Shown here in pieces: positions 1 through 64,000 of a stretch of 64,000 nucleotides of DNA. Each line of letters starts with the position of its first letter. Position 1 is the stretch's first letter. The notes under the pieces were generated by a model. That model did not search any database. It was not told where the DNA came from and saw only the letters and a list, made by a program, of their open reading frames with translations. The position numbers and the translations under genes were made by a program. The stretch comes from Escherichia phage vB_EcoM_G2285. The DNA is taken from the sequence record MK327933.1; one strand, 5' to 3'.

Positions 1-127
1 CTTTAACAACAGGTCCAGAACCGCGGTAAATATCGTTTTGATTAGACTCATCACACTTATGAACACCTACATAAATTTTACCATTAACGACATTAGTAAT
101 TTGGTAAACAGTATAAACAGTTTTCAT
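1..127 (-). CDS. GIY-YIG homing endonuclease, N-terminal part (gene runs off the window start)
   Basis: ATG at 125-127 with GGAGG 6 nt upstream; own translation MKTVYTVYQITNVVNGKIYVGVHKCDESNQNDIYRGSGPVVK shows the GIY-x10-YVG plus RGS pattern of GIY-YIG nucleases; frame stays open to position 1. Confidence 0.6.
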   Translation of the reverse strand, partial: MKTVYTVYQITNVVNGKIYVGVHKCDESNQNDIYRGSGPVVK

Positions 128-149
128 AATATCCTCCATTAGTTGATAA

Positions 150-183
150 GACTATAATACCACATCCTTGTGGTATTGTAAAC
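150..183 (-). promoter_or_regulatory. Early-type sigma70-like promoter with palindromic spacer, upstream of the GIY-YIG ORF
   Basis: Minus strand reads GTTTAC - 18 nt containing perfect hairpin ATACCACA-AGGA-TGTGGTAT (157-176) - TATTAT; the -35 overlaps the stop of the gene 43 fragment. Confidence 0.45.
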
Positions 184-1703
184 TATTTTGAAGCCAAAAT
201 CTCTTTAATTATTTCAGCATTTCGCTGTGCAGCCAACATGTAGCGCTTATGTTCTTTACGCTGCAAGAATACCTTAGTGATTTCTGTTGGAATCACACCA
301 TCACGGTCTTTATAATACATCATGCCGTTAGGAGAGCAACTGTACACATCTGAAGGACGTTCGGCGATTGCGTTAATATACTCATGCAGTGGAGCTACTT
401 TAAACGTTCCTGCTATTGTTTCCGGGCTAATATTCACTTGGCGAATAATACTTGGATACAGAGATGTAAGGTCGAAACTCATTACATATTTGTATCGATT
501 TGGAATAGGTTCCTTAACAAAAGCGCCAGGATAAGGTTGAACCGGGTGAGAACGACCTTGTGGAATCACCTTGTTCTGCTCTTTAAGGCTATTAAAAATA
601 ATAGCATCCCATGTTTTAATTGGGCTAAACACAGATTGAATCTGTATCTTAGCATAATAACCCATGTCCAAGCTCAAGTTGATGAACTGACGCTTAGCAT
701 CAATTTGCAATACACGATACACGTCGATAATGTTATAAGAAATATATCGTTGGTGATTGCTTTCACGAAGCTTAGAAATAGGGCCGTCATATTTCAGTTT
801 ACCAACGTTCAATTCAAATTCTGAAATGTAATCCAGAGAATATGACGGTTGATTGGTAAAAGAGAATTTTTTGTAAAGGTCAATGTAATCAAGAACAGAG
901 ATACCGAACAATGTAATGATTTCACGAGAACCATACATGTTTTCGATAACTTTAACACGAGTTTTACGATGTGGTGACAACCGTTTTGCTGTGGATTCGC
1001 CAAAAATATTCTTGATTCGGTTATACACATATGGAATATCAAATGACTCAACGTTCCATCCAGTCAAAATGACAGGAGTTTTCTGTTGCCAGAAGTTGAG
1101 ATATTCCATCAACAATTCTTTTTCGTTATCGAACGGCATATAAATGATTTTATCGATAATTTCAGATGGAACTTCATCACCGCCTTGTTCTTGAAGCTTA
1201 GCAGCGATTTCAATAGACCATTCTTCTACATTACCATACGGAGAATTCAATAGATCAAATACATAGAACCTGTCGTCAATTGAGTCATAATGGGTGATAG
1301 CATCAATCGGATGTTTTGCTTGTGACGGCTCAGGGAACCCATCCGGAGATGTTACTTCGATGTCGAAGTTAGCCACACGAATTTTTGTATGGTCGTATTT
1401 GATTTCATAGTTATAAGTGTCAGACAAATACGCCAATTTGAAATCGTCCATGCCAAGTGCTTCAAGTCCGATATCTTCCATGCGTTTAATCCATTGGGAG
1501 GCATCACGCATATTAGCGAACAGCTTACGAGTACACGGCTTACCGTAGATATCGAAATATTTCGTAGCCTGACTTTCTGGACAATGAGCAAACAGTGATG
1601 GTTTATATTCTACTTCACGAGTACGTTCACGGCCATTAGAATCGATGTAACGTTCAAAAATTGAATCACCAATCTGTTCAACCGTTAAGTAAAATTCTTT
1701 CAT
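183..1703 (-). CDS. 43: DNA polymerase gp43, N-terminal 506 aa fragment (exonuclease domain through motif A); terminates prematurely
   Basis: ORF begins MKEFYLTVEQIGDSIFERYIDSNGRERTREV, contains exo motifs (FDIEV, ESFDIPYVY, NIIDVYRV) and polymerase motif A (SFDLTSLYPSII); intact T4/RB69 gp43 is about 900 aa, here a stop follows ...AEIIKEILASK. Confidence 0.9.
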   Translation of the reverse strand: MKEFYLTVEQIGDSIFERYIDSNGRERTREVEYKPSLFAHCPESQATKYFDIYGKPCTRKLFANMRDASQWIKRMEDIGLEALGMDDFKLAYLSDTYNYEIKYDHTKIRVANFDIEVTSPDGFPEPSQAKHPIDAITHYDSIDDRFYVFDLLNSPYGNVEEWSIEIAAKLQEQGGDEVPSEIIDKIIYMPFDNEKELLMEYLNFWQQKTPVILTGWNVESFDIPYVYNRIKNIFGESTAKRLSPHRKTRVKVIENMYGSREIITLFGISVLDYIDLYKKFSFTNQPSYSLDYISEFELNVGKLKYDGPISKLRESNHQRYISYNIIDVYRVLQIDAKRQFINLSLDMGYYAKIQIQSVFSPIKTWDAIIFNSLKEQNKVIPQGRSHPVQPYPGAFVKEPIPNRYKYVMSFDLTSLYPSIIRQVNISPETIAGTFKVAPLHEYINAIAERPSDVYSCSPNGMMYYKDRDGVIPTEITKVFLQRKEHKRYMLAAQRNAEIIKEILASK

Positions 1704-1744
1704 TTAATTTCCTTTAGACGAGTTATTGTCTTTTGTTTGTTGAT

Positions 1745-1785
1745 GAACTTATTATACTCCAAATGGGACCGAAGTCCCATTGCTT
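1745..1785 (-). promoter_or_regulatory. Promoter region of gene 43 with UUCG-tetraloop hairpin
   Basis: Minus strand -10 TATAAT (plus 1751-1756); hairpin TGGGAC-TTCG-GTCCCA (1764-1779) directly after the regA stop. Confidence 0.4.
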
Positions 1786-2153
1786 TAATTACCAATTGTA
1801 TATTTTGCTTTCAAAGTCCAGTCATCTTTCTGTTTAAAAGAGATAACACGGAAGTTATTAGTCAGGCCAAACAGATCTTCACGAGCAGAGTCTTCAATAA
1901 CAATCAAGCCCCAGTCTTCAAGCAACTGAGCAATCGAATCACGTCGCTGATAGTCTTCACCATCAATATCAACCTGACGTCCGTCCATACGCAACATTTC
2001 TTTAAAGTGGACGATGTAGTATTTACCTTGCTTTTGGAGGATATGACAGGACTGATAAAGAACTTTATCCTTGTTATTAGCGATGCCCATACGGGTCAAA
2101 GTCTCTTTGACTTTCAGAAAATCTTCAGGGTTCTTCAATTTAATTTCAATCAT
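1785..2153 (-). CDS. regA: Translational repressor RegA
   Basis: ORF 1785-2162; from the internal start MIEIKLKNPEDFLKVKETLTRMGIANNKDK it is 122 aa, the RegA length; position between 43 and 62. Confidence 0.85.
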   Translation of the reverse strand: MIEIKLKNPEDFLKVKETLTRMGIANNKDKVLYQSCHILQKQGKYYIVHFKEMLRMDGRQVDIDGEDYQRRDSIAQLLEDWGLIVIEDSAREDLFGLTNNFRVISFKQKDDWTLKAKYTIGN

Positions 2154-2155
2154 TT

Positions 2156-2719
2156 TTACCATTCCAATGCTAATTTTTTAAATTGTTTTTGTTCTTTCAC
2201 ATTTTTTGTAACTTCTTTGAGAAACTCATCAGTGACCATGGCCTTCAGTTCTTTAAGGACTATTGGCAACTTGTTATTTTTTTCAAGGAGCCGCTTATAC
2301 TCGGTAGCATCATTCATGTTGATTGTGTAATGTTTCATCAACAGTTTGATAACTAGTAACTCTGAAGTGTCTTCGACTAGTTTAGCCCATTTAGAGAATC
2401 GACGACCACGCGGAATTGCTGCCATCATATAGTTGAAGTGCGCTTCATCACTTAATTCAGAACCGACTAAGTTCATCATGTAAACAGCTGGCATACATTC
2501 TGGGAACTGGGATAATGAGTTCTCAACCATAAATTTTGAGTAGTCGACCTGAGCAATTGACATAGATTTCTTTTCATTAATAGCATTAATGATTTTAAAG
2601 AATTCATTCTCAGGTTTTTCTTTAAACATATCAGCACATTTTTGAATCGCATCAGCATCATTAGACTTCCATGCAATTTGGTGCTCGTTAAGTTGGACGT
2701 CATCATCAAATAAGTTCAT
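2156..2719 (-). CDS. 62: Clamp loader small subunit gp62
   Basis: 187 aa ORF immediately downstream of gene 44, abutting stop/start; size and synteny match gp62. Confidence 0.8.
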
Positions 2720-2720
2720 A

Positions 2721-3683
2721 TTATTTCCAAGTCAGTTCGCAGGTCAGTTGAAGAAGCATATACATAACATGTAATTCAATATTACTTGCTAATCCATGAA
2801 ACTTATTATTTTCGCCTGCAATTTCATAAAGCGAAATAATACTTTTACCTGGTGCAACTTTGTCATAACACTCAGAAACTAATTTATCGATGAACCATGA
2901 ATAATCAGCGGCATATTTTGGAGCTAACGCACGAAGCTGTTTGATATCTTTATTTTTCATTGCTTCTATGACATCATCTACCGTGCCACGATCATTGGTT
3001 ACAATCGACAAAATACCTGCATCAAGAACACCTTTAGACGAGTACTGGTCTAATTGACCAATTGTACGTCGAAAGTCCGGGAAGTTCTTTTTAACCAGAG
3101 CTGCAACAACTTTCATATCAGCGATTTCGATATTTTCGTTCTTACAGATTTCAACCATGCGATGAATCATTTTCTTCATCATTGAGATTTTATCTTCTTC
3201 GGTTGGACGTCCGAATTCGATAACTCGACAACGACTACGTAACGGTTCGATAATTCCATCGATGTTGTTGGCAGTAATAATAATAGAACAGTTACTAGAG
3301 AATTCTTCCATGAATGTACGAAGGTGACGTTGTGATTCAGCGAGGCCACTACGGTCAAATTCATCAATAACAATAACTTTAGGCTTGCCTTCCATTGAGA
3401 CTGAACGAGCGAATGCAGTTAATGGGCCACGCACAAAATCAATCTTACAATCAGAACCGTTGACGAACATCATTTCGGCATTGATATCATTACATAATGC
3501 TTTTGCTACGGTTGTTTTACCTGTACCAGGAGAAGGAGAGTGTAAAATAATATGAGGAAGTTTTCCTTTAGATACTAAAGACTTGAATGTTTCATGGTCA
3601 TACGCAGGCAGAATACATTCGTCAATGGAAGAAGGACGATATTTCTGTTCTAGAATGTGTTCTTTGGAATTGATAGTAATCAT
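2721..3683 (-). CDS. 44: Clamp loader ATPase gp44
   Basis: 320 aa; Walker [11 protein letters not shown], Walker [12 protein letters not shown] motif (LRSRC) typical of RFC-like clamp loaders. Confidence 0.9.
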
Positions 3684-3758
3684 GTAATTTTCCTCATTAT
3701 CATTAAACTGGAGGATTTCTCCTCCATAATCGTATCACAATAAACGTAAAGCTTTGAC

Positions 3759-4445
3759 TTAGAAGTCGTGAGTAGAATCGGCTTCCATCGCAATAACATA
3801 ACTTACTTGAGAGCTTTCAAACTTAGCTGCAACTTTATCACCAGCTCCCCACAACATTACTTTATAGTTACCTGGCTGGATTTTCATATTAGCCATATTG
3901 ATTACGAAGTTAAAGTTGTTAGAACCATCATAATCGGTAAGAGTCAAAGAATACTTAGGACGAGTTAGTCCGGAATCTTCAACTTTATTATAGCCATTGA
4001 TAACAATTTTACCATCTTTATTTGTAATAGCAATTGTATCAATCTGAAGACCACGTGAAACTCGAAGCAATTGTTGAAGGTCTTCGGCTTTAATTTCAGT
4101 AATCACAGAAGCCACTGGGAATTGAATTGGCTTATTAGGAAAAACAATGGTGCTCTTGTCAGCGGCAGGCCAATAAACTGTGGAACGTGTATCTGCAATT
4201 TTAATATTACCATCAGTGTGCATTGAAATTTCAGCATCGTCAGACACTAGACTCAAAATGCTTAAGAAGCTATTCAAATCATAAAGTGCTACGTCAAAAT
4301 CAATTTCATCAGAGATATTTGCTTCCGCATAAGTGGTGCCATTAACTGCACGAGTCATAATAAATTTACCTTGACTCAGCAGAATGCCAGAGTTAATAGA
4401 AGCGAAGTTTTTCAGAATATTTACGGTTTCACGGCTAAGTTTCAT
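3759..4445 (-). CDS. 45: Sliding clamp gp45
   Basis: 228 aa, begins MKLSRETVNILKNFASINSGILL; length and position between 44 and rpbA match gp45. Confidence 0.85.
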   Translation of the reverse strand: MKLSRETVNILKNFASINSGILLSQGKFIMTRAVNGTTYAEANISDEIDFDVALYDLNSFLSILSLVSDDAEISMHTDGNIKIADTRSTVYWPAADKSTIVFPNKPIQFPVASVITEIKAEDLQQLLRVSRGLQIDTIAITNKDGKIVINGYNKVEDSGLTRPKYSLTLTDYDGSNNFNFVINMANMKIQPGNYKVMLWGAGDKVAAKFESSQVSYVIAMEADSTHDF

Positions 4446-4804
4446 TTAGGTTTCCTATTAGCATAATAATTTGTCCAAGACCGGATAGCACCTTGGTATG
4501 ATTCATCATTAAAACCATGCTGAATTGCATGTTTTCTAAATGTAATATAACTTGGTTTTCCTAAAGCAATCCACAATTCCTTTAATTTTTGTTCATGAAA
4601 TATCCATGTACCTCTAGCTTTAGATTTTCTGAATTTATCCTTAAATTCTTTGGTTGCATTTCTTTTCGAAGCTGCGATAGAGGCCTTTGCTCTATTTTCA
4701 GGTTTAGACCAATACAATGTTTTAGATATTTTTATTTTATCTTTAACATTAGGAGAATTCATTATATCTTTAAATTTTAAAGCAAAATCTCTATCGCTAA
4801 ACAT
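4442..4804 (-). CDS. Basic 120 aa protein overlapping the 3' end of the upstream GIY-YIG-like ORF; possible DNA-binding module or separate small gene
   Basis: ATG at 4802-4804 lies inside the last 28 nt of ORF 4777-5340 in another frame; lysine/arginine rich; ATGA overlap with gene 45 start. Confidence 0.4.
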   Translation of the reverse strand: MFSDRDFALKFKDIMNSPNVKDKIKISKTLYWSKPENRAKASIAASKRNATKEFKDKFRKSKARGTWIFHEQKLKELWIALGKPSYITFRKHAIQHGFNDESYQGAIRSWTNYYANRKPK

Positions 4805-5340
4805 TTTTTAGAACGAATAGAAACTTTCTCTCTTCGTTCTTTGGTCCAATATGTTTTTTGAAATTCTCTAATTGCGTTTAAATGATTCTCCGACAATTTG
4901 CAATTTTTTCTAACACCGACGTAATCTTCATTTATTTCGTTTTTAGAAAGTTTTACTATTTTGCCTGTTTTTAAATTTTTATACGGTGCGTATCCTTTAG
5001 CTGATATTCTAGACTTCTCGTTAGCATAAGCCTTATTAAAATATTTTTCATTTGAAACGGCTTTAACATTGAGTTGGAATAGTCTTTCTATTCTTCTAGG
5101 GTCTAATGTGGTTTCGCCTAAAATTTTTACAGAATATTCGCCTTGGTCTATTAATCTGTTATATAAAGGAGAATACGAGGAATTAACACTACCGGTATAT
5201 ATTTTACCGGTAGAATCTTCAATAATATCCTTTCCATTAAAATGACACGAAACTTTAGAACCTATATAATAACACGGGTATTCATTTTTAATCTCACGAT
5301 TATAAAAGGTTATAAGATATATTAAATTCATAATTATCAA
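4777..5340 (-). CDS. Seg-like GIY-YIG endonuclease (catalytic domain), inserted between rpbA and 45
   Basis: 187 aa; N-terminus NLIYLITFYNREIKNEYPCYYIGSKVSCHF resembles the GIY...YIG motif; ATGA overlap with the rpbA stop. Confidence 0.5.
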   Translation of the reverse strand: MIIMNLIYLITFYNREIKNEYPCYYIGSKVSCHFNGKDIIEDSTGKIYTGSVNSSYSPLYNRLIDQGEYSVKILGETTLDPRRIERLFQLNVKAVSNEKYFNKAYANEKSRISAKGYAPYKNLKTGKIVKLSKNEINEDYVGVRKNCKLSENHLNAIREFQKTYWTKERREKVSIRSKKCLAIEILL

Positions 5341-5753
5341 GCAGCAACCATTTGCTTTTTAATAGCTTCAGGCAGTGATTCAATATATTCTGGAATTTTA
5401 GAAGCAACAATTTCGCCAGCTGCAATTAGTTGTTCGTCGGCATCAACACAGTAAAAATCTTCAAGGCGTTCAGAACCGTCTTTATCAAGAACGATTTTAG
5501 CACCTGCTTCGATAGAATCTTTATAGTGCTTACGCATCAAATGAATCCACATATCAGACACATCGTTATCAATAAAACCATAAATCATGAAACGAGTTTC
5601 TTGTGGAAGAGATTGAAGCTTTTTAGCACTTGCGTCATCACAATGCAGGACCCATGCTTTACGAACACGATTATGGTTATGTGGGTTAGCGTCAGTACGG
5701 ATAGAAGTAACTTTCAGATCAGCAGCAGTGAAACCTTTAGCAGTAGTAAACAT
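5337..5753 (-). CDS. rpbA: Putative RNA polymerase-binding protein RpbA
   Basis: 138 aa ORF in the position of rpbA in the T4-type 46-45.2-rpbA-45 block; assigned by synteny only. Confidence 0.45.
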   Translation of the reverse strand: MFTTAKGFTAADLKVTSIRTDANPHNHNRVRKAWVLHCDDASAKKLQSLPQETRFMIYGFIDNDVSDMWIHLMRKHYKDSIEAGAKIVLDKDGSERLEDFYCVDADEQLIAAGEIVASKIPEYIESLPEAIKKQMVAA

Positions 5754-5765
5754 ATTATTTCTCTC

Positions 5766-5957
5766 TTATTCGTAGAAGTCGGTAACTGTCCATGCGGAAT
5801 TGCGATTAGACATTATTTTATTATACTCATCTTTAAAAGCAGATTCGAGCATTTGTTCAGTAACAATATGTTCTTCACCTGAAAACGTATTGGTCAAAAC
5901 ATATTTTTTAATTTCAGGGACAACAAGAAGATGTTGACCAGTTGAATACTCCGCCAT
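5766..5957 (-). CDS. Small conserved early protein (45.2-like)
   Basis: 63 aa ORF MAEYSTGQHLLV... preceded by TATAAT; position matches T4 45.2. Confidence 0.5.
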   Translation of the reverse strand: MAEYSTGQHLLVVPEIKKYVLTNTFSGEEHIVTEQMLESAFKDEYNKIMSNRNSAWTVTDFYE

Positions 5958-5981
5958 TATAAATCTCCGAGATTAAAGCAA

Positions 5982-5989
5982 TATAAATA
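5982..5989 (+). promoter_or_regulatory. Late promoter TATAAATA upstream of the HNH endonuclease gene
   Basis: Exact TATAAATA on plus strand 46 nt upstream of the ATG at 6035. Confidence 0.5.
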
Positions 5990-6034
5990 GGTTTATCAAT
6001 TTATCTGTTGCTGTATCAAATAAGGATTTAGTAA

Positions 6035-6751
6035 ATGAATTATAACTCAATATACGAAAAGCTTATCACCAATGCTAAATCAAGAAGTTTAGATGGTTAT
6101 ACAGAACGTCATCACATTATACCACAATGTTTAGGTGGAAGTGATGATGCTTTAAACTTAGTAGACTTAACACCGGAAGAACATTATTTGGCACATCAAC
6201 TGTTGGTAAAAATCCATCCAGATAATGCCTCTTTAATATATGCTGCTCGTATGATGACTATCTCATCTCCTAAAGCAGATAGAAGCAAAAACAAATTATT
6301 TGGATGGCTTCGACGTAAGAATCAAGAAGTTCAAAAGAACAAAGAATTCACTGCTGAAACTCGTAAGAAAATGTCCGAGTCGGCAAAAAATAAACCAAAG
6401 ATTACATGTCCACACTGCGGTTTAACCGGCACTGAAGGAAACATGAGACGTTGGCATTTTGATAACTGTAAACAAGGCCCTACGCCTAAAATAGTAAAAC
6501 TTGATCAAGAAACAAAGGATAAAATAATTAAAACCATGGCCACGAAAATTTGGAAAGAAGATTCTTGCCCGTTTTGTGGCTTAACTACTAAGTTATCGGC
6601 GTTAAAGCCGCATATAAAATTCTGTAAATCAAATCCTAACAGAAAGAAAAAAGAGGACAAGAAAATTAAATGTCCTCATTGCGATAAAATAGGGATCCCT
6701 GCTAATATGCGTCGTTGGCATTTTGATAACTGTAAACATAAGCCTCATTAA
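6035..6751 (+). CDS. HNH homing endonuclease with three C-terminal zinc-ribbon-like repeats
   Basis: 238 aa; HNH core TERHHIIPQCLGGSDDALNLVDLTPEEHYLAHQ; three CPxCG...NMRRWHFDNCK-like units; only plus-strand gene in the early region, between 45.2 and 46. Confidence 0.8.
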   Translation: MNYNSIYEKLITNAKSRSLDGYTERHHIIPQCLGGSDDALNLVDLTPEEHYLAHQLLVKIHPDNASLIYAARMMTISSPKADRSKNKLFGWLRRKNQEVQKNKEFTAETRKKMSESAKNKPKITCPHCGLTGTEGNMRRWHFDNCKQGPTPKIVKLDQETKDKIIKTMATKIWKEDSCPFCGLTTKLSALKPHIKFCKSNPNRKKKEDKKIKCPHCDKIGIPANMRRWHFDNCKHKPH

Positions 6752-8436
6752 GAGGCTTTCATTACAGTAAATCGTCCAACTTTGCTCATTTGCAAATGCT
6801 GTCCATAAGCTTGTGGGTCATGGTCTCTGTGACTAATTATAAACACGTTTGCATCGGTTAGAGAGTTAAGAATTGTTGAAATAGCTTTAATACCTTCAGA
6901 ATCAGTCGCGGAATCCATGACTTCGTCCATAATTAATGTATTGATTCTAACACCAGAGACCTTTTCAGCAATATCTCGCCATGTAAACAACAACGCGATA
7001 TCAATACGTGCTTTTTCACCTTGACTAAATGAAGCATAACTGAACTCTTCACGGCCACGTGATTTTATAGATTCGTTGAATTCTTCGTCAATAGAAAACA
7101 CGTAATCAGCTTCCATGATTTTAAGATAATGGTTAATCTGCTTGTTGAACAGAGGCACATATTTTTTAATGATAGCACCTTTAATACCAGAATCTTTTAA
7201 CATATCTGTAATAATACCACGATGGTATTTTTCAAGAACGATATCTGATTTTGTTTTAATGATTTTATCAAGTTCTTTTTGAAGCAAAGCTATCTCATCG
7301 GCATGGTCGATAAATTCTGCTGAGGCTTGCTCTATTGCAGCTTTAACTTTCTTAGCTTTATCAATAGTGGCAATCATTGCTTGTTTCTTGGTACGAATAT
7401 CAGATGCAAGGTCCTGTTTAGTCTTAACATTAGCTCTATATTCGTCCACTAGGACACTCAGATTATCTCTGTGACATGTAAGTTGCTCGAATGAGTGATT
7501 ACATTCATGAAGCTTATCGGTAATCTTAGAGACAATAGGATCACCCTGGTGCAACTGTGATGCACAAGTAGGACATGTGCCACCGTCATGATACATCTTA
7601 ATAACTTTGTTATATGAGTCGATTTTAGATTTAATCAAGAATGCTTCTTGTCCTATCTTGTTGAATGCCTCAGTAGGGTCTTCGTCAAGAACGATATTAA
7701 GTAGACGCTCGTTAGCTTCTTCAATTTCTGCTTTTAATGAACGAGCTTCTTTGGCTAGGTCGTCATACATATTCTGTAGACGCGCTACATTATCACCAGA
7801 TAATTTCTTTTGACGTTCGATATTCTCGTTATAAATCTTAATTTGTTGGATAACACCATCTTTCTTGGCATCGAGAACTTGTCCCTGGGAATTAAGTTCT
7901 CGAACTTGAGACTTATTGATTTTATCCATTTCAGCGAGTGTGCCGACTTCTAAAAGGTCTTCGACAAGTTTTCTACGAGCAGGGGTGCTAAGAGCCATGA
8001 AAGGGGTATACCCTGCCGTCCCAAGCACAACGATCTGTTTAAAAGACGCGTATGACATTCCGATGCTACGTTCAAATTCTTCTTGGAAGTCACGACTGCT
8101 GGCAGATTCATCAAGACGAACACCGTCAACGGAGATTTCGAAAATATTGGGCTTTTGGCCACGTCTAATGAAGTATTTTTTATCATCGAATTCCATCCAA
8201 AGCTCAACTAAGAGCTCTTTCTTGTTCGTGCTATTAATGATTTGTCCTTTCTTAACATCACGAAATGGTTTACCGAAAAGTCCGAAAGTAATGGCTTCTA
8301 ACATCGTAGATTTACCACCGCCATTTTTACCTGTGATTAAGGTCTTTTGGACTTTATCTAATTGGATATCGATAAAATTTTGCCCAACAGACATTATATT
8401 TTTATAACGAACACGATTTAATTTAAATGTTTTCAT
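6748..8436 (-). CDS. 46: Recombination/repair ATPase gp46 (SbcC/Rad50-like)
   Basis: 562 aa; Walker A GKNGGGKST near N-terminus, long coiled coil, CPTC zinc hook, C-terminal ABC signature and Walker B (LIMDEV). Confidence 0.9.
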   Translation of the reverse strand: MKTFKLNRVRYKNIMSVGQNFIDIQLDKVQKTLITGKNGGGKSTMLEAITFGLFGKPFRDVKKGQIINSTNKKELLVELWMEFDDKKYFIRRGQKPNIFEISVDGVRLDESASSRDFQEEFERSIGMSYASFKQIVVLGTAGYTPFMALSTPARRKLVEDLLEVGTLAEMDKINKSQVRELNSQGQVLDAKKDGVIQQIKIYNENIERQKKLSGDNVARLQNMYDDLAKEARSLKAEIEEANERLLNIVLDEDPTEAFNKIGQEAFLIKSKIDSYNKVIKMYHDGGTCPTCASQLHQGDPIVSKITDKLHECNHSFEQLTCHRDNLSVLVDEYRANVKTKQDLASDIRTKKQAMIATIDKAKKVKAAIEQASAEFIDHADEIALLQKELDKIIKTKSDIVLEKYHRGIITDMLKDSGIKGAIIKKYVPLFNKQINHYLKIMEADYVFSIDEEFNESIKSRGREEFSYASFSQGEKARIDIALLFTWRDIAEKVSGVRINTLIMDEVMDSATDSEGIKAISTILNSLTDANVFIISHRDHDPQAYGQHLQMSKVGRFTVMKAS

Positions 8437-8681
8437 ATGTATTCTCTTCGAATGAAGTCCTCTACATATTTTAACATGTCATCTCTATCAGCAAAATATT
8501 CATCTAGTTCTGCATACATAACAACACCTGGTGCGTACTCACAGGTAACATACATTGTTCCAAAGAAACGAGGAGTTGATTCCTCGTAATTCTCGGTCCA
8601 TTCAACAATACCAATATAACCGTCACCAATACTAAATTCATGACGATGGATTTCATAATCAGTCTTCGTCATTATACGCAT
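8433..8681 (-). CDS. Hypothetical small protein
   Basis: 82 aa ORF tiled between 46 and 47, ATGA overlap with gene 46. Confidence 0.5.
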   Translation of the reverse strand: MRIMTKTDYEIHRHEFSIGDGYIGIVEWTENYEESTPRFFGTMYVTCEYAPGVVMYAELDEYFADRDDMLKYVEDFIRREYI

Positions 8682-8916
8682 CCTCGATACACGCTTCAGC
8701 CATTTTAAGAATAGAACCAGGAGTATCGTTGTCCATTATATTAAAGCTAAATTCAATAGCCCAGTCGGTGCAGACATGAACTGCTTTAACTTCATTGCCT
8801 TCAACGCGTAATGGCTCAATCCAATACTTAATAGTGTTCTCGAATCCATCATCATCTTTAACGTCCATTTCAACTTCAAGCCTGAGTCCAGCATTGTTAA
8901 ATTCATCTAAAGTCAT
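8659..8916 (-). CDS. Hypothetical small acidic protein
   Basis: 85 aa ORF tiled between 46 and 47. Confidence 0.5.
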   Translation of the reverse strand: MTLDEFNNAGLRLEVEMDVKDDDGFENTIKYWIEPLRVEGNEVKAVHVCTDWAIEFSFNIMDNDTPGSILKMAEACIEDAYNDED

Positions 8917-9932
8917 TGTGTTGCCTCAATATAAAGTTCGTTGGAATATTTGACCAGCGCTTCTCTGTCTTCGTCTGAGATATCTGGAATCGCGTCAATA
9001 TATTCTTTAATGATATCTTGAAGTGATTTAATCTCGATTTCCTGGTCGTCATCAGATTCAACACTGTTATCAACTTTAGAAACCATACGAAGAGAGTGAA
9101 CTACTTTTTCAAGTTCAGATTCAAACTTAGTCAACTCTGAATCAATTTCTGATACTATAACACGTACGGCTAGATTAGTATAATCAGAATAATTGATTTT
9201 GCCTTTAAACGGATAAGTGATTCGTCGATGCCATGTTGTTTCGTTAGGAATAAATTCCATACGTTCAACATCAGTGTCAAATACCCAGAATCCGCGCGGG
9301 TCGTTCTCATCACCTGCAGTAAGGGTCCACGGTGTCCCAATATATTTGACGTTAGCAGCTTCAGAGATTGTGTGGAAGTGGCCGGACCAGACTTGTTTAT
9401 AGGTCTTTAAGAAATCAGGTTCAAGCCCATGAGACTTCATTCCTTTATAGAAATAAAAGCCATTCAGTTCCCAGTGCCCAACACAATACGCTGCGGAAGA
9501 AGTCTTGATGTGCTCTAAGATTTCACCTGTATTTTCTTCACACATCCATGGAACGATATCAATCAGACATCCGTCAAAATCTACAGTAGTTGGATGTTCA
9601 TAAATAGTAAAGTTTTCAAATTGAGTTAACAATTCAGAAACAGTGTTAGGTGTTATTGTATTCTTAAACGCCATGTCATGGTTTCCTATCGTGACATGAA
9701 CGTGAATGCCTGCTTTAGAAATCATACCAACGATTTCACGATTGAATTCCATTGTACGATGTGTTATTGCTTTACGGACGTCAAACCAATCGCCGTACTG
9801 AATCCAAGTTTTAATCCCGTGTTTCTTAGAGTATTCAATTGCTTGACGAATACCATCACGTTGAATATCTTGAACCCATGGGTCGTCTTGTTTGACTCCG
9901 ATATGGAAGTCGCCTAAGTGCAAAATTTTCAT
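8913..9932 (-). CDS. 47: Recombination nuclease gp47 (SbcD/Mre11-like)
   Basis: 339 aa; calcineurin-like phosphoesterase motifs (HLGDFH, GDWFD, GNHD, GHWE, GHFH). Confidence 0.9.
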   Translation of the reverse strand: MKILHLGDFHIGVKQDDPWVQDIQRDGIRQAIEYSKKHGIKTWIQYGDWFDVRKAITHRTMEFNREIVGMISKAGIHVHVTIGNHDMAFKNTITPNTVSELLTQFENFTIYEHPTTVDFDGCLIDIVPWMCEENTGEILEHIKTSSAAYCVGHWELNGFYFYKGMKSHGLEPDFLKTYKQVWSGHFHTISEAANVKYIGTPWTLTAGDENDPRGFWVFDTDVERMEFIPNETTWHRRITYPFKGKINYSDYTNLAVRVIVSEIDSELTKFESELEKVVHSLRMVSKVDNSVESDDDQEIEIKSLQDIIKEYIDAIPDISDEDREALVKYSNELYIEATQ

Positions 9933-9978
9933 ATTATTTCCTCATTAGTTAATTCATTCTATCATCCGTTTATAAAGC

Positions 9979-10002
9979 AAAAAAGGAACTCCGAAGAGTT
10001 CC
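9979..10002 (-). terminator. Rho-independent terminator
   Basis: Hairpin GGAACTCTTCGGAGTTCC followed by a T-run on the minus strand (plus-strand A-run at 9979-9984). Confidence 0.5.
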
Positions 10003-10175
10003 TATCCACATAGTACACCGTACAGAGGCTCATTTGAACTTTTAAATCGAATGGGCTTGTATGTAATAGTTCCTTCGGCTTTAGCTTTATCATAAGACTC
10101 TTTAAAACGTCTCATTCTTTCTGCTTTGCCTTTACGGATTTTATCGAAATTTTCAGAAGTCGGGATGTTCGTCAT
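10002..10175 (-). CDS. Hypothetical small basic protein (57 aa, below the ORF-track cutoff)
   Basis: Own translation MTNIPTSENFDKIRKGKAERMRRFKESYDKAKAEGTITYKPIRFKSSNEPLYGVLCG; GAGAGG upstream; followed by terminator. Confidence 0.35.
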   Translation of the reverse strand: MTNIPTSENFDKIRKGKAERMRRFKESYDKAKAEGTITYKPIRFKSSNEPLYGVLCG

Positions 10176-10214
10176 GCATAAGCACCTCTCAGAAAATACC
10201 TAAATCGATTTCTC

Positions 10215-10436
10215 TCATCGTTTCCACCATTTCTTAACTTGAAATGAATCGACCCACACGAGTTGTTTTGGGTCTGCCTTTACAATAGGCGGACAAATTT
10301 CTGTAATAGAACCGTCGTGATATTCCTTTTCAGAAATTTTAACACAAAGAGGACCTCCCAATTTAAGGGTGAACCCGGCGTTCAGCTTCAGACGTTTAAA
10401 CTTTGTTTGAACTAGCGCCATTAATGATGTCCTCAA
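10215..10436 (-). CDS. Hypothetical protein
   Basis: 73 aa ORF in the 47-55 interval. Confidence 0.4.
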   Translation of the reverse strand: MRTSLMALVQTKFKRLKLNAGFTLKLGGPLCVKISEKEYHDGSITEICPPIVKADPKQLVWVDSFQVKKWWKR

Positions 10437-10719
10437 TAGCCTGACGAGTAGTAACCCACTGGATTTTAATTAACTTGTCATTGTATGGTTGTCGTAGAAT
10501 ATCCCGAGATTTCTTAATAGCATATTCGTAAGCTTCGAAGTTGTTTTGAATTGCTGCTTCTTGAGCATGAGCATAAAGACGGTTTAGTTCAAAACGATTC
10601 TTTTTAAGAATCTTTTCGGATTTTTTACGTGCTTCAGCTTCATTTTTCTTTTGGATTTCTTGTAGCATTTTAGCTACTGCATCTTCTGCTTCTTTATTTT
10701 CAATAATCTCGGTAGTCAT
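10396..10719 (-). CDS. Hypothetical protein, lysine/glutamate-rich, coiled-coil-like
   Basis: 107 aa ORF in the 47-55 interval. Confidence 0.5.
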   Translation of the reverse strand: MTTEIIENKEAEDAVAKMLQEIQKKNEAEARKKSEKILKKNRFELNRLYAHAQEAAIQNNFEAYEYAIKKSRDILRQPYNDKLIKIQWVTTRQAIEDIINGASSNKV

Positions 10720-10720
10720 A

Positions 10721-10930
10721 TTATCTCATTAAATTAAAATAAAAACGTCCATCCTCTTCAATACAGAACTCATACTCAACCGGAGTCCCATTTATCGAAA
10801 ATGACACGTCATGTGGGTTCAAAGGGTCGATGTCAAAATTAATTTTAAATTCACGACCCAACAGTTTTACCAAATAAGGGATTGCTTCGTCAAAAGGTTC
10901 TTCTAAGTAGTTAGAGATGTCAATTGTCAT
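10721..10930 (-). CDS. Hypothetical small protein
   Basis: ORF 10721-11014 overlaps gene 55 by 95 nt; internal Met ([11 protein letters not shown]...) at 10930 gives a 69 aa product with a short overlap. Confidence 0.4.
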
Positions 10931-11495
10931 CCTCATATAAAAAATCCAAACTAGGCGAATCGCTAACAACTTCCTTCTTTTCAGCCCCAGGAGCTTTATA
11001 AGCGGATTCTTCATAATGCGTCATTTTATCGTAGATGTCTTGAATAAACGTTTCATCTACCAACGCTACCATATCATCGTCATGACTGTCGTAGACATTA
11101 TGAACGAAGTAACTATATTTCTTTGCAACTTCCTTACGTTCTTTTTTGATACGTTGGACAAAAGCATTAAAACAAGCTCGAGTTATGTATGCATGTGGGT
11201 TATTGTACTTAGTTTCGTCGAAATTATGAAGTCCCTTAATAGAGGCTTCAATCCCATCTGCAATCATCTCCTGCTTCCAAGACTGGGTATATCCTGAAAA
11301 GTTGAAACGTTTGGACAGGCCTTCGGCGATAAGCATAATTGCTAAACCGATGGTATCATTCTGACGAATAATTTTGTTTGGGTCTTTATTATTTAAGAGC
11401 TCCTTTTTCCACTCGATTATGGCGGCGAGAAGCTCTTTATTATTCACATAGTTATTTTTAGGTTTTTGTTCAGTCATAAGTACCTCTTGGCTCAA
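10920..11495 (-). CDS. 55: Late-transcription sigma factor gp55
   Basis: 191 aa (185 aa from the second Met); sequence ...[39 protein letters not shown]...; position after 47 as in T4-type genomes. Confidence 0.85.
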
Positions 11496-11508
11496 TTCAT
11501 AGGTCTAT

Positions 11509-11543
11509 TATATCATAATATTTAGAGACCTATCTTAAAGCAC
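11509..11543 (-). promoter_or_regulatory. Early-type promoter with flanking inverted repeat, upstream of gene 55
   Basis: Minus strand TATAAT (plus 11518-11523) flanked by inverted repeat ATAGGTCT / AGACCTAT. Confidence 0.4.
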
Positions 11544-11632
11544 GAGATACTATCAAAGATACGTGACTTTCATAAAGTTGTCGACTTAAAATTCGCCCGG
11601 CTTTTCTTCAGTTATACTGATTCGAGTTAATT

Positions 11633-11860
11633 TCATTCTAGTTCCTTTGCTGCTTCAAGAGCAGCATCCAACGAATCAAATTGGTCAACGAAATCAATAT
11701 TCAACGCATCGTCAACCGTAGCATATAACCACCATTGTTTGAATTCGTATTCTAGAATAAATCCAGGACCTTCAATCTGAGGAAGACCTAGACTATTTGT
11801 ACCAACTTCGTAACCAGCTAGACGCAGGTCATTAATCAAAGTTTCTGTTAATACGCTCAT
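11633..11860 (-). CDS. Hypothetical small acidic protein
   Basis: 75 aa ORF, ATGA overlap with upstream gene. Confidence 0.5.
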   Translation of the reverse strand: MSVLTETLINDLRLAGYEVGTNSLGLPQIEGPGFILEYEFKQWWLYATVDDALNIDFVDQFDSLDAALEAAKELE

Positions 11861-12189
11861 TTTACCGCCTTAACAATTTTAAGGTCAACGAATTTTTTCT
11901 TACGTTGATTTTTCATACGACGGATAGTCTTTTCAGAGATTTCATGTTTCTGATAAGCTTTAGATTCAACACCAAATGCAGCAACGTCAAATTCAGAAAG
12001 AATATATTGTACTAGAATTTCACGAATAGAATTACGTCCAATTTTCTGGTCGTGTTTTTGCATGATTTCATAAAGACGGAATTCCCACGCATCAAGAACT
12101 TGAGGAGTAACAATATTGCCAGATTCCAGAAGAGCAACAACTTTATCGAAAGCGAAAGAATTAACTACGTTTTTGATTTTAGTAGACAT
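11857..12189 (-). CDS. Hypothetical protein
   Basis: ORF 11857-12228; start placed at the internal Met (MSTKIKNVV...) at 12189 because the -10 element lies at 12227-12232; SD GAGGA upstream. Confidence 0.5.
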   Translation of the reverse strand: MSTKIKNVVNSFAFDKVVALLESGNIVTPQVLDAWEFRLYEIMQKHDQKIGRNSIREILVQYILSEFDVAAFGVESKAYQKHEISEKTIRRMKNQRKKKFVDLKIVKAVK

Positions 12190-12214
12190 ATTATTTTCCT
12201 CGGTTATTTTATTA

Positions 12215-12258
12215 TCCAATGAGAGCATTATACTCTGCTCTCAAGAGTTTGTAAATCG
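12215..12258 (-). promoter_or_regulatory. Early-type promoter cassette with -10 inside a 7-bp inverted repeat (copy 1 of a duplicated ~50 bp element)
   Basis: Minus strand ATTTAC-18 nt-TATAAT; GAGAGCA (12221-12227) and TGCTCTC (12235-12241) flank the -10; same element at 39901-39936. Confidence 0.5.
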
Positions 12259-12471
12259 TTATCCGAACTTTTTAGCGCCTTTCCAGCCTTCGTACATAAC
12301 TGCACAAGTCAGTAGTACAGCGTGCTGGCATTCTTTGTATTTGTAAATCCAGAACCAGCGTAAGAAGTCTTCATCCTCAACGCCGTTGAGTTTCATATTG
12401 GCAAAGAATTCGGCACGTTCTTCACGAAGCTTTTGCGATAACATAGATTCAGGATTCATTTTGTGTTCCAC
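12259..12471 (-). CDS. Hypothetical small protein
   Basis: 70 aa ORF. Confidence 0.45.
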   Translation of the reverse strand: MEHKMNPESMLSQKLREERAEFFANMKLNGVEDEDFLRWFWIYKYKECQHAVLLTCAVMYEGWKGAKKFG

Positions 12472-12590
12472 ACCCCATTTTCATCGATGAACTTAATCCA
12501 GTCATTTACAGACCATTTAGTTGTATCGCCCTTTGGATTAACATTTAAAGTATATAATCCCTGCTTAAAAAGCATTCGTTTGATATTCAT
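12456..12590 (-). CDS. Hypothetical small protein (start uncertain)
   Basis: ORF 12456-12683 overlaps the next ORF by 86 nt; internal Met at 12590 gives a 44 aa product. Confidence 0.25.
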   Translation of the reverse strand: MNIKRMLFKQGLYTLNVNPKGDTTKWSVNDWIKFIDENGVWNTK

Positions 12591-12597
12591 AATTTCC

Positions 12598-12891
12598 TCA
12601 ACTGTAACGATAACATTCGTTAGCTTTACGTTTGGCTTCAGTATGAGAAGTATTATAATCATACTCTTCTTTACTGTAAACATCTTTTTTCAACTTACGA
12701 ACTTCTTTGCGGAGTTGTCGATTCATTTCATTCTTGACTTCAGAATCAACGCCTTTCATACGTTTCCATTTATCTGAGCGGAAAATGTTTTCAACCATGT
12801 CTTTGTGGCTAACACCGTCAGGAGCTTTACGTTTACCAAAATAGTCATAATCACGAACTTTCAAATCTTTACGACGATACGTTTTACCCAT
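12598..12891 (-). CDS. Hypothetical basic protein
   Basis: ORF 12598-12918; start probably the second Met (MGKTYRRKDLKVRDYDYFGKRK...) at 12891. Confidence 0.45.
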   Translation of the reverse strand: MGKTYRRKDLKVRDYDYFGKRKAPDGVSHKDMVENIFRSDKWKRMKGVDSEVKNEMNRQLRKEVRKLKKDVYSKEEYDYNTSHTEAKRKANECYRYS

Positions 12892-12898
12892 AGCTACC

Positions 12899-13147
12899 TC
12901 AGAGGTTGATTGATACAACGCGTTTGATAAAATTCACTTCACTTACTGAAAGGTCTTTAAGACCGATTGATTCTAAACGCTGAATAAAAGTCAACATTGG
13001 GATATAGTCCCAATGTGTTTTAGACGTTTGATAAGTACGGACGCCATTAGCAATTTCAACGTTCAAATCGGAAATGGTAATGAATATCGGACGTTCGTTA
13101 TTTACATTAAGAGATAGAACAACTTTCTTCGAATTCAGACTAATCAT
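12899..13147 (-). CDS. Hypothetical protein
   Basis: ORF 12899-13309; start placed at internal Met (MISLNSKKVV...) at 13147 with SD GAGGA; upstream part overlaps promoter and hairpin. Confidence 0.4.
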   Translation of the reverse strand: MISLNSKKVVLSLNVNNERPIFITISDLNVEIANGVRTYQTSKTHWDYIPMLTFIQRLESIGLKDLSVSEVNFIKRVVSINL

Positions 13148-13279
13148 TTTGTTTTCCTCTGTAGTAGATGATGCTAATCTTAACATATCTATCGAGGATG
13201 TAAACTGTTTTATGAAAATATTTTTGATTTGAGAGGGGCACAAGGAGATAGTGAAGTGAAGATTCCAATGGATTATATT

Positions 13280-13315
13280 AGAAATGAGATAAAGAAGACC
13301 AGGCGGCACCTGGTC
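13280..13315 (-). terminator. Hairpin with downstream U-rich tract after nrdH
   Basis: GACCAGGTGCCGCCTGGTC hairpin (13297-13315) followed on the minus strand by a T-rich run. Confidence 0.35.
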
Positions 13316-13622
13316 AATCTTCTATGATATCAGAGTCATATCCTAATGAAATCAAGGACTTTTTAAACTCTGCAATATTCTTTTGTTTCTTATCATTTAA
13401 AAATATGACAGGATAACGAATATTAAGTGAAGTGAATCCAGCACGTTTAGCAAGAGATACGATTAAAGGACGGTCATATTCAATCTTACCATTATTAGTG
13501 AGGACTTTATAAAATGTATAAGGAGCATTGAGCTCCTTTAAAAGTTTTGTAACAGTATAACATCCTGGACAACGTCCAACTTCTTCAGGGATGCCATAGA
13601 TTTCAATCTTGTTGTGTTCCAC
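13314..13622 (-). CDS. nrdH: Glutaredoxin-like protein NrdH
   Basis: 102 aa; redox CxxC motif (RCPGCYTV); immediately upstream of nrdG and nrdD. Confidence 0.75.
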   Translation of the reverse strand: MEHNKIEIYGIPEEVGRCPGCYTVTKLLKELNAPYTFYKVLTNNGKIEYDRPLIVSLAKRAGFTSLNIRYPVIFLNDKKQKNIAEFKKSLISLGYDSDIIED

Positions 13623-13624
13623 AA

Positions 13625-13837
13625 TTATTCCTTGCCAAGAACAGAATTCAGTTTATTAGTAATTTTGTCCAAACGTTCATTGAATTCGCTGGAGGATAAA
13701 CCCTTTTCCGGAGAAATTAAACTAATCACGAAAAATACAACAGTAAAAGGAATAAGAAAAATAGCTCCAACTGCCATAAACAAAAAGAACGTTACAGTTG
13801 TAAGAAAATCAGCTAAACCTTTACGAAATTTATACAT
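13625..13837 (-). CDS. Small membrane protein
   Basis: 70 aa; hydrophobic segment VTFFLFMAVGAIFLIPFTVVFFVISLI. Confidence 0.5.
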   Translation of the reverse strand: MYKFRKGLADFLTTVTFFLFMAVGAIFLIPFTVVFFVISLISPEKGLSSSEFNERLDKITNKLNSVLGKE

Positions 13838-13947
13838 ATTTACCCTTAATTAACTAAGCATTGATAAGCACTAAACTATATTGCGAATAAAATTCTGGAC
13901 CAAAACGAAAAATCATATCATTTATAGTATCCATAATGTAATTCAAT

Positions 13948-14418
13948 TTAATCATGTTTCCACACCCCATTGGTATTTAACCAAAGTCGCTGATTATCTG
14001 ATCCTCGCCACAGCTTTTTAGTCGGAAGATTTTTCTCATACTTCCCATCAATAATAACATCAACATATTTAAGCATTTCTAGCTGTTTAATATCTTCAAA
14101 CTTATATCCTGTCCACAACCAAATGCTTTTATTGGGATAAAGATTTTTTACTGTTTGAACAATGCAATGAATAACATCTCGGTTATCAGGATAGAGAGGG
14201 TCACCTCCGGTTATAGTCAATCCTTCTATATAATCATTATTCAAACATTCAATTAATTGTTCTAGTGTTTCACCAGTGAATGGAATACCATTTCTAGCAT
14301 TCCATGTTGATTTATTATAACACCCTTCACATTTATGCAAACAACCTGTAACGAAAAGAACGACCCTGCAACCAGGGCCATTCACAAAATCGCAAGGATA
14401 AAATCTATCATAATTCAT
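13948..14418 (-). CDS. nrdG: Anaerobic ribonucleotide reductase activating protein NrdG (radical SAM)
   Basis: 156 aa; cysteine cluster CDFVNGPGCRVVLFVTGCLHKCEGCYN; ATGA overlap with nrdD. Confidence 0.85.
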   Translation of the reverse strand: MNYDRFYPCDFVNGPGCRVVLFVTGCLHKCEGCYNKSTWNARNGIPFTGETLEQLIECLNNDYIEGLTITGGDPLYPDNRDVIHCIVQTVKNLYPNKSIWLWTGYKFEDIKQLEMLKYVDVIIDGKYEKNLPTKKLWRGSDNQRLWLNTNGVWKHD

Positions 14419-15746
14419 TGGTGTTTAACCCTATGCATTATTTCTTTATTTTTACCGAGATTAAATCCGCGTTCGTTCGGATTTCCCAAATAACCGCATG
14501 TTCTTCTTATGGTGTTCATCTTTTTAGGATCAGTTTCTCCGCAAACTGAACAAACAAATCCGTTTTCAGTAGGAGTCATTTCATGGGTACTTCCGCATGT
14601 AAAACATTTATCTACTGGCATATTAACACCAAAATAATCTAAATGTTGTGCAGCATAATCCCATACGGCCTCAAGACCTTTTAAGTTATTTTTCATATCA
14701 GGAAGTTCAACATAAGAAATGTGGCCACCTGTCGCAATGAAATGATATGGTGCTTCACGAGAAATCTTTTCAAACGGAGTAATATTTTCTTCTACTGAAA
14801 CATGGAAACTATTAGTGTACCAGCCTTTATCAGTGACATCCTTTACACTTCCATATTTTTCTGTATCAAGTTTACAGAAGCGATAACAAAGGTTTTCAGC
14901 AGGAGTCGAATATAAACTAAAAGCAAACCCAGTTCTTTCAGTCCACTGTTTAAGATGAGCATTCATTTTAGTTAAAATTTCCTGTCCAATATCACGACCG
15001 ACAAGAATATTCAATTCATGAATACCAATGTATCCTAGGGACACTGAACTTCTACCGTTTTTAAATAACTCAATTATGTCGTCATCAGGTTTAAGACGAA
15101 CCCCGAATGCACCTTCTTGGTAAAGAATAGGAGCAACAGTCGCTTTAACTCCTTTTAAGGAACTAATTCTACACATCAAAGCTTCAAAACACAAATCCAT
15201 TCGTTCATTGAATAATTCAACAAATTTCTGTTCATTGAACTGTGTTCCAATATAAGAATCTAACGCGATGCGAGGAAGATTCAATGTTACAACACCAAGA
15301 TTATTACGTCCATCAAGAATTTCATTACCAGTCGAATCTTTCCATACGCTCAAGAAACTACGGCAGCCCATTGGAGAAACTGGAACTGAAGAACCGGTAA
15401 TAGCTTTATTATTCTTAACCGAAATAATGTCAGGATACATTCTTTTGCTTGCACATTCTAACGCAAGTTGTTTAATATCATAGTTCGGATCATCTTTATA
15501 AAGATTAACACCTTCTTCAACAAACATAACAAGCTTAGGGAAAATAGGAGTTATCCCATCACGACCAAGACCTTTAATCCGATTTTTCAGAATTGCTTTC
15601 TGAATCATTCGTTCAGTCCAGTCAGTTCCAGTACCAAATGTAATTGTTACAAAAGGCGTTTGTCCATTTGAACTGAAAAGTGTATTTACTTCATCATTAT
15701 ATTCAGCATGAGTCGCAAATTCATGCTCGTTTATATGAAACAACAA
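14415..15746 (-). CDS. nrdD: Anaerobic ribonucleotide reductase NrdD, C-terminal part (exon 2; 5' boundary is ORF-based, not the true splice site)
   Basis: 443 aa ORF ending with the glycyl radical motif RRTCGYLG and a C-terminal Cys4 cluster (CFTCGS...CSVCGE). Confidence 0.8.
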   Translation of the reverse strand: MLFHINEHEFATHAEYNDEVNTLFSSNGQTPFVTITFGTGTDWTERMIQKAILKNRIKGLGRDGITPIFPKLVMFVEEGVNLYKDDPNYDIKQLALECASKRMYPDIISVKNNKAITGSSVPVSPMGCRSFLSVWKDSTGNEILDGRNNLGVVTLNLPRIALDSYIGTQFNEQKFVELFNERMDLCFEALMCRISSLKGVKATVAPILYQEGAFGVRLKPDDDIIELFKNGRSSVSLGYIGIHELNILVGRDIGQEILTKMNAHLKQWTERTGFAFSLYSTPAENLCYRFCKLDTEKYGSVKDVTDKGWYTNSFHVSVEENITPFEKISREAPYHFIATGGHISYVELPDMKNNLKGLEAVWDYAAQHLDYFGVNMPVDKCFTCGSTHEMTPTENGFVCSVCGETDPKKMNTIRRTCGYLGNPNERGFNLGKNKEIMHRVKHQ

Positions 15747-16491
15747 AATTTGGATAGTCCATAGATATGCAACGTTCTTTTATAGTGCTAGGATGAAAAT
15801 TTAGCGCTTTAGCTGCTTCTATATAAGACGTATACTTAATACCGTCAACAACCACATATTCAGGAACTTTATGAATAGTAGTCTTAATACTCAAAACAAG
15901 AGGATGAGTTTCGACTTCACTTTCAGTGCAATTTAAATATTCCGCTGCTTTTTTAAAACTTCTAAAAGTTTTATTTTTAAGCTTTATCGATACTTGTTTT
16001 TTACTTTTTCGACTATTGATATTATTTTGCACATGTTCCTTAGATCTTCCGTTTTTAGCATAATATTCAGCTACAGAAGATTTTATATTGTTTTTATGAG
16101 ATTCGGATAACACTTTACCCTTATGAGCATCTCTTAATTTTTGAATATGTTCTTCAGTATCCGGATGCTTATAAAACTTTTTACCGCCTATGGATTTATT
16201 TAAACATTTTTTGCTATAAAAATATTTACGTATGACCTCTTCTTCATGTTTTAATGCATCTTTATAACTATCAAATGTTTTTAAAATTATCCATTTAGTA
16301 GGTGTATCAGTTTTTAAGCGTTCATTTATATACTTAGATGACGTTGTGTAAGTTTTCCAGTTTGTGGGCTTGTTTTTAATTGTTCTAAATTTTTTATAAC
16401 CGATATAAATGTCGCCATTAGAAAACTTAACTAAGTATGTAAATGCGTCTTTATCTTTTATTTTAGTACAACGTCTTTTTATCCATTTCAT
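15721..16491 (-). CDS. Intron-encoded GIY-YIG homing endonuclease (I-TevII-like)
   Basis: 256 aa ORF inside the interruption of nrdD; N-terminal YLVKFSNGDIYIGYKK resembles the GIY-YIG motif; basic C-terminal region. Confidence 0.7.
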   Translation of the reverse strand: MKWIKRRCTKIKDKDAFTYLVKFSNGDIYIGYKKFRTIKNKPTNWKTYTTSSKYINERLKTDTPTKWIILKTFDSYKDALKHEEEVIRKYFYSKKCLNKSIGGKKFYKHPDTEEHIQKLRDAHKGKVLSESHKNNIKSSVAEYYAKNGRSKEHVQNNINSRKSKKQVSIKLKNKTFRSFKKAAEYLNCTESEVETHPLVLSIKTTIHKVPEYVVVDGIKYTSYIEAAKALNFHPSTIKERCISMDYPNFVVSYKRA

Positions 16492-16735
16492 TGTTTCACC
16501 TCGTATTCATAAGATAATCTTATTTATACAAGATGACTGCTGCATGTCGCCATGCAGATTAGACTATATCTTCATCTTTCGATGCCGGCCGTTTCGAATA
16601 GCATTAGCTTCTATTCTACACCGCTACATTCATCACGGTTAGTCGTTAGGCATTTAGTTCAAAAGAACATTTAGCACGGGATTGTCTACTAGAGAGGTTC
16701 CCCGTTTAGACCGGTTTTACATGAGCCTGAATTAA
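15740..16735 (-). mobile_element. Probable group I intron interrupting nrdD (boundaries approximate)
   Basis: About 1 kb separates the two nrdD reading-frame segments and contains the endonuclease ORF plus about 240 nt of structured non-coding sequence (16492-16731); arrangement as in the T4 nrdD intron. Confidence 0.55.
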
Positions 16736-17277
16736 ATTAACTCATACGCCTGGAATGCATCGTATACGTCTTTTTCTGTTTTAGATTGAGCATAATTCAA
16801 CGCATCAGCGATTTGCCATTTTTCTGCATCTTCAATATGTTTAGCATATGTGCGTTTAACATAAGGAGAAAGTACTTTATCTACATTCGCAAATGTAGTT
16901 CCGCCATACTGGTGTGAAGCAACTTGCGCGGTAATTTGTGCCATAATTGCAGTAGCAACACCGATTGATTTAGGAGTTTCAATCTGTGCATTACCTAGCT
17001 TAAATCCGTTTTCAAGCATTCCTTTTAAATCTACTAAACAACAATTAGTAAATGGAAGAGCAGGGGAATAATCAATATCGTGCACGTGAATAATTCCGCT
17101 TTCATGCGCTTTCATAATAAAAGACGGGACTATATTTTTGGCAATGTGTTTAGACACAATACCAGCCATAAGGTCCCGTTGAGTTGGAAAAACACGAGAA
17201 TCTTTATTAGCATTCTCGTTTAAAAGGTCTTTATTAGTTTTATGAATCAATCCTTCAATTTCTTTTTCAATTGTCAT
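16732..17277 (-). CDS. nrdD: Anaerobic ribonucleotide reductase NrdD, N-terminal part (exon 1; 3' boundary is ORF-based)
   Basis: 181 aa ORF MTIEKEIEGLIHKTNKDLL... running into a stop inside the putative intron. Confidence 0.7.
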   Translation of the reverse strand: MTIEKEIEGLIHKTNKDLLNENANKDSRVFPTQRDLMAGIVSKHIAKNIVPSFIMKAHESGIIHVHDIDYSPALPFTNCCLVDLKGMLENGFKLGNAQIETPKSIGVATAIMAQITAQVASHQYGGTTFANVDKVLSPYVKRTYAKHIEDAEKWQIADALNYAQSKTEKDVYDAFQAYELI

Positions 17278-17747
17278 TTTAAACTCTTTCTAAGCTGCTT
17301 CTTAAATGAAGCTATTAACTGTGTTTTGGTGTCAGATTCATTATATTCAAATCCTCTTTGAAGCATCTCAGCCATCATTTCCTCTTTTCCTAAACGAGAA
17401 AATTCCTTTGATTTATCTCCAACAAAATTAGGATGGATATTATTATCAGAATAATCTTGTTTCAAATAAGCAAGAAGAGATTCAAGCCATTCGAGGTAGT
17501 CGACATCACGACCTTTAAGACCAGAACGGTTGAACTTATGCTTCATTTGACCTTCTGCTGCGTTGCACAGATTACAGAGTAATCCACGAACTCTACCGGC
17601 TTTTGGCCCGTTTAATTCATGGTCGTGGTCAAGATGGTTACCTTGAACATCAGGGTCTAATTCACGGTGGCAAATAGGACACTTACCGTTCTGTGCATCA
17701 TAAAATTTTTGTTTTTCTTCTTTATATTTTGCGCCTGATAATAACAT
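17274..17747 (-). CDS. 49: Endonuclease VII (Holliday junction resolvase) gp49
   Basis: 157 aa; zinc/His-Cys box CPICHRELDPDVQGNHLDHDHELNGPKAGRVRGLLCNLCN. Confidence 0.9.
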   Translation of the reverse strand: MLLSGAKYKEEKQKFYDAQNGKCPICHRELDPDVQGNHLDHDHELNGPKAGRVRGLLCNLCNAAEGQMKHKFNRSGLKGRDVDYLEWLESLLAYLKQDYSDNNIHPNFVGDKSKEFSRLGKEEMMAEMLQRGFEYNESDTKTQLIASFKKQLRKSLK

Positions 17748-17777
17748 GATAAACCCTTACCTTAAATAGATAAGGGT

Positions 17778-17785
17778 ATTTATAA
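17778..17785 (-). promoter_or_regulatory. Late promoter TATAAATA upstream of gene 49
   Basis: Plus-strand TATTTATA (reverse complement TATAAATA) about 30 nt upstream of the gene 49 start. Confidence 0.5.
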
Positions 17786-17786
17786 T

Positions 17787-17966
17787 TTAGTAAACGTTAT
17801 AAAAGTCTCGATGAAAACGTTTATATTGGCGAATCATTTTCTTAGTAGGACGTGTTACTGAAATAATTGAAGTAGCCATAGTCGGATTGTTTGGAGCACC
17901 AGTCATAACAAATTTCCAGGTCTTCTCCCCGTTTTTTCTTTCAGTATAAATCGTTTCTGTTCTCAT
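17787..17966 (-). CDS. Hypothetical small protein (59 aa, below ORF-track cutoff)
   Basis: Own translation MRTETIYTERKNGEKTWKFVMTGAPNNPTMATSIISVTRPTKKMIRQYKRFHRDFYNVY. Confidence 0.35.
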   Translation of the reverse strand: MRTETIYTERKNGEKTWKFVMTGAPNNPTMATSIISVTRPTKKMIRQYKRFHRDFYNVY

Positions 17967-17975
17967 AATAAGCCT

Positions 17976-18407
17976 TTAACTTAAACATCTTTCTAAATAT
18001 TCGATGTATTCCGCTGCAGCTTGCATCAGATTACCTTCATAACCGTCATTATTTTCTTGACCAGCTAATTTAGCTAAAGCATAAGAAATACGTTCACCTT
18101 CGAATTCGCCAAGTCCACCATCACAAACTACTTGGTCAATTTCTTCGAGTTCATCTATTGAATGGGATTCCCAGAAGCACCAAAGAGAAGTATCACGGTC
18201 ATAGATGCAAAGTTTCTCACCTGTGTTCAACATCACTTCGATAATGCCATGGTCGCCATACCCATCTTCGGTAGTAGTACCAATTACCTTGATGATTGTA
18301 TCTTTCTTTAATTCAGGAAACTTATCTTGGAGTTCTTCATCTTCTTTAACAATCTTGAACCATTTACCGCGAGTTTCAGAAATATTCATAACCATACTCC
18401 ATATCAA
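17976..18407 (-). CDS. Hypothetical acidic protein
   Basis: 143 aa ORF between gene 49 and nrdC. Confidence 0.5.
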   Translation of the reverse strand: MIWSMVMNISETRGKWFKIVKEDEELQDKFPELKKDTIIKVIGTTTEDGYGDHGIIEVMLNTGEKLCIYDRDTSLWCFWESHSIDELEEIDQVVCDGGLGEFEGERISYALAKLAGQENNDGYEGNLMQAAAEYIEYLERCLS

Positions 18408-18508
18408 TTAATTCATTTATTGAAGGTTCATCATAACATGGTTCTTCGTCGTTGTAAACTGTTTCGACGTCTGGCTCAACAGTCTCCCATCGAGCCGAAT
18501 ACCATGGT

Positions 18509-18844
18509 TTAACCGCGGAACTTATTGAGCTCTTCATAATCAATCCAGGATTCTAGTCTGGATGGCAAAGCAGATTCAATGTTCCACAGAAGATCTTCGA
18601 TGGCTTGTAGGCGATTATATTCTTCAACAGTAATAGTAACCATTGTTTCAGGCTTTTTAACCATCATGTCATTCATCAGAATGTACAGGTCTTCACAAAC
18701 AGCCAGGTCGTCCCATGTCCATATTTCAGCATCTCGAACCAATGAAGTCGGAATCGAATTTAAAACTTCAAGCTTAGTAGGAGCGTCAGGGCCGAGAAGA
18801 GTTGCTACAAATTTATATGCTTTGGCGAAATCAATATCGTTCAT
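18509..18844 (-). CDS. Hypothetical protein
   Basis: 111 aa ORF; ATGA overlap with nrdC stop. Confidence 0.5.
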   Translation of the reverse strand: MNDIDFAKAYKFVATLLGPDAPTKLEVLNSIPTSLVRDAEIWTWDDLAVCEDLYILMNDMMVKKPETMVTITVEEYNRLQAIEDLLWNIESALPSRLESWIDYEELNKFRG

Positions 18845-19104
18845 TTAAAATATTCTCGCAGTTGGTCAAATCCGCCAATGTGACTTCCGTCAGGAGCAAA
18901 CACTTGAGGCATAGTCAATCCGACTTGCGATTCACGTCCAAGCTTAACAAGAAGCTCAGTAATTTTCTCATCATCGAACACACCTTTTTCCGGCATAACA
19001 TTAATGAATTCGAATGGTTGTTTCTTAACAGTCAGCAATCGTTTCGCATTATCACAATAAATGCATTTATGAATAGTAGAGTCATACCCATACACTTTAA
19101 ACAT
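18841..19104 (-). CDS. nrdC: Thioredoxin/glutaredoxin NrdC
   Basis: ORF 18841-19119; from MFKVYGYDSTIHKCIYCDNAKRLL it is 87 aa with the CxxC active site; C-terminus ...GGFDQLREYFK. Confidence 0.85.
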   Translation of the reverse strand: MFKVYGYDSTIHKCIYCDNAKRLLTVKKQPFEFINVMPEKGVFDDEKITELLVKLGRESQVGLTMPQVFAPDGSHIGGFDQLREYFK

Positions 19105-19510
19105 TATTTTTCCTTTCATCGATTAAATATGCAATGCCAAATACAATACATGTAATAAAACCTGTGATACAGATAGAAACCAACAACACTGTACCAAAGA
19201 ACCAAATCAAGTTATCTTTAGTAGTTTGTTTGATATCCATCTCACGAATTTCTATAGCTATCGTATCACCTTTATTCAGAAGCGTATAAAACGATGGCGA
19301 TACACGCCTGTCAAAAACTCGTCCTTGTTCATCTTTATAGACTGCAATAAATTCTAATTTAGAATATTTTCCTGTAGATTGACCTGAGATTAATTCCACT
19401 ACCTCCACAGGAATTACTTTAGTTTCCATGTAAGTATTCTGGCTGCTCCAAATGAATGGAATAATGGCAAAAACTAAAGCTGTGATAAAACAACGAAGGC
19501 TATATCTCAT
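19097..19510 (-). CDS. Membrane protein
   Basis: 137 aa with N- and C-terminal hydrophobic helices. Confidence 0.5.
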   Translation of the reverse strand: MRYSLRCFITALVFAIIPFIWSSQNTYMETKVIPVEVVELISGQSTGKYSKLEFIAVYKDEQGRVFDRRVSPSFYTLLNKGDTIAIEIREMDIKQTTKDNLIWFFGTVLLVSICITGFITCIVFGIAYLIDERKNNV

Positions 19511-19815
19511 TATAATGTTCTCTCAAATTTGTGGAAGCATTTACGGCATTTCAATTTCAGGTTATCAGTGGTCCAGTTAACCAGTTGGACTTGGATAGTT
19601 CCACATTCCGGACATGGATGTTTTGCTGCCGATTTGGCAGCATTTTCACGTCGTTCAACCATTTTCATGATTTCGTTCCATGCCGGAGGAACGAACTCTT
19701 CTTCACCGTGGATTTTATCTTGCTGAACAAATTCAATCTTTGAACTATCGTCAATAAACTTAACCAAGCGGTGATTAGTGCTCATATCAATATCCTCTAA
19801 AAGACGTAGTTTCAT
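19510..19815 (-). CDS. Small zinc-ribbon protein
   Basis: 101 aa with CPECG...CRKC motif. Confidence 0.5.
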   Translation of the reverse strand: MKLRLLEDIDMSTNHRLVKFIDDSSKIEFVQQDKIHGEEEFVPPAWNEIMKMVERRENAAKSAAKHPCPECGTIQVQLVNWTTDNLKLKCRKCFHKFERTL

Positions 19816-20765
19816 TATAAAACCTCAATGGCATTTCGTAAACCATCCGCTTTCGCATTCAGAGCTTTTAACGATTTAGTTTGTTCTGCAATCTGGGCTT
19901 CGACTTCTTTCAGACGAGATTTGAGATATTCGCGTTCTTCTCTTAAGTTATCAACTTTTTCTGCTTTAGGTTCTTTAATAGGCTTAGGTTTATACGTATT
20001 AGGGTTCTTCAGTTTAATTTGAATGCGTGAACTGTATAACATTGAACCATTATCTTCGGTTTCATCATACATTTCTACTACATCCATAGTCTGTAACATC
20101 GTACAAAGTTTATAAGACAGCGAACGAACGGTTTTGTTGTGCTTATTAATTTCTTCGGCTTTCATGATACCGAGATTACGTGAGTAATAATAAGGAACCT
20201 GGATATCAATTGACAATGATGCGTTACCATTACCGGTTGGTTTGAATACTGCAGTAACCCAATCTTTAACATGAACTTTATTTGTACGACCGTCGCCGCC
20301 TGTGAATAATTTACGTGAATGTTTAAAAAGCATGTTCACTTGGTTATTGAATTCACAAGCAAATTTATCAGCAAATTTAGTTTCAGGAATGGTAGATAAC
20401 CAATCAGCCAAATGGGTCTTTTTAACATCGTTAATAATAGTAAATTCAACTAAATCAGTTTTAGATGTCACAGATTTAATAAAGCTCGGCTTCATAAAGT
20501 TTTTAATGTTATCGCGAGCTACAGTAGAAGATAATAAACGAGAACGTTTGAACCATTGAAGCAGCGTCCCTAATGAATGAGAATACGCATTCTGTGTATC
20601 TTTACAGATATGATTTTCTTGACCTGTGTATGTACAAAAATCGCGAAGAATACCACTTACTACATCTCGGTGTGGAATATCAAATCCTAGTGCACCAGCA
20701 GCGCGCTGAGCATGAACGTTAGCGATAAGACCGGCAAAGTATTCAATGTAATGTGAACGTGTCAT
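19815..20765 (-). CDS. Hypothetical protein with C-terminal coiled coil
   Basis: 316 aa ORF; C-terminal 60 aa heptad-like (EEREYLKSRLKEVEAQIAEQTKSLKALNAKADGLRNAIEVL). Confidence 0.55.
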   Translation of the reverse strand: MTRSHYIEYFAGLIANVHAQRAAGALGFDIPHRDVVSGILRDFCTYTGQENHICKDTQNAYSHSLGTLLQWFKRSRLLSSTVARDNIKNFMKPSFIKSVTSKTDLVEFTIINDVKKTHLADWLSTIPETKFADKFACEFNNQVNMLFKHSRKLFTGGDGRTNKVHVKDWVTAVFKPTGNGNASLSIDIQVPYYYSRNLGIMKAEEINKHNKTVRSLSYKLCTMLQTMDVVEMYDETEDNGSMLYSSRIQIKLKNPNTYKPKPIKEPKAEKVDNLREEREYLKSRLKEVEAQIAEQTKSLKALNAKADGLRNAIEVL

Positions 20766-20793
20766 AATATTTTCCTCTCGTTAAGATAGGTTC

Positions 20794-20822
20794 ATTATAC
20801 TCCAACCATCCTTGGTTGTACA
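20794..20822 (-). promoter_or_regulatory. Early-type promoter with palindromic spacer
   Basis: Minus strand TGTACA - spacer with hairpin CAACCA-AGGA-TGGTTG - TATAAT. Confidence 0.4.
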
Positions 20823-21818
20823 TCATTCCTTAAGAAGTTTTACTACCTGAATAAGATTAGCTCGTTCTGTTTTATTTTTACCATTTAAGCCTGCTAATCG
20901 TGAGATTTCATCGTCAGTCTGTTGAATAGTTACATTAAGTTCGTTAATCAAAGCTTCAAAGTATTTGATTTGCTCAGCATGTTTTGATTCAAATTTCTGA
21001 ACCGGAATAACGTCTTGGTTTAGTTCATCAATAAGGTCTTTAAGAGCATCTTCTTGGTTGATATCATATTCAACTTCTTTTATTTCTTCAACGAGCTCGT
21101 CTTTATATCTAACGTCTTTTAGTCCTGGTGCTGGTCCTGAAATCTCTTCTTTAAGAGTACAAACATATCCAATACGGTATCCAATGCCGTCTCGCTTGAT
21201 ATCAACTTCGTCGATAAATCCACAATGTTTAAGACCAGAGCCGATTAGGTTAAAATATCCTTGACGTCGTCCTTCAAACGTTACACGAACTACTAAGACA
21301 GTTTTGCCACCAACCTTTTGAAGCTCACATTTATAAAAGTCCGTTGAACCTGAATAACGTGGGTGAGTTTTAAAGTTCATCTGACGATCTAGGCCCATTT
21401 GTAAACGTGCTGTTACGGCCAGAAAACGTGTTTGGTTCTCGTTAAGATGAGCAACAATCCGTTTCAAAGGCATTTTACACTGTTCACGACCGAACAAATC
21501 AGTACGTCCTAGATTACGCAGGATATTGTTAGAGTTAATCATCGACAGAACGTTAAGTTTATTCAGCGCGCTGAAGATTCCATCAGCCATTGATTTTCCA
21601 TAACCTTTACACGCTTTAATAAGTGCTCGCGGCAGATTAGTATAGATTTCAGACGGCATATGAAAATCAAATTTACTAGTCAGTAATTGATGAACTTGGA
21701 TAGCAATTTGCTCATAATTAAGTGCTCTGCGATCGTTATGGTCTTTAAACCACACTTTAATCTGTGAAGCACATAAACCGTTAATTTCATGTTTTACCGC
21801 ATCAGATGTAATGCTCAT
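20823..21818 (-). CDS. Hypothetical protein with C-terminal coiled coil
   Basis: 331 aa ORF. Confidence 0.55.
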   Translation of the reverse strand: MSITSDAVKHEINGLCASQIKVWFKDHNDRRALNYEQIAIQVHQLLTSKFDFHMPSEIYTNLPRALIKACKGYGKSMADGIFSALNKLNVLSMINSNNILRNLGRTDLFGREQCKMPLKRIVAHLNENQTRFLAVTARLQMGLDRQMNFKTHPRYSGSTDFYKCELQKVGGKTVLVVRVTFEGRRQGYFNLIGSGLKHCGFIDEVDIKRDGIGYRIGYVCTLKEEISGPAPGLKDVRYKDELVEEIKEVEYDINQEDALKDLIDELNQDVIPVQKFESKHAEQIKYFEALINELNVTIQQTDDEISRLAGLNGKNKTERANLIQVVKLLKE

Positions 21819-21880
21819 AACTATTTCCTCAGATTGAATTGGAACTCAAAACCATTATAACCCGTCCTTGGGTAAAGCGT

Positions 21881-22408
21881 TTATGCGTGAACCGTCTTTA
21901 AACGTTCTTCAAATTTCCGAAGAGTACTAATACGTTCTGCTTTCTGTTTTGTATAGTTTGCAATACGTTCTGAAGTGAGAGCGTATCGTTCGTTTACTGT
22001 TTCTTTCATGAAGTCAGGGATTTCACGAGAAGCTTTAATTTCATCAAACTTATCGAGTACTGCCTGGTCTTCAGCGATTAAATTTTCGTACATCTCGATA
22101 TCTTTCTTGATAAACTCGATATCTTCCTGGGTTACTTTGGATAAACGAGATGCTTTATCCTTTTTGTACTGCTCGTTAGTTTCACGAGACCAGAATAATG
22201 TACGTTTTTTGTTAGTGTTTTTGTAGACTTCCACAATTCCAACCGAATCGATGATAACAATCCAATTCCAGCGAGATTTGAAAATCTGACCTCCGTCCAC
22301 GGTAATCTCGTTACCATAAGCAATGTCATTAAAGAACTTACTTTGTGCTTCAGATTTAAATTTACCGTCGTTATAATTTACCAGGTTGAAAATATCTTTA
22401 GCGTTCAT
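21881..22408 (-). CDS. Hypothetical protein
   Basis: 175 aa ORF. Confidence 0.55.
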   Translation of the reverse strand: MNAKDIFNLVNYNDGKFKSEAQSKFFNDIAYGNEITVDGGQIFKSRWNWIVIIDSVGIVEVYKNTNKKRTLFWSRETNEQYKKDKASRLSKVTQEDIEFIKKDIEMYENLIAEDQAVLDKFDEIKASREIPDFMKETVNERYALTSERIANYTKQKAERISTLRKFEERLKTVHA

Positions 22409-22427
22409 GTTTTACCTCCAGTAGTTG

Positions 22428-22464
22428 ATAGGTCTATAATAACATAACCATAGACCTTGTAAAC
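22428..22464 (-). promoter_or_regulatory. Early-type promoter with inverted repeat
   Basis: Minus strand GTTTAC (plus 22459-22464) then ATAGGTCT...ATAGACCT palindrome around the -10. Confidence 0.4.
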
Positions 22465-22466
22465 AA

Positions 22467-22754
22467 CTAAAAGAAACTTTTTTCGGTATTTTTTCCACTG
22501 AACCAAACAGACTTCGGGATTTTTTGTAATTTTTCAGATTTAAGTTTCTCTTCCTGTTCTTTCTTATATACACCCTTGTCGTACTGGAGCATCTCTATGG
22601 CATTCTTTTGCAAACGATCTAAGGTAATTAAGGCTTTAGTTTTTCCTTTCAAGGAAGAGTCCTGGCGAACCTCCTCGCTATATTGCATCGTAGAACTAAC
22701 CATACGATGAGCATAGAGTTCGACTGCGGCTTTAATTTTTTGCATAAAATCCAT
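22467..22754 (-). CDS. Hypothetical protein
   Basis: 95 aa ORF. Confidence 0.45.
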   Translation of the reverse strand: MDFMQKIKAAVELYAHRMVSSTMQYSEEVRQDSSLKGKTKALITLDRLQKNAIEMLQYDKGVYKKEQEEKLKSEKLQKIPKSVWFSGKNTEKSFF

Positions 22755-22892
22755 AACATATCCTCTTTGATTTGTACATCATTATTTTTAAATATTTCTA
22801 TGCCCTCAGTAGGTTCCTGGTGTCCTTATTTGAGGTAAGCCATATGATTATTCATCTTTATGGCTTTTGTTACCTCAGAACTTCCTATAAGC

Positions 22893-23894
22893 TTATTTCA
22901 GTAAAGTTACTTCAGAGATTTCCTCCCAACCATCTTTGTCAGTTGAAATAAAATCTGCTACATAAAGAGCCGTACGTAATGATACATTGCGAAGACGAGA
23001 TACGTTAGCCTTCATCCAGGACAATGCTTTGTACGTTTCTGCATCAGTCAGACCACGTTTCTGCATCATGTCAGTAGATAATATTACATCTTCAACTCGA
23101 ACCATAATCTCTTCATTAGAGTGTACTCCAAGGTCGAGATACACTGAACGAGATACTAAAGCTTGAAGGTGAGGAGCAAGTTTCGAACCACGTTCTAACT
23201 CTTTATCGATATCAACGTTTGTAATGAAAACGATAGTACCTTCAAACTCAAATTCTTTATCGATACCCTTATCATCAAGATAAGATGATGCAGTGCTCCA
23301 GCAAACTTTGCGTTTATCACCGGTATCTAATGCTGCTTTAAGAAGGTTCAAGATGTCCATATCTGAGAATACGTCAACGTCGTCGATTAAGAGAACGCTG
23401 TCTGCATCACGGTTGAGCCAAAGTTGTTCGTAAAGGCCAATACCAGAGATTTTACCATTAATGCTTTTGTATTTGATGAAACCATTATCATTAGCATTAT
23501 TAAGTGCTTTATCCAGAGAATACGTCTTACCAATACCGGCTGCACCTGAAATAATGAGTGAACGAATTTTGCCATCGATAATGCCATTCGTCATCATGTT
23601 CATTACTTTAAAGCGTTTGTTGATACGAGTTTTCATATCTTCAGTGCTTTCAACAACTGCAACTGGTGATGTCTCAACTCCTTCCATTACGATGTCTGAT
23701 TTGAAGACCCATACTCCACGTTCAGAACCATCAATCATAACGAAAATTTTACCATCACCTAAGTGGGAACATTCAGGATTAAGCTTTGCCGGGAACCAGG
23801 TCTTTGTGGCAACATAAGAACCAGAGATTTCGTTATTACGATAGATACCTTTTTTGATTTGAACATTGAACATTTTATTCTCCAATTTACTCAT
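22893..23894 (-). CDS. P-loop ATPase (AAA-like) with N-terminal extension
   Basis: 333 aa; Walker A ISGAAGIGKTY, Walker B VLLIDDVD. Confidence 0.65.
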   Translation of the reverse strand: MSKLENKMFNVQIKKGIYRNNEISGSYVATKTWFPAKLNPECSHLGDGKIFVMIDGSERGVWVFKSDIVMEGVETSPVAVVESTEDMKTRINKRFKVMNMMTNGIIDGKIRSLIISGAAGIGKTYSLDKALNNANDNGFIKYKSINGKISGIGLYEQLWLNRDADSVLLIDDVDVFSDMDILNLLKAALDTGDKRKVCWSTASSYLDDKGIDKEFEFEGTIVFITNVDIDKELERGSKLAPHLQALVSRSVYLDLGVHSNEEIMVRVEDVILSTDMMQKRGLTDAETYKALSWMKANVSRLRNVSLRTALYVADFISTDKDGWEEISEVTLLK

Positions 23895-23992
23895 TTCGTT
23901 TCGATAGGTCTATAGTATCATATCCTAAAAGCATGTACACTACTTTTTTAAAAATATTTTAACCCCCTAAAGGGACCCGAAGGTCCCCACAT

Positions 23993-24259
23993 TTACTTAT
24001 CGCACTTAGCAACATAATTAGGCATATCACAGAATACGGAGCGAGTAACTACTCGGCCCTTTGACCATGCTTCAGTTGCTTGTCCGGCCGTGCTATTAAT
24101 ATAGCTTGATCTAATGTTCTCAATACCCTGAGAATGTGATGCATTTACCGAACCGTTAGAAGGCCCAGAAGACTGGTTACCACCAGCTCCTGCGCCCGTG
24201 GTAGCACCAACAGAGAATGCCATCATTACTGCGAATAAACCAATTACTAATTTTTTCAT
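23993..24259 (-). CDS. Small secreted glycine/serine-rich protein
   Basis: 88 aa; signal-peptide-like N-terminus MKKLVIGLFAVMMAFSVGA. Confidence 0.5.
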   Translation of the reverse strand: MKKLVIGLFAVMMAFSVGATTGAGAGGNQSSGPSNGSVNASHSQGIENIRSSYINSTAGQATEAWSKGRVVTRSVFCDMPNYVAKCDK

Positions 24260-24286
24260 ATTTACCTCAAGTTAATGGTTATTTAT

Positions 24287-25276
24287 CTATTTATAGTAAG
24301 AATTATGATTTTCGAGATAGACTTGCTCAAGGAAGTCGTCCCAGAAACTCATATCTACTTTTTGTTGCATACCGTTCTTAGCGGCTTGTTCTGACGCATG
24401 TTCAACTTGGTCAACGATATCTTCTAGGAATTCTTGTACAGTTTTAAATGTATGTTTACCAAGCTTAACATCGAGAATAAATGGAGCATCCTGAAGTGGG
24501 TAAACCAGGTCGCCGGTTTTGTAAATTTCCAATAGTTGAAGTCCACCACGACATGCATGACTCAATGCTTTCCAGTCAATACCTTCGTTGGCTTCGGCCT
24601 TACGAGCACGTTCACCATAGTTCTCTTCCAGTTTAACCAGGATGGCATTGAACTCTTTATTGGTTAACGTGTCTTGGAATTTACGGTCTAACAGATTATA
24701 GAATGTTTGCTTACCTGTTTTCTCGTTTTCGGTTTCAACCCACGAAGCAAATTCACCTACAGGCAGAACATTCTTCATATGTGATAAACGAATTACTGCA
24801 CCATTATCAAAGTATTGTCCCCATTCATTAGAACGTTTAAGGGCTTGACGAAGAACAGCCAGTCGAGAACCCTTGACACCGTATTTAGAAGCTTGCTTAC
24901 GGACATACCCTAAATAAGATTTCATGTTAGTGGTATAGAAACGAGACCTGTTATCTTGAATATACTTCCATACATCAGGCAAATCAGATTTAACTACTAG
25001 ACTTGGTGGAGTGTGAAGCATATCTAATGCGACGGTTTCACCATCCGCAGCTAGTTTAAAGAAATATTTGAGACTATACAACTCATGGTCTACGTCGTCT
25101 TTTGTGTTCTTAGAAGATGTGTTATTCGTGTTCTTGCTCATGTGTTCTTTAACGTTACCGGTCAAGATATCACGAGCATGAGGGACATAAATTTCTTTAA
25201 AATCGACATCAGATTCAGGAGTAGACGTTCCATAAAGGTGGCTACCAAAGTAGCTTTTCATAATTGTTTTCATCAT
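24287..25276 (-). CDS. Pol-beta-superfamily nucleotidyltransferase-fold protein
   Basis: 329 aa; N-terminal GSHLYGTSTPESDVDF matches the GS-x(9-13)-DxD nucleotidyltransferase signature; further acidic residues DDVDHE about 40 aa downstream. Confidence 0.5.
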   Translation of the reverse strand: MMKTIMKSYFGSHLYGTSTPESDVDFKEIYVPHARDILTGNVKEHMSKNTNNTSSKNTKDDVDHELYSLKYFFKLAADGETVALDMLHTPPSLVVKSDLPDVWKYIQDNRSRFYTTNMKSYLGYVRKQASKYGVKGSRLAVLRQALKRSNEWGQYFDNGAVIRLSHMKNVLPVGEFASWVETENEKTGKQTFYNLLDRKFQDTLTNKEFNAILVKLEENYGERARKAEANEGIDWKALSHACRGGLQLLEIYKTGDLVYPLQDAPFILDVKLGKHTFKTVQEFLEDIVDQVEHASEQAAKNGMQQKVDMSFWDDFLEQVYLENHNSYYK

Positions 25277-25746
25277 TTAGCCTTATATTCAAGAGTAAGA
25301 CAGACTTTTTCTTTACGAGCTTTAAGGTATTCACCTATTAATGATTTCTTACGTTCAATAGGCTCAAGTCCATTTTTAATTCGTTCTTGGTTTTGCGCAA
25401 TGAGCTCAATTTCTTTATAATATTTTCTGTCGTTATATTTGTCTAACAACCAAGACGGACCAATTACTAACCCGGTAGCAATAAAAGCCATGACTGCTAC
25501 AATTAAAATGCCTACACCAATTGAGGCTGGAACTAATGTCCATAGACTGCTAAAAACAAAGAATTTAGTTAAAATTTCCTGGCCAACGATTGTGACTGCT
25601 GCTAAAATCGCAAATCCAATAATTGAAACAGCCAATACCGGGATTAACGTTTTCCAAAAATAAGCACACAACGTTTTCGGACGATTCCATGTACTATTGA
25701 ACGCGGCATAAATTTTAAAGTGCCAAGAGTTTTCATTGATAATCAT
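25273..25746 (-). CDS. Membrane protein (about 3 TM helices) translationally coupled to the nucleotidyltransferase-fold gene
   Basis: 157 aa; hydrophobic stretches LIPVLAVSIIGFAILAAVTIV and VGILIVAVMAFIATGLVI; ATGA overlap with 24287-25276. Confidence 0.5.
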   Translation of the reverse strand: MIINENSWHFKIYAAFNSTWNRPKTLCAYFWKTLIPVLAVSIIGFAILAAVTIVGQEILTKFFVFSSLWTLVPASIGVGILIVAVMAFIATGLVIGPSWLLDKYNDRKYYKEIELIAQNQERIKNGLEPIERKKSLIGEYLKARKEKVCLTLEYKAK

Positions 25747-25755
25747 AATAATTCC

Positions 25756-26298
25756 TTATTTCAAAGTTGGGATAATAGAATCGAGATAAGCTTTAAGAGC
25801 AACTGCCTCATCTTTGTCTAATGTAATGATATGTTGACGAAGGTCATCAATTTGGCGAATAACTACGACATCACCATCTTCATAAGAAGGATTAACGCCT
25901 AGGACTGTTGTATAGTCAGGGCGGTCCTGATTTGTAATAAAAGCATTACGGCATTTAGCCCATTGAAGTTTGGCCTTTTTGGCTGTTTCAGATTCCATTA
26001 ATTCTTTCACCTTAGTGACGAATGTTTTCCAATTATTAATAGAAAAACATTCATCTTCGGTTTCGATATTAACCCCACTATAAAGTCCGTGATAAAAACG
26101 AACTTGAAGGTCTTCATCAATGTTAATTACAGATGCATGACCGGGTGGATTGAGTTTCAAAATCTTGTCTAGTTCCATAGGAAGAATAGTAGCAGCATCA
26201 TCTTCTTGTGTCAGAACATACACATAACCACGTTTTTCGATACATAAATCACCGAACAACTCGGTTGTTTCAATTACAGTTTTCATATTATTCACCAA
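25756..26298 (-). CDS. Hypothetical protein
   Basis: 180 aa ORF. Confidence 0.55.
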   Translation of the reverse strand: MVNNMKTVIETTELFGDLCIEKRGYVYVLTQEDDAATILPMELDKILKLNPPGHASVINIDEDLQVRFYHGLYSGVNIETEDECFSINNWKTFVTKVKELMESETAKKAKLQWAKCRNAFITNQDRPDYTTVLGVNPSYEDGDVVVIRQIDDLRQHIITLDKDEAVALKAYLDSIIPTLK

Positions 26299-26467
26299 TT
26301 AAAGTTTCAACAAAATTCACCAAAGCATTCTGGCACGCATCAACCTGATTTTCATAAAAGTCTCCGGTATCATTTACCGCATGGTAAGCTACATCATTCA
26401 AATCTGAATCGGCTTCACGTAAGTCACGGATAAGGTCCATCAATTTTTCAGCTTGTTCACGGGTCAT
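26288..26467 (-). CDS. Hypothetical small acidic protein (59 aa, below ORF-track cutoff)
   Basis: Own translation MTREQAEKLMDLIRDLREADSDLNDVAYHAVNDTGDFYENQVDACQNALVNFVETLIGE. Confidence 0.35.
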   Translation of the reverse strand: MTREQAEKLMDLIRDLREADSDLNDVAYHAVNDTGDFYENQVDACQNALVNFVETLIGE

Positions 26468-26586
26468 TTTACCATACTCGCTTCAATAAGATTCATTACA
26501 CCATTTACCATGTTATAGGTAAACATCGGATAATTGTATTGTACTACAACATAAGCGATAAGCAAAAGTTTCATTTTGTTCTCCAT

Positions 26587-26623
26587 TTGTTTTGGTAGGA
26601 CTACTATAACATAATCCTACCAA
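26587..26623 (-). promoter_or_regulatory. Promoter/stem-loop cassette (PeSL-like), copy of the ATAGGACTACTATAACATAGTCCTAT family
   Basis: Minus strand GTTTAC (plus 26618-26623) followed by palindrome GGTAGGACTACTATAACATAATCCTACC. Confidence 0.5.
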
Positions 26624-26631
26624 GTTGTAAA

Positions 26632-26865
26632 CTACCGATTGTGTTTTAAATGTTGATAAAGTTCTTCAACTTGTTTAGGGTCCAAAACAATTAAGTCATT
26701 TTCTTGACGAAGATAAATCCATCCCTTATCCCCAGGGCCATTTTTACAAAACATCACCACCATATCATCATCTTCAGCGCTTTCAGGTAAAAGTTCAAGT
26801 ACACCGTCTTCAGATTTTCCAGTATAATCGTAAAGCATAATATCCTCACATAATCTCGTTAACAT
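26632..26865 (-). CDS. Hypothetical small protein
   Basis: 77 aa ORF. Confidence 0.45.
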   Translation of the reverse strand: MLTRLCEDIMLYDYTGKSEDGVLELLPESAEDDDMVVMFCKNGPGDKGWIYLRQENDLIVLDPKQVEELYQHLKHNR

Positions 26866-27025
26866 ACATTTGCAATTCGGTGTGGGCTTCGGCCATCTTT
26901 TTCATAGCTCTGTTAATGTCGATGTCTCCATCTTCGCAACCATGAGCATTTTCCCAATCAGATACCGCATTAGCGTACTCTTCAATCAAAAACATCAACT
27001 TAGAAATTTTTTCTTTACGTGACAT
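26846..27025 (-). CDS. Hypothetical small protein
   Basis: ORF 26846-27064; start placed at internal Met (MSRKEKISKLMF...) at 27025 with SD GAGGAG, because the promoter -10 lies at 27053-27061. Confidence 0.4.
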   Translation of the reverse strand: MSRKEKISKLMFLIEEYANAVSDWENAHGCEDGDIDINRAMKKMAEAHTELQMYVNEIM

Positions 27026-27030
27026 AACGT

Positions 27031-27081
27031 TCTCCTCTAGTAAGTAAGGTTTACTATAACACAACCTGAGGAGAAGTAAAC
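27031..27081 (-). promoter_or_regulatory. Early-type promoter with inverted repeat that can sequester the downstream Shine-Dalgarno
   Basis: Minus strand GTTTAC (plus 27076-27081), -10 TGTTATAGT; arms TTCTCCTC (27031-27038) and GAGGAGAA (27068-27075). Confidence 0.45.
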
Positions 27082-27091
27082 TGCTAAATGC

Positions 27092-27119
27092 AAAAAAGCC
27101 CCAACCGTAAGGAAGGGGC
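27092..27119 (-). terminator. Rho-independent terminator after rI
   Basis: Hairpin GCCCCTTCCTTACGGTTGGGGC followed by TTTTTT on the minus strand. Confidence 0.55.
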
Positions 27120-27126
27120 TAGTAAA

Positions 27127-27429
27127 TTAGATAGATGTAGGCTCTAATTTTATTTTCATGAACTCGGCAAATTGTCTGGCAGTTTTTATGCCTTGTTCAT
27201 GACATTCAAATGCATCATCACAGGGGCTATTTTTGTAATGCTTTGCCATATACTTATAGAATTTTTCAGAATTCTCGACATTTTGAATTTCAAACAAAGT
27301 ATATACGTTTTTAATCCCTGATTCCATAAAGTTATCAAAATATGGGTCGATATATGCAGTACCAACGATAGGAGTTGTTGCTGCAAAAAACCCCAGCATC
27401 GCCATGACAGCTATCGCTCTTAAGGCCAT
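27127..27429 (-). CDS. rI: Lysis inhibition regulator RI (periplasmic, signal-anchor)
   Basis: 100 aa; MALRAIAVMAMLGFFAATTP signal-anchor then ...DPYFDNFMESGIKNVYTLFE...; immediately upstream of tk as in T4-type genomes. Confidence 0.7.
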   Translation of the reverse strand: MALRAIAVMAMLGFFAATTPIVGTAYIDPYFDNFMESGIKNVYTLFEIQNVENSEKFYKYMAKHYKNSPCDDAFECHEQGIKTARQFAEFMKIKLEPTSI

Positions 27430-27441
27430 ATAGGCCTCCTG

Positions 27442-27675
27442 TTAATTTTGGCCAGTATTTATTTTTCGCCTTTGGACGGCCTTAACATCTGTGAGGTATT
27501 TTTCCAGCTTGCGCTTGCGTGTATAATCAGCTTTAGAACCAGTTTGACGGATATCCTCGTTTAAATGAGAAATAGAATGTCCTAATTCTCTTCGGATTTC
27601 ATCTAATTGGGTTACAGTAAGATTACGAAGTTGTCTTTCGTTTAATTGCTGCATATATACCTCTTGGTTAGACAT
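27442..27675 (-). CDS. Hypothetical small basic protein
   Basis: 77 aa ORF between tk and rI. Confidence 0.45.
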
Positions 27676-27681
27676 TAGTAT

Positions 27682-28263
27682 TTATAACAACCCTGTCAAA
27701 TCATTCCAATGCTTCCGGCATAATGACACATATCTATCAGTATCACCAATTTCAATTTGACTGCCATCTGTAATTGGAAGTCCGTCTTCCGTGACTCTAG
27801 CTACCATTGTGGCCTTTTTACCGCAATGACAGACACCTTTAAGTTCAACAAGCTTATCGGCAATAGCCATTAATGCTTGAGAACCTTCAAATAGATTACC
27901 TTTAAAATCTGTTCGTAGTCCATATGCCATTACCGGCACATTGTATACGTCAACAATACGACTAAGTTGATACACCTTTTCAGTAGTTAAGAACTGAGCT
28001 TCGTCAACAAATACGCAGTGAATATCCTTTTGTGCTGCAGCCCATTTATAAAATTCAAAGATATCCATGTCTTTTGTAATTATATTGGCGTCCTGACGAA
28101 TACCAATACGAGAGACTATTTCACCTTTTGAATCGCGAGTATCAATAGCCGGTTTAAGAACTAATACACCCATGCCACGTTCTTTATAGTTATGTGCGGC
28201 AGTAAGTAATGAAGCAGACTTACCAGCGTTCATAGCGGCATAGGTAAAAATTAAACTAGCCAT
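27682..28263 (-). CDS. tk: Thymidine kinase
   Basis: 193 aa; P-loop AAMNAGKSASLL, C-terminal zinc-binding CHCGKKA...CRKHW. Confidence 0.9.
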   Translation of the reverse strand: MASLIFTYAAMNAGKSASLLTAAHNYKERGMGVLVLKPAIDTRDSKGEIVSRIGIRQDANIITKDMDIFEFYKWAAAQKDIHCVFVDEAQFLTTEKVYQLSRIVDVYNVPVMAYGLRTDFKGNLFEGSQALMAIADKLVELKGVCHCGKKATMVARVTEDGLPITDGSQIEIGDTDRYVSLCRKHWNDLTGLL

Positions 28264-28272
28264 AAGAGTCCC

Positions 28273-28455
28273 TTATAGTGAATTCACGTAGTCAATGAGT
28301 TCTTGTTCTTTCCTGTCAAATGATTCCAACAATGCTTGATATTCTTCGACCGTCAAAGGAGCATATTCATCATACGCATTGGTGGCTGCTTGTTCATCTA
28401 ATAGGTCATGGATAAGTTCGAACAGTTTAGCTTTCTCTTCTTTAGTTAATTTCAT
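28273..28455 (-). CDS. Hypothetical small acidic protein
   Basis: 60 aa ORF. Confidence 0.45.
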   Translation of the reverse strand: MKLTKEEKAKLFELIHDLLDEQAATNAYDEYAPLTVEEYQALLESFDRKEQELIDYVNSL

Positions 28456-28946
28456 TTAGGTTCCCAATCAACAATCACAATTTCTAGTTTAGTGGAATAC
28501 GTATCTAAAATCTCTTCGATGACATCCCAGTTTCCACCACCAATACCTGCACCAATTCTTGGCATATAAATTACAGGCTTTGTTATCTTATTCTTTCCGA
28601 ATTCATTTAATTCTATTATACAATTCATTAAAGCATAGTACTCAAAATTAGGTCCCGGCTCAAACTGCGTATAAAGATTAAAGCAATAAGCTTTATGGGT
28701 CTTAAAATATTTTTCATAAACCGAATAAGTCCCGAGTTTAGACTCGTCTCCGAATTCGGTTTGAAGTTTATCGGCTTCTAAAATTTTTGGATAAGCCTTT
28801 GCTAATTGACCTGCCACACCGGCGCCCATTGTATGAAAACAATTACACCCATGAGCTATATTATTACCTTTAGAAAACAGGGCGACAATATCGCCCTTGA
28901 TATAGTTTTTAATCACTTGCTGCAAGTCCTCTAGTATAAGAGTCAA
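28452..28946 (-). CDS. Putative macrodomain-like (ADP-ribose binding/processing) protein
   Basis: 164 aa; NNIAHGCNCFHTMGAGVAGQLAKAYP and PRIGAGIGGGNWDV resemble the two glycine-rich macrodomain motifs; recalled pattern only. Confidence 0.4.
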   Translation of the reverse strand: MTLILEDLQQVIKNYIKGDIVALFSKGNNIAHGCNCFHTMGAGVAGQLAKAYPKILEADKLQTEFGDESKLGTYSVYEKYFKTHKAYCFNLYTQFEPGPNFEYYALMNCIIELNEFGKNKITKPVIYMPRIGAGIGGGNWDVIEEILDTYSTKLEIVIVDWEPK

Positions 28947-29256
28947 CTAGACGGTCCACCATAGAATTGCATGCTGCCTTATCTTTAGGTTCCGCCACCG
29001 AGCATTCTAATATTTGCCATTTTTTATAGTATCTTTTAATTAAGGTAGACGCCTTGAACCTACTAGACGCCCCATCTTTTTCTCCGTCTTTATACGCATA
29101 TAACAATTTTTGTGAAAAATCTACTTTACACTCTTGACTTTTACCGCAATAATCAGACGCTGTTCTGTTTGTATACTCCGTTACATCGGTATATGTAGTA
29201 TTAGCAAGAGCATTAAATGAAACCAAGCCAACTATTAAAGCCAACATTTTGGTCAT
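28909..29256 (-). CDS. Secreted/periplasmic small protein
   Basis: 115 aa; N-terminal signal peptide MTKMLALIVGLVSFNALA; four cysteines. Confidence 0.5.
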   Translation of the reverse strand: MTKMLALIVGLVSFNALANTTYTDVTEYTNRTASDYCGKSQECKVDFSQKLLYAYKDGEKDGASSRFKASTLIKRYYKKWQILECSVAEPKDKAACNSMVDRLVDSYTRGLAASD

Positions 29257-29795
29257 TCTTTTATTTCCAGTAGTTTATTTGATTTAAGGTAATTAGCCTT
29301 TTCTAGGACTTCAGAAGCATATTTACTTCCAGCACTTGTCTTCCATCCCGCATTATATGAGGATATAGCTTTTCTTATATCCCCGTTATGTATATTTAAC
29401 CAATAAGAAAATTCGATATAAGCCCATCTGGCTGAATTAGACCGCTTAGATAGCATTTTCTTAATTTGGGCATCAGTCATATTATAACCAAGCTGGTTAA
29501 TTCTTGCCCTCATTGTTGGTAGATAATTTTGGAACATTCCATACGCATGGTGACCTTTCTTATCTTTAAGATTAATACCGGCAGATGATTCCTGCCATAG
29601 TATTGCGGCCATTATGTATCCAAGTCCTTTCTTATGCATATTTTCATGCGTTTTAAATTTTCCATCCTTAGAAAACTGTTCCCCAAACTGATAAGCATAA
29701 TTCAAGTTATCGAGTTGGACATTACTAAAAGTATGCTCGGAGCTATGTGCTGATAACGAAAGAGCAAATAGACCAGCGAGTAGTGCTTTTCTCAT
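29253..29795 (-). CDS. Secreted lytic transglycosylase-like protein (SLT domain)
   Basis: 180 aa; signal peptide MRKALLAGLFALSLSAHS; catalytic-type motif LWQESSAG and AYGMFQ. Confidence 0.6.
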   Translation of the reverse strand: MRKALLAGLFALSLSAHSSEHTFSNVQLDNLNYAYQFGEQFSKDGKFKTHENMHKKGLGYIMAAILWQESSAGINLKDKKGHHAYGMFQNYLPTMRARINQLGYNMTDAQIKKMLSKRSNSARWAYIEFSYWLNIHNGDIRKAISSYNAGWKTSAGSKYASEVLEKANYLKSNKLLEIKE

Positions 29796-29803
29796 GTTTA
29801 CCT

Positions 29804-30262
29804 CTAGATTTTAATCACTGCTTTAGAAGCTTTTCCTGGTAGTCGTTTACTGTTAATAATAGCCATTCTACATTGAAGAGTCTTCATTTTGAATGCTGGA
29901 TTTTCGCGACAAACTGTAAGTCCTAACCAAAGATTTCCATCAGTTATTTCTAAACGGCCCGGGCGATATTCGACACCTTCGACAAAATCTTCATCAACAT
30001 CTGGACGTGCCGGCATTGATAAAAATTCTGCAACTTCTTTAACATGATTTTTTACTTTATGAAATAATTCAAAAACGTAATTCTCATCTATTTCTCTCTG
30101 GATGGCACGATCTAAGAGATGTTGAGAATACTTGATATGAAAGCCTGGTAGTCCAAGAGACTTTGCAGCATCTTTTATACCGGCATTTATTTTGCGGAAC
30201 TCCGTTTCAAAGATTCGACGGAGTTTATTACGGCGGATAAAAACGTCTGAATTGATAGTCAT
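29804..30262 (-). CDS. regB: Putative site-specific endoribonuclease RegB
   Basis: 152 aa ORF (RegB is about 153 aa) located between tk and denV; assigned by size and synteny, not by a motif. Confidence 0.45.
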   Translation of the reverse strand: MTINSDVFIRRNKLRRIFETEFRKINAGIKDAAKSLGLPGFHIKYSQHLLDRAIQREIDENYVFELFHKVKNHVKEVAEFLSMPARPDVDEDFVEGVEYRPGRLEITDGNLWLGLTVCRENPAFKMKTLQCRMAIINSKRLPGKASKAVIKI

Positions 30263-30270
30263 TTTGATTT

Positions 30271-30319
30271 CTCCTCTAGTTGACAGGTCTATAGTAACAC
30301 AACTAGAGGAGAAGTAAAC
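30271..30319 (-). promoter_or_regulatory. Early-type promoter with 11-bp inverted repeat able to sequester the regB Shine-Dalgarno
   Basis: Minus strand GTTTAC (plus 30314-30319); arms CTCCTCTAGTT (30271-30281) and AACTAGAGGAG (30301-30311); left arm contains the SD of the ATG at 30262. Confidence 0.5.
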
Positions 30320-30323
30320 TACT

Positions 30324-30581
30324 TTATTGATAAAATGGAGTTAAAGCCCAAGATTCTTTAGATACCATATTGGCGAAATGCCTCATCTCTTCGATTTGGC
30401 GACGACGCTGGTCAGCATAGTCTTCTTCGCCTTCTTCCTTACAATCTTCAAGGTCTTCTTCAAGATACTTTAAGTATTCACTACAAATTTTGTTGACCTT
30501 TTCTTGAAAGTCCAATAACCCAGTAATAGTAGAAGCCATTAGTATTTTTCCTCGGGTCGAAATACCGCACGACATGCCCAC
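30324..30581 (-). CDS. Hypothetical small acidic protein
   Basis: 85 aa ORF (71 aa from second Met MASTITGLLDF). Confidence 0.45.
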   Translation of the reverse strand: MGMSCGISTRGKILMASTITGLLDFQEKVNKICSEYLKYLEEDLEDCKEEGEEDYADQRRRQIEEMRHFANMVSKESWALTPFYQ

Positions 30582-30805
30582 ATGCTGGCTTCTTTTAGAT
30601 GTTGCTTAGCATACTTAAGAGCCTGCACTGCATCCATATCTTCTTTGGTTTGTTGCTCTGTTTCATTTTCTTTCAAGATATATGCTTCTTCAATCAGAGC
30701 ATCAAACAACAATCCAAGACGGACTTCAGCATCTTTAATAGCGTTCACTTTACCGATTTTATCATCGGTATGCGGCTTGTAGCCTTTGATGTCTTCAATC
30801 GACAT
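30539..30805 (-). CDS. Hypothetical small protein
   Basis: ORF 30539-30973 overlaps the upstream ORF by about 180 nt; internal Met (MSIEDIKGYKPHTDDK...) at 30805 gives 88 aa. Confidence 0.4.
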   Translation of the reverse strand: MSIEDIKGYKPHTDDKIGKVNAIKDAEVRLGLLFDALIEEAYILKENETEQQTKEDMDAVQALKYAKQHLKEASMWACRAVFRPEEKY

Positions 30806-31019
30806 AAGGAATTTCCTCATCTGTGGCAAGGTCATATTCGACCAATTGGATAGGCTCATTAATACCATATCCACGTACAGTGATATCAGTTGTCGGATAG
30901 TTTCCAGTAATATCACCCGTTCTAAATGCTTCAATGAATGATTGCTCGCCTGAGCAACTAAACCAGGCGGCAAAACATTTTAAAACATCTTCAGACCCTT
31001 CTATAATCAATTTAGCCAT
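30795..31019 (-). CDS. Hypothetical small acidic protein
   Basis: 74 aa ORF. Confidence 0.45.
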   Translation of the reverse strand: MAKLIIEGSEDVLKCFAAWFSCSGEQSFIEAFRTGDITGNYPTTDITVRGYGINEPIQLVEYDLATDEEIPYVD

Positions 31020-31381
31020 TATAGACTTTCAGTAAAGGTACGAGCGATAACGTCGCGCTGCTGTTCCGGAGTCAGAGAGTTAAAGCGAACTGCATAACCA
31101 GATACACGGATGGTCAGCTGCGGATATTTTTCCGGATGCTTAACTGCATCTTCCAGAGTTTCACGACGCAGAACGTTAACGTTCAGATGTTGACCACCTT
31201 CAATTTTAACTTTAGGTTGATGTTCAATTTCAATTTCACGGGCATTCAAACCGTAGAAAATTTCCGGGTCTACAATAGCGTCTTCTTTAAAAGTCTTAGA
31301 GACAATAATCCGGGCTTGAGTACCGTCTTCAAAATAAATAGTGCCTTTATGTGCACCTTCAAGAATTTGATATGCTTTCAT
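31019..31381 (-). CDS. Autonomous glycyl radical cofactor (GrcA/YfiD-like)
   Basis: 120 aa; C-terminal [60 protein letters not shown] contains the RVSGY glycyl radical motif and closely matches my recollection of E. coli GrcA. Confidence 0.75.
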
Positions 31382-31387
31382 ATAACC

Positions 31388-31696
31388 TCAATTAGAAAAT
31401 AAATTTATCCAAGTTTTTTCTTTAATCAAAAATGGGTCGGAATTAAACGCCATTAAACTTTGAGTGATTAATCCCTTAAATGGCCCATCAATAAATTCCA
31501 TTTTGAAATGCGGAATACTAGTCATCAACCGTGCATTAGGAGCAGTACAAAGAACCTGCTGCCCTGCGAACGGACCTTTAGTCAAACGATATCGTTTAGG
31601 TTTAAAATGGTAAATCTCATAATTTTCTACAAGAGCCCTTTTATTGCATACTGGGCTGTTATAACAATACTCAAAAACTTCAATAGTGGTCATCAT
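31388..31696 (-). CDS. Hypothetical protein with KOW-like GPFxG motifs
   Basis: ORF 31388-31744, start probably MMTTIEV at 31696; two GPF(A/K)G motifs (TKGPFAGQQV, DGPFKGLI). Confidence 0.4.
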   Translation of the reverse strand: MMTTIEVFEYCYNSPVCNKRALVENYEIYHFKPKRYRLTKGPFAGQQVLCTAPNARLMTSIPHFKMEFIDGPFKGLITQSLMAFNSDPFLIKEKTWINLFSN

Positions 31697-32280
31697 TGCA
31701 TTCCAATCACAAAAAATTGAGGACGAGCAATACCGCCGATGCAATATTTGCTTTTGCAGCAGTGCTGTACTGATTTAATATGGACATTGTAAATCTTATC
31801 CATATCAGGAGCTTTAATAGGCTCGTCAATTATATACAGAATACGAGAAAGCGTTAATCCACGGAATTTAGAACCTTCATTGCCAATAAAACTACGAACA
31901 GAATCAGTAAATAAACGGAATCGAATATCATCGCTAGAATAACGAGAAAATTCTTTTTTAATGTTGCCAACAGAAATTTTAGCATAAGCTGAAGTATTAG
32001 AAAGAACAATAACTGTTCCACCATCATACAGCCAATTAACAGCAAAATTAGTTACTGCGGTCGATTTACCTGATTGTCTGCCACCGTCTAAACGAAGTGT
32101 ACAGTACTGCTTGAGTACGTCTTCAAATGGTGGGACATAACCGTTCTTACAAATTTCTTCTACTCTAGCATCAGAATGGTGTGTAAAAGCATTCATCAGG
32201 GATAGATAAGGTCCAGTTAAAAATGTTCTCATTTTGTTCTCTCTAAATTTGGGCCATTCCGTGGCGCATGAATTGTCCAT
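31693..32280 (-). CDS. P-loop NTPase-like protein
   Basis: 195 aa; Walker A-like GGRQSGKST. Confidence 0.5.
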   Translation of the reverse strand: MDNSCATEWPKFRENKMRTFLTGPYLSLMNAFTHHSDARVEEICKNGYVPPFEDVLKQYCTLRLDGGRQSGKSTAVTNFAVNWLYDGGTVIVLSNTSAYAKISVGNIKKEFSRYSSDDIRFRLFTDSVRSFIGNEGSKFRGLTLSRILYIIDEPIKAPDMDKIYNVHIKSVQHCCKSKYCIGGIARPQFFVIGMQ

Positions 32281-32409
32281 TTCTGTATTTACCCATTACC
32301 GCACTTGGGCTCGACCTTATTACAGGTTGGCGGGAATCCCTCACAGAATCATGAGGTCCAGCTTGTTCCCATGTTATTTGAATGTAAATAGGCCTAAGTA
32401 TAGGCCTTA

Positions 32410-32988
32410 TTAATTACCACGGGCTGCATTAGCAACGGCGTAAGCGTACTGAACATTAGCGTCCTTAAACGTACCTTTAGAGGTATCTATTTCTGCCTTA
32501 AAGCCGCCTTTAGCCATAACATCTGCAAATTCTTTACGGAAAGCCATTGCATCAAGACCTTTCCATGTTGATTTATGCTTGGCAAATTCAAGACCGGCGT
32601 AGTTGACAGCCTTAGCTAATTTATTATCAATAACCCATTTACCTGCTTTAGGCACAAACTTCGGGCCTTTTTGTTTAGAGAACAGTTTTAAATTCCAGCG
32701 ACGAAGGTCACTGTCGGCTTTAACAAAAGCTGCATCTAAGTTACTAGCAACAACATCTTCAATATGAGCAAATTTAAGTCCGTCAACTTCAATATTTAGA
32801 TCGTTACGCCAGCGAAGTCCTTCCCAAGCGAAGGCTTTAAAATCAGAAGCCTTTGTAGCTAAGTACCGTTCAATAGGAGCAGTTTTAGGGTCAAAGCCGT
32901 TTCCGCCACGATAAGTCCACTCGTCCTTATTAATGCCTTGAGCTTTTCCTGCAAAGGCCTCGGCGATAAATTCTTTATATGTTTTCAT
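32410..32988 (-). CDS. ipIII: Internal protein III (capsid-packaged, injected)
   Basis: 192 aa; N-terminal capsid-targeting sequence MKTYKEFIAEA; basic, alanine/lysine-rich. Confidence 0.75.
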   Translation of the reverse strand: MKTYKEFIAEAFAGKAQGINKDEWTYRGGNGFDPKTAPIERYLATKASDFKAFAWEGLRWRNDLNIEVDGLKFAHIEDVVASNLDAAFVKADSDLRRWNLKLFSKQKGPKFVPKAGKWVIDNKLAKAVNYAGLEFAKHKSTWKGLDAMAFRKEFADVMAKGGFKAEIDTSKGTFKDANVQYAYAVANAARGN

Positions 32989-33052
32989 TTTTTGTTTCCT
33001 TGTTTGTTTTGATAGAGTAATTATACCATATTAATACTTAAGCGTAAACAAT

Positions 33053-33313
33053 TTAAGCTTTACCGCCAGAAATAATTCCGAAGTTGTTAAAATCGTATCC
33101 AATATCGTCAACATCTACTTTAGGACTTGCTACAACATAAGCAATTTCACTACGTTTTGCATAGGTGTTGATTTCTTTACCATCGCCACCTAAGAAAGAA
33201 TACCCATTACGCTTTAATGAGCCAAAGTCTTCCGCATCACCAATGAAAGCTTTAACTTTAAATTTGGGGTCTTTGACATCTGCTTCAATGATAAATTCTT
33301 GATACATTTTCAT
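33053..33313 (-). CDS. ipII: Internal protein II-like
   Basis: 86 aa; N-terminal MKMYQEFIIEA capsid-targeting sequence. Confidence 0.65.
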   Translation of the reverse strand: MKMYQEFIIEADVKDPKFKVKAFIGDAEDFGSLKRNGYSFLGGDGKEINTYAKRSEIAYVVASPKVDVDDIGYDFNNFGIISGGKA

Positions 33314-33321
33314 TTTTTTCC

Positions 33322-33735
33322 TTAGTAAATTGATTTACCATAGTATTTGTACCAAGTCGGACGTTGAGCAATTTTTTCATCTAAGCGTGCTTGACTTATC
33401 GCAATGGACGCTTCGGACGGGACGTAATTATTACGAAATTCTACAGGAATGTCGGAAATATCCTGGACAGTCGTGTCCTTGATTTTGAAACCACGTTTCA
33501 AGCATTCAGCGATTAGCTCGATTTGACGTAAACGTAAAAATTCGAGTTTGTCGTAAAAGAATGTTACGTGACCTGTGCCTAAGATAAATGTTGGAGGGAT
33601 TTTAAAATCCTTTACACGTTTACCGTTTTGAACATGTTTACGGACTGAACCAAATACGCGTGGTAATTCACGATACTCAGCCATAAGATGTTGGTCGGTC
33701 AGTTCAGAAACAAGTGTTAAATTGATACGGGTCAT
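33322..33735 (-). CDS. denV: Endonuclease V (pyrimidine dimer DNA glycosylase) DenV
   Basis: ORF 33322-33747; from [29 protein letters not shown] it is 138 aa (DenV length); GGAGG 6 nt upstream. Confidence 0.9.
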
Positions 33736-33738
33736 AAT

Positions 33739-33792
33739 TTCCTCCAAGTAGTTGATGAATGTATAGTATCAAAGTCCTTGGAGGAAGTAAAC
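33739..33792 (-). promoter_or_regulatory. Early-type promoter with 10-bp inverted repeat overlapping the denV Shine-Dalgarno
   Basis: Minus strand GTTTAC (plus 33787-33792); arms TTCCTCCAAG (33739-33748) and CTTGGAGGAA (33777-33786). Confidence 0.45.
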
Positions 33793-33793
33793 A

Positions 33794-34075
33794 CTATTTT
33801 TCTGAAGCGCCTGAAATATATTTTTCAAGACGTTGTTTCATTAGCGAGCCGTTCTTAGCGATTTCTTCCGGTTTATCGCACATACGCAACAAGGCTTCAA
33901 GCTTAGCGATATTGCTGGTACGTTCAAATTTGCGAGTATCTATCTTACTAGCAAGTTCAGAAATACGTGCTAATAGACTTTCGGCTTCAACCAAAGCTGC
34001 ACCTAGCTTAGTTGCAAATGTGTCAGTAGCTTCGTTAAGAATAGATTCTGATAAAAATTCACTATATGTTTTCAT
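33794..34075 (-). CDS. Internal-protein-like small protein with capsid-targeting N-terminus
   Basis: ORF 33794-34090; from internal Met [16 protein letters not shown] it is 93 aa; same MKTYxEF leader as ipII/ipIII. Confidence 0.55.
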
Positions 34076-34560
34076 ATATACGCTTTCCAAGTTCCTGTTT
34101 TAAATGTTGAGATTACGCGTTTCGCGCGATTAGGTGTCTGACGATACCATTTAGATTGGGCTAGATTTACTGCCGCTTCATCCCAACGTTTCTGTTGAAG
34201 AATACGAAGAGAATTAGTAAAACCGGCGACGCCTGCTACACCCATTTGGAAGACCATATTGACCAATGCACATCGACGAACTGCATCTAAAGAATCGTAT
34301 ACCGGTTTAAGTTTAGCATTACCCAAGATTCCGCGAACGGCTTTATCAACGTCTTCATTAAATAGCTTTTCAGCCTCATCAAGGGTAATTGTACCGTTGC
34401 ATTTACGTCCGATCATTCTGTCAAGTTCAGCTTTAGCTACGGCTAAAGACGGGTTCTTTGTTACTAAATGGCCTATGCCAATCGTCCAAAAGCCTTCAGT
34501 GTCTTTGTATAAAGTCGGTCTAAGACCTTCGTCATTACGAAGCATTTCAAATATATTCAT
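34072..34560 (-). CDS. e: Lysozyme e (endolysin, T4 lysozyme family)
   Basis: ORF 34072-34572; from [32 protein letters not shown] with catalytic Glu/Asp/Thr context; C-terminus ...[15 protein letters not shown]. Confidence 0.9.
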
Positions 34561-34594
34561 AATACCTCCCACGTTTATAGGAGGTATTTATTAC

Positions 34595-35053
34595 TTATAG
34601 GAGGGTAGTGAGCACCTTATATAATGATTTGCCCATTACATATTCCCATTGAGAAGGTTTAATTAAAGCGAATGCATCAAATTCAGGAATCTGTCGTCCG
34701 TCTGGGAATGTATGATAGGAATTACAAACACTGTTTCTGAATTGCTCGTGCTCTACAGGGATGGTATATAAGAACAGATGAATATTCTTATTGTCTGAGT
34801 AATGATGTTCACCTAGGTCTTTCAGGAAGGCAGGGTCATACTGTGTAAACCCAGTTTCTTCTTCGCATTCACGAATAGCGGCTTCAATAGGAGATTCGCC
34901 AGGTTCGACACGGCCTTTAGGAATATCCCACCGATGAGCTAATGCACCTTTAGGACGAGAACCAGTTACACGGCCCATGAATAATTCTTTATCTTCGGTA
35001 AGGAAAATAATACCGGCTGATAGTTCTTTCACTTTATTTTTCTTACTCATCAT
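34595..35053 (-). CDS. nudE: Nudix hydrolase NudE
   Basis: 152 aa; Nudix box GRVEPGESPIEAAIRECEEETGF. Confidence 0.85.
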   Translation of the reverse strand: MMSKKNKVKELSAGIIFLTEDKELFMGRVTGSRPKGALAHRWDIPKGRVEPGESPIEAAIRECEEETGFTQYDPAFLKDLGEHHYSDNKNIHLFLYTIPVEHEQFRNSVCNSYHTFPDGRQIPEFDAFALIKPSQWEYVMGKSLYKVLTTLL

Positions 35054-35294
35054 CTCGGTTCCATGATTTGGCCATTAATTCGGACATAAATTCTTCAATG
35101 CGCGTTTCTTTAGATGGACTTTCACTATCAGATATTTGGACCATATAATCAGAAATAGGTCGGAACATATCCAAGTCGCTTTCTAAATCTTCTTTGATTT
35201 TCTCTTCTGACGTTCCTGTATCATAGGAATACAGATAAGAATCACATGATTCTGATTTAATGTAAATTGCTATACTCATCTCAAATTCCTGCAT
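35043..35294 (-). CDS. Hypothetical small acidic protein
   Basis: 83 aa ORF. Confidence 0.45.
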   Translation of the reverse strand: MQEFEMSIAIYIKSESCDSYLYSYDTGTSEEKIKEDLESDLDMFRPISDYMVQISDSESPSKETRIEEFMSELMAKSWNRDDE

Positions 35295-35512
35295 TCGGTA
35301 ATAAAACGTTCAACTTCATTATTTTTGGCCTTTATCTTGTCTTTACGTTCCTGTAAACTACTTTTAACAAGATTAATAATGATGCCTACAGTACCTCCAC
35401 CAATTATACCGCCAATTATACTTACGATAGTAGATGCTAATAAGATAGCAATAATATCTAGTACGGCAAAGGCACTTACTTTAGTACTAAAAAAACCATA
35501 CCGATGGTACAA
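35276..35512 (-). CDS. Small membrane protein with C-terminal ERFITECR motif
   Basis: 78 aa; TM segment ILLASTIVSIIGGIIGGGTVGIIINL; C-terminus ...NNEVERFITECRNLR. Confidence 0.5.
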   Translation of the reverse strand: MYHRYGFFSTKVSAFAVLDIIAILLASTIVSIIGGIIGGGTVGIIINLVKSSLQERKDKIKAKNNEVERFITECRNLR

Positions 35513-35675
35513 ATATAATCCATCCTGTTATCCATTGGCACTTATTGAAAAACTTTTCAAGCTCAGCTTGAGTTGTTCGTATTACTTCATCGATAGGTTG
35601 ATATCCATTAATGTATCTGTTCACGATAATACCTGCTGGCTGGTCGATTTTAAATTCTTGGCAAATATGTTTCAC
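35487..35675 (-). CDS. Hypothetical small protein
   Basis: 62 aa ORF overlapping the previous one by 26 nt. Confidence 0.3.
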   Translation of the reverse strand: MKHICQEFKIDQPAGIIVNRYINGYQPIDEVIRTTQAELEKFFNKCQWITGWIIFVPSVWFF

Positions 35676-35746
35676 TAAGTATGATGGACATCCTGTCCAA
35701 TCTACTGAATAGTATGAAATACCTTCGTTGCCATCAACTATTCATA

Positions 35747-36052
35747 TTATTTTCCTCGACATTCTTTAATGAAATTTTCTAGATTGGTAGATTCAATAGC
35801 TTTTTTACGAGCTTCTGCGTGTTCTTCTTCGGTCAATTTACGTTTATAATTGACCCAGACATTATGGTCGAAACTAGTCGTGGCATATAATAACAAAGCT
35901 CCGACGAATAATAAAAACGGTGATAAGAATACAAAACCAGGAACACCATCCATATCGTAAGCCTTTTGTAATACTGCAACAGAAAGGGCTGCGTAAAAAA
36001 GTGATGCAAATATTGTTAAAAGACCAATTCGGTTGGTTTCGCCTAATTTCAT
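35747..36052 (-). CDS. Small membrane protein with C-terminal ENFIKECR motif
   Basis: 101 aa; two hydrophobic helices; C-terminus ...STNLENFIKECRGK. Confidence 0.55.
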   Translation of the reverse strand: MKLGETNRIGLLTIFASLFYAALSVAVLQKAYDMDGVPGFVFLSPFLLFVGALLLYATTSFDHNVWVNYKRKLTEEEHAEARKKAIESTNLENFIKECRGK

Positions 36053-36071
36053 AATATTCTCCTCATGTTTA

Positions 36072-36110
36072 ATAGGACTACTATAACATAGTCCTATAAT
36101 TGTGTAAACA
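36072..36110 (-). promoter_or_regulatory. Promoter/stem-loop cassette (PeSL-like)
   Basis: Palindrome ATAGGACTACTATAACATAGTCCTAT (36072-36097) plus minus-strand GTTTAC (36105-36110). Confidence 0.5.
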
Positions 36111-36121
36111 GTTTTGTGAAG

Positions 36122-37078
36122 TTATTTGAAAGGTTTTACCATATGGAAATTTTGTTTGAAACGTTTGACGTAATCATCATGTCCTAAACTTTGGTACATA
36201 CTTACTACTTTGCGGTAGTTTTCCCAGGCATACTCACGAAACCAGCCAGAGGTGATGCTTGTACAGACTTTTTCTAATGCCATCATGAAACTGGCTTCAG
36301 GGTTAATTTTAAAGTCATTAGGAATTTGAGAACGTTCTAATGCTAGTACACATGATTCTTCGTATACACCGGCCAATTTGACCATTTCCGGTAATGATTC
36401 GAACTTCTCGCGTGAGGTCATGACTTCAGAACCGTCTTTCATATAAAATGTATACGCTGGACGGTCTGTTAGTGCAATGGCTTCGTGAATAGTATCATGG
36501 TCATATGTATAGATGTCATCTTTAAAGAACGCACTTTTAGAAGTGTCAAGAACCGGGTGAGCATAGTTCAAGGTTTCTTTCTGGCGTTTCAGCATAATTT
36601 CAGTAAGTTCATCGTTCAGTGTAACACCTTTACCACGAAGATACTGAATATGGTTCATAGTCTTTAAAAAGAATGGATTATTTTTCTTGAAACGATGAGA
36701 CATCTTAATTGCAAGGCACATCTCAGGAGTTGCCCAGTAAAACCCGTTCAAACGGTCTTTAGTCAAATTTTTCTTGGCGTATTTTAAAAGGTCATAAGAA
36801 GACGTGAAATCTTCAGGAGTGAGTTCACCGACTAATTCACGGACATTAGTAATTGCCGGAACAATATATGCTTCAAAATGAGTTTCGCGTCCGTTATGGA
36901 AGCATTTGAAAACTTGGACATCAGGGTTATCTTGGTGAACATATACACCCATCATTTGATTTTTGAATGCATTCCAAGAACATTGGTCCGCAATAAAGTC
37001 CCAATCGCTATTTTTGATAGCGCTAGAATCAATAAGACCGTGATAGTGAAGTGCACGAGAACCAATAACTAACATCAT
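36122..37078 (-). CDS. Hypothetical 318 aa protein with a weak nucleotidyltransferase-like N-terminal motif
   Basis: N-terminus VIGSRALHYHGLIDSSAIKNSDWDF loosely resembles GS...DxD; function unknown. Confidence 0.45.
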   Translation of the reverse strand: MMLVIGSRALHYHGLIDSSAIKNSDWDFIADQCSWNAFKNQMMGVYVHQDNPDVQVFKCFHNGRETHFEAYIVPAITNVRELVGELTPEDFTSSYDLLKYAKKNLTKDRLNGFYWATPEMCLAIKMSHRFKKNNPFFLKTMNHIQYLRGKGVTLNDELTEIMLKRQKETLNYAHPVLDTSKSAFFKDDIYTYDHDTIHEAIALTDRPAYTFYMKDGSEVMTSREKFESLPEMVKLAGVYEESCVLALERSQIPNDFKINPEASFMMALEKVCTSITSGWFREYAWENYRKVVSMYQSLGHDDYVKRFKQNFHMVKPFK

Positions 37079-37106
37079 AATATTTTCCTCGGATTAATTC
37101 ATTAAC

Positions 37107-37358
37107 TTAAATTTCACGACATGCGATATTATATTCATCCCAGAGGTCATCATATGAAGCCTCTACCAAAGGAACGATTGTACCGTTTATGTCTTCATTA
37201 TAAGGGCAAATTGTACAGTGCGCATCTTCGAATCGGATGCCTTTGTGTTCAGATTTTTTATAACGCATATCGAATATCTTTGCAAACTTTTCACGAGTAA
37301 TGGTTTTACTAACCAATTTGGTTCCGATACTTTCGTAATAAATCATTGTGGACTCCAT
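37107..37358 (-). CDS. Hypothetical small protein
   Basis: 83 aa ORF with CxxC pair (CTICPYN). Confidence 0.45.
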   Translation of the reverse strand: MESTMIYYESIGTKLVSKTITREKFAKIFDMRYKKSEHKGIRFEDAHCTICPYNEDINGTIVPLVEASYDDLWDEYNIACREI

Positions 37359-37366
37359 TTAATTTG

Positions 37367-37404
37367 ATAGGACTACTATAACATAGCCCTATCTTGTTGT
37401 AAAC
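37367..37404 (-). promoter_or_regulatory. Promoter/stem-loop cassette (PeSL-like)
   Basis: Palindrome ATAGGACTACTATAACATAGCCCTAT (37367-37392) plus minus-strand GTTTAC (37399-37404). Confidence 0.5.
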
Positions 37405-37408
37405 TGTT

Positions 37409-37606
37409 TTAGCAAGAATAACTAGATGATACCCAGCCTTGAACAGTGATACTATTGTGGGATAATGAGATCGCGTCCTGGAGATTCAGACCTGCGTTAT
37501 CTTCAATCCATAATGTAACTTCTTCGCGTTCTTCTGTTGCAATTTGGAACAGGTTTTCCAGAGCAGCTACTGCCGTACGTACAGCACAATCTAATTCACG
37601 AGACAT
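37409..37606 (-). CDS. Small protein ending in GWVSSSYSC
   Basis: 65 aa ORF; shares the C-terminal WVSSS-x-x-C tail with the adjacent ORF. Confidence 0.45.
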   Translation of the reverse strand: MSRELDCAVRTAVAALENLFQIATEEREEVTLWIEDNAGLNLQDAISLSHNSITVQGWVSSSYSC

Positions 37607-37615
37607 ATTGTTTCC

Positions 37616-37921
37616 TTAGCACAACGCAGAAGACGAAACCCAAGCACCTTCAGTAATAACGTAACCATTACCTTCACGCTTAACATCGCCACCATTATTT
37701 TCAATTTCATCTTTCATCCACTGGTATACGATTTCACCCTTAGGATAATAAGTACGACCGCTACCATAATCACCTACAGAAAATGATACGGCATATTGGT
37801 CTGCGATCTTTGTTGCTTCTTCTTCGATACGTTCAGCTTGATTCAGAAGTTTATAAATTGCATCTGAAGCGGATTTGGCATCATTAAACTCTGGTACTTT
37901 AATTTCAATAATCTTACTCAT
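37616..37921 (-). CDS. Small protein ending in AWVSSSALC
   Basis: 101 aa ORF; shares the C-terminal WVSSS-x-x-C tail with the adjacent ORF. Confidence 0.5.
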   Translation of the reverse strand: MSKIIEIKVPEFNDAKSASDAIYKLLNQAERIEEEATKIADQYAVSFSVGDYGSGRTYYPKGEIVYQWMKDEIENNGGDVKREGNGYVITEGAWVSSSALC

Positions 37922-38277
37922 TTTCTACATTCCTTAATAAAGTTTTCGATTGTTTCATTTTCACGTCTAGCTAAGAGTTCATTATAACTAATCATTTGAG
38001 AAGCGTAAACCTTTTTATTTTTCTTGTTATGGTTTATAAAATCGTAGTAAAAATAGACTACAGTACAAAATGATGCGATGGATGCAAAGGCTTGGGTATA
38101 CCGTAAGTCCTGCCATTGGTCTGTGAATCCACCAGTGTTCCCTATAAATCCTAACACAACGCCATCAATAAGAAATCCAACTAATCCAAAGGCAAATCCC
38201 ATGCCAATACTCATAATAAAAATTAGAATGTTCTCACCAAGAGAAGGCCATATGGTTAAGAGTTGAGGCTTTTGCAT
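37918..38277 (-). CDS. Small membrane protein with C-terminal ENFIKECR motif
   Basis: 119 aa; hydrophobic N-terminal half; C-terminus ...RENETIENFIKECRK. Confidence 0.55.
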   Translation of the reverse strand: MQKPQLLTIWPSLGENILIFIMSIGMGFAFGLVGFLIDGVVLGFIGNTGGFTDQWQDLRYTQAFASIASFCTVVYFYYDFINHNKKNKKVYASQMISYNELLARRENETIENFIKECRK

Positions 38278-38651
38278 CTTATTTCCTTAACGAATTCCAT
38301 AGCTTCTTCATATTCATACTTTTTAACAGCCTCGTCATATTGAGCTCTTGCTTTTGCACATTGAATTTTCCATTCGCGTACTCGAGCTCTATAATGACGT
38401 CCTTGGTACCAATATCCCACCCAGTTAATAGGCATTAATAAAAATGGCACAATAAACGACCCGGCTATAATAAGTAAAAACACTGCATCAGACGATATAA
38501 CTTCACTAGAATCTAAAACAGCTCCTATAATCATAAAGATTAAAAATGCTAAAGCTAAAATAGGGCCAAATAGTACTTCATTTGGGATTAATTTACGCTT
38601 GTATTCATACGCCCAGGGCTTAATTGGCATGTACAGGGTTGGCTTTGACAT
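38256..38651 (-). CDS. Small membrane protein with degenerate C-terminal EFVKEIRC motif
   Basis: ORF 38256-38681, start probably MSKPTLY at 38651; two TM helices; C-terminus ...EEAMEFVKEIRCKSLNS. Confidence 0.5.
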   Translation of the reverse strand: MSKPTLYMPIKPWAYEYKRKLIPNEVLFGPILALAFLIFMIIGAVLDSSEVISSDAVFLLIIAGSFIVPFLLMPINWVGYWYQGRHYRARVREWKIQCAKARAQYDEAVKKYEYEEAMEFVKEIRCKSLNS

Positions 38652-39243
38652 ATTCTCTACATTCCATAATAAATTGCTCAAGGATTAAATTGTTAGTGAA
38701 ATTAGGACTAACAACCATGGTTTCATAAAGCGCATCAATAGCACTTAAAGCATCAACTCTTTTAAGCAAAGGCTTGCCTTCATACATAGTTTCAGAATCG
38801 ATGATTAACGTAAAGTAATATTTTTTATTATCGACTAGAACTTCTGTATCGATATAAAACATATTAGACCTCAGAAGCTTATCTCTAAAACCATAATAAT
38901 CTTCAGAGCGTTCGCTGATATATTCCCATTCAGTGTTTAAACAACAAACAGACCATGTAGGAGCAACGAAATCAGTGAATCTAATATCATGGTCTGCAAC
39001 TAGTTTAGCAATAGCTCCGATATCATGAATCATAATACCTGGGGCTAATAAAGATTTTCTGCTATGGCCGGCCGTTTTCTCGGTGGTCTCATAAGAAGAC
39101 GACCAGTACCATTTACGTCCAGTTGCAACATATCGTAATGAATCAACTAAAGACGTAGGTGGATTTACCTTATCTCGGAACTCTTCGAACATTGAGTCAA
39201 TATCATTATTTTGGTTTCGCATGTTAACTCCTTTATTATCCAA
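38620..39243 (-). CDS. Hypothetical protein with C-terminal EQFIMECRE motif
   Basis: 207 aa ORF; C-terminal ...LILEQFIMECREYVKANPVHAN. Confidence 0.5.
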   Translation of the reverse strand: MDNKGVNMRNQNNDIDSMFEEFRDKVNPPTSLVDSLRYVATGRKWYWSSSYETTEKTAGHSRKSLLAPGIMIHDIGAIAKLVADHDIRFTDFVAPTWSVCCLNTEWEYISERSEDYYGFRDKLLRSNMFYIDTEVLVDNKKYYFTLIIDSETMYEGKPLLKRVDALSAIDALYETMVVSPNFTNNLILEQFIMECREYVKANPVHAN

Positions 39244-39271
39244 AAGGAGGACCGGAGTCCTCCGTATTATT

Positions 39272-39865
39272 TTATTTCAAAGAGTTAATATATTCTTGTA
39301 CATCAGCAGAAGTGGTTTCGACACCAGCTGGAGTGCCATTGAACGTTTCAACACGAGTCAGAGTGTCTTCGATATCAACCTTAGTCAGTGCAGCGATTTC
39401 AATTACATCATCGGCCGTAGAGATACCAAGGGCATTGGCTGCTCGAGTTTCACGAATGTATTCGAGTTTGATTGCTAGATTCTGACGAGCATCATCAAGT
39501 TCAACCACCTTACGAGCAATTTCAATTCGCATAGCGGCATACCCGTCAGCTTTTGTATTAAGTTGTTCGGCAGTTCGACGATACAGAAGACCAAGCTTAG
39601 CATGCATGGTAACATCTTGTCCTTCAGCCAAGAGCTTACGAATTTCACGTTCCTTAGAAGCGGCTTGCTTGTTCTTTTCATTAACAAGTTCGCGAATACG
39701 TTTTTCTTCATTAATAGATTTAACAGAAGCCGTTTTTAGTTCTTTGATTTGGGTAATCAACTTATCTGCAGCTGCGTTATACTGTTCTTCGACAGTCAGA
39801 TTTTTAGCCATAGCAGTACCCAGTTTAGTGCGGATGAATTCGACAAGTTTCTTCAGTGTGTTCAT
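39272..39865 (-). CDS. Coiled-coil protein, possibly PspA/IM30-like
   Basis: ORF 39272-39880, likely start MNTLKKL at 39865; about 200 aa of predicted continuous alpha-helical coiled coil; resemblance to PspA is by composition and length only. Confidence 0.4.
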
Positions 39866-39900
39866 ATTATTACCTTTCAATTGGTGGTTTATTATCCAAC

Positions 39901-39936
39901 GAGAGCATTATACTCTGCTCTCAAGAGATTGTAAAT
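39901..39936 (-). promoter_or_regulatory. Early-type promoter cassette, copy 2 of the duplicated ~50 bp element
   Basis: TTATTATCCAACGAGAGCATTATACTCTGCTCTCAAGAGATTGTAAAT; differs at two positions from the copy at 12.2 kb. Confidence 0.5.
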
Positions 39937-40163
39937 TATTTTTTAATCAAATTGACATAAAACTCGGCGTCTTCCGGGTGCATGCCTTCGCAGTATTCTT
40001 CAACCATGAACTTCTTAACAGCTTCATAAGGACCGCTCAGATTAAGCTCAGTTGTCCAGAACTTGGAATCTTGGACCGAATCGATACGAACTTCAGGGTG
40101 ACGGTTGCGAATAACTTCTTCTGTGTATTCATAATCAACGACATCAATACTAACTTTAGCCAT
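39936..40163 (-). CDS. Hypothetical small acidic protein
   Basis: 75 aa ORF. Confidence 0.5.
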   Translation of the reverse strand: MAKVSIDVVDYEYTEEVIRNRHPEVRIDSVQDSKFWTTELNLSGPYEAVKKFMVEEYCEGMHPEDAEFYVNLIKK

Positions 40164-40193
40164 TTTATTTTCCTCTCATTTGATTTGATAAGT

Positions 40194-40224
40194 CTATAGT
40201 ATCACCATCCTTGGTGCTTGTACA
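40194..40224 (-). promoter_or_regulatory. Early-type promoter with palindromic spacer
   Basis: Minus strand TGTACA - spacer with hairpin CACCA-AGGA-TGGTG - TACTATAG. Confidence 0.4.
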
Positions 40225-40247
40225 TCGTTATTTTTAATTTTTCCAAC

Positions 40248-40535
40248 TTAACAACTTGTAGTGTCCTTCATACGTGGTTTATCCCAAGAAATACTAATAT
40301 ATGATTCACTGTCAATAGAAGTCGCCGGGTTTTTCTCTACCGTAAGACCTTCACTTTCCAGCCATTCAATAGTATTTGCGCATAAATCGGAAGAACACCT
40401 CATCGGGAACCGGCAAGATTTTTCACCTTTAGCTGCAGTGTTATACATCTTTTCTAAAATACGCTTTTGAACGTTTTTAAAAATAGTTTCAGCAGATTCT
40501 TCAGATTTTTTATTCAGTTCAGTGTAAAGACCCAT
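40248..40535 (-). CDS. Hypothetical cysteine-containing small protein
   Basis: 95 aa ORF. Confidence 0.5.
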   Translation of the reverse strand: MGLYTELNKKSEESAETIFKNVQKRILEKMYNTAAKGEKSCRFPMRCSSDLCANTIEWLESEGLTVEKNPATSIDSESYISISWDKPRMKDTTSC

Positions 40536-40625
40536 AATATTCTCCTCATGTTTTGATAGGTCTATAGTAACACATCTAGGGAAGAAGTAAACATCTTTAT
40601 GAAATATTTTTATGCCCTAGATACC

Positions 40626-40651
40626 AAAAAACCCCAACCATAAGGAAGGGG
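40626..40651 (-). terminator. Rho-independent terminator downstream of the tRNA cluster
   Basis: Hairpin CCCCTTCCTTATGGTTGGGG followed by TTTTTT on the minus strand; near-identical to the terminator at 27092-27119. Confidence 0.55.
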
Positions 40652-40704
40652 CTAAGCCTTGCGGCAACCTTGTCGGGGTTCCACCTGCTAAGGCAAGTGT
40701 TTGT

Positions 40705-40796
40705 ACGAAACGCCGGGATTTGAACCCGGTTATTAAGTAGTTGACGCTACTCAATATTTTTAAAAGGCCATATCTCGACCGTATCCGAACGTTCCG
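40705..40796 (-). ncRNA. tRNA-like structured RNA (canonical T-arm and acceptor-type pairing; body not canonical)
   Basis: T-arm CCGGG-TTCAAAT-CCCGG; putative acceptor pairing CGGAACG / CGTTTCG; no standard D or anticodon arm found by eye; could be a small stable RNA or a type II tRNA. Confidence 0.3.
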
Positions 40797-41052
40797 TCAA
40801 AAACGCTACTCGGCTTACGGCAAAGATATTTCCTCGAATCGATAATTCTGTGCGCCGTTTCTGCTGTGATGTAAGGGGATATTAACGAATCATAAAGATT
40901 TATTAAGACCAGTCCTTACTCAGGGAACATCAGTCCGACGACTTACCGGTAGCGACCCGGCTTCTTATTTTGGCATATCATCAATTTGATCCTATAAAAT
41001 ATAGGAGTATTTATTATTTGGATAGAGCACTTAATTTACTTCGTTTAAATTA

Positions 41053-41124
41053 CTGGCGCACTTGGACTCGAACCAAGATAAAGGAGTTAACAGCTCCCCG
41101 TAATAACCTTTATACGATGCACCA
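41053..41124 (-). tRNA. tRNA-Asn (anticodon GUU), CCA not encoded
   Basis: Hand-folded cloverleaf: acceptor TGGTGCA/TGCGCCA (one G-U), D-loop AAAGGTTA, anticodon stem GGGAG/CTCCT with loop CTGTTAA, T-arm CTTGG-TTCGAGT-CCAAG. Confidence 0.6.
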
Positions 41125-41130
41125 TTTGTT

Positions 41131-41205
41131 TGGTGACCCTGGCTGGTTTCGATCCAGCTACCTATCAGTTATGAGCTGACAGCTCTCCCATTGAGCTACA
41201 GGGCC
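41131..41205 (-). tRNA. tRNA with CAU anticodon (Met, or Ile if C34 is modified), CCA encoded
   Basis: Hand-folded cloverleaf: acceptor GGCCCTG/CAGGGTC, D-stem GCTC/GAGC, anticodon stem GTCAG/CTGAT with loop CTCATAA, T-arm GCTGG-ATCGAAA-CCAGC, 3' ACCA. Confidence 0.6.
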
Positions 41206-41326
41206 TAAATAACTTTCTATTATGAAAGGCACTTTAGAGCACCTTTGGTAATAGAGGGTACTTATTAATAATAACACATAATTCTTAAAGCAAATTAATC
41301 ATTTTTACTGTCAGTAAAACAATTTC

Positions 41327-41611
41327 TCACCATATTGTGTATGTGTTCTGAATGCAATCAAGTCCTAAAGGATTCTTGAAGATGTCGTATTCAACTGGGC
41401 CTGATTCAGTTTCAATAAAGAAATCAAAATTAACCGTGTTGAATTTACGGTCTTCCCAAATCAATTTAACTTGTGAAGATGAACGGTCGACATAAACCTT
41501 TTCAACTTCAAAATTAGTCAGAATACCGTAGTCATCGACTAGTGCTTTAGCTGCACGTTGATCGCTTTCATATCCATTCTCAATGGACGATACTTTAGCA
41601 TAAAGAATCAT
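41327..41611 (-). CDS. Hypothetical protein
   Basis: 94 aa ORF. Confidence 0.5.
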   Translation of the reverse strand: MILYAKVSSIENGYESDQRAAKALVDDYGILTNFEVEKVYVDRSSSQVKLIWEDRKFNTVNFDFFIETESGPVEYDIFKNPLGLDCIQNTYTIW

Positions 41612-41985
41612 GAATGTTCCACCATTTCAAAGGTATGAGCATCAACAATATGATACCAGTCAAAATTTTCTTCTGCGTTTTTATAAATTTCGCGAAGAGC
41701 CTCAACAGTTTTTCCTGTAGCAACAAGGTCGTCAATACCACCAAGAGGATAACAGTCACCAGCAAACAGAAGGAAATTAATAGTTTCTGTAGGTTCTGGA
41801 TGCAGAACACCGTTATCGTCTACCACTTCAAAGAAAGTGTAAGAAGGAGTACAAGTTTTAATCCAAGCCCATGCTTGAGCTACTGAATCAAATGGTCTGC
41901 GTATCAAACGACAATCAGGGTCTTTAGAAGGATTTGCTTCAAAATCAGCATATACGTGGTATTTCATTTTACTCACCTTTTGCAA
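41608..41985 (-). CDS. Hypothetical protein
   Basis: 125 aa ORF (start may be the internal MKYHVYADFE). Confidence 0.5.
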   Translation of the reverse strand: MQKVSKMKYHVYADFEANPSKDPDCRLIRRPFDSVAQAWAWIKTCTPSYTFFEVVDDNGVLHPEPTETINFLLFAGDCYPLGGIDDLVATGKTVEALREIYKNAEENFDWYHIVDAHTFEMVEHS

Positions 41986-42175
41986 TTTTATCCATAACGA
42001 TAGCGATTAAGCTGATTAGAAATGCTACTACCAATGAGATAGAGTTTTCAGTTGTTGTCAGTAGTCCACAAATGAATCCTACAAACATCGAAAAACTAAA
42101 AGCCATTGAAGCAATTACTACAGCAACATTACGAATCAGTTCAGCGCGTTTCATTTTATTTCTCCATTTACTCAT
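41969..42175 (-). CDS. Small membrane protein
   Basis: 68 aa; two hydrophobic helices. Confidence 0.5.
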   Translation of the reverse strand: MSKWRNKMKRAELIRNVAVVIASMAFSFSMFVGFICGLLTTTENSISLVVAFLISLIAIVMDKIAKGE

Positions 42176-42183
42176 TTGTTTTG

Positions 42184-42221
42184 ATAGGACTACTATAACA
42201 TAGTCCTATAGGCTTGTATAC
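42184..42221 (-). promoter_or_regulatory. Promoter/stem-loop cassette (PeSL-like)
   Basis: Palindrome ATAGGACTACTATAACATAGTCCTAT (42184-42209) and -35-like GTATAC (42216-42221). Confidence 0.5.
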
Positions 42222-42223
42222 CT

Positions 42224-42487
42224 TTATTTCAAATATATTGCGTATTTTTTATAGCCACCAGGCTCGTGTCGAAGACCTTTATCATTCGCAAAACGTTGAA
42301 TGTTATTGAACTGATTTTCATCAAGTTCGGATGTGTCAAATATGAAAAAGTTTCGTTTGTTACCAAGCGTGATATGCGGAGTTAAGTCAATGTTATACAA
42401 ATTAAGAATATCAGCAATAACCTGTTTGGCCGCTTTGTTAATTTTCACACCAGACGATTCTGAGATGAATTCGTTGAAAGTTTTCAT
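42224..42487 (-). CDS. Internal-protein-like small protein with capsid-targeting N-terminus
   Basis: ORF 42224-42499; from MKTFNEFISESSG it is 87 aa; located in the ipI-equivalent locus next to 57B. Confidence 0.55.
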   Translation of the reverse strand: MKTFNEFISESSGVKINKAAKQVIADILNLYNIDLTPHITLGNKRNFFIFDTSELDENQFNNIQRFANDKGLRHEPGGYKKYAIYLK

Positions 42488-42511
42488 TTTAGGTTCCATT
42501 TGGTTGTTTTG

Positions 42512-42549
42512 ATAGGACTACTATAACATAGTCCTATCATGTTGTAAAC
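42512..42549 (-). promoter_or_regulatory. Promoter/stem-loop cassette (PeSL-like)
   Basis: Palindrome ATAGGACTACTATAACATAGTCCTAT (42512-42537) plus minus-strand GTTTAC (42544-42549). Confidence 0.5.
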
Positions 42550-42857
42550 TATTTTATTCCGCGTGATGCAATTGTGTTCTGTCGTTTAACACCAGTTTGT
42601 TTAAAGTCATGATTGTCGATTTGATCGGTACGAGCAACTCCGAATGATGATTTGATTTTAGCTTTAGATCCTTTAGTTATAGAAATAAACATCTCGGAAG
42701 CCCCTTTCTTAAAGTCCGAAGCGATTACTTCAACACCGTTCTTAGCAAGTGACTTCAGAATTGCATCCGCAAACTCATCGTCAAGACCTACCTGAGTATA
42801 AATAATAAATGTCTTTGGTGCAGCAGCTTCATTGATAAATTCTTTAAATGTTTTCAT
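42549..42857 (-). CDS. Internal-protein-like small protein with capsid-targeting N-terminus
   Basis: 102 aa; N-terminal MKTFKEFINEAAA; basic. Confidence 0.55.
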   Translation of the reverse strand: MKTFKEFINEAAAPKTFIIYTQVGLDDEFADAILKSLAKNGVEVIASDFKKGASEMFISITKGSKAKIKSSFGVARTDQIDNHDFKQTGVKRQNTIASRGIK

Positions 42858-42886
42858 TTTATTTCCTTTAATTTTGTTTTGTTTTG

Positions 42887-42924
42887 ATAGGACTACTATA
42901 ACATAGCCCTATAACATTGTAAAC
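42887..42924 (-). promoter_or_regulatory. Promoter/stem-loop cassette (PeSL-like)
   Basis: Palindrome ATAGGACTACTATAACATAGCCCTAT (42887-42912) plus minus-strand GTTTAC (42919-42924). Confidence 0.5.
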
Positions 42925-42937
42925 TGTTTTGTGAAAA

Positions 42938-43623
<686 letters not shown>

Positions 43624-43627
43624 TTTA

Positions 43628-44362
43628 TTACCTTAAGATTGTTTCAATTTTAGAATAAAGCTCTTCTAAAGAGCCGTCGTTTGTAATAACTAAATCGCCT
43701 TCTTCAATAGGCAACCCAGCTTCTGTAATATGTTTATCAGTGGATTCCGTACCAGAGCGAACCACATGAATAACTGTAGCACCCATCGCTCTAGCGGTTT
43801 CCATTTCATGGACTTGGCGTGTATCTGTTACAACATAGTAATCGAAATCACTTCCAATATAATCCATATAGTTTAATGCAAAAAGCTTAACCCAATACAT
43901 ACGGTCAAATAAATTAACGACAACATCCGTACCGAGGGCTTGCATAAGACGGCGGATTGACCATGTGTCGTTGATATTATTTATAACTTCACGCAGGGCT
44001 TCATATGGTTTAATATCTAGATACGAATATCCACCTTCTAACGATGATAATACTTTAACATTATTAATCGGTAAATATTGACTTTGCAAATAAATTAGCG
44101 CTTCTTCCAATAATTCAATAACATCCAACTTATTGAGATTTAATGGTGTTTCACGGTCGTATCCAATGCCTTCAAAGTATTCGTATTTCAACTCTGTGAA
44201 TACATCAGGATTTTCAGCATGCCTACGTCCCCAGGCTATTGCTAGAGCGTCTTTAATTGGATATGCTAATTGGTATTTTACGGATTTAAAGTTTGAATTG
44301 ATGTAATCAGCAGTAGTGTCTTTACCACTACGTTTGATGCCACTTAAAAAGATTAGCTCCAT
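43628..44362 (-). CDS. 1: Deoxynucleoside monophosphate kinase gp1
   Basis: 244 aa; P-loop FLSGIKRSGKDTTAD; ...VRRLMQALGTD...DRMYWVKLFA... Confidence 0.9.
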   Translation of the reverse strand: MELIFLSGIKRSGKDTTADYINSNFKSVKYQLAYPIKDALAIAWGRRHAENPDVFTELKYEYFEGIGYDRETPLNLNKLDVIELLEEALIYLQSQYLPINNVKVLSSLEGGYSYLDIKPYEALREVINNINDTWSIRRLMQALGTDVVVNLFDRMYWVKLFALNYMDYIGSDFDYYVVTDTRQVHEMETARAMGATVIHVVRSGTESTDKHITEAGLPIEEGDLVITNDGSLEELYSKIETILR

Positions 44363-44415
44363 AGGTTTTCCTCGTATAATTTATGAGTGATTATAACATA
44401 CGGAGCTAGAAGCGA

Positions 44416-45006
44416 TTAACGCAAGGAAGGGTGTCTAGAAATGGATTTAGATTCGACCGCTTGACGTGGTTGTTGAGATACAATGACTTCACCATCCTTT
44501 TCTATCGTCATGTACGCATAGTGAATAGTTGCTACGCACGTAACGGCAGGGTCAGAATCTTCAGTGTAACTAAATTCAATTTCACTCAAATCAGAAATCC
44601 ATGGTTTATAGAAATTCGCCGTCAAAACTACTTCAGTCTTATTGTTGTTTAAAATGTGCAAAGTAACAAACTCAGGACCATCGGAGTGGGCCGTATTATG
44701 TCCGGTTATATAGTTATTAGTGCTGAGCATCCATTTATACATGTTCATCCAGGACGTCATGTCTTCATCAACTATAAATCGTACAACAAAAGGGTCATAT
44801 TCAAATGTGGTGCCTGCACGCATTGCACGTCCTAACCCCATTGTGCCTGTCACAGTTTCAACAACAGGAATTCTCACACCTGGCAATGGAGCCGTTTGGG
44901 CATTGAGCACAAAACCTGAAGTTCGTGTACTATCCGGGATATCCACAACAAAGTTTGTTATATTTGTTTGGTTAAAAATCTGTCTCGCTGGACGAGTCAT
45001 AAGCAC
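44416..45006 (-). CDS. 3: Tail completion / sheath stabilizer gp3
   Basis: 196 aa ORF (true start may be an internal Met); position between genes 1 and 2. Confidence 0.7.
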   Translation of the reverse strand: MLMTRPARQIFNQTNITNFVVDIPDSTRTSGFVLNAQTAPLPGVRIPVVETVTGTMGLGRAMRAGTTFEYDPFVVRFIVDEDMTSWMNMYKWMLSTNNYITGHNTAHSDGPEFVTLHILNNNKTEVVLTANFYKPWISDLSEIEFSYTEDSDPAVTCVATIHYAYMTIEKDGEVIVSQQPRQAVESKSISRHPSLR

Positions 45007-45102
45007 CTCAAAAACGCTTTAATAAAAATGCAGTATAATGGTTTTAGGTCTCTTCCATTAATCCGGTTCAACAGAATATCAGAAGAACGGAAGAGAATAG
45101 AA

Positions 45103-45924
45103 TTAAGATTTCCAAACAGTATTCGCAGAGAAACGTTTTCCTTTTGACATAAACTGCTGAGTAGGTAACATGATTATGTTAGCCCAGTCTTTAGGAGCTA
45201 TTTCTGTTATTGTTCCTCTAATGTGGCCTGGCAGGTATGCTTTAATCATTTTGTCAGCACCTTGAAATCCTTTCACCTTGCTCCAGTCTATCTTCAACTT
45301 TGTGTTATTAGTAATAGTAGTTGTGCTAGCATATTGCTTCAGCAATTCTTCAAGAAACTGTTGACGTGCTTTAGGTGGGATATAGTGCAAGTTTAACCCA
45401 TACATCAAATTATGTTTACCTAATCCTAAATAAATAATCAAAGGATATCGGTCCCAGTATGGCAGAGTATCTTTATGTTTAGCATCATACACGTAAGTAT
45501 AAATTTTGCCTGGCGTAGGCTTGACTACTTTATGACCTTTTACACTTTTCTTAATTGTTTCAATAAACCACTTAGATGATTTGTTGTTTACTGCTGCGCC
45601 TTCATTTCTAATCTTTTCTCGTATTGAACTGCGAAACGAGTTTATCATCAGAAGTTGACGTTCTTGCTTATTGAGTTTATTTTTAGGTTTAGATTCAAGC
45701 GTTTCAATTTTCTGTGCAGTCTTAATAGATGATGCATATCTAGACATTGCAGATGTAAACGACGAGTATTTTATTCCTTTTGATTCTGCAAATGCTTTTG
45801 CAGTGATTCCTTTCTCTTTAGCTTTCTTGTATTCTAATCCTATCTCAATCCATTTTCTTTCATTCATAGACTGAGCAATCTTAGGGGCTTGTACGCCTTC
45901 AGATATAATTTGGAATATGCTCAT
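45103..45924 (-). CDS. 2: DNA end-protector protein gp2
   Basis: 273 aa ORF; size and position match gp2. Confidence 0.75.
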
Positions 45925-45926
45925 AA

Positions 45927-46376
45927 TTACCCCTTGTATCCGAGTTTCCTAAGTCCATCTTCGGTTAGAACTCGAAATTTTATATTTCTCTTTTCAGCAA
46001 CAGCTGAGGCAGCTTTCCATTTGTCACAGTTCACAGACCACGTGTAGATTTCATTCATATAACGTTTCTTAGCCGCAGTTGTAAGATTCACCGGTTTAAT
46101 AGGTGGCTGAGTTTCTTTCTTTGGTTTTATTTCTACAAAGAACTCTTGACCTGATGCATCTTTCATCCATATGTCCATATAGTATCGACGTTTCTTACCT
46201 TCAGCATTACAAAAATATGGAATTACTGCTGTTTCACTACCCCATGCAATAATTTCTGGATTTTTATCCAACCATTCGAAAAAGAATTTTTCCCAGTTTG
46301 AACGATACGTTATTTTGGTATGGTCTCCACGGTATTTTTTTAAATTTTTTGGGACCCATTTACCAGAGTAGGCCAT
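45927..46376 (-). CDS. 4: Head completion protein gp4
   Basis: ORF 45927-46520; from [19 protein letters not shown] it is 150 aa; GGAG upstream and a minus-strand TATAAATA at 46403-46410. Confidence 0.8.
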
Positions 46377-46387
46377 GTTGTCCTCCT

Positions 46388-46395
46388 TATAAATA
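46388..46395 (+). promoter_or_regulatory. Late promoter TATAAATA for gene 53 and downstream baseplate genes
   Basis: Exact TATAAATA on plus strand 43 nt upstream of the gene 53 ATG. Confidence 0.55.
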
Positions 46396-46402
46396 GTATT
46401 AT

Positions 46403-46410
46403 TATTTATA
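46403..46410 (-). promoter_or_regulatory. Late promoter TATAAATA for gene 4 (divergent from the gene 53 promoter)
   Basis: Plus-strand TATTTATA about 27 nt upstream of the gene 4 ATG at 46376. Confidence 0.5.
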
Positions 46411-46437
46411 CCAATTTCATATTGGAAGGAGACTATC

Positions 46438-47013
46438 TTGTTATTTACATTCTTCGACCCAATAGGATATAGTGCTAAAACAGTTAATAAGAACGCACCT
46501 ACTATTCCTATGACAGACATATTTCGTAACTATAAAGAATACTTTAAGCGTGTTGCTGCCAATTATAGATTACGTTCTTATTATATTAAAGGCTCTCCGC
46601 GTCCTGAAGAACTAGCGAATATCATTTATGGCAACCCTCAATTATACTGGGTCCTTTTGATGTGTAATGACAACTATGATCCGTATTATGGTTGGATTAC
46701 ATCTCAGGAAGCAGCGTATCAAGCTTCTATTCAGAAATATGCTAATGCTGGCGGAGACCAAGTTCTTTATCATATTAATGAAAATCGTGAGAAATTTTAC
46801 AATTTAGTTTCATATCCGGACGAGCCTTTAGTGTGGTACGATAAAGGTGATGAAGCTCGTAAGTATCCGCAATATAAAGGACCTTTAGCTGCAGTAGATA
46901 CTTATGAAGCGGCAGTATTAGATAATGAAAAACTTCGTAAAATAAAAATTGTTGCAAAAGAAGATATAAACTCGTTTATCACAGATTTGATTCGTGAGAT
47001 GGAGATTGCATAA
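46438..47013 (+). CDS. 53: Baseplate wedge protein gp53
   Basis: 191 aa; MLFTFFDPIGYSAKTVNKNAPTIPMTDIFRNYKEYFKR... Confidence 0.9.
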   Translation: MLFTFFDPIGYSAKTVNKNAPTIPMTDIFRNYKEYFKRVAANYRLRSYYIKGSPRPEELANIIYGNPQLYWVLLMCNDNYDPYYGWITSQEAAYQASIQKYANAGGDQVLYHINENREKFYNLVSYPDEPLVWYDKGDEARKYPQYKGPLAAVDTYEAAVLDNEKLRKIKIVAKEDINSFITDLIREMEIA

Positions 47014-48746
47014 TGGAAATGATTAGCAGTAGCCTTAATTGGTTCGTTGGTGTTGTCGAGGACAGAATGGACCCATTAAAACAAGGGCGAGTTCGAGTTC
47101 GAGTCGTTGGTCTTCATCCGGCACAGAGAGCACAAGGTGATGTACAAGGTATTCCTACAGAAAAACTTCCATGGATGACTGTTATTCAACCTATTACGTC
47201 TGCGTCAATGTCAGGTATTGGTGGTTCTGTTACAGGTCCTGTTGAAGGAACTCGAGTATATGGTCATTTCTTAGACAAATGGAAAACAAACGGGATTGTA
47301 CTTGGTACATACGGTGGAATCGTACGTGAAAAGCCTAATAGACTTGAAGGTTTTTCAGACCCGACGGGCCAGTATCCACGACGTTTAGGTAATGATACGA
47401 ACGTATTAAACCAAGGTGGTGAAGCTGGTTATTATTCAAACTCTAACGTAATTCAAGATAACAACTTGGATTATGGTATAAACCCAGATGATACAGATTT
47501 AGCAAATATTCCAGAAGATGATGACCCTAATTTTACAATAACAGAAATGTTACGTCGTGACGAAGGTCTTCGTGATAAAGTGTATTGGGACCATCTCGGG
47601 TATCCTACAGTAGGTATTGGACACCTTATCGTAATGGAAAAGACCCGAGATATGTCTCGAATTAATAAATTGTTATCTGATCAAGTAGGGCGTGAAGTAA
47701 CAGGAAATCCCGGGACTATTACATTAGAAGAAGCAACAGCGTTATTTGAGAAAGACCTTGCTAAGATACAGAAAGACATTCGTTCTAATTCTAAAGTAGG
47801 TCCTGTTTATGCTAAAATGAACAGATCTCGTCAAATGGCATTAGAAAACATGTGCTTCCAAATGGGTGTTGGTGGTGTAGCAAAATTCAATACTATGCTT
47901 AAAGCAATGGCCGAAGGCGATTGGAAAACTGCATACAAATCTGGACGTGATTCATTATGGTTCCAACAGACTAAAGGACGCGCTTCACGTGTAACAACAA
48001 TTATTTTAACCGGTAACATGGAATCATACGGTGTTCCTGTTAAAACACCACCTTCACCAGGAGTTGGTGCTGATTTAGTTACTAGAAATACCGATCCAGA
48101 AGACCCGGCTGGTCCTCCTGTTCCATTAGATTCACGCATCCTTTTTAAAGAACCGGAATCAAGTTATCGTGGTGAGTACCCATATGTTCATGCTATGGAA
48201 ACAGAAAGTGGTCATATCCAAGAATTTGACGATACTCCAGGTAATGAACGTTATCGCTTAGTTCATCCAACAGGGTCATATGAGGAAGTTTCTCCGTCTG
48301 GGCGTCGTACTCGTAAAACTGTAGAAGACCTTTTTGACATCACTAATGGCGATGGGAACTTTTTGATTTCTGGCGATAAGCTTGTTAACGTTGGTGCTAA
48401 TGAAATATACTATAACATGGCAGACCGCCTCCATCAAATAGACGGCAATGACACAATCTTTATTCGTGGTAACCAAACTAAAACTGTTGAAGGCGATGGA
48501 ACTCTTTACGTTAAGGGTAATATCAAAATAGTTGTTGATGGAAATGCAGATATTCTTGTTAAAGGCGATGCTAAAACTCAGGTCGAAGGGAATCATGATT
48601 ACACCGTCAACGGAAACGTTAAATGGACTGTTAACGGTAATGTTGATATGACTGTTGCCGGGGATTGGGCAGAAACAATGTCTACAATGAGCTCAGTAGC
48701 TTCAGGACAATACACTGTTGACGGATCTCGTATTGATATTGGGTAA
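47013..48746 (+). CDS. 5: Baseplate hub and tail lysozyme gp5 (cell-puncturing device)
   Basis: 577 aa; N-terminal OB domain, central T4-lysozyme-like domain (MLRRDEGLRDKVYWDHLGYPTVGIGHL), C-terminal beta-helix repeats (VKGNIKIVVDGNADILVKGDAKT...). Confidence 0.95.
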   Translation: MEMISSSLNWFVGVVEDRMDPLKQGRVRVRVVGLHPAQRAQGDVQGIPTEKLPWMTVIQPITSASMSGIGGSVTGPVEGTRVYGHFLDKWKTNGIVLGTYGGIVREKPNRLEGFSDPTGQYPRRLGNDTNVLNQGGEAGYYSNSNVIQDNNLDYGINPDDTDLANIPEDDDPNFTITEMLRRDEGLRDKVYWDHLGYPTVGIGHLIVMEKTRDMSRINKLLSDQVGREVTGNPGTITLEEATALFEKDLAKIQKDIRSNSKVGPVYAKMNRSRQMALENMCFQMGVGGVAKFNTMLKAMAEGDWKTAYKSGRDSLWFQQTKGRASRVTTIILTGNMESYGVPVKTPPSPGVGADLVTRNTDPEDPAGPPVPLDSRILFKEPESSYRGEYPYVHAMETESGHIQEFDDTPGNERYRLVHPTGSYEEVSPSGRRTRKTVEDLFDITNGDGNFLISGDKLVNVGANEIYYNMADRLHQIDGNDTIFIRGNQTKTVEGDGTLYVKGNIKIVVDGNADILVKGDAKTQVEGNHDYTVNGNVKWTVNGNVDMTVAGDWAETMSTMSSVASGQYTVDGSRIDIG

Positions 48747-48749
48747 TAT

Positions 48750-49265
48750 ATGGCACAAATACTTCCTTTAAATACCGACTTAGGAGAAGACATGGAAGGG
48801 GCGTCTATTGAGGTCCTTTTTACTCCACAGTTAGAAACAACCGAAACTTTAGTGTCAATAAATATAACAGATTATGAACCGACACAAGGCATTACGGTAG
48901 ATGGTAATCGTTTATATGGAACATATGAAAGTGTGTTTAGCTTTTCTTCGGACGCATTGAAATACCGATTAAATGATGATTTTGAAACCGCATCTTCATG
49001 GGATGATTTACCAAAAGATGAGTCCACACAGTTATATTTGTGGAGAGCTCCTCAGAATCTTCGTAAAGTGTTTAGTTATACGGTTGAAATGATTTATAAC
49101 CACCAAGAAGAAAGTTCATCAGGCGGTTCTAGAAGTGACTCTGGTACAGAACCTCCACCGGCTCCAGTACAAAAAACTCTTACTAAGGTTTATACAAAAA
49201 CTATAGTAGGAAATTGGAGCAAATGGGCTCATCAATTACGAAACTATGTTTATGTGAGGCCGTGA
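48750..49265 (+). CDS. 5.1: Conserved baseplate-region protein gp5.1
   Basis: 171 aa ORF between 5 and 5.4. Confidence 0.6.
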
Positions 49266-49267
49266 AA

Positions 49268-49561
49268 ATGTCTGGCTTAAGTTACGACAAGTGCGTTACA
49301 GCAGGTCATGAAGCATGGCCTCCTACTGTAATAAATGCTTCCCAATCTAAAGTGTTCACCGGCGGTATTCCTGTTCTTGTGGCAGGAGACCAAATAACAC
49401 CTCATACAGAAATTAAAAAACCATACGAGACTCATGGAGGTGTTACTGAACCTCGTACATCTAAAGTATACGTCACCGGTAAAAAGGCCGTTCAAATGGC
49501 TGACCCAATTTCATGCGGGGATACTGTTTCTCAGGCCTCGTCAAAAGTCTTTATAAAATAG
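49268..49561 (+). CDS. 5.4: PAAR-repeat spike tip protein gp5.4
   Basis: ORF 49214-49561; from [33 protein letters not shown] it is 97 aa. Confidence 0.8.
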
Positions 49562-49569
49562 GAATTAAA

Positions 49570-51543
49570 ATGGCAAACACTCCTGTAAATTATCAATTAA
49601 CCAGAACAGCGAATGCTATTCCCGAGATTTTTATCGGGGGCACATTTGCCGAAATCAAACAAAACATTATCGAATGGCTTAATGGGCAGAATGAATTTCT
49701 TGATTATGATTTTGAAGGTTCACGCTTAAACGTATTGTGTGACCTTTTAGCATATAACACTCTTTACATCCAACAGTTCAGTAATAGTGCAGTGTATGAA
49801 AGTTTTATGCGCACTGCAAACTTGCGTAGCTCTGTTGTACAAGCGGCTCAAGATAACGGATATCTGCCTTCATCTAAATCAGCAGCACAAACAGAAATTA
49901 TGCTCACATGTACGGATGCATTAAATAGAAACTATATCACCATTCCACGTGGCACTCGTTTCTTAGCATACGCTAAAGATACTTCTGTTAACCCGTATAA
50001 CTTTGTTTCTACTGAAGATGTCATTGTAGTTAAAGACAAAAATAACCAATATTTTCCACGTCTTCGATTAGCTCAAGGACGTATTGTTCGTACTGAATTA
50101 ACATTTGATAGATTAAAACCTATCATTATTCGTGATAAGAATATTGACCGTAATTTGGTTAAGTTGTATGTTGACGGAGCAGAATGGATTAACTGGACTC
50201 GTAAGTCGATGGTTCACGCTGGTTCTACGTCAACAATCTATTATATGCGTGAAACAGTTGACGGGAACACCGAATTTTATTTTGGTGAAGGCGAAATCTC
50301 TATTAACACGTCAGAAGGTGCGTTAACGTCTAACTATATTGGTGGCCTTAAACCTGTTCAGGGTTCTAAAATCGTAATTGAGTATATTTCTACTAACGGC
50401 GCAGATGCTAACGGTGCTGTAGGATTTTCTTATGCTGATACATTAGCTAATATCACGGTAATCGATATTAACGAGAACCCTAGCAATAACCCAGACTTTG
50501 TCGGGGCCGACGGTGGTGGTGACCCTGAAGATATTGAACGTATTCGAGAATTAGGCACAATTAAACGCGAAACTCAACAACGTTGTGTAACCGCTTCCGA
50601 CTATGACACATTCGTCTCTGAACGGTTTGGTTCTATTATTCAAGCGGTTCAAACATTCACAGATTCATCTAAACCCGGGTACGCATATATTGCTGCTAAG
50701 CCTAAATCTGGATTGTATTTGACTTCTGTTCAACGTGATGATATCAAAAACTATTTGAATGATTATAACTTAGGGACTATTACACCTGTTGTTATTTCGC
50801 CTGATTATTTGTTTATCAAAATGAATATCAAAGTTACATACGCGTTGAATAAACTCCAAGAATCAGAACAATATCTTGAAGGGCAGATTATTAATAAAAT
50901 CGACCGTTATTATATTGAAGATGTAGAAATTTTTAACTCATCGTTTGCAAAATCTAAAATGCTAACTTATGTCGATGATGCAGATATTTCTATTATTGGT
51001 TCTTCAGCTACTATTCAAATGGTTCGCGAAGTACAAAACTTCTATAAAACGCCTGAGGCCGGTATTAAATACAATAATCAGATTAAAGATAGATCGATGG
51101 AATCTAATATATTCTCGTTTGATTCGCACAGACCTAATCCAGAAAATGCAAACGAAACTATTAAATATGGTGTTCGCATAGTATCTTCTGACCGTAATGA
51201 CCGTGGCATAGGTCAAGTTATTATTGGTCCATTTGCAGATGGCGATGTTGTTGAAAACGAAAATATACAACCTTATACAGGTAATGATTTTAATAAACTT
51301 ACTGTTACTGACGGACGAAACAAATACTATTCAATTGGTGAAGTGAATTATCCTGCCGATTCGATTTATTGGAACATTGCTAAAATTGACCTCACTTCAG
51401 ACCGTTTTGAAGTTCAAACAATTGAACTTTATTCCGACCCTGCAGATGATATTATTTTTACAAAGGATGGTTCTTTAATCGTATTCGAAAATGACTTACG
51501 TCCTCAGTACTTAACTATAGATTTGGAGCCTATTTCACAATGA
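49570..51543 (+). CDS. 6: Baseplate wedge protein gp6
   Basis: ORF 49513-51543; start placed at MANTPVNYQLTRTANAIPEIF (49570) with GGAAT upstream. Confidence 0.9.
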   Translation: MANTPVNYQLTRTANAIPEIFIGGTFAEIKQNIIEWLNGQNEFLDYDFEGSRLNVLCDLLAYNTLYIQQFSNSAVYESFMRTANLRSSVVQAAQDNGYLPSSKSAAQTEIMLTCTDALNRNYITIPRGTRFLAYAKDTSVNPYNFVSTEDVIVVKDKNNQYFPRLRLAQGRIVRTELTFDRLKPIIIRDKNIDRNLVKLYVDGAEWINWTRKSMVHAGSTSTIYYMRETVDGNTEFYFGEGEISINTSEGALTSNYIGGLKPVQGSKIVIEYISTNGADANGAVGFSYADTLANITVIDINENPSNNPDFVGADGGGDPEDIERIRELGTIKRETQQRCVTASDYDTFVSERFGSIIQAVQTFTDSSKPGYAYIAAKPKSGLYLTSVQRDDIKNYLNDYNLGTITPVVISPDYLFIKMNIKVTYALNKLQESEQYLEGQIINKIDRYYIEDVEIFNSSFAKSKMLTYVDDADISIIGSSATIQMVREVQNFYKTPEAGIKYNNQIKDRSMESNIFSFDSHRPNPENANETIKYGVRIVSSDRNDRGIGQVIIGPFADGDVVENENIQPYTGNDFNKLTVTDGRNKYYSIGEVNYPADSIYWNIAKIDLTSDRFEVQTIELYSDPADDIIFTKDGSLIVFENDLRPQYLTIDLEPISQ

Positions 51544-54500
51544 CAGTAAAAGCGCCAGCAGTCACAAGTCTCAGAATATCCAAGTTGTCCGCTAACCAAG
51601 TTCAAATACGCTGGGATGACGTTGGTGCTAATTTCTACTATTTCGTAGAAATCGCTGAGACTAAAACGGCCGACGGGGAAATAATTCCCCCTGCCGGCTA
51701 CAGATGGGTAAATTTAGGATATACTCCTAATAGCAACTGGTTCGAAAGTAGCTTAGACCCATTAACTTCTTATATTATTCGTGTATCAACTGCAGCCGAA
51801 GGCTTCGAGAGATCTGATTGGGTATATACCGAAATATTTGAATCATTTCAGACTAACGCGTATACATTTCAACATATGATTGAAATGCAATTGGCTAACA
51901 CTTTTATTAGAGAAAAATTTACAAATAACAACATGGCTTATGTCGATTTTAATAACGACACTATAATGGCAGCTCTAATGAATGAATCGTTCCAATTTAG
52001 CCCAGCTTATGCGGATATTTCATCTATTAAAAATTTCATTATTGGCGAAAATGAGTATCATGAAATTCAAGGTTCGATTCAACAGGTGTGTCATGATATA
52101 AACCGTGTTTATTTGATGGAATCCGAAGGAATTCTTTATTTGTTTGAACGATATCAGCCTGTGGTTAAAGTCTCTAATGATAAGGGACAAACCTGGAAAT
52201 CGGTTAAATTGTTTAATGACCGTGTAGGGTACCCTGTATCAAGAACAGTGTATTACCAGACAGGTTATACCACGTATGTTCTTGGGTATGATAAATTATT
52301 TTACGGCCGTAAATCAACTGACGTTCGTTGGTCTGCTGATGATGTGAGATTTAGTTCTCAAGATATAACATTTGCTAAAATTGGTGACCAGTTAAATTTA
52401 GGATTTGATGTAGAAATATTTGGTAACTACGCATCATTACCTGCTAACGTATCACGTATTGCAGAAGCTATCGTTTGCAACGACGATTATGTATACGTTG
52501 CTGCTCGAGATAAAGTTCGTTTTATTAAAACTAGTAATGCCCCTATTGATTCAGACCCGTTATCTCCGACATATTCCGAACGTTTGTTTGAACAAGAAAC
52601 ATTTAACATCACAGGTAACCCTAAGGCAGTTTGCTATAAAATGGATTCTGTTGGCGGTAAAATATTTGCACTGATTATCGGTGAAGTTGTTAATCTTAAT
52701 GACGACCCGAGGACCACTCCTATTGTTGATTCTGCTGATAAGGGCGTTTACGTTCTAGACCATGATGCTGGCACATTTAAACGTGTGTTTGGTAATACTG
52801 AAGAAGAACGCCGTCGTATTGAACCTGGGTACACCAGTATGTCTACTGATGGTGTTGAGTTATCTATTTCATCTAGTAATTTTAAATTTCTAGAATCGGA
52901 TATTGTTGATGACCCAAAAACACAAATCAAGTACGGTTTAATCGGTGCTGTTAAATATGAGTATCCTCGCGAATGGTTGGCTGATAAACATTATCATATG
53001 ATGGCATTTATTTCAACTGAAGACTCTCAATGGGAATCGTTCACTCCTCAACCGATGGAATACTATGCTGAGCCATTCTTTAGTTATTCTAGAAAGTCCG
53101 GTACTCGATGTTGGATTAATAACTCAGACAAGGCTGTTGTAATTTATTCTGATTTACTTTACACTAAGGTTATTGAGAATCATCCACTTAGTTCTTCAGA
53201 CCGTGAAGTTCATGAATATTGGAAGGACGGTGACTGTACAATAGTGATGCCTAACGTAGATTTCACCGGATTTAAAAAATATGCATCCGGCATGATTTTC
53301 TATAAATCATCAGGTGAGATTATTTCTTATTATGATTTTAGTTATCGTGTTAGAGATAATGTTTCTATAATTTGGAAGCCTACTAATATATTCTTAACAG
53401 CATCGTTACAAAACCAAGAAAAAGATACCACATGGACTCCTGTAGAAGAGAACGGTATTGCAGACCCAGATTTACGACCATTGCTCACTACAATGATGCC
53501 GGAGTCTTATCTTTTAGATAATACAAACTTCGAAGCATTCTGCGAGGCTTATATTCAGTATCTTTCTGATGGTTATGGGACCCATTATAACAACCTTTTA
53601 AATCTTATTAAAAATCAATATCCGCGCGAAGAACATGCGTGGGAATATTTATGGTCTGAGATTTATAAACGAAACATTTACTTAAACGCCGAAAAACGCG
53701 ATTTAGTGTCTCGTTTCTTTGAATCAAGAAGTTATGACTTCTATTCAACTAAAGGAACTGAAGCGTCATATAAATTCTTGTTTAAAGTGCTTTATAACGA
53801 AGATGTTGAAATTGAAATTGAATCTAGTTCCGGGACCGAATATGATATCATCATTGAATCTGATTCGTTGACAGAAGATTTGGTCGGGCAAACCATATAC
53901 ACCGCTACAGGACGTTGTAATGTGACGTATATCGAGAGAAGTTACTCTAAAGGTAAATTACAATGGACTGTAACAATTCACAACCTCTTAGGTCGTTTAA
54001 TCCAAGGACAGGAAGTTAAAGCTGAAAGACTTCCTGGTTTTGAAGGTGAAATTGTTCGTGGTATTAAAGGTAAAGAGCTTTCTCAGAACAACATCGATTA
54101 CATAAATCGTGGTAGAGCATACTACGTAATGAAGATTAAATCTAAACTTCCATCATCTCGTTGGAAATCAGACGTATTACGTTTTGTTCATCCGGTTGGA
54201 TTTGGATTTATCGCAATTACCCTTCTCACAATGTTTATTAACACCGGATTAACACTTAAACATGTTGAAACCATTATTAATAAATACAAAAACTATAAGT
54301 GGGATTCTGGATTACCGACTAAATATGCAGACCGAGTGGCTAAATTAGACCCACAAGGAAATGTTGAGTTTGACCCTATTACAGGTAAAGCGATATATGA
54401 AATAGGCCCTATGGCTGGTCAAGATTATCCATTACCTGAAGATTATAACGCTGAAAACAATAACTCCATATTTCAAGGTCAACTTCCATCGGAACGACGT

Positions 54501-54638
54501 AAACTGATGAGCCCATTATTTGATGCGTCCGGAACAACATTCTCTAGATTTAGAGATTTGGTTGAACAACGGTTAATCGATAATGTAGGAAATCCAAGAG
54601 ACCCCGTGAATCCACCACAGGTTAAATTAGATGAATGA
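51540..54638 (+). CDS. 7: Baseplate wedge protein gp7
   Basis: 1032 aa ORF (matches gp7 length), ATGA overlap with gene 6. Confidence 0.9.
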   Translation: MTVKAPAVTSLRISKLSANQVQIRWDDVGANFYYFVEIAETKTADGEIIPPAGYRWVNLGYTPNSNWFESSLDPLTSYIIRVSTAAEGFERSDWVYTEIFESFQTNAYTFQHMIEMQLANTFIREKFTNNNMAYVDFNNDTIMAALMNESFQFSPAYADISSIKNFIIGENEYHEIQGSIQQVCHDINRVYLMESEGILYLFERYQPVVKVSNDKGQTWKSVKLFNDRVGYPVSRTVYYQTGYTTYVLGYDKLFYGRKSTDVRWSADDVRFSSQDITFAKIGDQLNLGFDVEIFGNYASLPANVSRIAEAIVCNDDYVYVAARDKVRFIKTSNAPIDSDPLSPTYSERLFEQETFNITGNPKAVCYKMDSVGGKIFALIIGEVVNLNDDPRTTPIVDSADKGVYVLDHDAGTFKRVFGNTEEERRRIEPGYTSMSTDGVELSISSSNFKFLESDIVDDPKTQIKYGLIGAVKYEYPREWLADKHYHMMAFISTEDSQWESFTPQPMEYYAEPFFSYSRKSGTRCWINNSDKAVVIYSDLLYTKVIENHPLSSSDREVHEYWKDGDCTIVMPNVDFTGFKKYASGMIFYKSSGEIISYYDFSYRVRDNVSIIWKPTNIFLTASLQNQEKDTTWTPVEENGIADPDLRPLLTTMMPESYLLDNTNFEAFCEAYIQYLSDGYGTHYNNLLNLIKNQYPREEHAWEYLWSEIYKRNIYLNAEKRDLVSRFFESRSYDFYSTKGTEASYKFLFKVLYNEDVEIEIESSSGTEYDIIIESDSLTEDLVGQTIYTATGRCNVTYIERSYSKGKLQWTVTIHNLLGRLIQGQEVKAERLPGFEGEIVRGIKGKELSQNNIDYINRGRAYYVMKIKSKLPSSRWKSDVLRFVHPVGFGFIAITLLTMFINTGLTLKHVETIINKYKNYKWDSGLPTKYADRVAKLDPQGNVEFDPITGKAIYEIGPMAGQDYPLPEDYNAENNNSIFQGQLPSERRKLMSPLFDASGTTFSRFRDLVEQRLIDNVGNPRDPVNPPQVKLDE

Positions 54639-55635
54639 TTCAAGTGTTATCTATCGTGCAATAGTTACATCAAAATTTAGAACAGAGAAAATGCTGAATT
54701 TTTATAATTCAGTTGGGGATGGAGATGATAAGAACTCCATTTATATTACGTTTGGACGTTCAGAGCCTTGGGCGTCAAATGAAAATGAGGTGGGCTTCGC
54801 CCCACCTTATCCTACAGATTCTGTTCTTGGTGTTACTGATATGTGGACCCACATGATGGGTACCGTTAAAGTTTTACCTTCAATGTTAGATTCTGTTATT
54901 CCTAGACGTGATTGGGGAGATGTGCGATATCCAGACCCTTACACGTTTAGAATTAACGATATAGTCGCATGTAATACTGCTCCGTACAACGCGACAGAAG
55001 TTGGAGCCGGTTGGTTAATTTACCGTTGTTTAGACGTCCCTGACGTAGGGCTCTGTTCAATAGAATCTTTAGATAATAAAGATGAATGTCTTAAATTAGG
55101 TGGTAAATGGACTCCGTCTGTTCGTTCTATGTCTCCTCCTGAAGGCAGAGGCGATGCTAATGGGGTTATCGAAACCGGTGATGGATATATTTGGGAATAC
55201 CTTTATGAGATTCCTGCCGATGTGTCAATTAACCGTTGCACTAACGAATATCTTGTAGTTCCATGGCCGGAAGAAATTAAAGAAGACCCTACGCGTTGGG
55301 GATACGAAAATAACTTAACTTGGCAACAAGACGACTATGGCTTGATTTACCGTGTTAAAGCCAATACGATGCGGTTTAAAGCATATTTTGATTCGGTTTA
55401 TTTCCCTGAGGCAGCTTTGCCTGGTAACAAGGGTTTTAGACAGATATCAATTATCGCAAACCCGTTAGAAGCTAAGAAAAATCCAAATGACCCTAATGTT
55501 AAAGCAGAAAAGGATTATTACGACCCTAGAGACCTGCAGCGTCATTCCGGTGAAATGATTTATATGGAAAACCGACCACCTGTTATTATGGCAATGGACC
55601 AAACAGAAGAAATTAACATTTTGTTTATGTTTTAA
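54631..55635 (+). CDS. 8: Baseplate wedge protein gp8
   Basis: 334 aa ORF (matches gp8 length). Confidence 0.9.
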   Translation: MNDSSVIYRAIVTSKFRTEKMLNFYNSVGDGDDKNSIYITFGRSEPWASNENEVGFAPPYPTDSVLGVTDMWTHMMGTVKVLPSMLDSVIPRRDWGDVRYPDPYTFRINDIVACNTAPYNATEVGAGWLIYRCLDVPDVGLCSIESLDNKDECLKLGGKWTPSVRSMSPPEGRGDANGVIETGDGYIWEYLYEIPADVSINRCTNEYLVVPWPEEIKEDPTRWGYENNLTWQQDDYGLIYRVKANTMRFKAYFDSVYFPEAALPGNKGFRQISIIANPLEAKKNPNDPNVKAEKDYYDPRDLQRHSGEMIYMENRPPVIMAMDQTEEINILFMF

Positions 55636-55638
55636 TTA

Positions 55639-55662
55639 GGGAGCCTTCGGGCTCCCATTTTT
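55639..55662 (+). terminator. Rho-independent terminator after gene 8
   Basis: Hairpin GGGAGCCTTCGGGCTCCC followed by ATTTTTG. Confidence 0.6.
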
Positions 55663-55667
55663 GTATC

Positions 55668-55675
55668 TATAAATA
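55668..55675 (+). promoter_or_regulatory. Late promoter TATAAATA for gene 9
   Basis: Exact TATAAATA 33 nt upstream of the gene 9 ATG. Confidence 0.55.
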
Positions 55676-55707
55676 GAATATAATATCGGACAACAAAAGG
55701 CAGAATT

Positions 55708-56580
55708 ATGGCATTTTTTAAGCAAACTCCTAAACAATTAATCGATACCGGCGAAATTGGTAATGCCTCAACAGGTGATATCTTATTCGACGGTGGTAAT
55801 AAAATAAATGACGATATCAACGCTATTTACAATGCATTTGGCGATCAACGTAAAATGGCCGTAGCAGATGGAACCGGACCTACAGGTCAAACTATTCATG
55901 CCACAGGTTATTATCAAAAAGGAAAGGCGGTTGATTATCAAACTCCTATTAAACCAGGCACCATGCATGATATTGATGCTTCTGATGGTGGCGTGATTGT
56001 TATTATCGACCGTCCTGAATTAGGTGACTCTGTAGAATTCATAAACTCTAATGGGTCTATTTCTGTTAACAATCCTTTAAGTATCCAAGTAACAGATGGT
56101 TCGATTAAAGGTGTTCTTAATAATCTTGTTATTTCCACCCCTTATACCCATGTTGTTCTTCGTTGTATTGAACTTAATGGGCCAACTTCAGTATGGAATT
56201 ATTCTACTGATAGCATGTTTGGGCAGAAAGAATCTCCTGTCGATGGGACTTGGAGTCTTACAGGAAACACAGTTTCTATTCCTCTGTTTTATCGCACAGA
56301 TTATAACATGGCTAAATTGCTTGTTACATGCCAATCCGCCGACGGTAGAAAAATAAAAACATGCGAAATAAATATTCTAATAGATACAATTAACTCAGAA
56401 GTTCTTTCTACCGAATTTGCAGTAATGCGAGTTGGTAATGTAGATGAAACCGACGAGATTGCTAATATTAGCTTTAGTATTATTAACAACTTTGTTACTA
56501 TGACGATTACATCTGATATTATTGGATTACGTTCAGCAGTTAAAATTATCTCAACTCAGAAAATTGGGGTCGCTCAATAA
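55708..56580 (+). CDS. 9: Baseplate wedge / long tail fiber socket protein gp9
   Basis: 290 aa; ...KQLIDTGEIGNASTGDILFDGGNKIN...VAQ. Confidence 0.9.
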   Translation: MAFFKQTPKQLIDTGEIGNASTGDILFDGGNKINDDINAIYNAFGDQRKMAVADGTGPTGQTIHATGYYQKGKAVDYQTPIKPGTMHDIDASDGGVIVIIDRPELGDSVEFINSNGSISVNNPLSIQVTDGSIKGVLNNLVISTPYTHVVLRCIELNGPTSVWNYSTDSMFGQKESPVDGTWSLTGNTVSIPLFYRTDYNMAKLLVTCQSADGRKIKTCEINILIDTINSEVLSTEFAVMRVGNVDETDEIANISFSIINNFVTMTITSDIIGLRSAVKIISTQKIGVAQ

Positions 56581-58385
56581 TGAAACAAAATATTAAAATT
56601 GGTAACGTCGTTGATGACGGACAAGGCGATTACCTTCGTCGAGGTGGTGAAAAAATAAATGAGAACTTTGACGAAATCTATTATGAATTAGGTGATGGTG
56701 AAGTTCCTTATGCCGCTGGCGCATGGAAGACTTATGATGCGGCTGACGGTCTTAATCTTAAGGCTGCTTGGGGTAAATCTTATGCAATTAATACTACTTC
56801 TGGACGAGTTTCGGTAAATCTTCCTAAAGGGACAATTGCAGACTATAATAAAGTTATTCGTGCTCGTGACGTATTTGCAACTTGGAACATTAACCCTGTT
56901 ACTTTAATTCCGGCAAATGGGGACACGATTAAAGGTTCTTCATCTCCGGTAGAAATTAACGTTCAGTTCTCTGATTTAGAATTAGTTTATTGTGCTCCTG
57001 GACGTTGGGAATACATCAAGAACAAACAAATTGATAAAATAGTTAGCTCTGACATTAGTAATGTTGCTCGTAGAGAATATCTGGTTGAAACCCAAGGTCA
57101 GACCGATTTCATGGATGTTTTTAACGGGACCTCTTATAACGTTAACAACATTCGCGTAAAACATCGTGGCAACGAATTGTATTATGGTGATGTATTCAGT
57201 GATAATAGTGATTTTGGTTCTCCAGGCGCTAATCCTGGTGAACTGGTTGCACTTGATGGATTTAATATTAGATTACGCCAACCATGTAATGTTGGGGACA
57301 CTGTACAAATTGAGACATTCCTAGATGGTGTTTCTCAGTGGCGTAGTTCATATACTCGTCGCCAAGTTCGCATTTTAGATAGTAAATTGACTGCTAAAAA
57401 GTCTATTGACGGAAGTATTTACGTCACTGATTTGAGTACATTCAGGTCTATTCCATTTACAGCATTTGGTATTAATCCTACAGAACCACCTAACCCGAAT
57501 TCATTAGAAGTTCGCTTCAATGGTATTCTCCAAGAATTAGCGGGTACTGTTGGAACTCCTATTTTCCGTTGTGAAGGTGTGGATGCTGATTCTGAAGAGT
57601 CATGCGCTAATCTCGGTGGGACATGGACTCAATCATATACAGATTATGCGATTGAATATACTGATAATATCCCTAGCGCAATTCTGTTTGACCGTCAATT
57701 TGAAGACCAAGACATTATTACCATCACATGGTTTAATAACGATTTAGGAACTCTTCTTGAAATGGAAGAAATTCTTGATGTCGCTGATGAGAAATATGTT
57801 TCTCAAGGGTCTAACATTGAAATTACTGGTGACGTTGCATTAACCGATTTCGATAAAATTGGATGGCCTAATGTAGAACCTGTTCCTAAGTATGAACGTG
57901 AATTCTCGACTATCTCAGCAATATTTGACACAATTTATCCTGTCGGGACTATTTACGAAAATGCGGTTAACCCTAATAATCCGGCCACTTATTTAGGTTT
58001 TGGTTCGTGGAAAATTTGGGGACAAGGCAAAGTATTAGCAGGTTGGAATGACGACGCGTCGGATCCTAATTTTGCATTAAATAATAATGACCTCGACGTC
58101 AATAATAACCCTACTCATACCGCAGGTGGTACCGTTGGTGTAACATCCATCACATTAGAAAATGCTGATTTACCAGCTACACAAACCGATGAAAAGGTTC
58201 TTATTTCTGATGATAATGGTACAGTAATTATAGGCGGTTGCCAATACGACCCGGATGAAGAAGGTCCTATTTACACTAAATATCGTGAAGACTATGCAAA
58301 GACTAACGGATCTCATGTTCCAGCACGTTCTATAACTAATATTCAGCCATCTATAACTGTATACCGTTGGGTAAGGATTGCATAA
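56580..58385 (+). CDS. 10: Baseplate wedge protein gp10
   Basis: 601 aa ORF, ATGA overlap with gene 9. Confidence 0.9.
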
Positions 58386-59044
58386 TGACTGTACTTAATA
58401 CAAAGGCGGGAGTTATTTCCCGCCATGCTGATTTTTTGAATTACAGAAAAAATCCAGCTCAAATTGATGTTTTAAACAACCAAGCTGTAGGTTCCGTGAC
58501 TATTTCTCAGTTAGCTCGCGGTTTTTATGATGCTAACGTAGAATCTGCAATAAATGATGTCCATAATATGGCACGAGCCGATATTGGTACTGTTGTCACA
58601 AACACTTCAGGCATATCGCCTGAAGGTACAGCACAAGTTGATTATTGGACTTTTTCCGGTGATGTTCTCGACGATACTTTGGACACTGGAACGCCAGTCG
58701 TTATTAACGTATTTGGACTTGCTGTTAAAGCAACAATCGGTATGACTGATAACGAATTAACGGCACAAGTTCGTATAGCTTTACAAGAAGCCATTGCTAA
58801 TCAAATCGCTATTTCTTCTTATAAAGACCATCCGTCTGAAGGTAATAAACTTCAGGTGACATATTTAGATAACCAACGTCATGTGTTGCCAACATATGCT
58901 TCGTTTGGTGTAACAATTTCGCAAGAAATTTTGTCTGAAGCAAAATCCGGATACGGAACATGGAATTTATTGGGTGCCCAAACGGTTACTCTTGATAACC
59001 ATGATACTCCTACCGTTTTCTACCACTTTGTGAGAGCCTCATGA
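58385..59044 (+). CDS. 11: Baseplate wedge protein gp11 (short tail fiber attachment)
   Basis: ORF 58367-59044; ATG at 58385 ([14 protein letters not shown]...) gives 219 aa with ATAATGA overlap. Confidence 0.85.
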
Positions 59045-60624
59045 GTAATAACAATACATACCAACACGTTTCAAACGAATCCATTTACGTTGAATTCGAC
59101 CCTACGGGGTCGAATTTTCCAGATACAGTCACTAATGTCCAAGCCGCATTAGCTGCTATTTCTCCTTCAGGTGTTAATGGTGTACCGGAAGCAACAACTA
59201 CTACACCAGGAATTATTCAAATAGCTACTCCACAAGAAGTTATTGATGGATTAGATAATAATAAAGCTGTTACTCCGGCAACACTGAATGCTCGTCTACA
59301 ATATCCTAATGCAACCGAAACTCAATATGGCTTAACTCGATATGCTACTGAAGATGAAGCGGTAACCGGAGCTATTGACGATGCATCAATTACTCCGCTT
59401 AAATTGAATCAAAAAATAGACAATGTATTTCAGACAAAAGTGTCAACAGAAGCAACAAATGGTGTAATTAAAATTTCAACTTCTGCCGCGGCATTAGCTG
59501 GTTCTGACGATACAACGGCAATGACTCCGTTAAAAACGCAACAATTAGCAATTAAACTTATTTCGCAAATTGCTCCAAATAATAGTGACGCCACCGAATC
59601 TATTACAGGTGTTGTTCGTTTGGCTACAGTTGCTCAAGCACAACAAGGCACCCTGCGTGAAGGCTATGCAATTTCACCTTATACCTTTATGAATTCGGTA
59701 GCATCAGAAACTAATAAAGGTGTCGTTAAACTAGGGACACAGACTGAAGTAAATAGTAACAACTCTTCAGTTGTAGTGACCGGCGCAACATTAAATGGAC
59801 GTGGGGCTACAACTTCTTTACGTGGAGTTGTTCGTTTAACTACACAAGCAGGTAGCCAATCAGGCGGTGATGGTTCTTCTGCCCTTGCTTGGAATGCTGA
59901 TGTTATCCACCAACGAGGCGGACAAACTATTAATGGCACGCTTCGCATTAATAATACGTTGACGGTTGGTTCTGGTGGAGCTAATATAACCGGTAATGTC
60001 AATATGACTGGTGGTTATATTCAAGGCAATCGTATTGTGACTCAAAATGAATTAGACCGAATTCTTCCAGTTGGCGCTATTACAATGTGGGCTGCAGATA
60101 GTTTACCGAGTTCTGACTGGCGTTTCTGTCACGGTGGGACTGTTTCTGCTTCAGAATGTCCGGTATATGCTTCCAGAATTGGGACCCGATATGGTGGTAG
60201 TTCTTCTAACCCGGGCTTGCCTGATATGCGTGGATTATTTGTTCGCGGCGCAGGTCGTGGTAACCATTTAACTAACCCTAATGTTAATGGTAATGACCAA
60301 TTCGGTAAGCCTCGTCTGGCGGTAGGTTGTACCGGTGGATATGTCGGTGAAGTGCAAAAACAACAGATGTCATATCATAAGCATGCTGGCGGTTTTGGTG
60401 AACATGACGATTCCGGTGCATTTGGTAATACTCGTCGTTCAAACTTTGTTGGTACTCGTAAAGGACTTGACTGGGATAACCGTTCATATTTTACTAACGA
60501 AGGATATGAAATTGATCCAGCGTCTCAGCGTAACTCTAAATATACCATGAATCGTCCAGAATTAATTGGAAATGAAACTCGTCCATGGAATATTTCTTTA
60601 AACTATATCATTAAGGTAAAATAA
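59041..60624 (+). CDS. 12: Short tail fiber protein gp12
   Basis: 527 aa ORF (matches gp12 length); repetitive N-terminal shaft ([13 protein letters not shown]..., [26 protein letters not shown]). Confidence 0.9.
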
Positions 60625-62072
60625 TGGCTGATATAACTCTGGTAGATTTACCATATGTTGACGGCCCGCCAGACGCGGGTCAGAGTCGTATTGAATGGAT
60701 TAAAAACGATGAAGAAATAACAGGTGCTGACACAAAATATGGTTCTGAAGGTGTAATGAACCGTCCTATTGTTGAAGTTCAACGTAACGTAGAAGCGTTA
60801 GATGTTAATATTAAAACTATAGCATCTTCTTTGAATACGGCCAATGAAGATATCAAAGTTATTCAAGGTATTTTAGATGTTTCTGGGGATGTTGATGCTC
60901 TTGCACAGATAGGCCAGAACACCCAAGATATTGATGTCATTAAAGTCACAGTTCAAACCCATGCTAGTGAATTGAATGATTTGAATGAACATATTGATGC
61001 GAATACTGATGATATTGGTGTTTATAATCAGGAAACAGATTCAGTTTATAGAACGGTTCGTAATGACCTGCTTTGGATTAAAAATGAATTAGGACAATAT
61101 ACTGGTCAAGATATTAATGGGGTTCCTACTCCAGGAAATGATAGCACTGGTATGAAACGCCGTATTATGACTAATAGCTCCGTAATTGTTGACCACGGTG
61201 TTCGATTAACTGATTTAGAAACTAAATTTGCTGATTCTGACGTCGGCTCTTTAACTATTGAAGTCGAACACTTGCGCGAAGAAATGGGGCCTCGTACTTC
61301 TTTCACTACTCCAGTGTTTAGTCGTCTTTCCGGTATTGATTTAACTTTGTCGCGTCAAAATGCTGACTTGGATGGCATTAAACAGTCTATTGGGTATCCT
61401 AATACGACTTCTATTATTACTACAACTAATGCGAATAGTTCAGCAATAAACGACATTAATCTTGAGCTCAATCAATCGGGTGGTATTAAACCTCGTTTGA
61501 CTACAGTAGAAACTGCCATTGGCGCTGATGATTTGCCTACTACAATCCAAGGACGTATTAAACTCAATACTGATGCTATCGGAGCATTGAACACTGTTGT
61601 CGGCTCTGATTCTTCGTCAGGATTGCGTTTTAATGTGTCATGGTTAAATAACGTAGTCGGTGTTGACGCTTCAGGTGGGAAACCGGAACCAGAAGGCTCT
61701 TTGCTTTATCGTACTAGAGCGCTTGAAGGATCTATCGGTGAGATGAGTAATGACATTCAGAACATTCAAACTGATGTTGGGACTAATACCACAGGGGTTA
61801 AGGGTTCTGTAAACACATTAAATACTCTTATAAACGGCACCAACCCAAATGGTTCGACTGTTGAAGAACGTGGTATATTGCCTACAGTTAAAAGTCATGA
61901 TACGACAATTAATGGTTTAACTTCTAGAATTGCTACTCTTGAAACTGATTTGGCCGCTGCAGAAGCTGAAATCCAAACTCTTAAGGACGCTGGATATATT
62001 GAAGATGCTCCTTCAGACGGTAAATTCTATGTTCGCAAAGATGGTGCATGGGTTGAACTTCCTACAGCTTAA
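60624..62072 (+). CDS. wac: Fibritin (whisker antigen control) Wac
   Basis: 482 aa coiled-coil protein; C-terminal foldon-like GYIEDAPSDGKFYVRKDGAWVELPTA. Confidence 0.9.
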   Translation: MADITLVDLPYVDGPPDAGQSRIEWIKNDEEITGADTKYGSEGVMNRPIVEVQRNVEALDVNIKTIASSLNTANEDIKVIQGILDVSGDVDALAQIGQNTQDIDVIKVTVQTHASELNDLNEHIDANTDDIGVYNQETDSVYRTVRNDLLWIKNELGQYTGQDINGVPTPGNDSTGMKRRIMTNSSVIVDHGVRLTDLETKFADSDVGSLTIEVEHLREEMGPRTSFTTPVFSRLSGIDLTLSRQNADLDGIKQSIGYPNTTSIITTTNANSSAINDINLELNQSGGIKPRLTTVETAIGADDLPTTIQGRIKLNTDAIGALNTVVGSDSSSGLRFNVSWLNNVVGVDASGGKPEPEGSLLYRTRALEGSIGEMSNDIQNIQTDVGTNTTGVKGSVNTLNTLINGTNPNGSTVEERGILPTVKSHDTTINGLTSRIATLETDLAAAEAEIQTLKDAGYIEDAPSDGKFYVRKDGAWVELPTA

Positions 62073-62078
62073 TGAAAA

Positions 62079-62092
62079 GGGCCTTCGGGCCC
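62079..62092 (+). other. GC hairpin after wac (no U-tract)
   Basis: GGGCCTTCGGGCCC palindrome immediately after the wac stop. Confidence 0.4.
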
Positions 62093-62104
62093 TAAAGGAT
62101 TTAT

Positions 62105-63031
62105 ATGTCAGGTTATAATGCACAAAACCCTAAAGAATTAAAGGATGTAATATTACGTCGTTTAGGCGCTCCTATTGTAAATGTTGAATTAACTACAGAC
62201 CAAATTTATGATTGTATTTCACGAGCGTTAGAACTTTATGGCGAATACCATTTTGACGGGTTGAATAAAGGTTTCCATGTATTTTTTGTTGATGACGAAG
62301 AAAAATACCGTCACGGCGTATTTGATATGAGTGGTTCTAACGTATTTGCTGTAACAAGAATTATAAGAACAAACGTTGGCTCTATTACTTCAATGGATGG
62401 TAATGCAACGTATCCATGGTTCACTGATTTCCTTTTAGGAATGGCCGGTGTTTCAGGTGGTATGGGTAGTAATTGTGGTAAATTCTATGGCCCGAACGCT
62501 TTTGGCGCTGATCTCGGGTATTATTCTCAATTAGTATCTTATATGGGTATGCTTCAAGATATGATTGCTCCTCTTCCAGATTTTTGGTTTAACTCTGCAA
62601 ACGAGCAATTAAAAGTAATGGGTAACTTTAGACAGAAAGATGTCATTATCGTTGAATCGTACGTTCGCTCTTATATCGAGACCCATAAGATGGTAGGAAA
62701 TACAGTAGGGTACGGTCAGGTTGGTCCTCGTGATTCATGGTCTATTTCTGAACGTTATGATAATCCAGACCATAATTTGGTCGGACGTCGAGTTGGTGAA
62801 GATCCTGCAACTAAACAAGGTGCATATAACAACCGCTGGGTTAAAGATTATGCAACTGCATTAGCTAAAGAGCTTAATGGACAAATTCTTGCTAAACATC
62901 AAGGTATGATGTTACCGGGTGGCGTCACTGTTGATGGTGTTCGATTAATTGAAGAAGCTCGTTTAGAGAAAGAAGCTTTACGAGAAGAGTTATATTTACT
63001 GGACCCTCCTGCAGGTATTTTGGTAGGTTAA
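62105..63031 (+). CDS. 13: Neck protein gp13
   Basis: 308 aa ORF in the gp13 position. Confidence 0.85.
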
Positions 63032-63032
63032 T

Positions 63033-63797
63033 ATGGCAACTTATGATAAAAATCTTTTCGCCAAACTAGAAAATCGTGGTGGGTATTCTCAGACAAATGA
63101 GACTGAGATTTTAAACAAATACGTGAACTTCAACAAATACGAAAATAGTCAAACCCTAGCTGATGTGTTAGTGGCAGAAAGCATACAGATGCGCGGTATT
63201 GAATGTTTTTATGTTCCACGTGAATATGTTGCCGTGGACCTTATCTTTGGTGAGGACCTTAAAAATAAATTTACTAAAGCATGGAAATTTGCTGCATATC
63301 TGAACTCTTTTGAAGGTTATGAAGGAGCGAAATCGTTCTTCAGCAACTTCGGAATGCAAGTTCAAGACGAAGTTACATTATCTATTAACCCGGGTCTTTT
63401 CAAACACCAGGTCAACAATCAGGAGCCCAAGGAAGGTGATTTAATATACTTCCCAATGGACAATAGTTTGTTTGAGATTAACTGGGTTGAACCATATGAC
63501 CCATTCTATCAAGTAGGTAAAAATGCGATTCGTAAAATTACTGCAGGCAAGTTTATTTACTCTGGCGAAGAAATCAATCCGGTGCTTCAGAAAAATGAAG
63601 GTATCAATATACCTGAATTTAGTGACTTGGAACTTAACCCTGTTAGAAATCTTGACGGTATCCATGACATTAATATCGATGAATATTCTGAAGTTGAGCA
63701 AATCAATTCAGAGGCAAGTGAATATGTTGAGCCGTATGTAGTAGTTAACAACCGTGGTAGACAAAATTCACCATTTGACGATGGGTTTATGAATTAA
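63033..63797 (+). CDS. 14: Neck protein gp14
   Basis: 254 aa ORF in the gp14 position. Confidence 0.85.
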
Positions 63798-63846
63798 TAA
63801 ATAGATAAGATAAAGCAAACACCGGTCGAAAGGCCGGTTAGGAGAA

Positions 63847-64000
63847 ATGATGTTTGGTTATTTTTACAACTCGTCGTTCAGGCGATATATCACAATGATG
63901 GGCGATTTGTTTTCAAATATCCAAGTTAACCGTCAATTGTCTACAGGCAATAAATTAATTAGAGTTCCTATTACGTATGCATCTAAAGAGCACTTTATGA
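63847..64000 (+). CDS. 15: Tail sheath stabilizer / tail completion protein gp15, N-terminal part (runs off window end)
   Basis: ATG at 63847 with GGAG upstream; MMFGYFYNSSFRRYITMMGDLFSNIQVNRQLSTGNKLIRVPITYASKEHF. Confidence 0.75.
   Translation, partial: MMFGYFYNSSFRRYITMMGDLFSNIQVNRQLSTGNKLIRVPITYASKEHFM

Follow-up and report, generated by a model that had tools for sequence, protein, structure and literature searches.

Evidence that nrdD of Escherichia phage vB_EcoM_G2285 is interrupted by a mobile group I intron allelic to that of T4 nrdD

Structure of the nrdD locus

The window analysed here is a stretch of 64,000 nucleotides (64 kb) from Escherichia phage vB_EcoM_G2285 (MK327933.1). Its minus strand carries open reading frames of 181 aa (16732..17277) and 443 aa (14415..15746), with a third, of 256 aa (15721..16491), between them, as given in a preliminary description of this DNA. 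The two outer ORFs cover the Pfam NRDD model PF13597 consecutively (profile positions 1-141, E 2e-40, and 145-562, E 7e-123). This supports the earlier view that they are two segments of nrdD. The limits of the ORFs overshoot the exons, whose true ends are at 16740 and 15694. The frame of exon 1 continues for 8 nt past 16740 into the intron before TAA at 16734..16732, and the stretch 15695..15746, which is in frame with exon 2, consists of intron sequence together with the last part of the endonuclease gene, at its 3′ end. Similarly, the interruption that had been placed at 15721..16735 is real, but its true limits are 16739..15695. It consists of a ribozyme part of 248 nt, an ORF of 771 nt and a tail of 26 nt. 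The features are collected in Table 1.

Table 1. Features of the nrdD locus, with positions in the 64,000-nt window (helices are predicted)
Feature	Position	Strand	Remarks
nrdD exon 1	16740..17277	-	538 nt; codons 1-179 and first base of Tyr180
P1 5′ strand	16745..16740	-	AUGAGU, last six bases of exon 1
Group I intron, subgroup IA2 type	15695..16739	-	1045 nt; Rfam match, T4 alignment, exon join
UAA in exon 1 frame	16732..16734	-	intron nt 6-8, 5′ of internal guide sequence
Internal guide sequence	16721..16731	-	sequence read; P1 kept in four nrdD introns
Catalytic core	16540..16714	-	Rfam, RNAalifold, five-intron pair comparison
P3	16714..16709 with 16590..16585	-	
td-identical stretch	16669..16710	-	42 nt, 100% identical to T4/RB3 td intron; P3 end, P4, P5, P6 start
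P4-P5-P6-P6a block	16705..16657	-	
P7	16644..16640 with 16566..16562	-	
P7.1	16639..16620	-	compensatory changes present
P7.2	16616..16596	-	compensatory changes present
P8	16584..16573	-	GAAA loop
J8/7	starts 16572	-	
P9	16557..16540	-	GCGA loop
P9.1 hairpin	16496..16536	-	-17.3 kcal/mol, z -4.9
T4 late-promoter motif	16521..16528	-	TATAAATA, within 5′ half of P9.1
Homing endonuclease gene	15721..16491	-	256 aa; GIY-YIG and NUMOD1; between P9.1 and P9.2
P9.2 hairpin	15705..15727	-	AGCAUGA / UCAUGCU, loop AUUUGCGAC
3′ terminal tail	15695..15704	-	GAAUAUAAUG; last base is omega-G, 15695
nrdD exon 2	14415..15694	-	1280 nt including stop codon; carries glycyl-radical domain

Excision of 16739..15695 gives a NrdD of 605 aa, in which 601 of the 605 residues are identical to T4 NrdD. 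The joined protein is colinear with the crystal structure 1H78 (residues 1-605 on 1-605). The break point lies within the codon for Tyr180, which is the T4 splice site, and the exon junction is uninterrupted in 623 of 694 phage records, which are intronless. It is also uninterrupted in RB3; this phage was considered as an intron carrier on a hint in an annotation note, and was rejected because its nrdD is intact and intronless. The ligated junction is expected to read ...GCGUAUGAGU joined to AUGAAGUAAAU..., and a spliced product across it to read ...CAGGCGTATGAGT joined to ATGAAGTAAATAC.... A possible 3′ splice site lying further upstream, next to CAUG at 15707, would lengthen the reading frame by four codons. 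It was set aside because the segment in question corresponds to the 3′ strand of P9.2 and the tail, which are conserved in the intron family.

The exons differ from those of T4 at 82 nucleotides. The differing codons comprise 76 synonymous and 4 non-synonymous changes, and the pattern is found in both exons. Judged from this sequence comparison, the restored NrdD frame is under strong purifying selection.

The ribozyme core

A covariance-model search of a 1.7-kb piece matched the group I intron family RF00028 at 16540..16775(-) over model positions 1-253; at 70.6 bits (E 1.9e-17), the match exceeds the gathering score of 50. The intron surfaced in Rfam solely when this piece was searched: scans of the whole window, in gathering and permissive modes, reported two tRNAs only.

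P1 is formed by AUGAGU at the end of exon 1 and GCUCAU (16726..16721), and U16740 contributes the U to the U.G pair that marks the 5′ splice site. The Rfam placement of P1 and P2, with P1 within exon 1, was rejected in favour of this pairing, which agrees with T4 and is kept in related introns. The splice-site U.G pair is kept in four of five aligned introns; the fifth, td, is misaligned in this region. For P10, a candidate is UUCA (16731..16728), which can pair with UGAA in exon 2, giving 4 bp compared to 3 bp in T4. Being short, P10 is weak evidence on its own.

RNAalifold, unaided, finds P1, P3-P6a, P7.1, P7.2, P8 and P9. When P7 was added and five introns were compared, 98.5% of cells were paired, with a compensatory change in 24 of 55 pairs in this sample of only five sequences. 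In a control in which the 3′ partner of every pair was slid by 1-3 columns, 32-41% were paired, and the observed values were not attained in any of 500 shuffles. P7 is invariant across the five introns and is therefore neutral as evidence of covariation. The additional helices P7.1 and P7.2, which separate P7 from the 3′ strand of P3, place the intron in subgroup IA2. On the sequence, the predicted ribozyme core is complete: besides P1 with its U.G pair, it has P3-P9 with the pseudoknot of P7, the extra helices P7.1 and P7.2, a short P10 and a G at its terminus.

The preliminary description allowed for a split gene with two NrdD polypeptides as an alternative. In such a case nrdD would be divided by a free-standing endonuclease gene, and the two polypeptides, made without splicing, would assemble into an active enzyme. 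Many public records do annotate two nrdD CDSs and a homing endonuclease, and phage ribonucleotide reductase genes that are split yet functional are known (PMC3653736), as has been reported for Aeromonas phage Aeh1, in which mobE divides nrdA. Against this, there is a complete group I ribozyme between the two parts, the break falls inside a codon and at the T4 splice site, and the homologous T4 intron self-splices, according to literature cited in PMC2988022. In the sequence as read, exon 2 has no ATG and no Shine-Dalgarno sequence, and its only possible start is a TTG within the endonuclease gene. We found no support for the split gene in the absence of a start codon and ribosome-binding site for exon 2, and consider its probability to be close to negligible.

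The homing endonuclease and its proposed control

The 256-aa ORF had been described as having a GIY-YIG-like N-terminus. In this ORF Pfam finds SegE_GIY-YIG (PF19835), marginally, with 26.6 bits where the cut-off is 25, and NUMOD1 at 25.3 bits against 22.8. The ORF falls in a PHROG homing-endonuclease family, and all 256 aa, the DNA-binding part included, are homologous to I-TevII (56% identity, E 1e-101). It has in common with I-TevII the FTY...YIG motif as well as the positions HEE and N98.

The Shine-Dalgarno sequence of the endonuclease gene, GAGGUGA (16502..16496), is sequestered in the predicted P9.1 hairpin. The T4 counterpart of P9.1 has a predicted fold of -15.3 kcal/mol. The late-promoter motif in P9.1 occurs in only 6 copies on the same strand in the 64 kb, and it is also annotated in the SA20RB record. 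The arrangement matches that in T4, where a late-promoter motif lies within the hairpin that hides the ribosome-binding site (PMC2988022).

The 3′ end of the intron

The 5′ strand of P9.2 contains UGA, the stop codon of the endonuclease gene. Equivalent hairpins, with differing stems, precede the tail in the T4 nrdD, Felixounavirus, Vequintavirus and td introns. The CU that ends the 3′ strand of P9.2 (15706..15705) forms, together with the tail, the sequence CUGAAYAYAWUG, which is conserved with the T4 nrdD and td introns. Duplex prediction gives a candidate pairing of L7.1 with the bases before the 3′ splice site, of 4 bp including one G.U, which is weaker than the clear pairing, with 5 Watson-Crick pairs, in T4. 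An additional, non-conserved pairing of the 3′ tail with the region of the guide sequence was also predicted.

Proposed splicing, expression and homing

The steps proposed here are modelled on established T4 biology. The pre-mRNA would splice itself, by guanosine attack after U16740 and exon ligation after G15695, and the spliced mRNA would encode a single NrdD of 605 aa. The 3′ splice site lies about 800 nt from the core, and P9.2 and the conserved tail may serve to bring it back. Ribosomes on exon 1 would halt at the UAA formed by intron nt 6-8. With its ribosome-binding site concealed in P9.1, the endonuclease is not expected to be made from early nrdD transcripts. Late transcripts would start at TATAAATA within P9.1, so that the 5′ arm of the hairpin is missing and the ribosome-binding site is free, and the endonuclease would then be translated late in infection. 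The endonuclease would cut the intronless nrdD of co-infecting phages, and repair would copy the intron in, which constitutes homing.

Comparison with known introns

Self-splicing RNA and intron homing are classically illustrated by the T4 nrdD intron and its endonuclease I-TevII. The preliminary description likened the layout to theirs, and this is upheld: the host gene and the exact insertion site are shared, and the two introns can be aligned along their whole length. They have an identical P1 (AUGAGU/GCUCAU), a stop codon in frame at intron nt 6-8, a matching set of helices with P7.1 and P7.2 among them, an identical L7.1 loop, and the late-promoter motif in a hairpin over the ribosome-binding site. 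In T4 the ORF likewise lies between P9.1 and P9.2, with its 3′ end overlapping P9.2, and the 3′ tail is shared. We conclude, with very high confidence, that nrdD of this Tequatrovirus harbours a mobile group I intron, of the IA2 type found in phages, and that the whole element is an allele of the T4 nrdD (sunY) intron. It is of an already known kind, a divergent version of the textbook intron of T4 nrdD, and adds little biologically.

The two introns also differ. The window intron has 1045 nt and that of T4 1033 nt, and their ribozyme cores are only 73% identical, with P3, P6a, P7.1, P7.2 and P8 rebuilt through compensatory changes. In the window P7.2 is 7 nt longer than in T4, P8 is shorter and has a GAAA loop, and P9.1 has one more inner hairpin. 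The endonucleases, of 256 aa here and 258 aa for I-TevII, are only 56% identical. By these sequence differences, the window intron is a distinct allele and not T4's own intron.

Two other kinds of phage intron were compared. The T4 td intron, which encodes I-TevI, belongs to the same IA2 phage family, has a similar 3′ tail (UGAACAUAAUG) and is identical over the 42-nt stretch in Table 1. It differs in its host gene (thymidylate synthase), in its long P2, in the position of its ORF, which is in the P6a loop rather than 3′ of P9.1, and in an L7.1 without the GAUGAAUGUA loop; overall core identity to the window intron is 60%. The nrdD introns of Vequintavirus (for example vB_EcoM_SYGMH1) and Felixounavirus (for example Salmonella phage Meda) interrupt the same gene family, with a near-identical guide, GCUCAU. 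Across P6'-P7-P7.1 they match the window intron at 98% identity, and they share with it the L7.1 loop, the kind of P9.2 hairpin and the 3′ tail. By contrast, they occupy a different nrdD site, between ...SPMG and CRSFL..., near the active-site cysteine, and they carry an HNH endonuclease ORF in the P6a loop; their overall core identity is 67-72%.

The window core is not nearest to T4 nrdD throughout (73% to T4 nrdD, 72% to Vequintavirus nrdD). By blocks, P4-P6 is 93% like td, and P7-P7.1 is 98% like Vequintavirus and Felixounavirus. Its insertion site and the endonuclease ORF downstream of P9.1 place the intron in the T4 nrdD lineage, and the core looks mosaic. Given the 42-nt identity with td, and a P7-P7.1 block held in common with introns at a different nrdD site in unrelated phage genera, it is conceivable, if somewhat less than an even chance, that the intron did not simply drift away from that of T4 nrdD but is a chimera, assembled as phage introns exchanged segments of their ribozymes. 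Such a patchwork core fits the idea of domain exchange among phage introns. If the chimera is real, the endonuclease, at only 56% identity to I-TevII, would have a different recognition or cleavage preference, and two intron alleles would be competing for one homing site in Tequatrovirus populations.

Distribution and conservation

About 43 public Tequatrovirus genomes carry an almost unaltered intron of the window type, which is absent from 623 records. Among the sequenced Tequatroviruses it is commoner than the T4 type. A search of 50,697 phage records turned up nothing intermediate between the window and T4 types. A search of IMG/VR with the endonuclease alignment added no diversity, as its sole locus was that of the T4-type phage G8. 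In the literature, we found no paper specifically describing the window-type allele. Its commonness relative to the T4 type and its patchwork core are of modest specialist interest. Records of the window type are usually annotated with two nrdD genes and a homing endonuclease; nrdD should be annotated as one spliced gene, rather than as two genes and a hypothetical protein as in most records of the allele.

One copy of the window type has a 566-nt deletion, and two have a frameshift. Judging by the sequences, the patchy presence and the decayed copies fit a mobile element. These copies also suggest another explanation, namely that the intron in phage vB_EcoM_G2285 is itself a relic which no longer splices, leaving nrdD as a pseudogene. 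Homing endonuclease genes of T-even introns do decay, T4 I-TevIII being one example. We regard a relic as very unlikely here: all of the core helices are intact, with differences from relatives that are compensatory, the intron is carried by about 43 genomes, and the core is 98-100% identical among the window-type records listed. The excess of synonymous over non-synonymous codon changes relative to T4 is not expected of a dead gene, and the endonuclease ORF is full length.

The interrupted nrdD gene

The preliminary description had nrdD interrupted by an ORF of the GIY-YIG type. The flanking ORFs match successive stretches of PF13597, the Pfam model for anaerobic ribonucleotide reductase (see table), the downstream one also carrying a glycyl-radical domain in Pfam, and the order nrdG, nrdD, endonuclease VII is that of T4; the interruption is therefore real. 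The Pfam matches of the middle ORF, at 26.6 bits for SegE_GIY-YIG (cut-off 25) and to NUMOD1, bear out its assignment.

Features of the nrdD region and closest relatives of the intron core blocks
Feature	Position	Strand	Remarks
nrdG	13948..14418		nrdD neighbour
3' nrdD ORF	14415..15746	-	443 aa; PF13597 profile positions 145-562 (Pfam)
Middle ORF	15721..16491	-	256 aa; SegE_GIY-YIG and NUMOD1 (Pfam)
5' nrdD ORF	16732..17277	-	181 aa; PF13597 profile positions 1-141 (Pfam)
Endonuclease VII gene	17274..17747		nrdD neighbour
nrdD exon 1	17277..16740	-	T4 junction transfer
Intron	16739..15695	-	1045 nt; T4 junction transfer
nrdD exon 2	15694..14415	-	T4 junction transfer
P1 and guide region			Closest to T4 nrdD, 87% identity
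P3-P6 block			Closest to td, 93% identity
P6'-P7-P7.1 block	16617-16656	-	Closest to Vequintavirus and Felixounavirus nrdD introns (comparison records L004 2501-3251, L005 2501-3227), 98% identity

The T4 annotation gives nrdD as two joined pieces over 2851 nt, implying an intron of 1033 nt with I-TevII inside. The window region aligns with that of T4 over its full length, and the T4 junctions were transferred through this alignment to give the splice sites. The likeness to the T4 intron that had been proposed is borne out by this alignment and by the position of the ORF, which lies downstream of helix P9 in both. When joined, the exons give 1818 nt encoding 605 aa, identical to T4 NrdD at 601/605 positions and aligning over residues 1-605 with 1-605 of its crystal structure, 1H78. 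A 400-nt query built from both exons showed the junction to be uninterrupted in 623 of the 694 matching phage records, including T2 and RB68; it is also contiguous in RB3, where nrdD is 1818 nt without interruption.

Comparison of the window nrdD with that of T4 shows 82 nucleotide differences. The codon changes comprise 76 synonymous and 4 non-synonymous ones, with the same pattern in both exons, which argues that the gene has stayed functional in both lineages and hence that the insert must be removed. The public records with this type of insert (L002, L010 and others) mostly carry two nrdD CDSs and a 'homing endonuclease', with no spliced gene. Such a split into two genes, translated without splicing into two NrdD polypeptides as the preliminary description had allowed, is unlikely, and so is a dead intron.

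Structure of the intron

A covariance-model search of 15400..17100 matched RF00028, the group I catalytic intron, at 16540..16775(-) with 70.6 bits (gathering score 50; E 1.9e-17), spanning the whole model. When the full 64 kb was scanned, neither the gathering nor the permissive mode of Rfam reported RF00028, and two tRNAs were the only hits; this is a filter effect and is no evidence against the intron. On sequence evidence, we take the insert in nrdD to be a group I intron, as first suggested. The motif AAGATATAGTC, covering P7 and its joining segment J8/7, is present once in the window, which makes a second intron of the same type elsewhere in it unlikely.

P1 is formed by the end of exon 1, AUGAGU, with GCUCAU (16726..16721), U16740 lying opposite G as a wobble pair. 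A candidate P10 joins UUCA (16731..16728) to UGAA in exon 2. Read on from exon 1, the frame ends at UAA at intron nt 6-8, as it does in T4. The ORF-less cores of five introns were aligned (window, T4 nrdD, T4 td, SYGMH1 nrdD from a Vequintavirus and Meda nrdD from a Felixounavirus), and RNAalifold found P1, P3, P4, P5, P6, P6a, P7.1, P7.2, P8 and P9. With P7 added as a pseudoknot, 98.5% of cells are in standard pairs, and changes on both sides are seen in 24 of the 55 pairs; none of 500 shuffles matched the observed pairing and covariation values, and sliding the 3' partner by 1-3 columns left only 32-41% paired. P3, P6a, P7.1, P7.2 and P8 are made of other bases in T4 nrdD than in the window. 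Since there are five sequences and P7 is invariant, the comparison supports the peripheral helices strongly and is neutral on P7.

P9.2 is a 7-bp hairpin (15727..15705) whose 5' strand is made up of the 7 nt that end the ORF, stop codon included, and it is directly followed by the tail GAAUAUAAUG. The four comparison introns have an equivalent hairpin, with a different stem, a loop containing GCGA, and UGAAYA..G after it at the 3' end. Michel and co-workers (Genes Dev, 1992) reportedly found that the T4 sunY (nrdD) core depends on a long-range pairing to bases immediately ahead of the remote 3' splice site. The T4 bases ACAUU, preceding the terminal G, form a perfect duplex with AAUGU of L7.1, the loop of P7.1. 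All four nrdD introns share an identical L7.1 sequence, GAUGAAUGUA, and the best equivalent pairing in the window has 4 bp, one of them G.U; for the window intron this step is uncertain. Separately, the P9.2 3' strand and tail (UCAUGCUGAAU, 15705-15715(-)) are complementary to the guide-sequence region at 16720-16732(-), with a predicted -10.1 kcal/mol for pairing with AUUCAG and CAUG; this complementarity is not conserved in T4.

The endonuclease and its proposed control

Over its full length the 256-aa ORF shares 56% identity with I-TevII (E 1e-101), and it falls in a PHROG homing-endonuclease family. By homology to T4, the intron is inferred to splice and its endonuclease to cleave. Just upstream of the ORF, a predicted hairpin (16536..16496, -17.3 kcal/mol, z -4.9) buries the Shine-Dalgarno sequence GAGGUGA; its T4 counterpart is predicted at -15.3 kcal/mol. 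The 5' half holds the T4 late-promoter motif TATAAATA (16528..16521), one of only 6 copies on the minus strand of the 64 kb. The same arrangement leaves early transcripts of T4 intron endonucleases untranslated, while late ones are translated (review PMC2988022), and translation here would similarly be blocked on early transcripts and permitted on late ones.

Origin and distribution

The aligned window core is 73% identical to T4 nrdD, 72% to Vequintavirus, 67% to Felixounavirus and 60% to td, and the similarity is uneven along the intron (see table). From the end of P3 through P4 and P5 to the start of P6, 42 consecutive bases (16710..16669(-)) have 100% identity with the td intron found in T4 and RB3. 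Over the wider P3-P6 block, the T4 nrdD intron agrees at only 34/46 aligned positions, and the stretch of 42 has the look of a patch of conversion between introns. The Vequintavirus and Felixounavirus introns occupy a different nrdD site (...SPMG/CRSFL...), and carry an HNH endonuclease ORF in the P6a loop, where td also has its ORF, unlike the window. The sequences can reasonably be read as the product of segment exchange between introns; the alternative is strong conservation of these parts.

A translated search of 50,697 phage records with the window endonuclease found two types only, with no intermediates: the window type (about 43 full-length copies, at least 95% amino-acid identity) and the T4 I-TevII type (about 25 copies, 56% identity). 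In the 40 window-type records listed, from Escherichia, Shigella, Salmonella and Proteus phages, the 1.3-kb region is 98.5-99.2% identical. The element is of a known kind, present in many public genomes and annotated there: the JK45 RefSeq note reads 'I-TevII homing endonuclease', and SA20RB has a rho-independent terminator annotated where the P9 hairpin is expected. In phage 215Ecol030PP (L008 1718-2196) this intron lacks 566 nt within the endonuclease ORF and is identical in the rest, and F1 and FN have a frameshifted copy of this ORF. The insertion site is TATGAAT/ATGAAG in intronless RB3 (L007 815-825) and TATGAGT in both intron alleles, and the synonymous G (GAG vs GAA) completes the P1 helix. 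Distribution, decayed copies and this G fit a mobile element spreading and decaying, as described for T-even introns.

In the window, nrdG directly follows nrdD with a 4-nt overlap (14415-14418). The HNH endonuclease gene mobC, which separates the two in T4, is lacking, and in SA20RB this position is taken by another homing endonuclease gene, of 840 nt. The two tRNA genes, Asn-GTT and Met-CAT, are the only ones in the window (41053-41205(-)), at a position occupied in T4 by a cluster of eight.

Follow-up and report, generated by a model that had tools for sequence, protein, structure and literature searches.

The nucleotidyltransferase gene of a three-gene locus in Escherichia phage vB_EcoM_G2285 is the RlaP-family nrdC.11 orthologue, accompanied by two variable small genes

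The DNA analysed here, a stretch of 64,000 nucleotides from Escherichia phage vB_EcoM_G2285 (record MK327933.1; hereafter the window), is at this locus 98.5% identical to Mosigvirus genomes, including that of E. coli O157 typing phage 3, and is classed on sequence grounds as that of an RB69-like phage of the T4 type (Mosigvirus). Three ORFs of its minus strand correspond exactly to those described in the initial annotation: a small inner-membrane protein of 157 aa (25273-25746), a nucleotidyltransferase (NTase) of 329 aa with its NTase domain at about residues 1-140 in the N-terminal part (24287-25276), and a small secreted Gly/Ser-rich protein of 88 aa (23993-24259). The ORF listing also confirms that the TGA of the membrane-protein ORF and the ATG of the NTase ORF overlap as ATGA at 25273-25276, and that the secreted-protein ORF begins 27 nt past the NTase stop. 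Each of the three is preceded by a Shine-Dalgarno-like sequence (AAGGA, AAGG and GAGG). A tblastn search rendered homologues in 1542 phage records for the NTase, 1161 for the membrane protein and 102 for the secreted protein, and the three products match phrog_388 (E=3e-126), phrog_944 (E=5e-51) and phrog_2243 (E=4e-38), respectively. Because of these phage-wide homologues and PHROG matches, the three ORFs are taken to be real genes and not chance ORFs.

Just past the stop codon of the secreted-protein gene lies a terminator-like site on the minus strand, a GC-rich hairpin with a UUCG tetraloop (23971-23988), for which ViennaRNA gives a 7-bp stem and a dG of -12.9 kcal/mol; it is probably a transcript end or a stabiliser. 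The next conserved downstream gene in the window (22893-23894, minus strand) encodes the 333-aa orthologue of NrdC.10, a predicted AAA-type ATPase that carries the Walker A motif GAAGIGKT, matches phrog_1250 (E=1e-161) and is 77% identical to T4 nrdC.10; its AAA_22/AAA_16 Pfam matches are weak and below the cut-off. Among 82 phage loci carrying the NTase, on which all phage neighbourhood counts given here are based, nrdC.10 lies downstream of the NTase gene in 34. Upstream of the membrane-protein gene, a y05I/MobD.1-like protein of 180 aa is encoded on the same strand (25756-26298; Pfam T4_y05I_N, E=5e-40, and T4_y05I_C, E=2e-19), with 45% identity to T4 mobD.1. A candidate sigma-70-type, T4 early-like promoter on the minus strand (26603-26631; TTTACA-17-TATAGT with an upstream TG, 10 of 12 consensus matches) could drive a gene run including the three ORFs, although the evidence for it is weak, because promoter-like sites in the region show no enrichment over shuffles.

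The NTase is 78-79% identical over its full length to T4 nrdC.11, and the gene order tk ... mobD.1 - [membrane or mobD] - nrdC.11 - nrdC.10 is common to the window phage and T4. In T4, NrdC.11 (NP_049709; COG3541/PF10127) has the same place between mobD.1 and nrdC.10 and belongs to the same length class, the difference being that T4 carries the homing endonuclease gene mobD at the site where the window phage has the membrane-protein gene. From this identity and synteny we identify the 329-aa gene as the Mosigvirus orthologue of T4 nrdC.11, a stand-alone, non-essential early-region gene for a Pol-beta-fold NTase of the RlaP family; it is considered dispensable since the nrdC.11-mobD.3 segment is lost in a genome-reduced T4 (PMC9825161). 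The view that such a phage NTase is unusual is not supported, since the genome records of over 1500 phages contain nrdC.11 and the prediction that its T4 product is an NTase dates from 2006 (PMC1524935). Catalogues of T4-type phage genes have listed nrdC.11 for two decades, and its RlaP membership had also been assigned before.

Assignment to the RlaP family comes from Pfam RlaP (PF10127), which matches residues 4-138 of the NTase with E=6e-13 and 49.4 bits, compared with a cut-off, the gathering score, of 23 bits; all listed homologues of the NTase carry a precomputed PF10127 assignment. Canonical RlaP (RNA-ligase-associated Pol-beta NTase), from Pseudomonas fluorescens and P. aeruginosa, falls in cluster 1a of the PF10127 similarity network, whereas T4 NrdC.11 falls in cluster 5 (PMC12776372). 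When a profile of the NrdC.11 type was compared with canonical RlaP by hhalign, 85 columns were aligned (probability 94%, E=9e-8) and the C-terminal half of the NrdC.11 type was left unaligned; overall, only the N-terminal ~85-135 residues of the two align, and the C-terminal domain of NrdC.11 is divergent and bears a beta-hairpin insert. In PfRlaP, it is the C-terminal half that forms the RNA cleft (PMC12776372). Family membership is accordingly assigned to the N-terminal domain of the NTase. NCBIfam rendered for the NTase only a sub-threshold match to MntA, at the GS motif, the PADLOC defence models matched neither the NTase nor the membrane protein, and searches of PDB sequences with the single NTase protein or with a 61-sequence profile gave nothing meaningful. 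With the single sequence as query, the homologue search yielded nothing below 98% identity, and a profile query supplied the sequences for modelling.

The N-terminus of the NTase, FGSHLYGTSTPESDVDF, contains G11-S12 followed, after ten residues, by D23-x-D25, and fits the signature GS-x(9-13)-DxD. G11, S12, D23, D25, N57 and D63 are invariant, and D85 nearly so, in an alignment of 61 representatives 34-52% identical to the query, and the same pattern recurs in another alignment, of 64 sequences, so that motif loss was found in none of the aligned orthologues. In the hhalign comparison, D63 falls opposite the third Asp, which is invariant in canonical RlaP, and the GS and Asp catalytic residues of both types align; both also combine an NTase domain with a helical one, as judged for NrdC.11 from a confident AF2 model (pLDDT 89.7, pTM 0.76). 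From the invariant catalytic residues, the NTase is predicted to be an active enzyme. In the model, the C-terminal domain is mostly helical (H206-328), with a terminal helix, and the beta-hairpin insert lies at about residues 177-201. The closest PDB folds found with Foldseek are ANT(4')/KNTase, the NTase-like 3c18, HalB, LinB, Tam41 and MNT, and the closest viral folds are phage and giant-virus NTases. The assignment to the Pol-beta superfamily made in the initial annotation is therefore borne out by the Pfam match above cut-off, by the motif invariant in orthologues and by the fold, which matches solved NTases.

Since the top solved structures are ANT(4')/KNTase (E=3e-3), LinB and MNT complexed with HEPN, and the C-terminal domain is unlike that of canonical RlaP, it might be argued that the enzyme nucleotidylates a protein or a small molecule, either AMPylating a host HEPN-type toxin as MNT does or modifying a metabolite or antibiotic in the manner of ANT/KNTase or LinB. 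However, these fold matches are weak (TM 0.2-0.3, 9-10% identity) and stem from an architecture, NTase plus helical domain, that these proteins have in common. ANT(4') (1kny, 6un8), the best of them, likewise joins a Pol-beta NTase domain to a helical one behind it, but with E ~3e-3, TM 0.26-0.32, 9-10% identity and no sequence-profile match it represents another family with another substrate. Sequence profiles place the NTase with RlaP rather than with MNT or ANT, and the characterised RlaP enzymes leave proteins unlabelled (PMC12776372). We consider this possibility unlikely. Relationship to cGAS/DncV-like enzymes (CD-NTases) or to OAS, by which the NTase would make or mimic a nucleotide second messenger against host signalling immunity, has in its favour only the generic GS...DxD motif, common to the whole superfamily. 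Pfam reports only RlaP, PADLOC gives no match, and the Foldseek PDB top 50 contains no structure of cGAS, a CD-NTase or OAS, that is, neither profile nor fold points in that direction; the kinship with these enzymes or with nucleotide signalling that had been proposed is hardly credible for a protein whose subfamily is RlaP.

The membrane protein has two hydrophobic blocks, at about residues 25-65 and 62-102, which yield 2-3 TM segments, in agreement with the approximately three helices noted before. Both its N-terminal and C-terminal tails are basic, and it carries the conserved motifs NSWHxK..SLCxYFWK and KxCPxLEF; it has no family in Pfam, NCBIfam or PADLOC. Its gene is found upstream of the NTase gene, in the same orientation, in 43 of the 82 loci and overlaps it, as ATGA, in 14, while 350-2600 nt of other genes intervene in 29 and no homologue of the membrane protein is found within 4 kb of the NTase in the remaining 39. 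T4 lacks the gene. In ICP1, the gene after the phrog_944 homologue is dNMP-kinase-like instead of an NTase gene, which is why a membrane protein-NTase pairing conserved beyond the T4-like phages was rejected. The membrane-protein gene is thus a frequent but dispensable neighbour of the NTase gene; co-expression may bring some benefit, because several genera, in 14 loci, have retained the ATGA overlap.

The secreted protein shows, as expected from its earlier description, a Sec-type signal peptide, MKKLVIGLFAVMMAFSVGA, and a Gly/Ser/Asn-rich middle, followed by two C-terminal cysteines. Its homologues are confined to 102 phage records, nearly all of them from Escherichia/Shigella phages, and it is present in 3 of the 82 loci. 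Matches to YbgS and JUQZ were weak and far below the cut-off. The length of the nrdC.11-nrdC.10 slot varies from 25 nt to 2.3 kb, and the small ORFs in it, 0-7 in number, are unrelated. Their products do not form one family, being unrelated by BLAST (c107 in the window, c8 in 21 loci, c155 in 3). T4 has a gap of about 100 nt where the window phage carries the secreted-protein gene, which is best regarded as a lineage-specific filler of a variable slot.

A coherent module of three genes, as the locus had been interpreted, is not sustained by this distribution. Only 3 of the 82 loci have all three genes in proximity, 2 of them in the directly adjacent arrangement of the window, and T4 keeps the NTase alone, with neither small gene. 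Unbiased clustering of neighbours in the 82 phage loci revealed no universally linked partner, RNA ligase or kinase, but only the ordinary T4 synteny (rI, rI.-1, tk, nrdC.10), with NadR/NAMPT neighbours in more distant loci without the membrane-protein gene. Both small genes are therefore regarded, from their distribution, as variable bystanders of a conserved nrdC.11. The finding is real but ordinary, because the NTase is a well-conserved, known gene and its small neighbours are variable bystanders; it re-discovers nrdC.11, and so matters little.

The membrane protein and the NTase could also be seen as a two-gene system, either Hailong-like or consisting of a membrane-tethered NTase, that would serve as a phage-borne exclusion device or an anti-defence decoy. 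In Hailong, which consists of an NTase and a transmembrane effector (PMC13434031), the product of the HalB NTase gates the HalA membrane channel; the window likewise has an NTase gene and a membrane-protein gene, which overlap as they do in 14 loci and are arranged on the same strand in 43, and HalB is among the fold matches. But the match to HalB (9dbj) is weak in Foldseek (E ~1e-2, 8-15% identity) and no better than those to ANT(4') or to other minimal NTases, PADLOC recognises no such system, and the obligate co-occurrence of NTase and effector expected of a Hailong-like system is not observed here, given T4 and its relatives, which retain the NTase without the membrane-protein gene, the 39 loci devoid of a nearby homologue, the 29 with intervening genes, and ICP1. 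In addition, the Hailong NTase probably belongs to another family, the membrane protein of the window is profile-unrelated and, at 157 aa, looks too small to form a cytoplasmic crown domain like that of HalA, and the context is a lytic phage instead of a bacterial defence locus. We judge such a system very unlikely. For those lineages with the ATGA overlap (Mosig-, Tequatro-, Dhaka- and Gaprivervirus), the more specific proposal that the two proteins work together as a phage-encoded membrane-coupled NTase system, through recruitment of the NTase to the inner membrane or through a Hailong-like response to its nucleotide or oligonucleotide product, is highly improbable.

The explanation that we favour, with moderate confidence, is that NrdC.11, as a member of the RlaP family, replaces nucleotides that tRNA has lost through nuclease damage, ahead of ligation. 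The anticodon loop of a tRNA would be cut and trimmed by a host enzyme such as the anticodon nuclease RloC; the likely substrate of NrdC.11 would be such a cut and trimmed tRNA, to which it would add the missing nucleotides. From genes elsewhere in its genome the phage would supply the polynucleotide kinase and RNA ligase that could seal the product into a functional tRNA again. On this view the membrane and secreted proteins lie outside the mechanism of the enzyme, as neighbours in a hyperplastic region in which T4-type genomes exchange small genes and homing endonucleases. The analysis establishes which gene this is, its fold, the conservation of its catalytic residues, the family of its N-terminal domain and the absence of a conserved linkage. 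Both the RNA substrate and the counter-defence role are what we infer by extrapolation from RlaP enzymes that resemble NrdC.11 only in the N-terminal domain, at the profile level. PfRlaP and PaRlaP were recently found to add 1-2 NMP to the 3'-OH of RNA while leaving DNA and protein unmodified, and both favour a mimic of cleaved tRNA; for PfRlaP, the 5' half of this mimic was a better substrate than the natural 3' end. The same preprint calls the in vivo role of RlaP unproven (PMC12776372).

That activity is also consistent with other roles at RNA 3' ends, such as repair of damaged tRNA CCA ends or tailing of host or phage transcripts for stability, since the addition of 1-2 NMP to any RNA 3'-OH is generic in the family and rRNA- and tRNA-sized species became labelled in total E. 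coli RNA (PMC12776372). In keeping with this, the phage NTase gene is not encoded beside a ligase, unlike RlaP, or a kinase: RNA ligase or kinase genes adjoin it in none of the 82 phage loci, nor is RtcB or a second RlaP found near it in any of them. [quoted passage not shown] Concerning the restoration of cleaved tRNA, genes for polynucleotide kinase, RNA ligase 1 and RNA ligase 2 are present in the close relative NC_041863, away from the nrdC.11 locus. If NrdC.11 does restore nucleotides trimmed by RloC or comparable anticodon nucleases, T4-type phages would possess a three-enzyme pathway of tRNA restoration (Pnk, Rnl1 and NrdC.11), which would constitute a concrete counter-defence.

In bacteria, loci with relatives of NrdC.11 (33-52% identical) have a canonical RlaP directly downstream in ~24 of 80 cases, and RtcB in ~10 and a Ro60/TROVE protein in ~5 within 6 kb; canonical RlaP, RtcB or Ro60 accompanies the NrdC.11 type in ~29 of the 80. 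Association with RtcB is a feature that these relatives have in common with canonical RlaP. The frequent pairing of the NrdC.11 type with canonical RlaP suggests that their activities are not identical, and the tandem occurrence of both near RtcB or Ro60 may mean that two RlaP subtypes divide the labour.

The 329-aa nucleotidyltransferase (NTase) encoded at 24287-25276 on the minus strand is almost certainly the product of gene nrdC.11, its counterpart in T4. It matches the Pfam family RlaP (PF10127, "RNA repair pathway DNA polymerase beta family"; cut-off 23 bits) with 49.4 bits over residues 4-138, and PHROG 388 "nucleotidyltransferase" with E=3e-126. Homologues were found by tblastn in 1542 phage records, with hosts including Escherichia, Klebsiella, Aeromonas, Acinetobacter and Vibrio, and an exhaustive HMMER scan rendered 3241 clusters (defined at 50% identity) at E <= 1e-3 and 749 at E <= 1e-30, full-length matches predominating among the best-scoring ones listed. 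At the N-terminus (FGSHLYGTSTPESDVDF), G11-S12 is followed, after ten residues, by D23-x-D25. An alignment of 61 representatives, 34-52% identical to the query, showed G11, S12, D23, D25, N57, D63, Y132, R223, K236, R243 and G273 to be invariant and D85 nearly so, and a second set of 64 sequences left this picture unchanged; the motif, whose loss in orthologues the initial annotation had regarded as refuting its assignment, is thus kept in both sets.

A confident AlphaFold2 model (pLDDT 89.7, pTM 0.76), built from the alignment of the second set, predicts an alpha/beta NTase domain, a beta-hairpin insert at ca. 177-201 and a helical C-terminal domain. The best Foldseek matches in the PDB, all weak, were kanamycin NTase/ANT(4'), the NTase-like 3c18, Hailong HalB, LinB, Tam41 and MNT, with no cGAS, CD-NTase or OAS entry among the top 50; among viral models, NTases of phages, jumbo phages and giant viruses matched, and a search of the PADLOC defence models gave no match. 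On these results the fold is that of a Pol-beta NTase; by subfamily the protein is an RlaP, not one of the signalling NTases. The Pfam match, the invariant motif and the predicted fold therefore bear out the Pol-beta assignment made initially, while the accompanying idea of a cGAS/CD-NTase-like signalling enzyme, for which there is no profile or fold match, has a nearly negligible probability. The weak ANT and MNT matches suggest an NTase acting on proteins or small molecules, which we consider quite unlikely.

The name RlaP derives from the linkage to RNA ligases observed by Burroughs and Aravind, as recounted in PMC12776372 and PMC7824862. According to the first of these, a December 2025 preprint, two Pseudomonas RlaPs extend RNA 3'-OH ends by one or two NMPs (or dNMPs), DNA and protein not being substrates; among RNAs they favour the 5' half of a cleaved-tRNA mimic, they work best with Mn2+, can partly restore the aminoacylation of tRNA short of a nucleotide, and consist of NTase and helical domains that form a cleft, T4 NrdC.11 being placed in a separate cluster (5) of the RlaP family network (PMC12776372). 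In our profile-profile comparison, the NrdC.11 type matched the canonical RlaPs of the bacterial and archaeal loci described below with a probability of 94% (E=9e-8) over the N-terminal 85 columns only, D63 aligning with the third aspartate of canonical RlaP. Because the match is limited to those columns, NrdC.11 is, as judged from the profiles, a divergent RlaP subtype, and its C-terminal (substrate) domain cannot be taken as equivalent to that of the characterised enzymes. Among 80 bacterial and archaeal loci encoding relatives 33-52% identical to the NTase (L087-L166), a canonical RlaP (PF10127, 218 bits) lies directly downstream in about 24, RtcB within 6 kb in about 10 and a Ro60/TROVE protein in about five. 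The canonical gene frequently lies in tandem, a few nucleotides downstream, and some loci also encode RtcB and a Ro60/TROVE-vWA protein (e.g. L149:6001-7787, L163:1770-4895 and L110:1558-7746). The adjacency of two RlaP subtypes suggests non-redundant activities.

It is fairly probable that NrdC.11 is an RlaP-type RNA 3'-end NTase, which would restore nucleotides on nuclease-trimmed tRNA, the restored tRNA then being ligated by the phage Pnk/Rnl system. Other roles at RNA ends, such as CCA repair or tailing, are unlikely. No RNA-repair gene adjoins the nrdC.11 homologues of the 82 phage loci surveyed; the close relative NC_041863 encodes RNA ligase 1, polynucleotide kinase and RNA ligase 2 away from nrdC.11. 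Under laboratory conditions the phage can do without nrdC.11: the nrdC.11-mobD.3 segment was lost in a genome-reduced T4 (PMC9825161) and one T4 record keeps just the last 39 codons of nrdC.11. The product was listed in 2006 as a conserved predicted nucleotidyltransferase, COG3541 (PMC1524935), and its placement in the RlaP family is explicit in the 2025 preprint (PMC12776372), so that the finding is real and already known; its remaining value lies in a putative anti-RloC role of the phage enzyme, a directly testable hypothesis. RefSeq phage genomes label the protein "nucleotidyltransferase", "thioredoxin" being a recurrent mis-annotation; "thioredoxin" or "glutaredoxin" labels, found on homologues in many GenBank phage genomes, were probably propagated from the gene name.

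The NTase ORF and its neighbours lie exactly where the initial annotation had placed them, each preceded by a Shine-Dalgarno-like sequence: a 157-aa membrane protein ORF (25273-25746, minus strand), whose TGA overlaps the NTase ATG as ATGA, and an 88-aa secreted protein ORF (23993-24259, minus strand) starting 27 nt past the NTase stop. By hydropathy and direct reading of the sequences, the former product has basic termini and two hydrophobic blocks (ca. 25-65 and 62-102); the latter carries a Sec-type signal peptide, is rich in Gly, Ser and Asn in its middle part and has two cysteines towards the C-terminus. A GGGACC-UUCG-GGUCCC hairpin (dG -12.9 kcal/mol) lies 3' of the secreted protein gene. 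Between it and nrdC.10, a candidate middle promoter resembling those of T4 with a MotA box was noted by eye at 23905-23945 (minus strand; aTGCTTTTAggatatgaTACTATag); in it, a TGCTT-type box precedes a -10-like TACTAT. The region shares 98.5% identity with E. coli O157 typing phage 3 (Mosigvirus, Straboviridae), and similarly with many RB69-like phages, and the surrounding genes, all on the minus strand, follow the T4 order: tk - rI.1 - rI - ... - mobD.1 (y05I-like) - membrane gene - NTase - secreted protein gene - nrdC.10 - nrdC.9 - nrdC.8 ... nrdC.

That these ORFs form a three-gene module, as had been proposed, is not upheld by iterated HMM searches of the 82 phage loci. In 43, the membrane gene precedes the NTase gene on its strand, with the ATGA overlap in 14 of them, where the NTase is always 68-99% identical to that of the window, and with intervening genes spanning 350-2600 nt in 29; no membrane homologue occurs within 4 kb of the NTase in the other 39. 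The secreted protein is present in three loci, a different small ORF replacing its gene even in a Mosigvirus whose NTase is 98% identical, and the nrdC.11-nrdC.10 interval measures between 25 nt and 2.3 kb, with 0-7 small ORFs of unrelated families. In the unrelated Vibrio phage ICP1, the homologue of the membrane gene (phrog_944) overlaps a dNMP-kinase-like downstream gene and not an NTase. Database-wide, the membrane and secreted proteins were found in 1161 and 102 records, respectively, against 1542 for the NTase. The locus thus shows conserved synteny with the local turnover typical of T4 hyperplastic regions, a pattern unlike that of an obligate functional module. These co-occurrence data contradict a true Hailong-like NTase-membrane pair (PMC13434031), which is highly improbable. 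In 21 T4-like loci with NTases 61-66% identical to that of the window (within L009-L041, e.g. L032:9009-9269), a different multi-TM protein of 78-93 aa is encoded just downstream, and three further loci have a third hydrophobic family in this slot; the position recurrently holds small membrane or secreted proteins that lack detectable homology to each other.

T4 differs from the window in carrying the homing-endonuclease gene mobD instead of the membrane gene, and only a gap of ca. 100 nt instead of the secreted protein gene. T4 mobD (HNH; L002:12430-13209) overlaps the nrdC.11 start, in the exact position that the phrog_944 gene holds in the window, as it does in numerous further Tequatro- and Mosigviruses; mobD appears to have displaced the membrane gene in T4. 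The membrane protein matched no family in Pfam, NCBIfam or PADLOC. Conserved in it are the cytoplasmic motifs NSWHxK...SLCxYFWK and KxCPxLEF; the cysteines of the N-terminal SLCxYFWK and the C-terminal KxCPxLEF are nearly invariant in the family, which is also found in ICP1, phiR1-37 and Serratia phage BF.

Elsewhere in the window, a 151-aa ORF (42938-43393, minus strand) with two HxT motifs (HSTI, HITL), following dNMP kinase and 57A-like genes, looks like a T4 gp57B/Acb1-type 2H phosphoesterase (anti-CBASS); the reference genome annotates it as "RNA ligase". Two tRNA genes at 41053-41205 (minus strand) were identified by ARAGORN as tRNA-Asn(GTT) and tRNA-Met(CAT), whereas the pair is annotated as tRNA-Met and tRNA-Arg in a closely related RefSeq genome.

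Follow-up and report, generated by a model that had tools for sequence, protein, structure and literature searches.

PeSL elements combine an early promoter with a stem-loop, the latter being located mostly between the -35 and -10 boxes or over the -10 box (Arbiol et al. 2010, PMC2839356). In RB49 the order is an AT-rich region, -35, -10, stem-loop, Shine-Dalgarno sequence (SD) and ATG; the elements are concentrated in hyperplastic regions ahead of ORFans, and insertions, deletions and replacements occur between neighbouring elements. All these features recur in the cassettes described below. Unlike the latter, the RB49 elements have near-perfect TTGACA/TATAAT boxes, G/C-rich (polyG/polyC) stems and demonstrated terminator activity. 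Mini-circle formation has been shown only for RB49 and phi1 (PMC2839356).

Repoila et al. (1994) reported "PeSL-like sequences" in T-even phages, at the loci of the internal proteins. As summarised in PMC2839356, these build on T4 early promoters and have stems that are weaker and AT-rich; the authors of that paper consider them analogues, not homologues, of the RB49 elements. They share with our cassettes the T4-type early promoter (TTTACW-N17-TAYWAT) and the weak A+T-rich stem-loop followed by SD and ATG. Both kinds flank variable internal-protein and other small genes of hyperplastic regions, and both mark where gene replacements between closely related phages begin or end. A figure legend of Comeau 2014 (PMC4122927) puts the stem-loops of the PST and T4 elements just upstream of the promoter, whereas here the stem brackets the -10 box.

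A second relevant system is the promoter-inside-hairpin control of the T4 genes e, soc, 49 and I-TevI (Uzan and Miller 2010, PMC3014915). There, as here, the 5' strand of the helix is encoded upstream of or within the promoter, so that long read-through transcripts fold and promoter-started ones do not. However, those promoters are late, and the SD or AUG is sequestered, while the six palindromes considered here end 10–20 nt before the SD and leave it free.

The window, that is, the whole stretch of 64,000 nucleotides that was analysed, comes from Escherichia phage vB_EcoM_G2285 (MK327933.1), an RB69-like Mosigvirus of the T4 type. It contains six near-identical 38-bp units, all in one orientation, with the minus strand being the coding one. 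The units and their neighbours are as follows.

26595..26632, minus strand: cassette 1; palindrome 26595-26620 with arms GTAGGATTA (5') and TAGTCCTAC (3'), outer pair G-C instead of A-T, one U.G wobble on the coding strand; -35 GTTTAC at 26627-26632, -10 TATAGT at 26603-26608 in the loop TGTTATAG; predicted transcription start near 26596; PWM score 39.5 bits; MFE -18.3, z -5.2
26464..26586, minus strand: 40-aa ORF directly 3' of cassette 1 (phrog_3515, unknown function, E 7e-20)
26288-26467: tk.1 homologue, next after the 40-aa ORF
36072..36109, minus strand: cassette 2; perfect palindrome 36072-36097; -35 GTTTAC at 36104-36109; predicted start near 36073; 43.1 bits
35747..36052, minus strand: 101-aa ORF 3' of cassette 2, RB69ORF133c homologue (phrog_9798, unknown function)
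37367..37404, minus strand: cassette 3; palindrome 37367-37392 with arms ATAGGGCTA / TAGTCCTAT, one G.U pair on the coding strand; -35 GTTTAC at 37399-37404; predicted start near 37368; 47.4 bits, the best in the window
37107..37346, minus strand: 79-aa ORF 3' of cassette 3, RB69ORF135c homologue (phrog_3723); start set at the ATG with GGAG ahead
42184..42221, minus strand: cassette 4; perfect palindrome 42184-42209; -35 GTATAC at 42216-42221; predicted start near 42185; 38.1 bits
41969..42154, minus strand: 61-aa trna.4 homologue 3' of cassette 4 (phrog_1692)
42512..42549, minus strand: cassette 5; perfect palindrome 42512-42537; -35 GTTTAC at 42544-42549, overlapping the stop codon of the upstream gene; predicted start near 42513; 46.5 bits; MFE -17.5, z -6.0
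42224..42499, minus strand: 91-aa internal head protein gene between cassettes 5 and 4 (phrog_7673, E 2e-48), N-terminus MKTFNEFISE
42887..42924, minus strand: cassette 6; palindrome 42887-42912, one G.U pair on the coding strand; -35 GTTTAC at 42919-42924; predicted start near 42888; 43.4 bits
42549..42857, minus strand: 102-aa internal head protein gene between cassettes 6 and 5 (phrog_2667, E 3e-39), N-terminus MKTFKEFINE

A search of the window for ATAGGACTACTATAACATAGTCCTAT with up to three mismatches yields exactly six matches: three exact (plus-strand starts 36072, 42184 and 42512), two with one mismatch (37367, 42887) and one with three (26595); none of 100 dinucleotide shuffles of the window contains a match. 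Hence the six copies claimed in an initial sequence-only reading are confirmed, the start of the first being 26595, not 26587. On the minus strand the order is GTTTAC-N6-ATAGGACTA-TGTTATAG-TAGTCCTAT-(C/T)AAA...GGAG...ATG. The palindrome is a 9-8-9 inverted repeat (9–12 bp of pairing) with the extended -10 box TGTTATAGT between the arms, the 5' arm lying in the promoter spacer at -25 to -17 and the 3' arm at -8 to +1. The hexamer noted beside each copy is indeed GTTTAC, or GTATAC in copy 4 only; its distance from the palindrome, given as 6–12 nt, is 6 nt in every copy. These 6 nt vary from copy to copy, and so do the 5'UTRs. Each cassette sits in an intergenic gap of 70–90 bp ahead of a small ORF of 40–102 aa, in agreement with the earlier description, and its -35 hexamer is abutted or overlapped by the stop codon of the upstream gene. 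The hairpin starts 8–20 nt past this stop codon and ends 10–20 nt ahead of the next ribosome-binding site. The proposal that three copies flank internal-protein genes holds as well, since PHROG "internal head protein" matches are found between copies 4, 5 and 6.

The layout is that of a T4-type early promoter: the region upstream is A-rich, the -35 box is GTTTAC, the spacer measures 17 bp when counted from TTTACA, and the -10 box is extended; T4 early promoters are described as UP/-35/TGn/-10 plus additional regions of consensus (Hinton 2010). A consensus scanner calls all six as sigma-70-like on the minus strand, with TTTACA (TATACA in copy 4), a 17-bp spacer and TATAGT preceded by TG. The PWM scores, 38–47 bits, are at the top of the window, the ranking being partly circular, as the palindrome class contributed to the PWM. 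Moreover, each site is the positional orthologue of an RB69 early promoter predicted by Nolan et al. 2006 (PMC1524935, additional file 3), in order Pe:57689, 67959, 69254, 76459, 76812 and 77187. Layout and orthology at all six sites support the reading of the cassettes as promoters. The same palindrome is present at five of the six equivalent RB69 sites, Pe:77187 being different. The words palindrome, hairpin and inverted repeat are absent from PMC1524935, where the sites are treated as promoters only. In the accessible literature we found no mention of the ATAGGACTA/TAGTCCTAT class, which has roughly ten copies per Mosigvirus genome and occurs in other genera; the same cassette is also present in six rV5-like phages.

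The start site is a prediction from promoter geometry, and both the activity of the promoters and the read-through RNA are likewise predicted. The start is probably the A of CCTA, within the final nucleotides of the 3' arm. If so, the hairpin would form only in RNA read through from the upstream gene, and the promoter's own transcript would lack it.

The RNA MFE of the six copies ranges from -12.7 to -18.3 kcal/mol (z from -3.7 to -6.0), and for each copy none of 200 shuffles folds as well as the native cassette. To this we add covariation in 42 distinct cassettes from the window, RB69, four other Mosigviruses and IMG/VR contigs, with single Tequatrovirus, Acinetobacter-phage, Serratia-phage and rV5-like examples; the copies are related, partly non-independent and of low diversity. 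Pairing is retained in 86% of cells, and both sides change at seven of the twelve pairs; slid registers give only 27–58% pairing. The covariation score is 0.165 compared with 0.117 in shuffles, none of 500 reaching the observed value. Compensatory changes are seen in RB69, Tequatrovirus, Acinetobacter and Serratia phages, examples being GGGCT/AGCCC (RB69 Pe:145300), GAACT/AGTTC (phiD1) and GGAGT/ACTCC; within the window, the outer G-C of copy 1 is such a pair.

Further, unrelated palindromes occupy the same position in other early promoters. At orthologous positions over the -10 box, T4 has TGATGAGGTA/TACCTCATCA in the ipI promoter and ATAGGGT/ACCCTAT in the trna.4 promoter. RB69 Pe:77187 has AGGATGAT / ATCATCCT where window copy 6 has the ATAGGGCTA palindrome, and more cases are provided by RB69 Pe:42816, 134561 and 131670 and by the GAGAGC/GCTCTC family. 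Most of the 58 RB69 early promoters outfold, across the -10 box, chimeric controls in which the spacer of one promoter is joined to the downstream part of another: genome-wide, the mean MFE of the -30..+32 region is -11.1 kcal/mol for native promoters and -7.8 for chimeras (p = 1e-5), and -10.4 against -7.8 with the palindrome class removed (p = 0.002). Covariation thus shows that the pairing of the arms is selected, not accidental.

These data bear on the possibility that the hairpin has no function, the cassettes being simply the strongest version of the early-promoter consensus, alike by recent duplication or gene conversion, with an incidental palindrome. The highest PWM scores do belong to the palindromic copies, the cassettes demonstrably recombine, and the motif AG[AT]C[CT]T[AG], similar to the 3' arm, is found at -7..+2 in 21 of the 58 RB69 early promoters, 10 of the 21 being the palindrome class itself. 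The claim that conservation exceeds the needs of a promoter should therefore be narrowed: the 3' arm resembles a common promoter motif, and it is the pairing 5' arm that is extra. However, identity ends sharply at the palindrome, and the chimeric controls lose 3 kcal/mol on average. Selection for pairing is required to explain both the compensatory double changes and the unrelated palindromes that occupy this position elsewhere. T4-like phages of Acinetobacter and Serratia, with no similarity in the flanks, have also retained the palindrome. Hence we consider the absence of hairpin function highly improbable.

The same observations weigh on an operator, in which a dimeric phage or host protein would bind the 9-bp half-sites over the -10 box and repress a subset of early promoters, for example as part of early-transcription shut-off. 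A perfect inverted repeat over -10 is in the classical position of a repressor site, and each Mosigvirus genome has about ten near-identical copies. In addition, shut-off of early transcription still takes place when AsiA or ModA is missing, through a factor yet to be named (Hinton 2010). However, within RB69 both arms change together, with ATAGGGCTA/TAGCCCTAT occurring beside ATAGGACTA/TAGTCCTAT; a homodimer recognising identical half-sites would not tolerate such a change, while base pairing explains it. The half-site centres, being 17 bp apart, face different sides of the B-DNA helix. Unrelated palindromes in other early promoters, T4 ipI among them, also speak against an operator, and no candidate protein has been identified. 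An operator is thus very unlikely.

There is some bias towards the coding strand. Among the persistent variants in the 9-bp core, G.U on that strand predominates (23 G.U against 7 A.C cells). The sense fold is also more stable than the antisense one (-7.1 versus -5.7 kcal/mol, p = 0.012). However, the distinct variant types are 5 G.U and 4 A.C, and sense and antisense do not differ when the whole of -30..+32 is folded (p = 0.14), so the coding-strand bias is weak. In some early promoters of RB69 and of the window, the spacer pairs with the downstream SD; these look like the e/soc/49/I-TevI device.

Selection for pairing could also act at the DNA level: a hairpin or cruciform extruded, for instance, during replication or transcription would be a target of a structure-specific nuclease such as endonuclease VII and produce recombination hot spots, with no role for RNA structure. 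In favour of this, breakpoints and crossovers lie in or beside the palindromes, and the sense and antisense folds differ only slightly. On the other hand, for cruciform extrusion arms of 9–12 bp around an 8-nt loop are short, the persistent variants show the G.U excess given above, and the class with SD pairing is naturally read as having an RNA-level role. Moreover, two sequence-level crossovers, described below, fall at a -35 hexamer and in a 5'UTR, outside the stem, which fits plain homologous exchange. We regard a DNA-level role as unlikely. With moderate confidence we infer that the site of action of the hairpin is single-stranded nucleic acid, the read-through RNA being the best candidate.

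In such RNA the hairpins might be intrinsic (Rho-independent) terminators of the upstream genes, overlapping the next promoter by chance. Their position, 8–20 nt past the upstream stop codon, is right, and one RB49 PeSL stem-loop reduced expression of downstream lacZ as strongly as rrnB T1 (Arbiol 2010, PMC2839356). However, the stem on the coding strand is followed by CAAAACAAA, with no U-tract, it is A+U-rich with G-C pairs at three of nine positions, and a terminator scan called none of the six hairpins and 18 other sites in the region. Since no T-run follows any of the six, they are not canonical terminators, and the terminator function of the G+C-rich RB49 stem-loop is not simply transferable; this alternative is extremely unlikely.

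Gene content was compared between the window and five relatives. Out of 17 indel or replacement events, 10 have an end at -60..+100 of an early-promoter start, with 3.0 expected (P about 1e-4, uniform null); if the null is limited to gene junctions, a rough estimate gives about 6 expected against the 10 observed, and the enrichment is much weaker. Gene-content breakpoints coincide with cassettes 2, 4, 5 and 6, and also with other early promoters of the region. Cassette 1 has a single breakpoint, 77 bp upstream, and cassette 3 has none among the five relatives. Gene junctions without promoters also host events (35735, 37600, 28458, 41327). Two crossovers inside cassettes are seen at the sequence level. 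One is at the -35 hexamer of cassette 2: an additional 66-aa ORF, equipped with a promoter of its own, is joined exactly there in TU01 and PNJ-9. The other is in the 5'UTR that belongs to the promoter at 40189, and ORF145c is lost.

Cassettes 4, 5 and 6 enclose the two internal-protein genes, both of which have been exchanged, about 15–20 N-terminal codons being kept. The 91-aa gene has an unrelated counterpart in RB69, TU01, WFbE185 and PNJ-9, and the 102-aa gene is replaced in TU01, WFbE185 and PNJ-9. On the left, the replacement of internal-protein genes is bounded by cassette 4, while cassette 5 bounds both replacements. As about 40–70 bp are near-identical at many sites of the genome and in related phages, the cassettes serve as short recombination homologies. 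Comparison with relatives thus shows modular shuffling as described for PeSL elements.

Very probably, then, each cassette is a composite of a T4-type early promoter, a hairpin spanning the -10 box and a shuffling homology for small accessory genes. A strong sigma-70 early promoter, whose A-rich upstream region falls within the final part of the preceding gene, would drive a small accessory gene with a GGAG ribosome-binding site. Read-through transcripts from the upstream gene would carry the hairpin. Serving as an attenuator, a pause site or a 3'-end stabiliser, it could delimit the upstream cistron or insulate its end. Between neighbouring cassettes small genes are inserted, deleted or swapped, arriving with a promoter already attached. 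The resemblance to PeSL elements proposed initially is borne out, as the description of T-even "PeSL-like sequences" in Arbiol 2010 fits these units. The cassettes belong to this already described kind, and the finding is real and largely ordinary.

A search of the whole window with the 26-mer palindrome (9-bp arms around an 8-nt loop), allowing up to three mismatches, yields six matches, all in the same orientation, and none in 100 dinucleotide shuffles of the window. This recovers the six copies recognised in the sequence-only reading, except that the first one, placed there at 26587, actually starts at 26595. The cassettes are as follows:

26595–26632, minus strand, cassette 1, three mismatches
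36072–36109, minus strand, cassette 2, perfect copy
37367–37404, minus strand, cassette 3, one mismatch
42184–42221, minus strand, cassette 4, perfect copy
42512–42549, minus strand, cassette 5, perfect copy
42887–42924, minus strand, cassette 6, one mismatch

On the minus strand, which also carries the genes of the region, each copy consists of GTTTAC (GTATAC in copy 4), six nucleotides, ATAGGACTA-TGTTATAG-TAGTCCTAT and a leader rich in A, followed by GGAG and ATG. The gap between the palindrome and the hexamer had been given as 6–12 nt; the lower value holds for all six copies and the wider spacing for none. The stop codon of the upstream gene adjoins or overlaps the -35 hexamer, and the promoter, the stem-loop-forming sequence, the Shine-Dalgarno (SD) site and the start codon are packed into a single short intergenic unit. 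The downstream ORFs are indeed small, 40–102 aa, four of them having unknown function and two encoding internal head proteins. With RB69-like phages, of the genus Mosigvirus, the region shares about 95% identity, and in RB69 it corresponds to the hyperplastic tk-e-tRNA-ipI-57B segment; more than 200 records of sequenced Mosigvirus genomes are at least 95% identical. The Rfam covariance-model scan covered the whole window and assigns the cassettes to none of the known RNA families. The only matches reaching the gathering score are two tRNAs on the minus strand (41053–41124 and 41134–41205), the corresponding RB69 genes being tRNA-Arg and tRNA-Met. A mobile palindromic element of the REP or MITE kind was set aside, because the repeat cannot be separated from the boxes of the promoter; a homing-endonuclease target was set aside by reasoning, since an endonuclease site present ten times per genome would lead to self-destruction.

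All six cassettes feature TTTACA, or TATACA in the case of copy 4, separated by a 17-bp spacer from TATAGT, with TG at -15/-14, and all are called by the promoter scanner. Immediately 5' of the -35 box there are A/T-rich UP-like runs, e.g. CACAAAACA, AATAAAATA and TTGAAATAAAG; an A-rich stretch at -40 to -44 was described for all these phages (Nolan 2006, PMC1524935). The same study predicted 58 early promoters in RB69, and the six window sites map exactly to six of these, Pe:57689, 67959, 69254, 76459, 76812 and 77187, as positional orthologues. The PWM built from the RB69 promoter set scores the six cassettes at 38–47 bits, the top scores of the window, although this test is partly circular. 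In all six cases the orientation and the distance to an early-region gene are those expected of a T4-type early promoter. These features support the prediction that the cassettes are sigma-70 early promoters of the T4 type. A literature search for transcription-start or 3'-end maps of T4 or RB69 found nothing usable. Position 0 of the PWM is the A of CCTA, hence transcription from the cassette itself would begin within the 3' arm, in its final bases, and this geometry implies that the resulting transcript does not contain the hairpin.

The stems of the cassettes are 9–13 bp long, with minimum free energies from -12.7 to -18.3 kcal/mol; for each copy, none of 200 shuffles is as stable. The arms are situated at about -25 to -17 and -8 to +1, and the -10 hexamer begins in the loop, its last two bases being the first two of the 3' arm. 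Thus the stem overlaps the -10 box, as in promoter-early stem-loops (PeSLs) of the RB49 type. It is A+T-rich, with three G-C pairs out of nine. In the imperfect copies the coding-strand pairing is kept, with a G.U pair in copies 3 and 6 and a U.G pair in copy 1; the latter also has a change of both bases in its outer pair, which is G-C instead of A-T.

Covariation was assessed in an alignment of 42 distinct cassettes. These were taken from the window, the complete RB69 genome, IMG/VR contigs and four further Mosigviruses; a Tequatrovirus, an Acinetobacter phage, a Serratia phage and an rV5-like phage each supplied a single one. The 12-bp helix is 86% paired, while slid registers pair at only 27–58%, and both-side changes are seen in seven of the 12 pairs. 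The covariation score exceeds that of all 500 shuffles. Among the variants, GGGCT/AGCCC, GAACT/AGTTC and GGAGT/ACTCC are examples of full compensation. In IMG/VR the strict 24-mer is found in just eight stretches, and the matches listed for the free-arm pattern GTTTAC-N15-TGTTATAGTA are mostly chance matches or other promoters, with only a few new palindrome variants among them.

The stem is followed by the tail CAAAACAAA (TAAACAT in copy 2, CAAATTA in copy 3). As no T-run or U-tract follows it in any of the six cassettes, the stems are not canonical intrinsic terminators, and this explanation is rejected. A terminator scan of the region produced 18 terminator-like sites, none of them coinciding with any of the six cassettes. 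Two perfect 7-bp G+C-rich palindromes, GGAGGAC...GTCCTCC at 39246–39263 and AGGCCTA...TAGGCCT at 32390–32407, are terminator-like on both strands and have T-rich tails, unlike the six cassettes. A repressor operator would show the same half-site everywhere and no mirror changes. What is observed is compensatory change in 7 of 12 pairs, also inside one genome, and unrelated palindromes at other promoters, all of which argues against an operator.

The main rival to a role of the hairpin in RNA is a role in recombination at the DNA level. In the 9-bp core there are 23 G.U cells and 7 A.C cells, but counting distinct variant types the numbers are 5 and 4, a weak signal. In the core, folding of the sense strand is slightly favoured over that of the antisense strand (p = 0.012), a difference that does not extend to the region as a whole. 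Given this weak evidence for RNA over DNA, action in the read-through RNA, as an attenuator, a pause site or a 3'-end stabiliser, is graded as most likely, short of proof.

A stem at this place is common to these promoters in general, and in other early promoters of RB69 and T4 the position is taken by unrelated palindromes. The RB69 palindrome AGGATGAT/ATCATCCT is the positional orthologue of window copy 6, Pe:42816 has a stem of 12–13 bp, and a further RB69 family has the arms GAGAGC/GCTCTC. Two palindromes at orthologous positions in T4 (AF158101, retrieved as 70500–77500) bridge the -10 box:

positions 3016–3091 of the retrieved locus, trna.4 promoter, ATAGGGT/ACCCTAT
positions 3380–3452 of the retrieved locus, ipI promoter, 10-bp palindrome TGATGAGGTA/TACCTCATCA

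We compared the 58 RB69 promoters with chimeras, in which the spacer of one promoter is joined to the downstream part of another. The native -30 to +32 segments fold 3.3 kcal/mol better than the chimeras (p = 1e-5), and the difference persists when the palindrome class is left out (p = 0.002). At least five pairs bridging the -10 box are formed in 47 of the 58 promoters, compared to 38 ± 3 in the chimeras. A motif resembling the 3' arm, AG[AT]C[CT]T[AG], is present in 21 of the 58, the 5' arm being the variable partner.

In three early promoters of the window, the spacer is complementary to the downstream SD region:

27046, minus strand, inferred transcription start; spacer right after GTTTAC TTCTCCTC..., SD region ...GAGGAGAA
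30284, minus strand, inferred transcription start before regB; spacer right after GTTTAC TTCTCCTCTAGTTG, SD region CAACTAGAGGAGAA
33756, minus strand, inferred transcription start before denV; spacer right after GTTTAC TTCCTCCAAG, SD region CTTGGAGGAA

The folds of their RB69 orthologues have energies between -14.7 and -21.6 kcal/mol; compensatory versions are found across phages. To judge from this complementarity, the ribosome-binding site would be sequestered only in the read-through RNA. T4 e, 49, soc and I-TevI are controlled in a similar way, the difference being that here the promoters are early ones. A second repeated promoter family has the form ATTTACAA(A/T)CTCTTGAGAGCAGAGTATAATGCTCTC(A/G)TTGGATAATAAA, with a 6–7 bp palindrome around the -10 box and a conserved leader TTGGATAATAAA; one RB69 copy carries the compensated CGAGAGA/TCTCTCG. 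Its members are:

12220 and 39900, minus strand of the window, transcription starts
Pe:42515, Pe:72069, Pe:136687 and Pe:165022, RB69 early promoters

PeSLs were described in RB49 and phi1 as cassettes that combine an early promoter with a stem-loop and mediate modular shuffling, the stem lying mostly between the -35 and -10 boxes or over the latter (Arbiol 2010, PMC2839356), and were later extended to T4/PST and KVP40/nt-1 (Comeau 2014, PMC4122927). According to the former paper, PeSL-like sequences at T-even internal-protein loci had been seen by Repoila 1994; these have T4 early promoters and weaker AT-rich stems and are considered analogues, not homologues (Arbiol 2010, PMC2839356). In contrast to the strict PeSLs of RB49 and phi1, the cassettes of the window have neither a G/C-rich polyG/polyC stem nor TTGACA/TATAAT. 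Since their stem is A+T-rich and their boxes are GTTTAC/TATAGT, they belong to the T-even analogue group, and not to the RB49 family proper. The earlier suggestion that they are PeSL-like shuffling cassettes is supported in this T-even form, that is, a promoter, a weak stem, and breakpoints at the elements. RB69 is not mentioned in Arbiol 2010 (PMC2839356), nor are the palindromes in Nolan 2006 (PMC1524935), and hence this specific palindrome class seems to be undescribed, while the kind of element is known.

The breakpoints were identified by chaining BLAST blocks with dynamic programming, comparing the 24–46 kb part of the window with RB69, ESh27, TU01, WFbE185 and PNJ-9. The boundaries of insertions, deletions and replacements coincide with the elements in this comparison with five relatives. 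Of 17 pooled events, ten end within -60 to +100 of an early-promoter start, with 3.0 expected under uniform placement (P ~1e-4), and four are at the six palindromic cassettes, with 1.3 expected (P = 0.04). If the null is restricted to gene junctions, about six events are expected instead of the ten observed (a rough estimate), and the statistical support for breakpoint enrichment is therefore moderate. Several events are at gene junctions without a promoter, and cassette 3 shows no event relative to the five relatives.

Cases read at the level of the sequence are clearer. In TU01 and PNJ-9 a further ORF of 66 aa, which has a hairpin promoter of its own, meets cassette 2 precisely at the -35 hexamer. 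RB69ORF145c is missing from the window along with one promoter, the crossover being within the cassette 5'UTR. In four of the five relatives, unrelated genes replace one or both internal head protein genes situated between cassettes 4, 5 and 6. At cassettes 4 and 5 the homology blocks stop 24–41 bp upstream of the inferred starts. At the other edge of the swap the blocks reach about 15–20 codons into the replaced ORFs. In the two internal-protein genes the first 8–15 codons are conserved:

42456–42499, minus strand, conserved internal-protein leader, first ten residues MKTFNEFISE
42835–42857, minus strand, conserved internal-protein leader, first ten residues MKTFKEFINE

As in the internal proteins of T4, this N-terminal segment is probably the capsid-targeting leader. 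Since the first codons are kept while the rest is swapped, the recombining unit is the cassette plus the leader.

Missing from the window, relative to RB69 and the other four phages compared, are RB69ORF132c, ORF137c, ORF145c, the e.8-ORF149c block, ORF150c and ORF151c; the tRNA region is also rearranged. The window coordinates concerned are:

35735–35742
37600–37649
40156–40197
40549–40623
40991–41134
41327–41367

Several junctions have a 6–51 bp overlap, which suggests exchange at short non-promoter repeats.

The 81-nt query covering cassette 5 matches 1537 places in 410 phage records, with 7–10 places per Mosigvirus genome among the records listed; Tequatrovirus and Acinetobacter, Serratia and Erwinia T4-like phages are matched as well. 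An almost identical cassette is present in six rV5-like phages of 137–145 kb, UPEC06, A7_1, A73, W70, A5-4 and LTH01 (the classification in the Vequintavirinae was looked up for UPEC06):

positions 392–476 of the retrieved locus MW250786.1 95456–96315, Escherichia phage UPEC06, rV5-like cassette GTATACaagttGATAGGACTATGTTATAGTAGTCCTATCaaaacaaatgaggag

There it precedes a gene of 108 aa; relatives of this gene occur in phi92-like and Phapecoctavirus phages, but not in T4-like ones. The rV5-like and T4-like phages share only the 65–85 bp cassette, which in LTH01 is where the homology starts. The pattern suggests that a bare promoter cassette was transferred horizontally between phage families.

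Taken jointly, these observations could mean that T4-type early promoters in general have been selected to carry hairpins bridging the -10 box, which would then not be an oddity of a few cassettes, and that the cassette is mobile by itself, a combined reading that we consider improbable. Under it, each early promoter would give two kinds of mRNA per gene, a folded read-through one and an unfolded promoter-started one, differing in how they are translated or degraded or in pausing. One class has a spacer that pairs with the SD region, and in the palindrome class the stem would close the upstream cistron; the same hairpin could also be the recognition feature for early shut-off. The 65–85 bp cassette may be horizontally mobile alone, driving a non-T4 gene in rV5-like phages.

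The added value is modest: the PeSL picture is extended to the Mosigvirus group, covariation provides evidence that the stem itself is selected, and one palindrome class proves common to several genera of T4-like phages. The sole leads beyond what is known are the function of a promoter-embedded hairpin without a U-tract and the cassette's apparent transfer to rV5-like phages. For annotation, the cassettes place predicted early promoters and the limits of operons precisely in RB69-like phages. They further account for the isolate-to-isolate variation of the intervening small genes, including those of injected internal proteins that counter host defences, an explanation useful in comparing therapeutic T4-type phages.

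Follow-up and report, generated by a model that had tools for sequence, protein, structure and literature searches.

A Macrodomain Protein Encoded by tk.4 of an RB69-like Phage, an Ortholog of T4 AdfM, Carries Glutamine in Place of the Catalytic Lysine

The gene between vs and tk.2 in Escherichia phage vB_EcoM_G2285 (MK327933.1; the whole 64,000-nucleotide stretch analyzed here is referred to as the window) encodes a macrodomain protein and is the Mosigvirus (RB69-group) ortholog of T4 tk.4, a gene recently renamed adfM. The reading that we prefer, with a probability of about 0.7, is that the product, RB69-group AdfM, is a standalone 154-aa macrodomain protein of the ALC1-like/TARG1 class that hydrolyzes the DNA ADP-ribose made by DarT2 by a glutamine-type route. 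In the proposed mechanism, the host toxin DarT2 would place ADP-ribose on thymidines in single-stranded phage DNA and so block replication, and the phage macrodomain would bind the ADP-ribose in the cleft between its two glycine-rich loops. Hydrolysis of the thymine-ribose bond would then restore normal DNA, with Gln84, held by Asn25, placing the distal ribose so that water can attack it, as in SCO6735 of Streptomyces coelicolor.

That DarT toxins defend against phages by ADP-ribosylating DNA has been recognized only recently, and a catalog of phage erasers of this mark is now emerging, with AdfN acting on guanine and AdfM on thymine. The tk.4 gene described here does not represent a new kind of system and shows that the thymine-side eraser gene is intact in RB69-group phages. 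Its macrodomain nature is already in public annotation, and the T4 ortholog already has a named anti-defense function, so that neither is new. What it adds is modest and concerns mechanism: the lysine that is thought to be essential in DarG is missing from the T-even AdfM, which bears on the generality of the lysine-independent mechanism of the SCO6735 type.

Gene Organization and Translational Start

The 2.3-kb stretch around the open reading frame has 98.5-98.9% nucleotide identity to RB69 and other Mosigvirus phages, and the source of the window is, by its sequence, an RB69-like Mosigvirus. The gene order vs, tk.4, tk.2, tk is common to T4, RB69, and the window (Table 1). The tight packing of vs, tk.4, and tk.2, with overlaps of 8 nt and of ATGA, is typical of the T-even cluster, and the ATGA overlap of tk.4 and tk.2 is a layout typical of translational coupling.

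Table 1. Features of the tk.4 locus, given in window coordinates
Feature	Position	Strand	Remarks
vs (valyl-tRNA synthetase modifier), upstream gene	28909..29256	-	Last 8 nt overlap the tk.4 start
Ten extra codons LTLILEDLQQ, from TTG	28917..28946	-	Inside the 3' end of vs
tk.4 / adfM coding sequence	28452..28916	-	Initiates at GTG and ends at TGA; encodes a standalone macrodomain protein of 154 aa
Loop 1 segment NNIAHGCNCFHTMGAGVAGQ, residues 18-37	28806..28865	-	Invariant H22-G-C-N25-C motif; GxG turn binding the distal ribose and phosphate, by alignment
Asn25 codon	28842..28844	-	Conserved active-site asparagine
Gln84 codon	28665..28667	-	Column of the catalytic lysine in DarG (K80), TARG1 (K84), and PhiKZ AdfM (K78), and of Gln85 in SCO6735
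Loop 2 segment PRIGAGIGGGNWD, residues 119-131	28524..28562	-	Diphosphate-binding loop, by alignment
tk.2, downstream gene	28273..28455	-	Its ATG overlaps the tk.4 TGA within ATGA
tk (thymidine kinase)	27682..28263	-	Landmark gene named in the original prediction

The original prediction, which was made from the sequence of the window, took the gene as 28452..28946 with a product of 164 aa. This frame exists and is present in the open reading frame list with a TTG start on the minus strand, but its start does not stand: translation most likely begins at the GTG at 28916, which shortens the protein to 154 aa, and the ten codons upstream of it are in all likelihood not read as tk.4. A gene of 465 nt beginning at this GTG is annotated in RB69 and in phage moha. 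In the alignment the GTG falls on the T4 tk.4 initiation codon, an ATG; T4 has an in-frame TAG immediately before this ATG and so has no possibility of a longer N terminus. The sequence GAGGA is located 11 nt upstream of the tk.4 start in T4 and in the window phage alike, and the seven homologs retrieved (147-159 aa in length) all have an N terminus of the form MI.. followed by an I/V-K-G-D motif. On the basis of the RB69 and moha annotation, the T4 alignment, the GAGGA sequence, and the homolog N termini, the gene was taken as 28452..28916, and the TTG at 28946 was rejected.

The region 27400..31500 was scanned for promoters and contained 10 promoter-like sites as compared with 13.2 expected by chance; because such sites are no commoner than chance, the scan says nothing on the expression of tk.4. 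The terminator scan identified a perfect 8-bp GC-rich hairpin, AGGGCGATATTGTCGCCCT, at 28879..28897 (minus strand), which is followed by a T-rich tail. The hairpin is located within tk.4, 17 nt into the coding sequence, and covers the conserved KGDIVAL codons; it could be a coincidence of these codons or an element that acts on translation or on RNA stability.

The interval between tk.4 and tk differs among these phages. T4 has tk.3 and tk.1 besides tk.2 (T4 locus 2847..3426), whereas the window phage and RB69 have tk.2 only; a tk.1-like gene of RB69 is annotated further downstream and corresponds to the open reading frame 26288..26467 of the window. Most close Mosigvirus relatives match the region 27600..29900 (2,301 nt) in two pieces that span ~2,716 nt. 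The ~415 extra bases of these relatives, which are absent from the window, RB69, and moha, are probably one more small open reading frame.

Overall Fold and Classification

The open reading frame had been proposed to encode a macrodomain protein, and this is upheld by a Pfam match above the curated cutoff, by sequence matches to solved macrodomains, and by a confidently predicted macrodomain fold. The search against Macro/A1pp profiles that the original prediction had suggested as a check matched Pfam Macro (PF01661) with 27.4 bits (E = 3.4e-6; gathering cutoff, 22 bits) over profile positions 2-117 of 118, and PHROG 335 was matched at 3.3e-66. A sequence search of the PDB matched the macrodomains of BT1257, Poa1p, SCO6735, TARG1, and DarG, and the E-values dropped to 1e-10 to 1e-17 when the profile of a 47-sequence family was used. 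The AlphaFold2 model, which was calculated on the alignment of this family, has a mean pLDDT of 94 and a pTM of 0.89. It comprises alternating strands and helices arranged in a three-layer α/β/α fold with a central mixed sheet, and the predicted fold is thus that of a macrodomain rather than one of another type. In a Foldseek comparison of the model with the PDB, TARG1, Poa1p, BT1257, and DarG came first, each with a probability of 1.00, followed by viral macrodomains; there were 99 PDB matches at E ≤ 0.001, and those listed as the top 50 are either macrodomains or hydrolases designed on a macrodomain scaffold. These sequence and Foldseek matches place the protein in the ALC1-like/TARG1 class. 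In existing records the gene is labeled "phosphatase; contains A1pp phosphatase motif" (RB69 and T4) or "macro domain protein" or "Poa1p-like" (others).

Homologs were detected by tblastn in 2,841 of 50,697 phage records from many host genera, in agreement with a published estimate that a macrodomain is present in ~41% of myoviruses (PMC9503650). The 18 columns that are invariant among 47 phage and metagenome homologs are all retained in the window protein. The non-ATG start codon, together with the incorrect start of the original prediction, might suggest a chance open reading frame or a decayed pseudogene without function. This view is refuted by the Pfam Macro match, the conservation over the full length in thousands of phage records, the retained invariant columns, and the confident fold prediction, to which the tightly coupled operon architecture can be added, and its probability is negligible.

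Identity with a true DarG antitoxin was also considered and rejected. The NCBIfam and PADLOC models of DarG match weakly and in the macrodomain part only (for NCBIfam NF048014, a score of 30.7 bits where 250 is required, over positions 4-148 of a model of 338), and the catalytic lysine, the C-terminal domain, and, in a tblastn search with one DarT2 query, a nearby DarT are all missing. The DarG2 macrodomains of Thermus aquaticus (5M31/5M3E) and Mycobacterium tuberculosis (5M3I) have the same fold as the model, with TM scores of ~0.71-0.74, but DarG2 is a two-domain protein of ~340 aa with a C-terminal DarT-binding domain, whereas Tk.4 is a macrodomain alone. A tblastn search of the window with one Pseudomonas aeruginosa DarT2 sequence, a single query of limited sensitivity, gave nothing significant. 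By analogy with the T4 ortholog, DarG2 and Tk.4 would have DarT2-modified thymidine as a common target.

Relationship to T4 AdfM and Other Phage Proteins

T4 Tk.4 is 84% identical to the window protein over the full length without gaps, and the invariant residues, including Gln84 and Asn25, are common to both. The T4 gene starts with ATG rather than GTG, and its product has Lys126 where the window protein has Gly126. RB69 Tk.4 and the window protein differ by two substitutions, A32G and Y94S.

AdfM (anti-DarT factor, macrodomain) is the new name for T4 Tk.4 (10.1101/2025.11.20.689424). In the HIDEN-SEQ study, a bioRxiv preprint of November 2025, a T4 transposon library was screened on Escherichia coli expressing DarTG2; tk.4 was the single significant hit, and a clean deletion of the gene made T4 sensitive to DarTG2 (10.1101/2025.11.20.689424). 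The evidence for T4 tk.4 is genetic only, and enzymatic removal of ADP-ribose from DNA "seems likely" according to the authors (10.1101/2025.11.20.689424). T4 that lacks adfA and adfN is still resistant to DarTG2, from which a further factor had been predicted (PMC11825919). The suggestion in the original prediction that a phage macrodomain could reverse DNA ADP-ribosylation by host toxins is therefore correct in kind, the T4 ortholog being genetically required against DarTG2 (10.1101/2025.11.20.689424), and had already been published. The allele in the window would, by analogy, have the same anti-DarTG2 role as the T4 allele.

Both anti-DarT1 factors of RB69 are reported to be without function, AdfA having R164 and AdfN being truncated by a frameshift (PMC11825919). 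In contrast, tk.4/adfM is intact in RB69 and in the window, with all invariant residues present. RB69-group phages would then be exposed to DarT1, on the guanine side, and apparently equipped against DarT2, on the thymine side. In the whole genome of T5, a DarTG2-sensitive phage (10.1101/2025.11.20.689424; PMC11825919), no macrodomain of the Tk.4 class is detectable by tblastn or with two family profiles, a single case that is consistent with the anti-DarTG2 explanation. Two T5 genes, at 6447..7265 and 7588..8094, are annotated as Sir2 (NAD-dependent deacetylase/ADP-ribosylase), one of them encoding only 168 aa; T5 thus has NAD-linked enzymes and no detectable ALC1-like eraser.

A second phage protein named AdfM, gp104 of PhiKZ, is also a standalone macrodomain that counters DarTG2, and it removes DarT2-made ADP-ribose from DNA biochemically, an activity impaired in the N23A mutant (PMC13309987). 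PhiKZ gp104 is DarG-like (DarG match, E = 9e-25) and keeps Lys78 and Trp81, in contrast to the Gln84 of Tk.4. Its relationship to the Tk.4 family is distant, with an hhalign probability of 95 and 20% identity. The two AdfM proteins thus belong to separate branches of this class.

ADP-ribose-binding Loops and Active Site

The two glycine-rich segments on which the macrodomain proposal had been based, NNIAHGCNCFHTMGAGVAGQ and PRIGAGIGGGNWD, are both encoded and correspond, by alignment to DarG, to the two ADP-ribose-binding loops. Residues 30-33 (MGAG) and 122-128 (GAGIGGG) are aligned with ADP-ribose-contacting residues of DarG, and seven of the 11 contacting residues of T. aquaticus DarG (N22, V31, Q34, T79, G117, G119, and G121) are identical in Tk.4. 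Gly122, Gly124, and Gly126, which are aligned with the three DarG glycines, are invariant or nearly so across the family, and Thr83, Gln37, Val34, and the loop 2 glycines are also conserved. Asn25 is equivalent to Asn22 of DarG, Asn23 of PhiKZ AdfM, and Asn27 of SCO6735 in the alignments. Mutation of this residue impairs DarG, SCO6735 (PMC9411070), and PhiKZ AdfM (PMC13309987).

The catalytic lysine of DarG is replaced by Gln84, and DarG Trp83, the proposed thymine stacker, by Pro87. Gln84 is invariant in the 47 phage and metagenome homologs and in 80 of 80 bacterial homologs. In the MAFFT multiple alignment its column contains Lys80 of DarG from both species and Lys78 of PhiKZ, and the profile-profile (hhalign) and profile-sequence (hmmsearch) alignments agree in pairing it with Lys84 of TARG1. 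One pairwise hhalign alignment, with PhiKZ gp104, is off by one residue, whereas the MAFFT alignment is not shifted. The single-sequence phmmer alignment to BT1257 has the NLYTQ segment in another, ungapped register, and the mutually agreeing profile-based alignments were preferred. The register is validated by the alignment numbering, which recovers all the residues that the DarG paper names. There is no lysine between residues 76 and 107 of the window protein, so that a small alignment shift could not restore a catalytic lysine. The sequences used in these comparisons were taken from PDB alignments (DarG, SCO6735, and BT1257) or from the methods of the published paper (PhiKZ gp104), and that of TARG1 was checked against the PDB.

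A parallel to this arrangement of residues is found in SCO6735 (PDB 5E3B), in which Gln85 takes the place of the lysine and the catalytic residues of TARG1 and DarG are missing (PMC9411070). SCO6735 removes thymidine-linked ADP-ribose from DNA, and it confers protection against DarT; the Q85A and Q85E mutants are inactive, and N27S is nearly so (PMC9411070). The mechanism proposed for it is initiated by water, with Gln85, held by Asn27, positioning the distal ribose (PMC9411070). The Tk.4 family aligns with SCO6735 with an hhalign probability of 98.4 (23% identity to the family profile), and in this alignment Asn81, Gln85, His24, and Asn27 of SCO6735 are paired with Asn80, Gln84, His22, and Asn25 of Tk.4, the loop 2 glycines being conserved. 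Both proteins are ALC1-like and standalone, with glutamine at the catalytic-lysine position and no adjacent DarT. On this pattern of residues, Tk.4 probably uses a lysine-independent route of the SCO6735 type and not the lysine nucleophile of DarG and TARG1. BT1257 from Bacteroides has an H-x-C-N motif and the glutamine in common with Tk.4. Neither the glutamine-for-lysine difference nor a link to SCO6735 was found in the T4 AdfM preprint (10.1101/2025.11.20.689424) or the PhiKZ AdfM paper (PMC13309987), and the titles and abstracts of literature combining SCO6735, bacteriophage, and DarT contain nothing on Tk.4.

There are also differences between the two proteins. SCO6735 is the product of a DNA-damage-regulated bacterial gene, whereas Tk.4 is a phage protein. 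Lys34 of SCO6735, which positions the DNA, is replaced by Ala32 in Tk.4, and Lys89 is located in a 5-residue segment that is absent from Tk.4, the loop after the glutamine being shorter by these 5 residues. Since Tk.4 lacks Lys80 and Trp83 of DarG as well as Lys34 and Lys89 of SCO6735, its sequence gives no guarantee of a DNA substrate.

A different substrate is envisaged if the protein removes ADP-ribose from proteins or RNA, either tuning the marks made by phage Alt, ModA, and ModB or undoing host toxins directed at protein or RNA. T4-like phages encode three ADP-ribosyltransferases, and human TARG1 (OARD1), which is among the best sequence matches and is the best structural match, acts on modified proteins, as does SCO6735 (PMC9411070). 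However, the Lys84/Asp125 dyad that TARG1 uses for glutamate-linked protein ADP-ribose is absent from Tk.4, in which Gln84 and Gly126 occupy these positions. The T4 screen tied tk.4 to DarTG2 only (10.1101/2025.11.20.689424), and the alternative is in our view very unlikely.

DarT2 might also be neutralized mainly by binding of the toxin or by shielding of its product, so that catalysis would not be needed. The inactive Q85A mutant of SCO6735 still inhibits DarT in vitro, and does so more strongly than DarG K80A or TARG1 K84A (PMC9411070); full-length DarG likewise inhibits DarT by contact (DarG paper). The 154-aa Tk.4, however, has no DarT-binding C-terminal domain, and the DarG macrodomain with K80A alone gave no inhibition of DarT (DarG paper). 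The strict invariance of the active site across phages and bacteria argues for catalysis, and a purely non-catalytic action seems highly improbable. We infer instead that Tk.4 acts by hydrolysis, with the glutamine-type mechanism outlined above.

Bacterial Relatives and Lineage

A scan of bacteria with one genome per species returned 290 stretches that encode relatives of Tk.4, of which the best 80, with 35-46% identity, were kept. These 80 are standalone open reading frames of ~150 aa, and all of them have His22, Gly23, Cys24, Asn25, Cys26, Asn80, Tyr82, Gln84, Gly122, Gly124, Gly128, and Trp130. A tblastn search with one DarT2 query, which has limited sensitivity, detected no DarT2 homolog within 4 kb of any of the 80. 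No conserved toxin partner was found near them, and the synteny observed is at the level of lineages and involves unrelated genes only; recurrent neighbors encode a PLP enzyme, a member of the EEP nuclease/phosphatase family, an ArgC-like dehydrogenase, an EamA transporter, a DUF72 protein, and signal peptidase II. With standalone genes, ordinary neighbors, and no DarT detected nearby, the Tk.4 family does not resemble an orphan antitoxin derived from DarTG, and the lack of linkage to DarT means that the ancestral substrate of the family may be something else.

The phage protein could also process a small ADP-ribose derivative rather than DNA, acting as an ADP-ribose-1''-phosphate phosphatase like Poa1p, deacetylating O-acetyl-ADP-ribose, or degrading immune signals based on ADP-ribose. 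Besides the position of the bacterial relatives among housekeeping genes and not beside toxins, this view is favored by the phosphatase label in the RB69 and T4 records and by a comparative-genomics survey, which argues that the targets of phage macrodomains are mostly ADP-ribose derivatives of low molecular weight (PMC9503650). Poa1p, a yeast phosphatase, is among the best matches in sequence and fold (phmmer E = 1.3e-8; Foldseek TM 0.75-0.80) and shares the H-x-C-N-C motif, although the match is strong in the N-terminal half only and the phmmer alignment places serine in Poa1p at the position of Gln84. No phosphatase assay of any Tk.4-family protein was found in the literature searched, and the T4 ortholog is specifically required on DarTG2, a toxin that modifies DNA (10.1101/2025.11.20.689424). 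We therefore regard a small-molecule substrate for the phage protein as unlikely and retain DarT2-modified DNA as its probable substrate.

With regard to lineage, we lean slightly toward the view that AdfM of the T4/RB69 type is not a captured DarG and represents a separate, widespread branch of standalone proteins, characterized by the motifs H-G-C-N-C and N-x-Y-T-Q and by glutamine in place of the catalytic lysine. In that case anti-DarT2 macrodomains would have emerged on at least two occasions among phages, from distinct enzyme lineages, as the lysine type in PhiKZ and as the glutamine type in the T-even phages, and the toxin-free bacterial relatives would be general erasers of ADP-ribose from DNA (or from other substrates).

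At seven loci of marine alphaproteobacteria (Rhodobacterales and related groups; ~4460..5690), the Tk.4-like gene is followed immediately by a gene for an EEP-family protein of ~400 aa (Pfam PF03372) and is often preceded by the gene for a PLP-dependent enzyme. The pair of macrodomain and EEP nuclease could constitute a small repair module for DNA ADP-ribose or could reflect the shared ancestry of these genomes.
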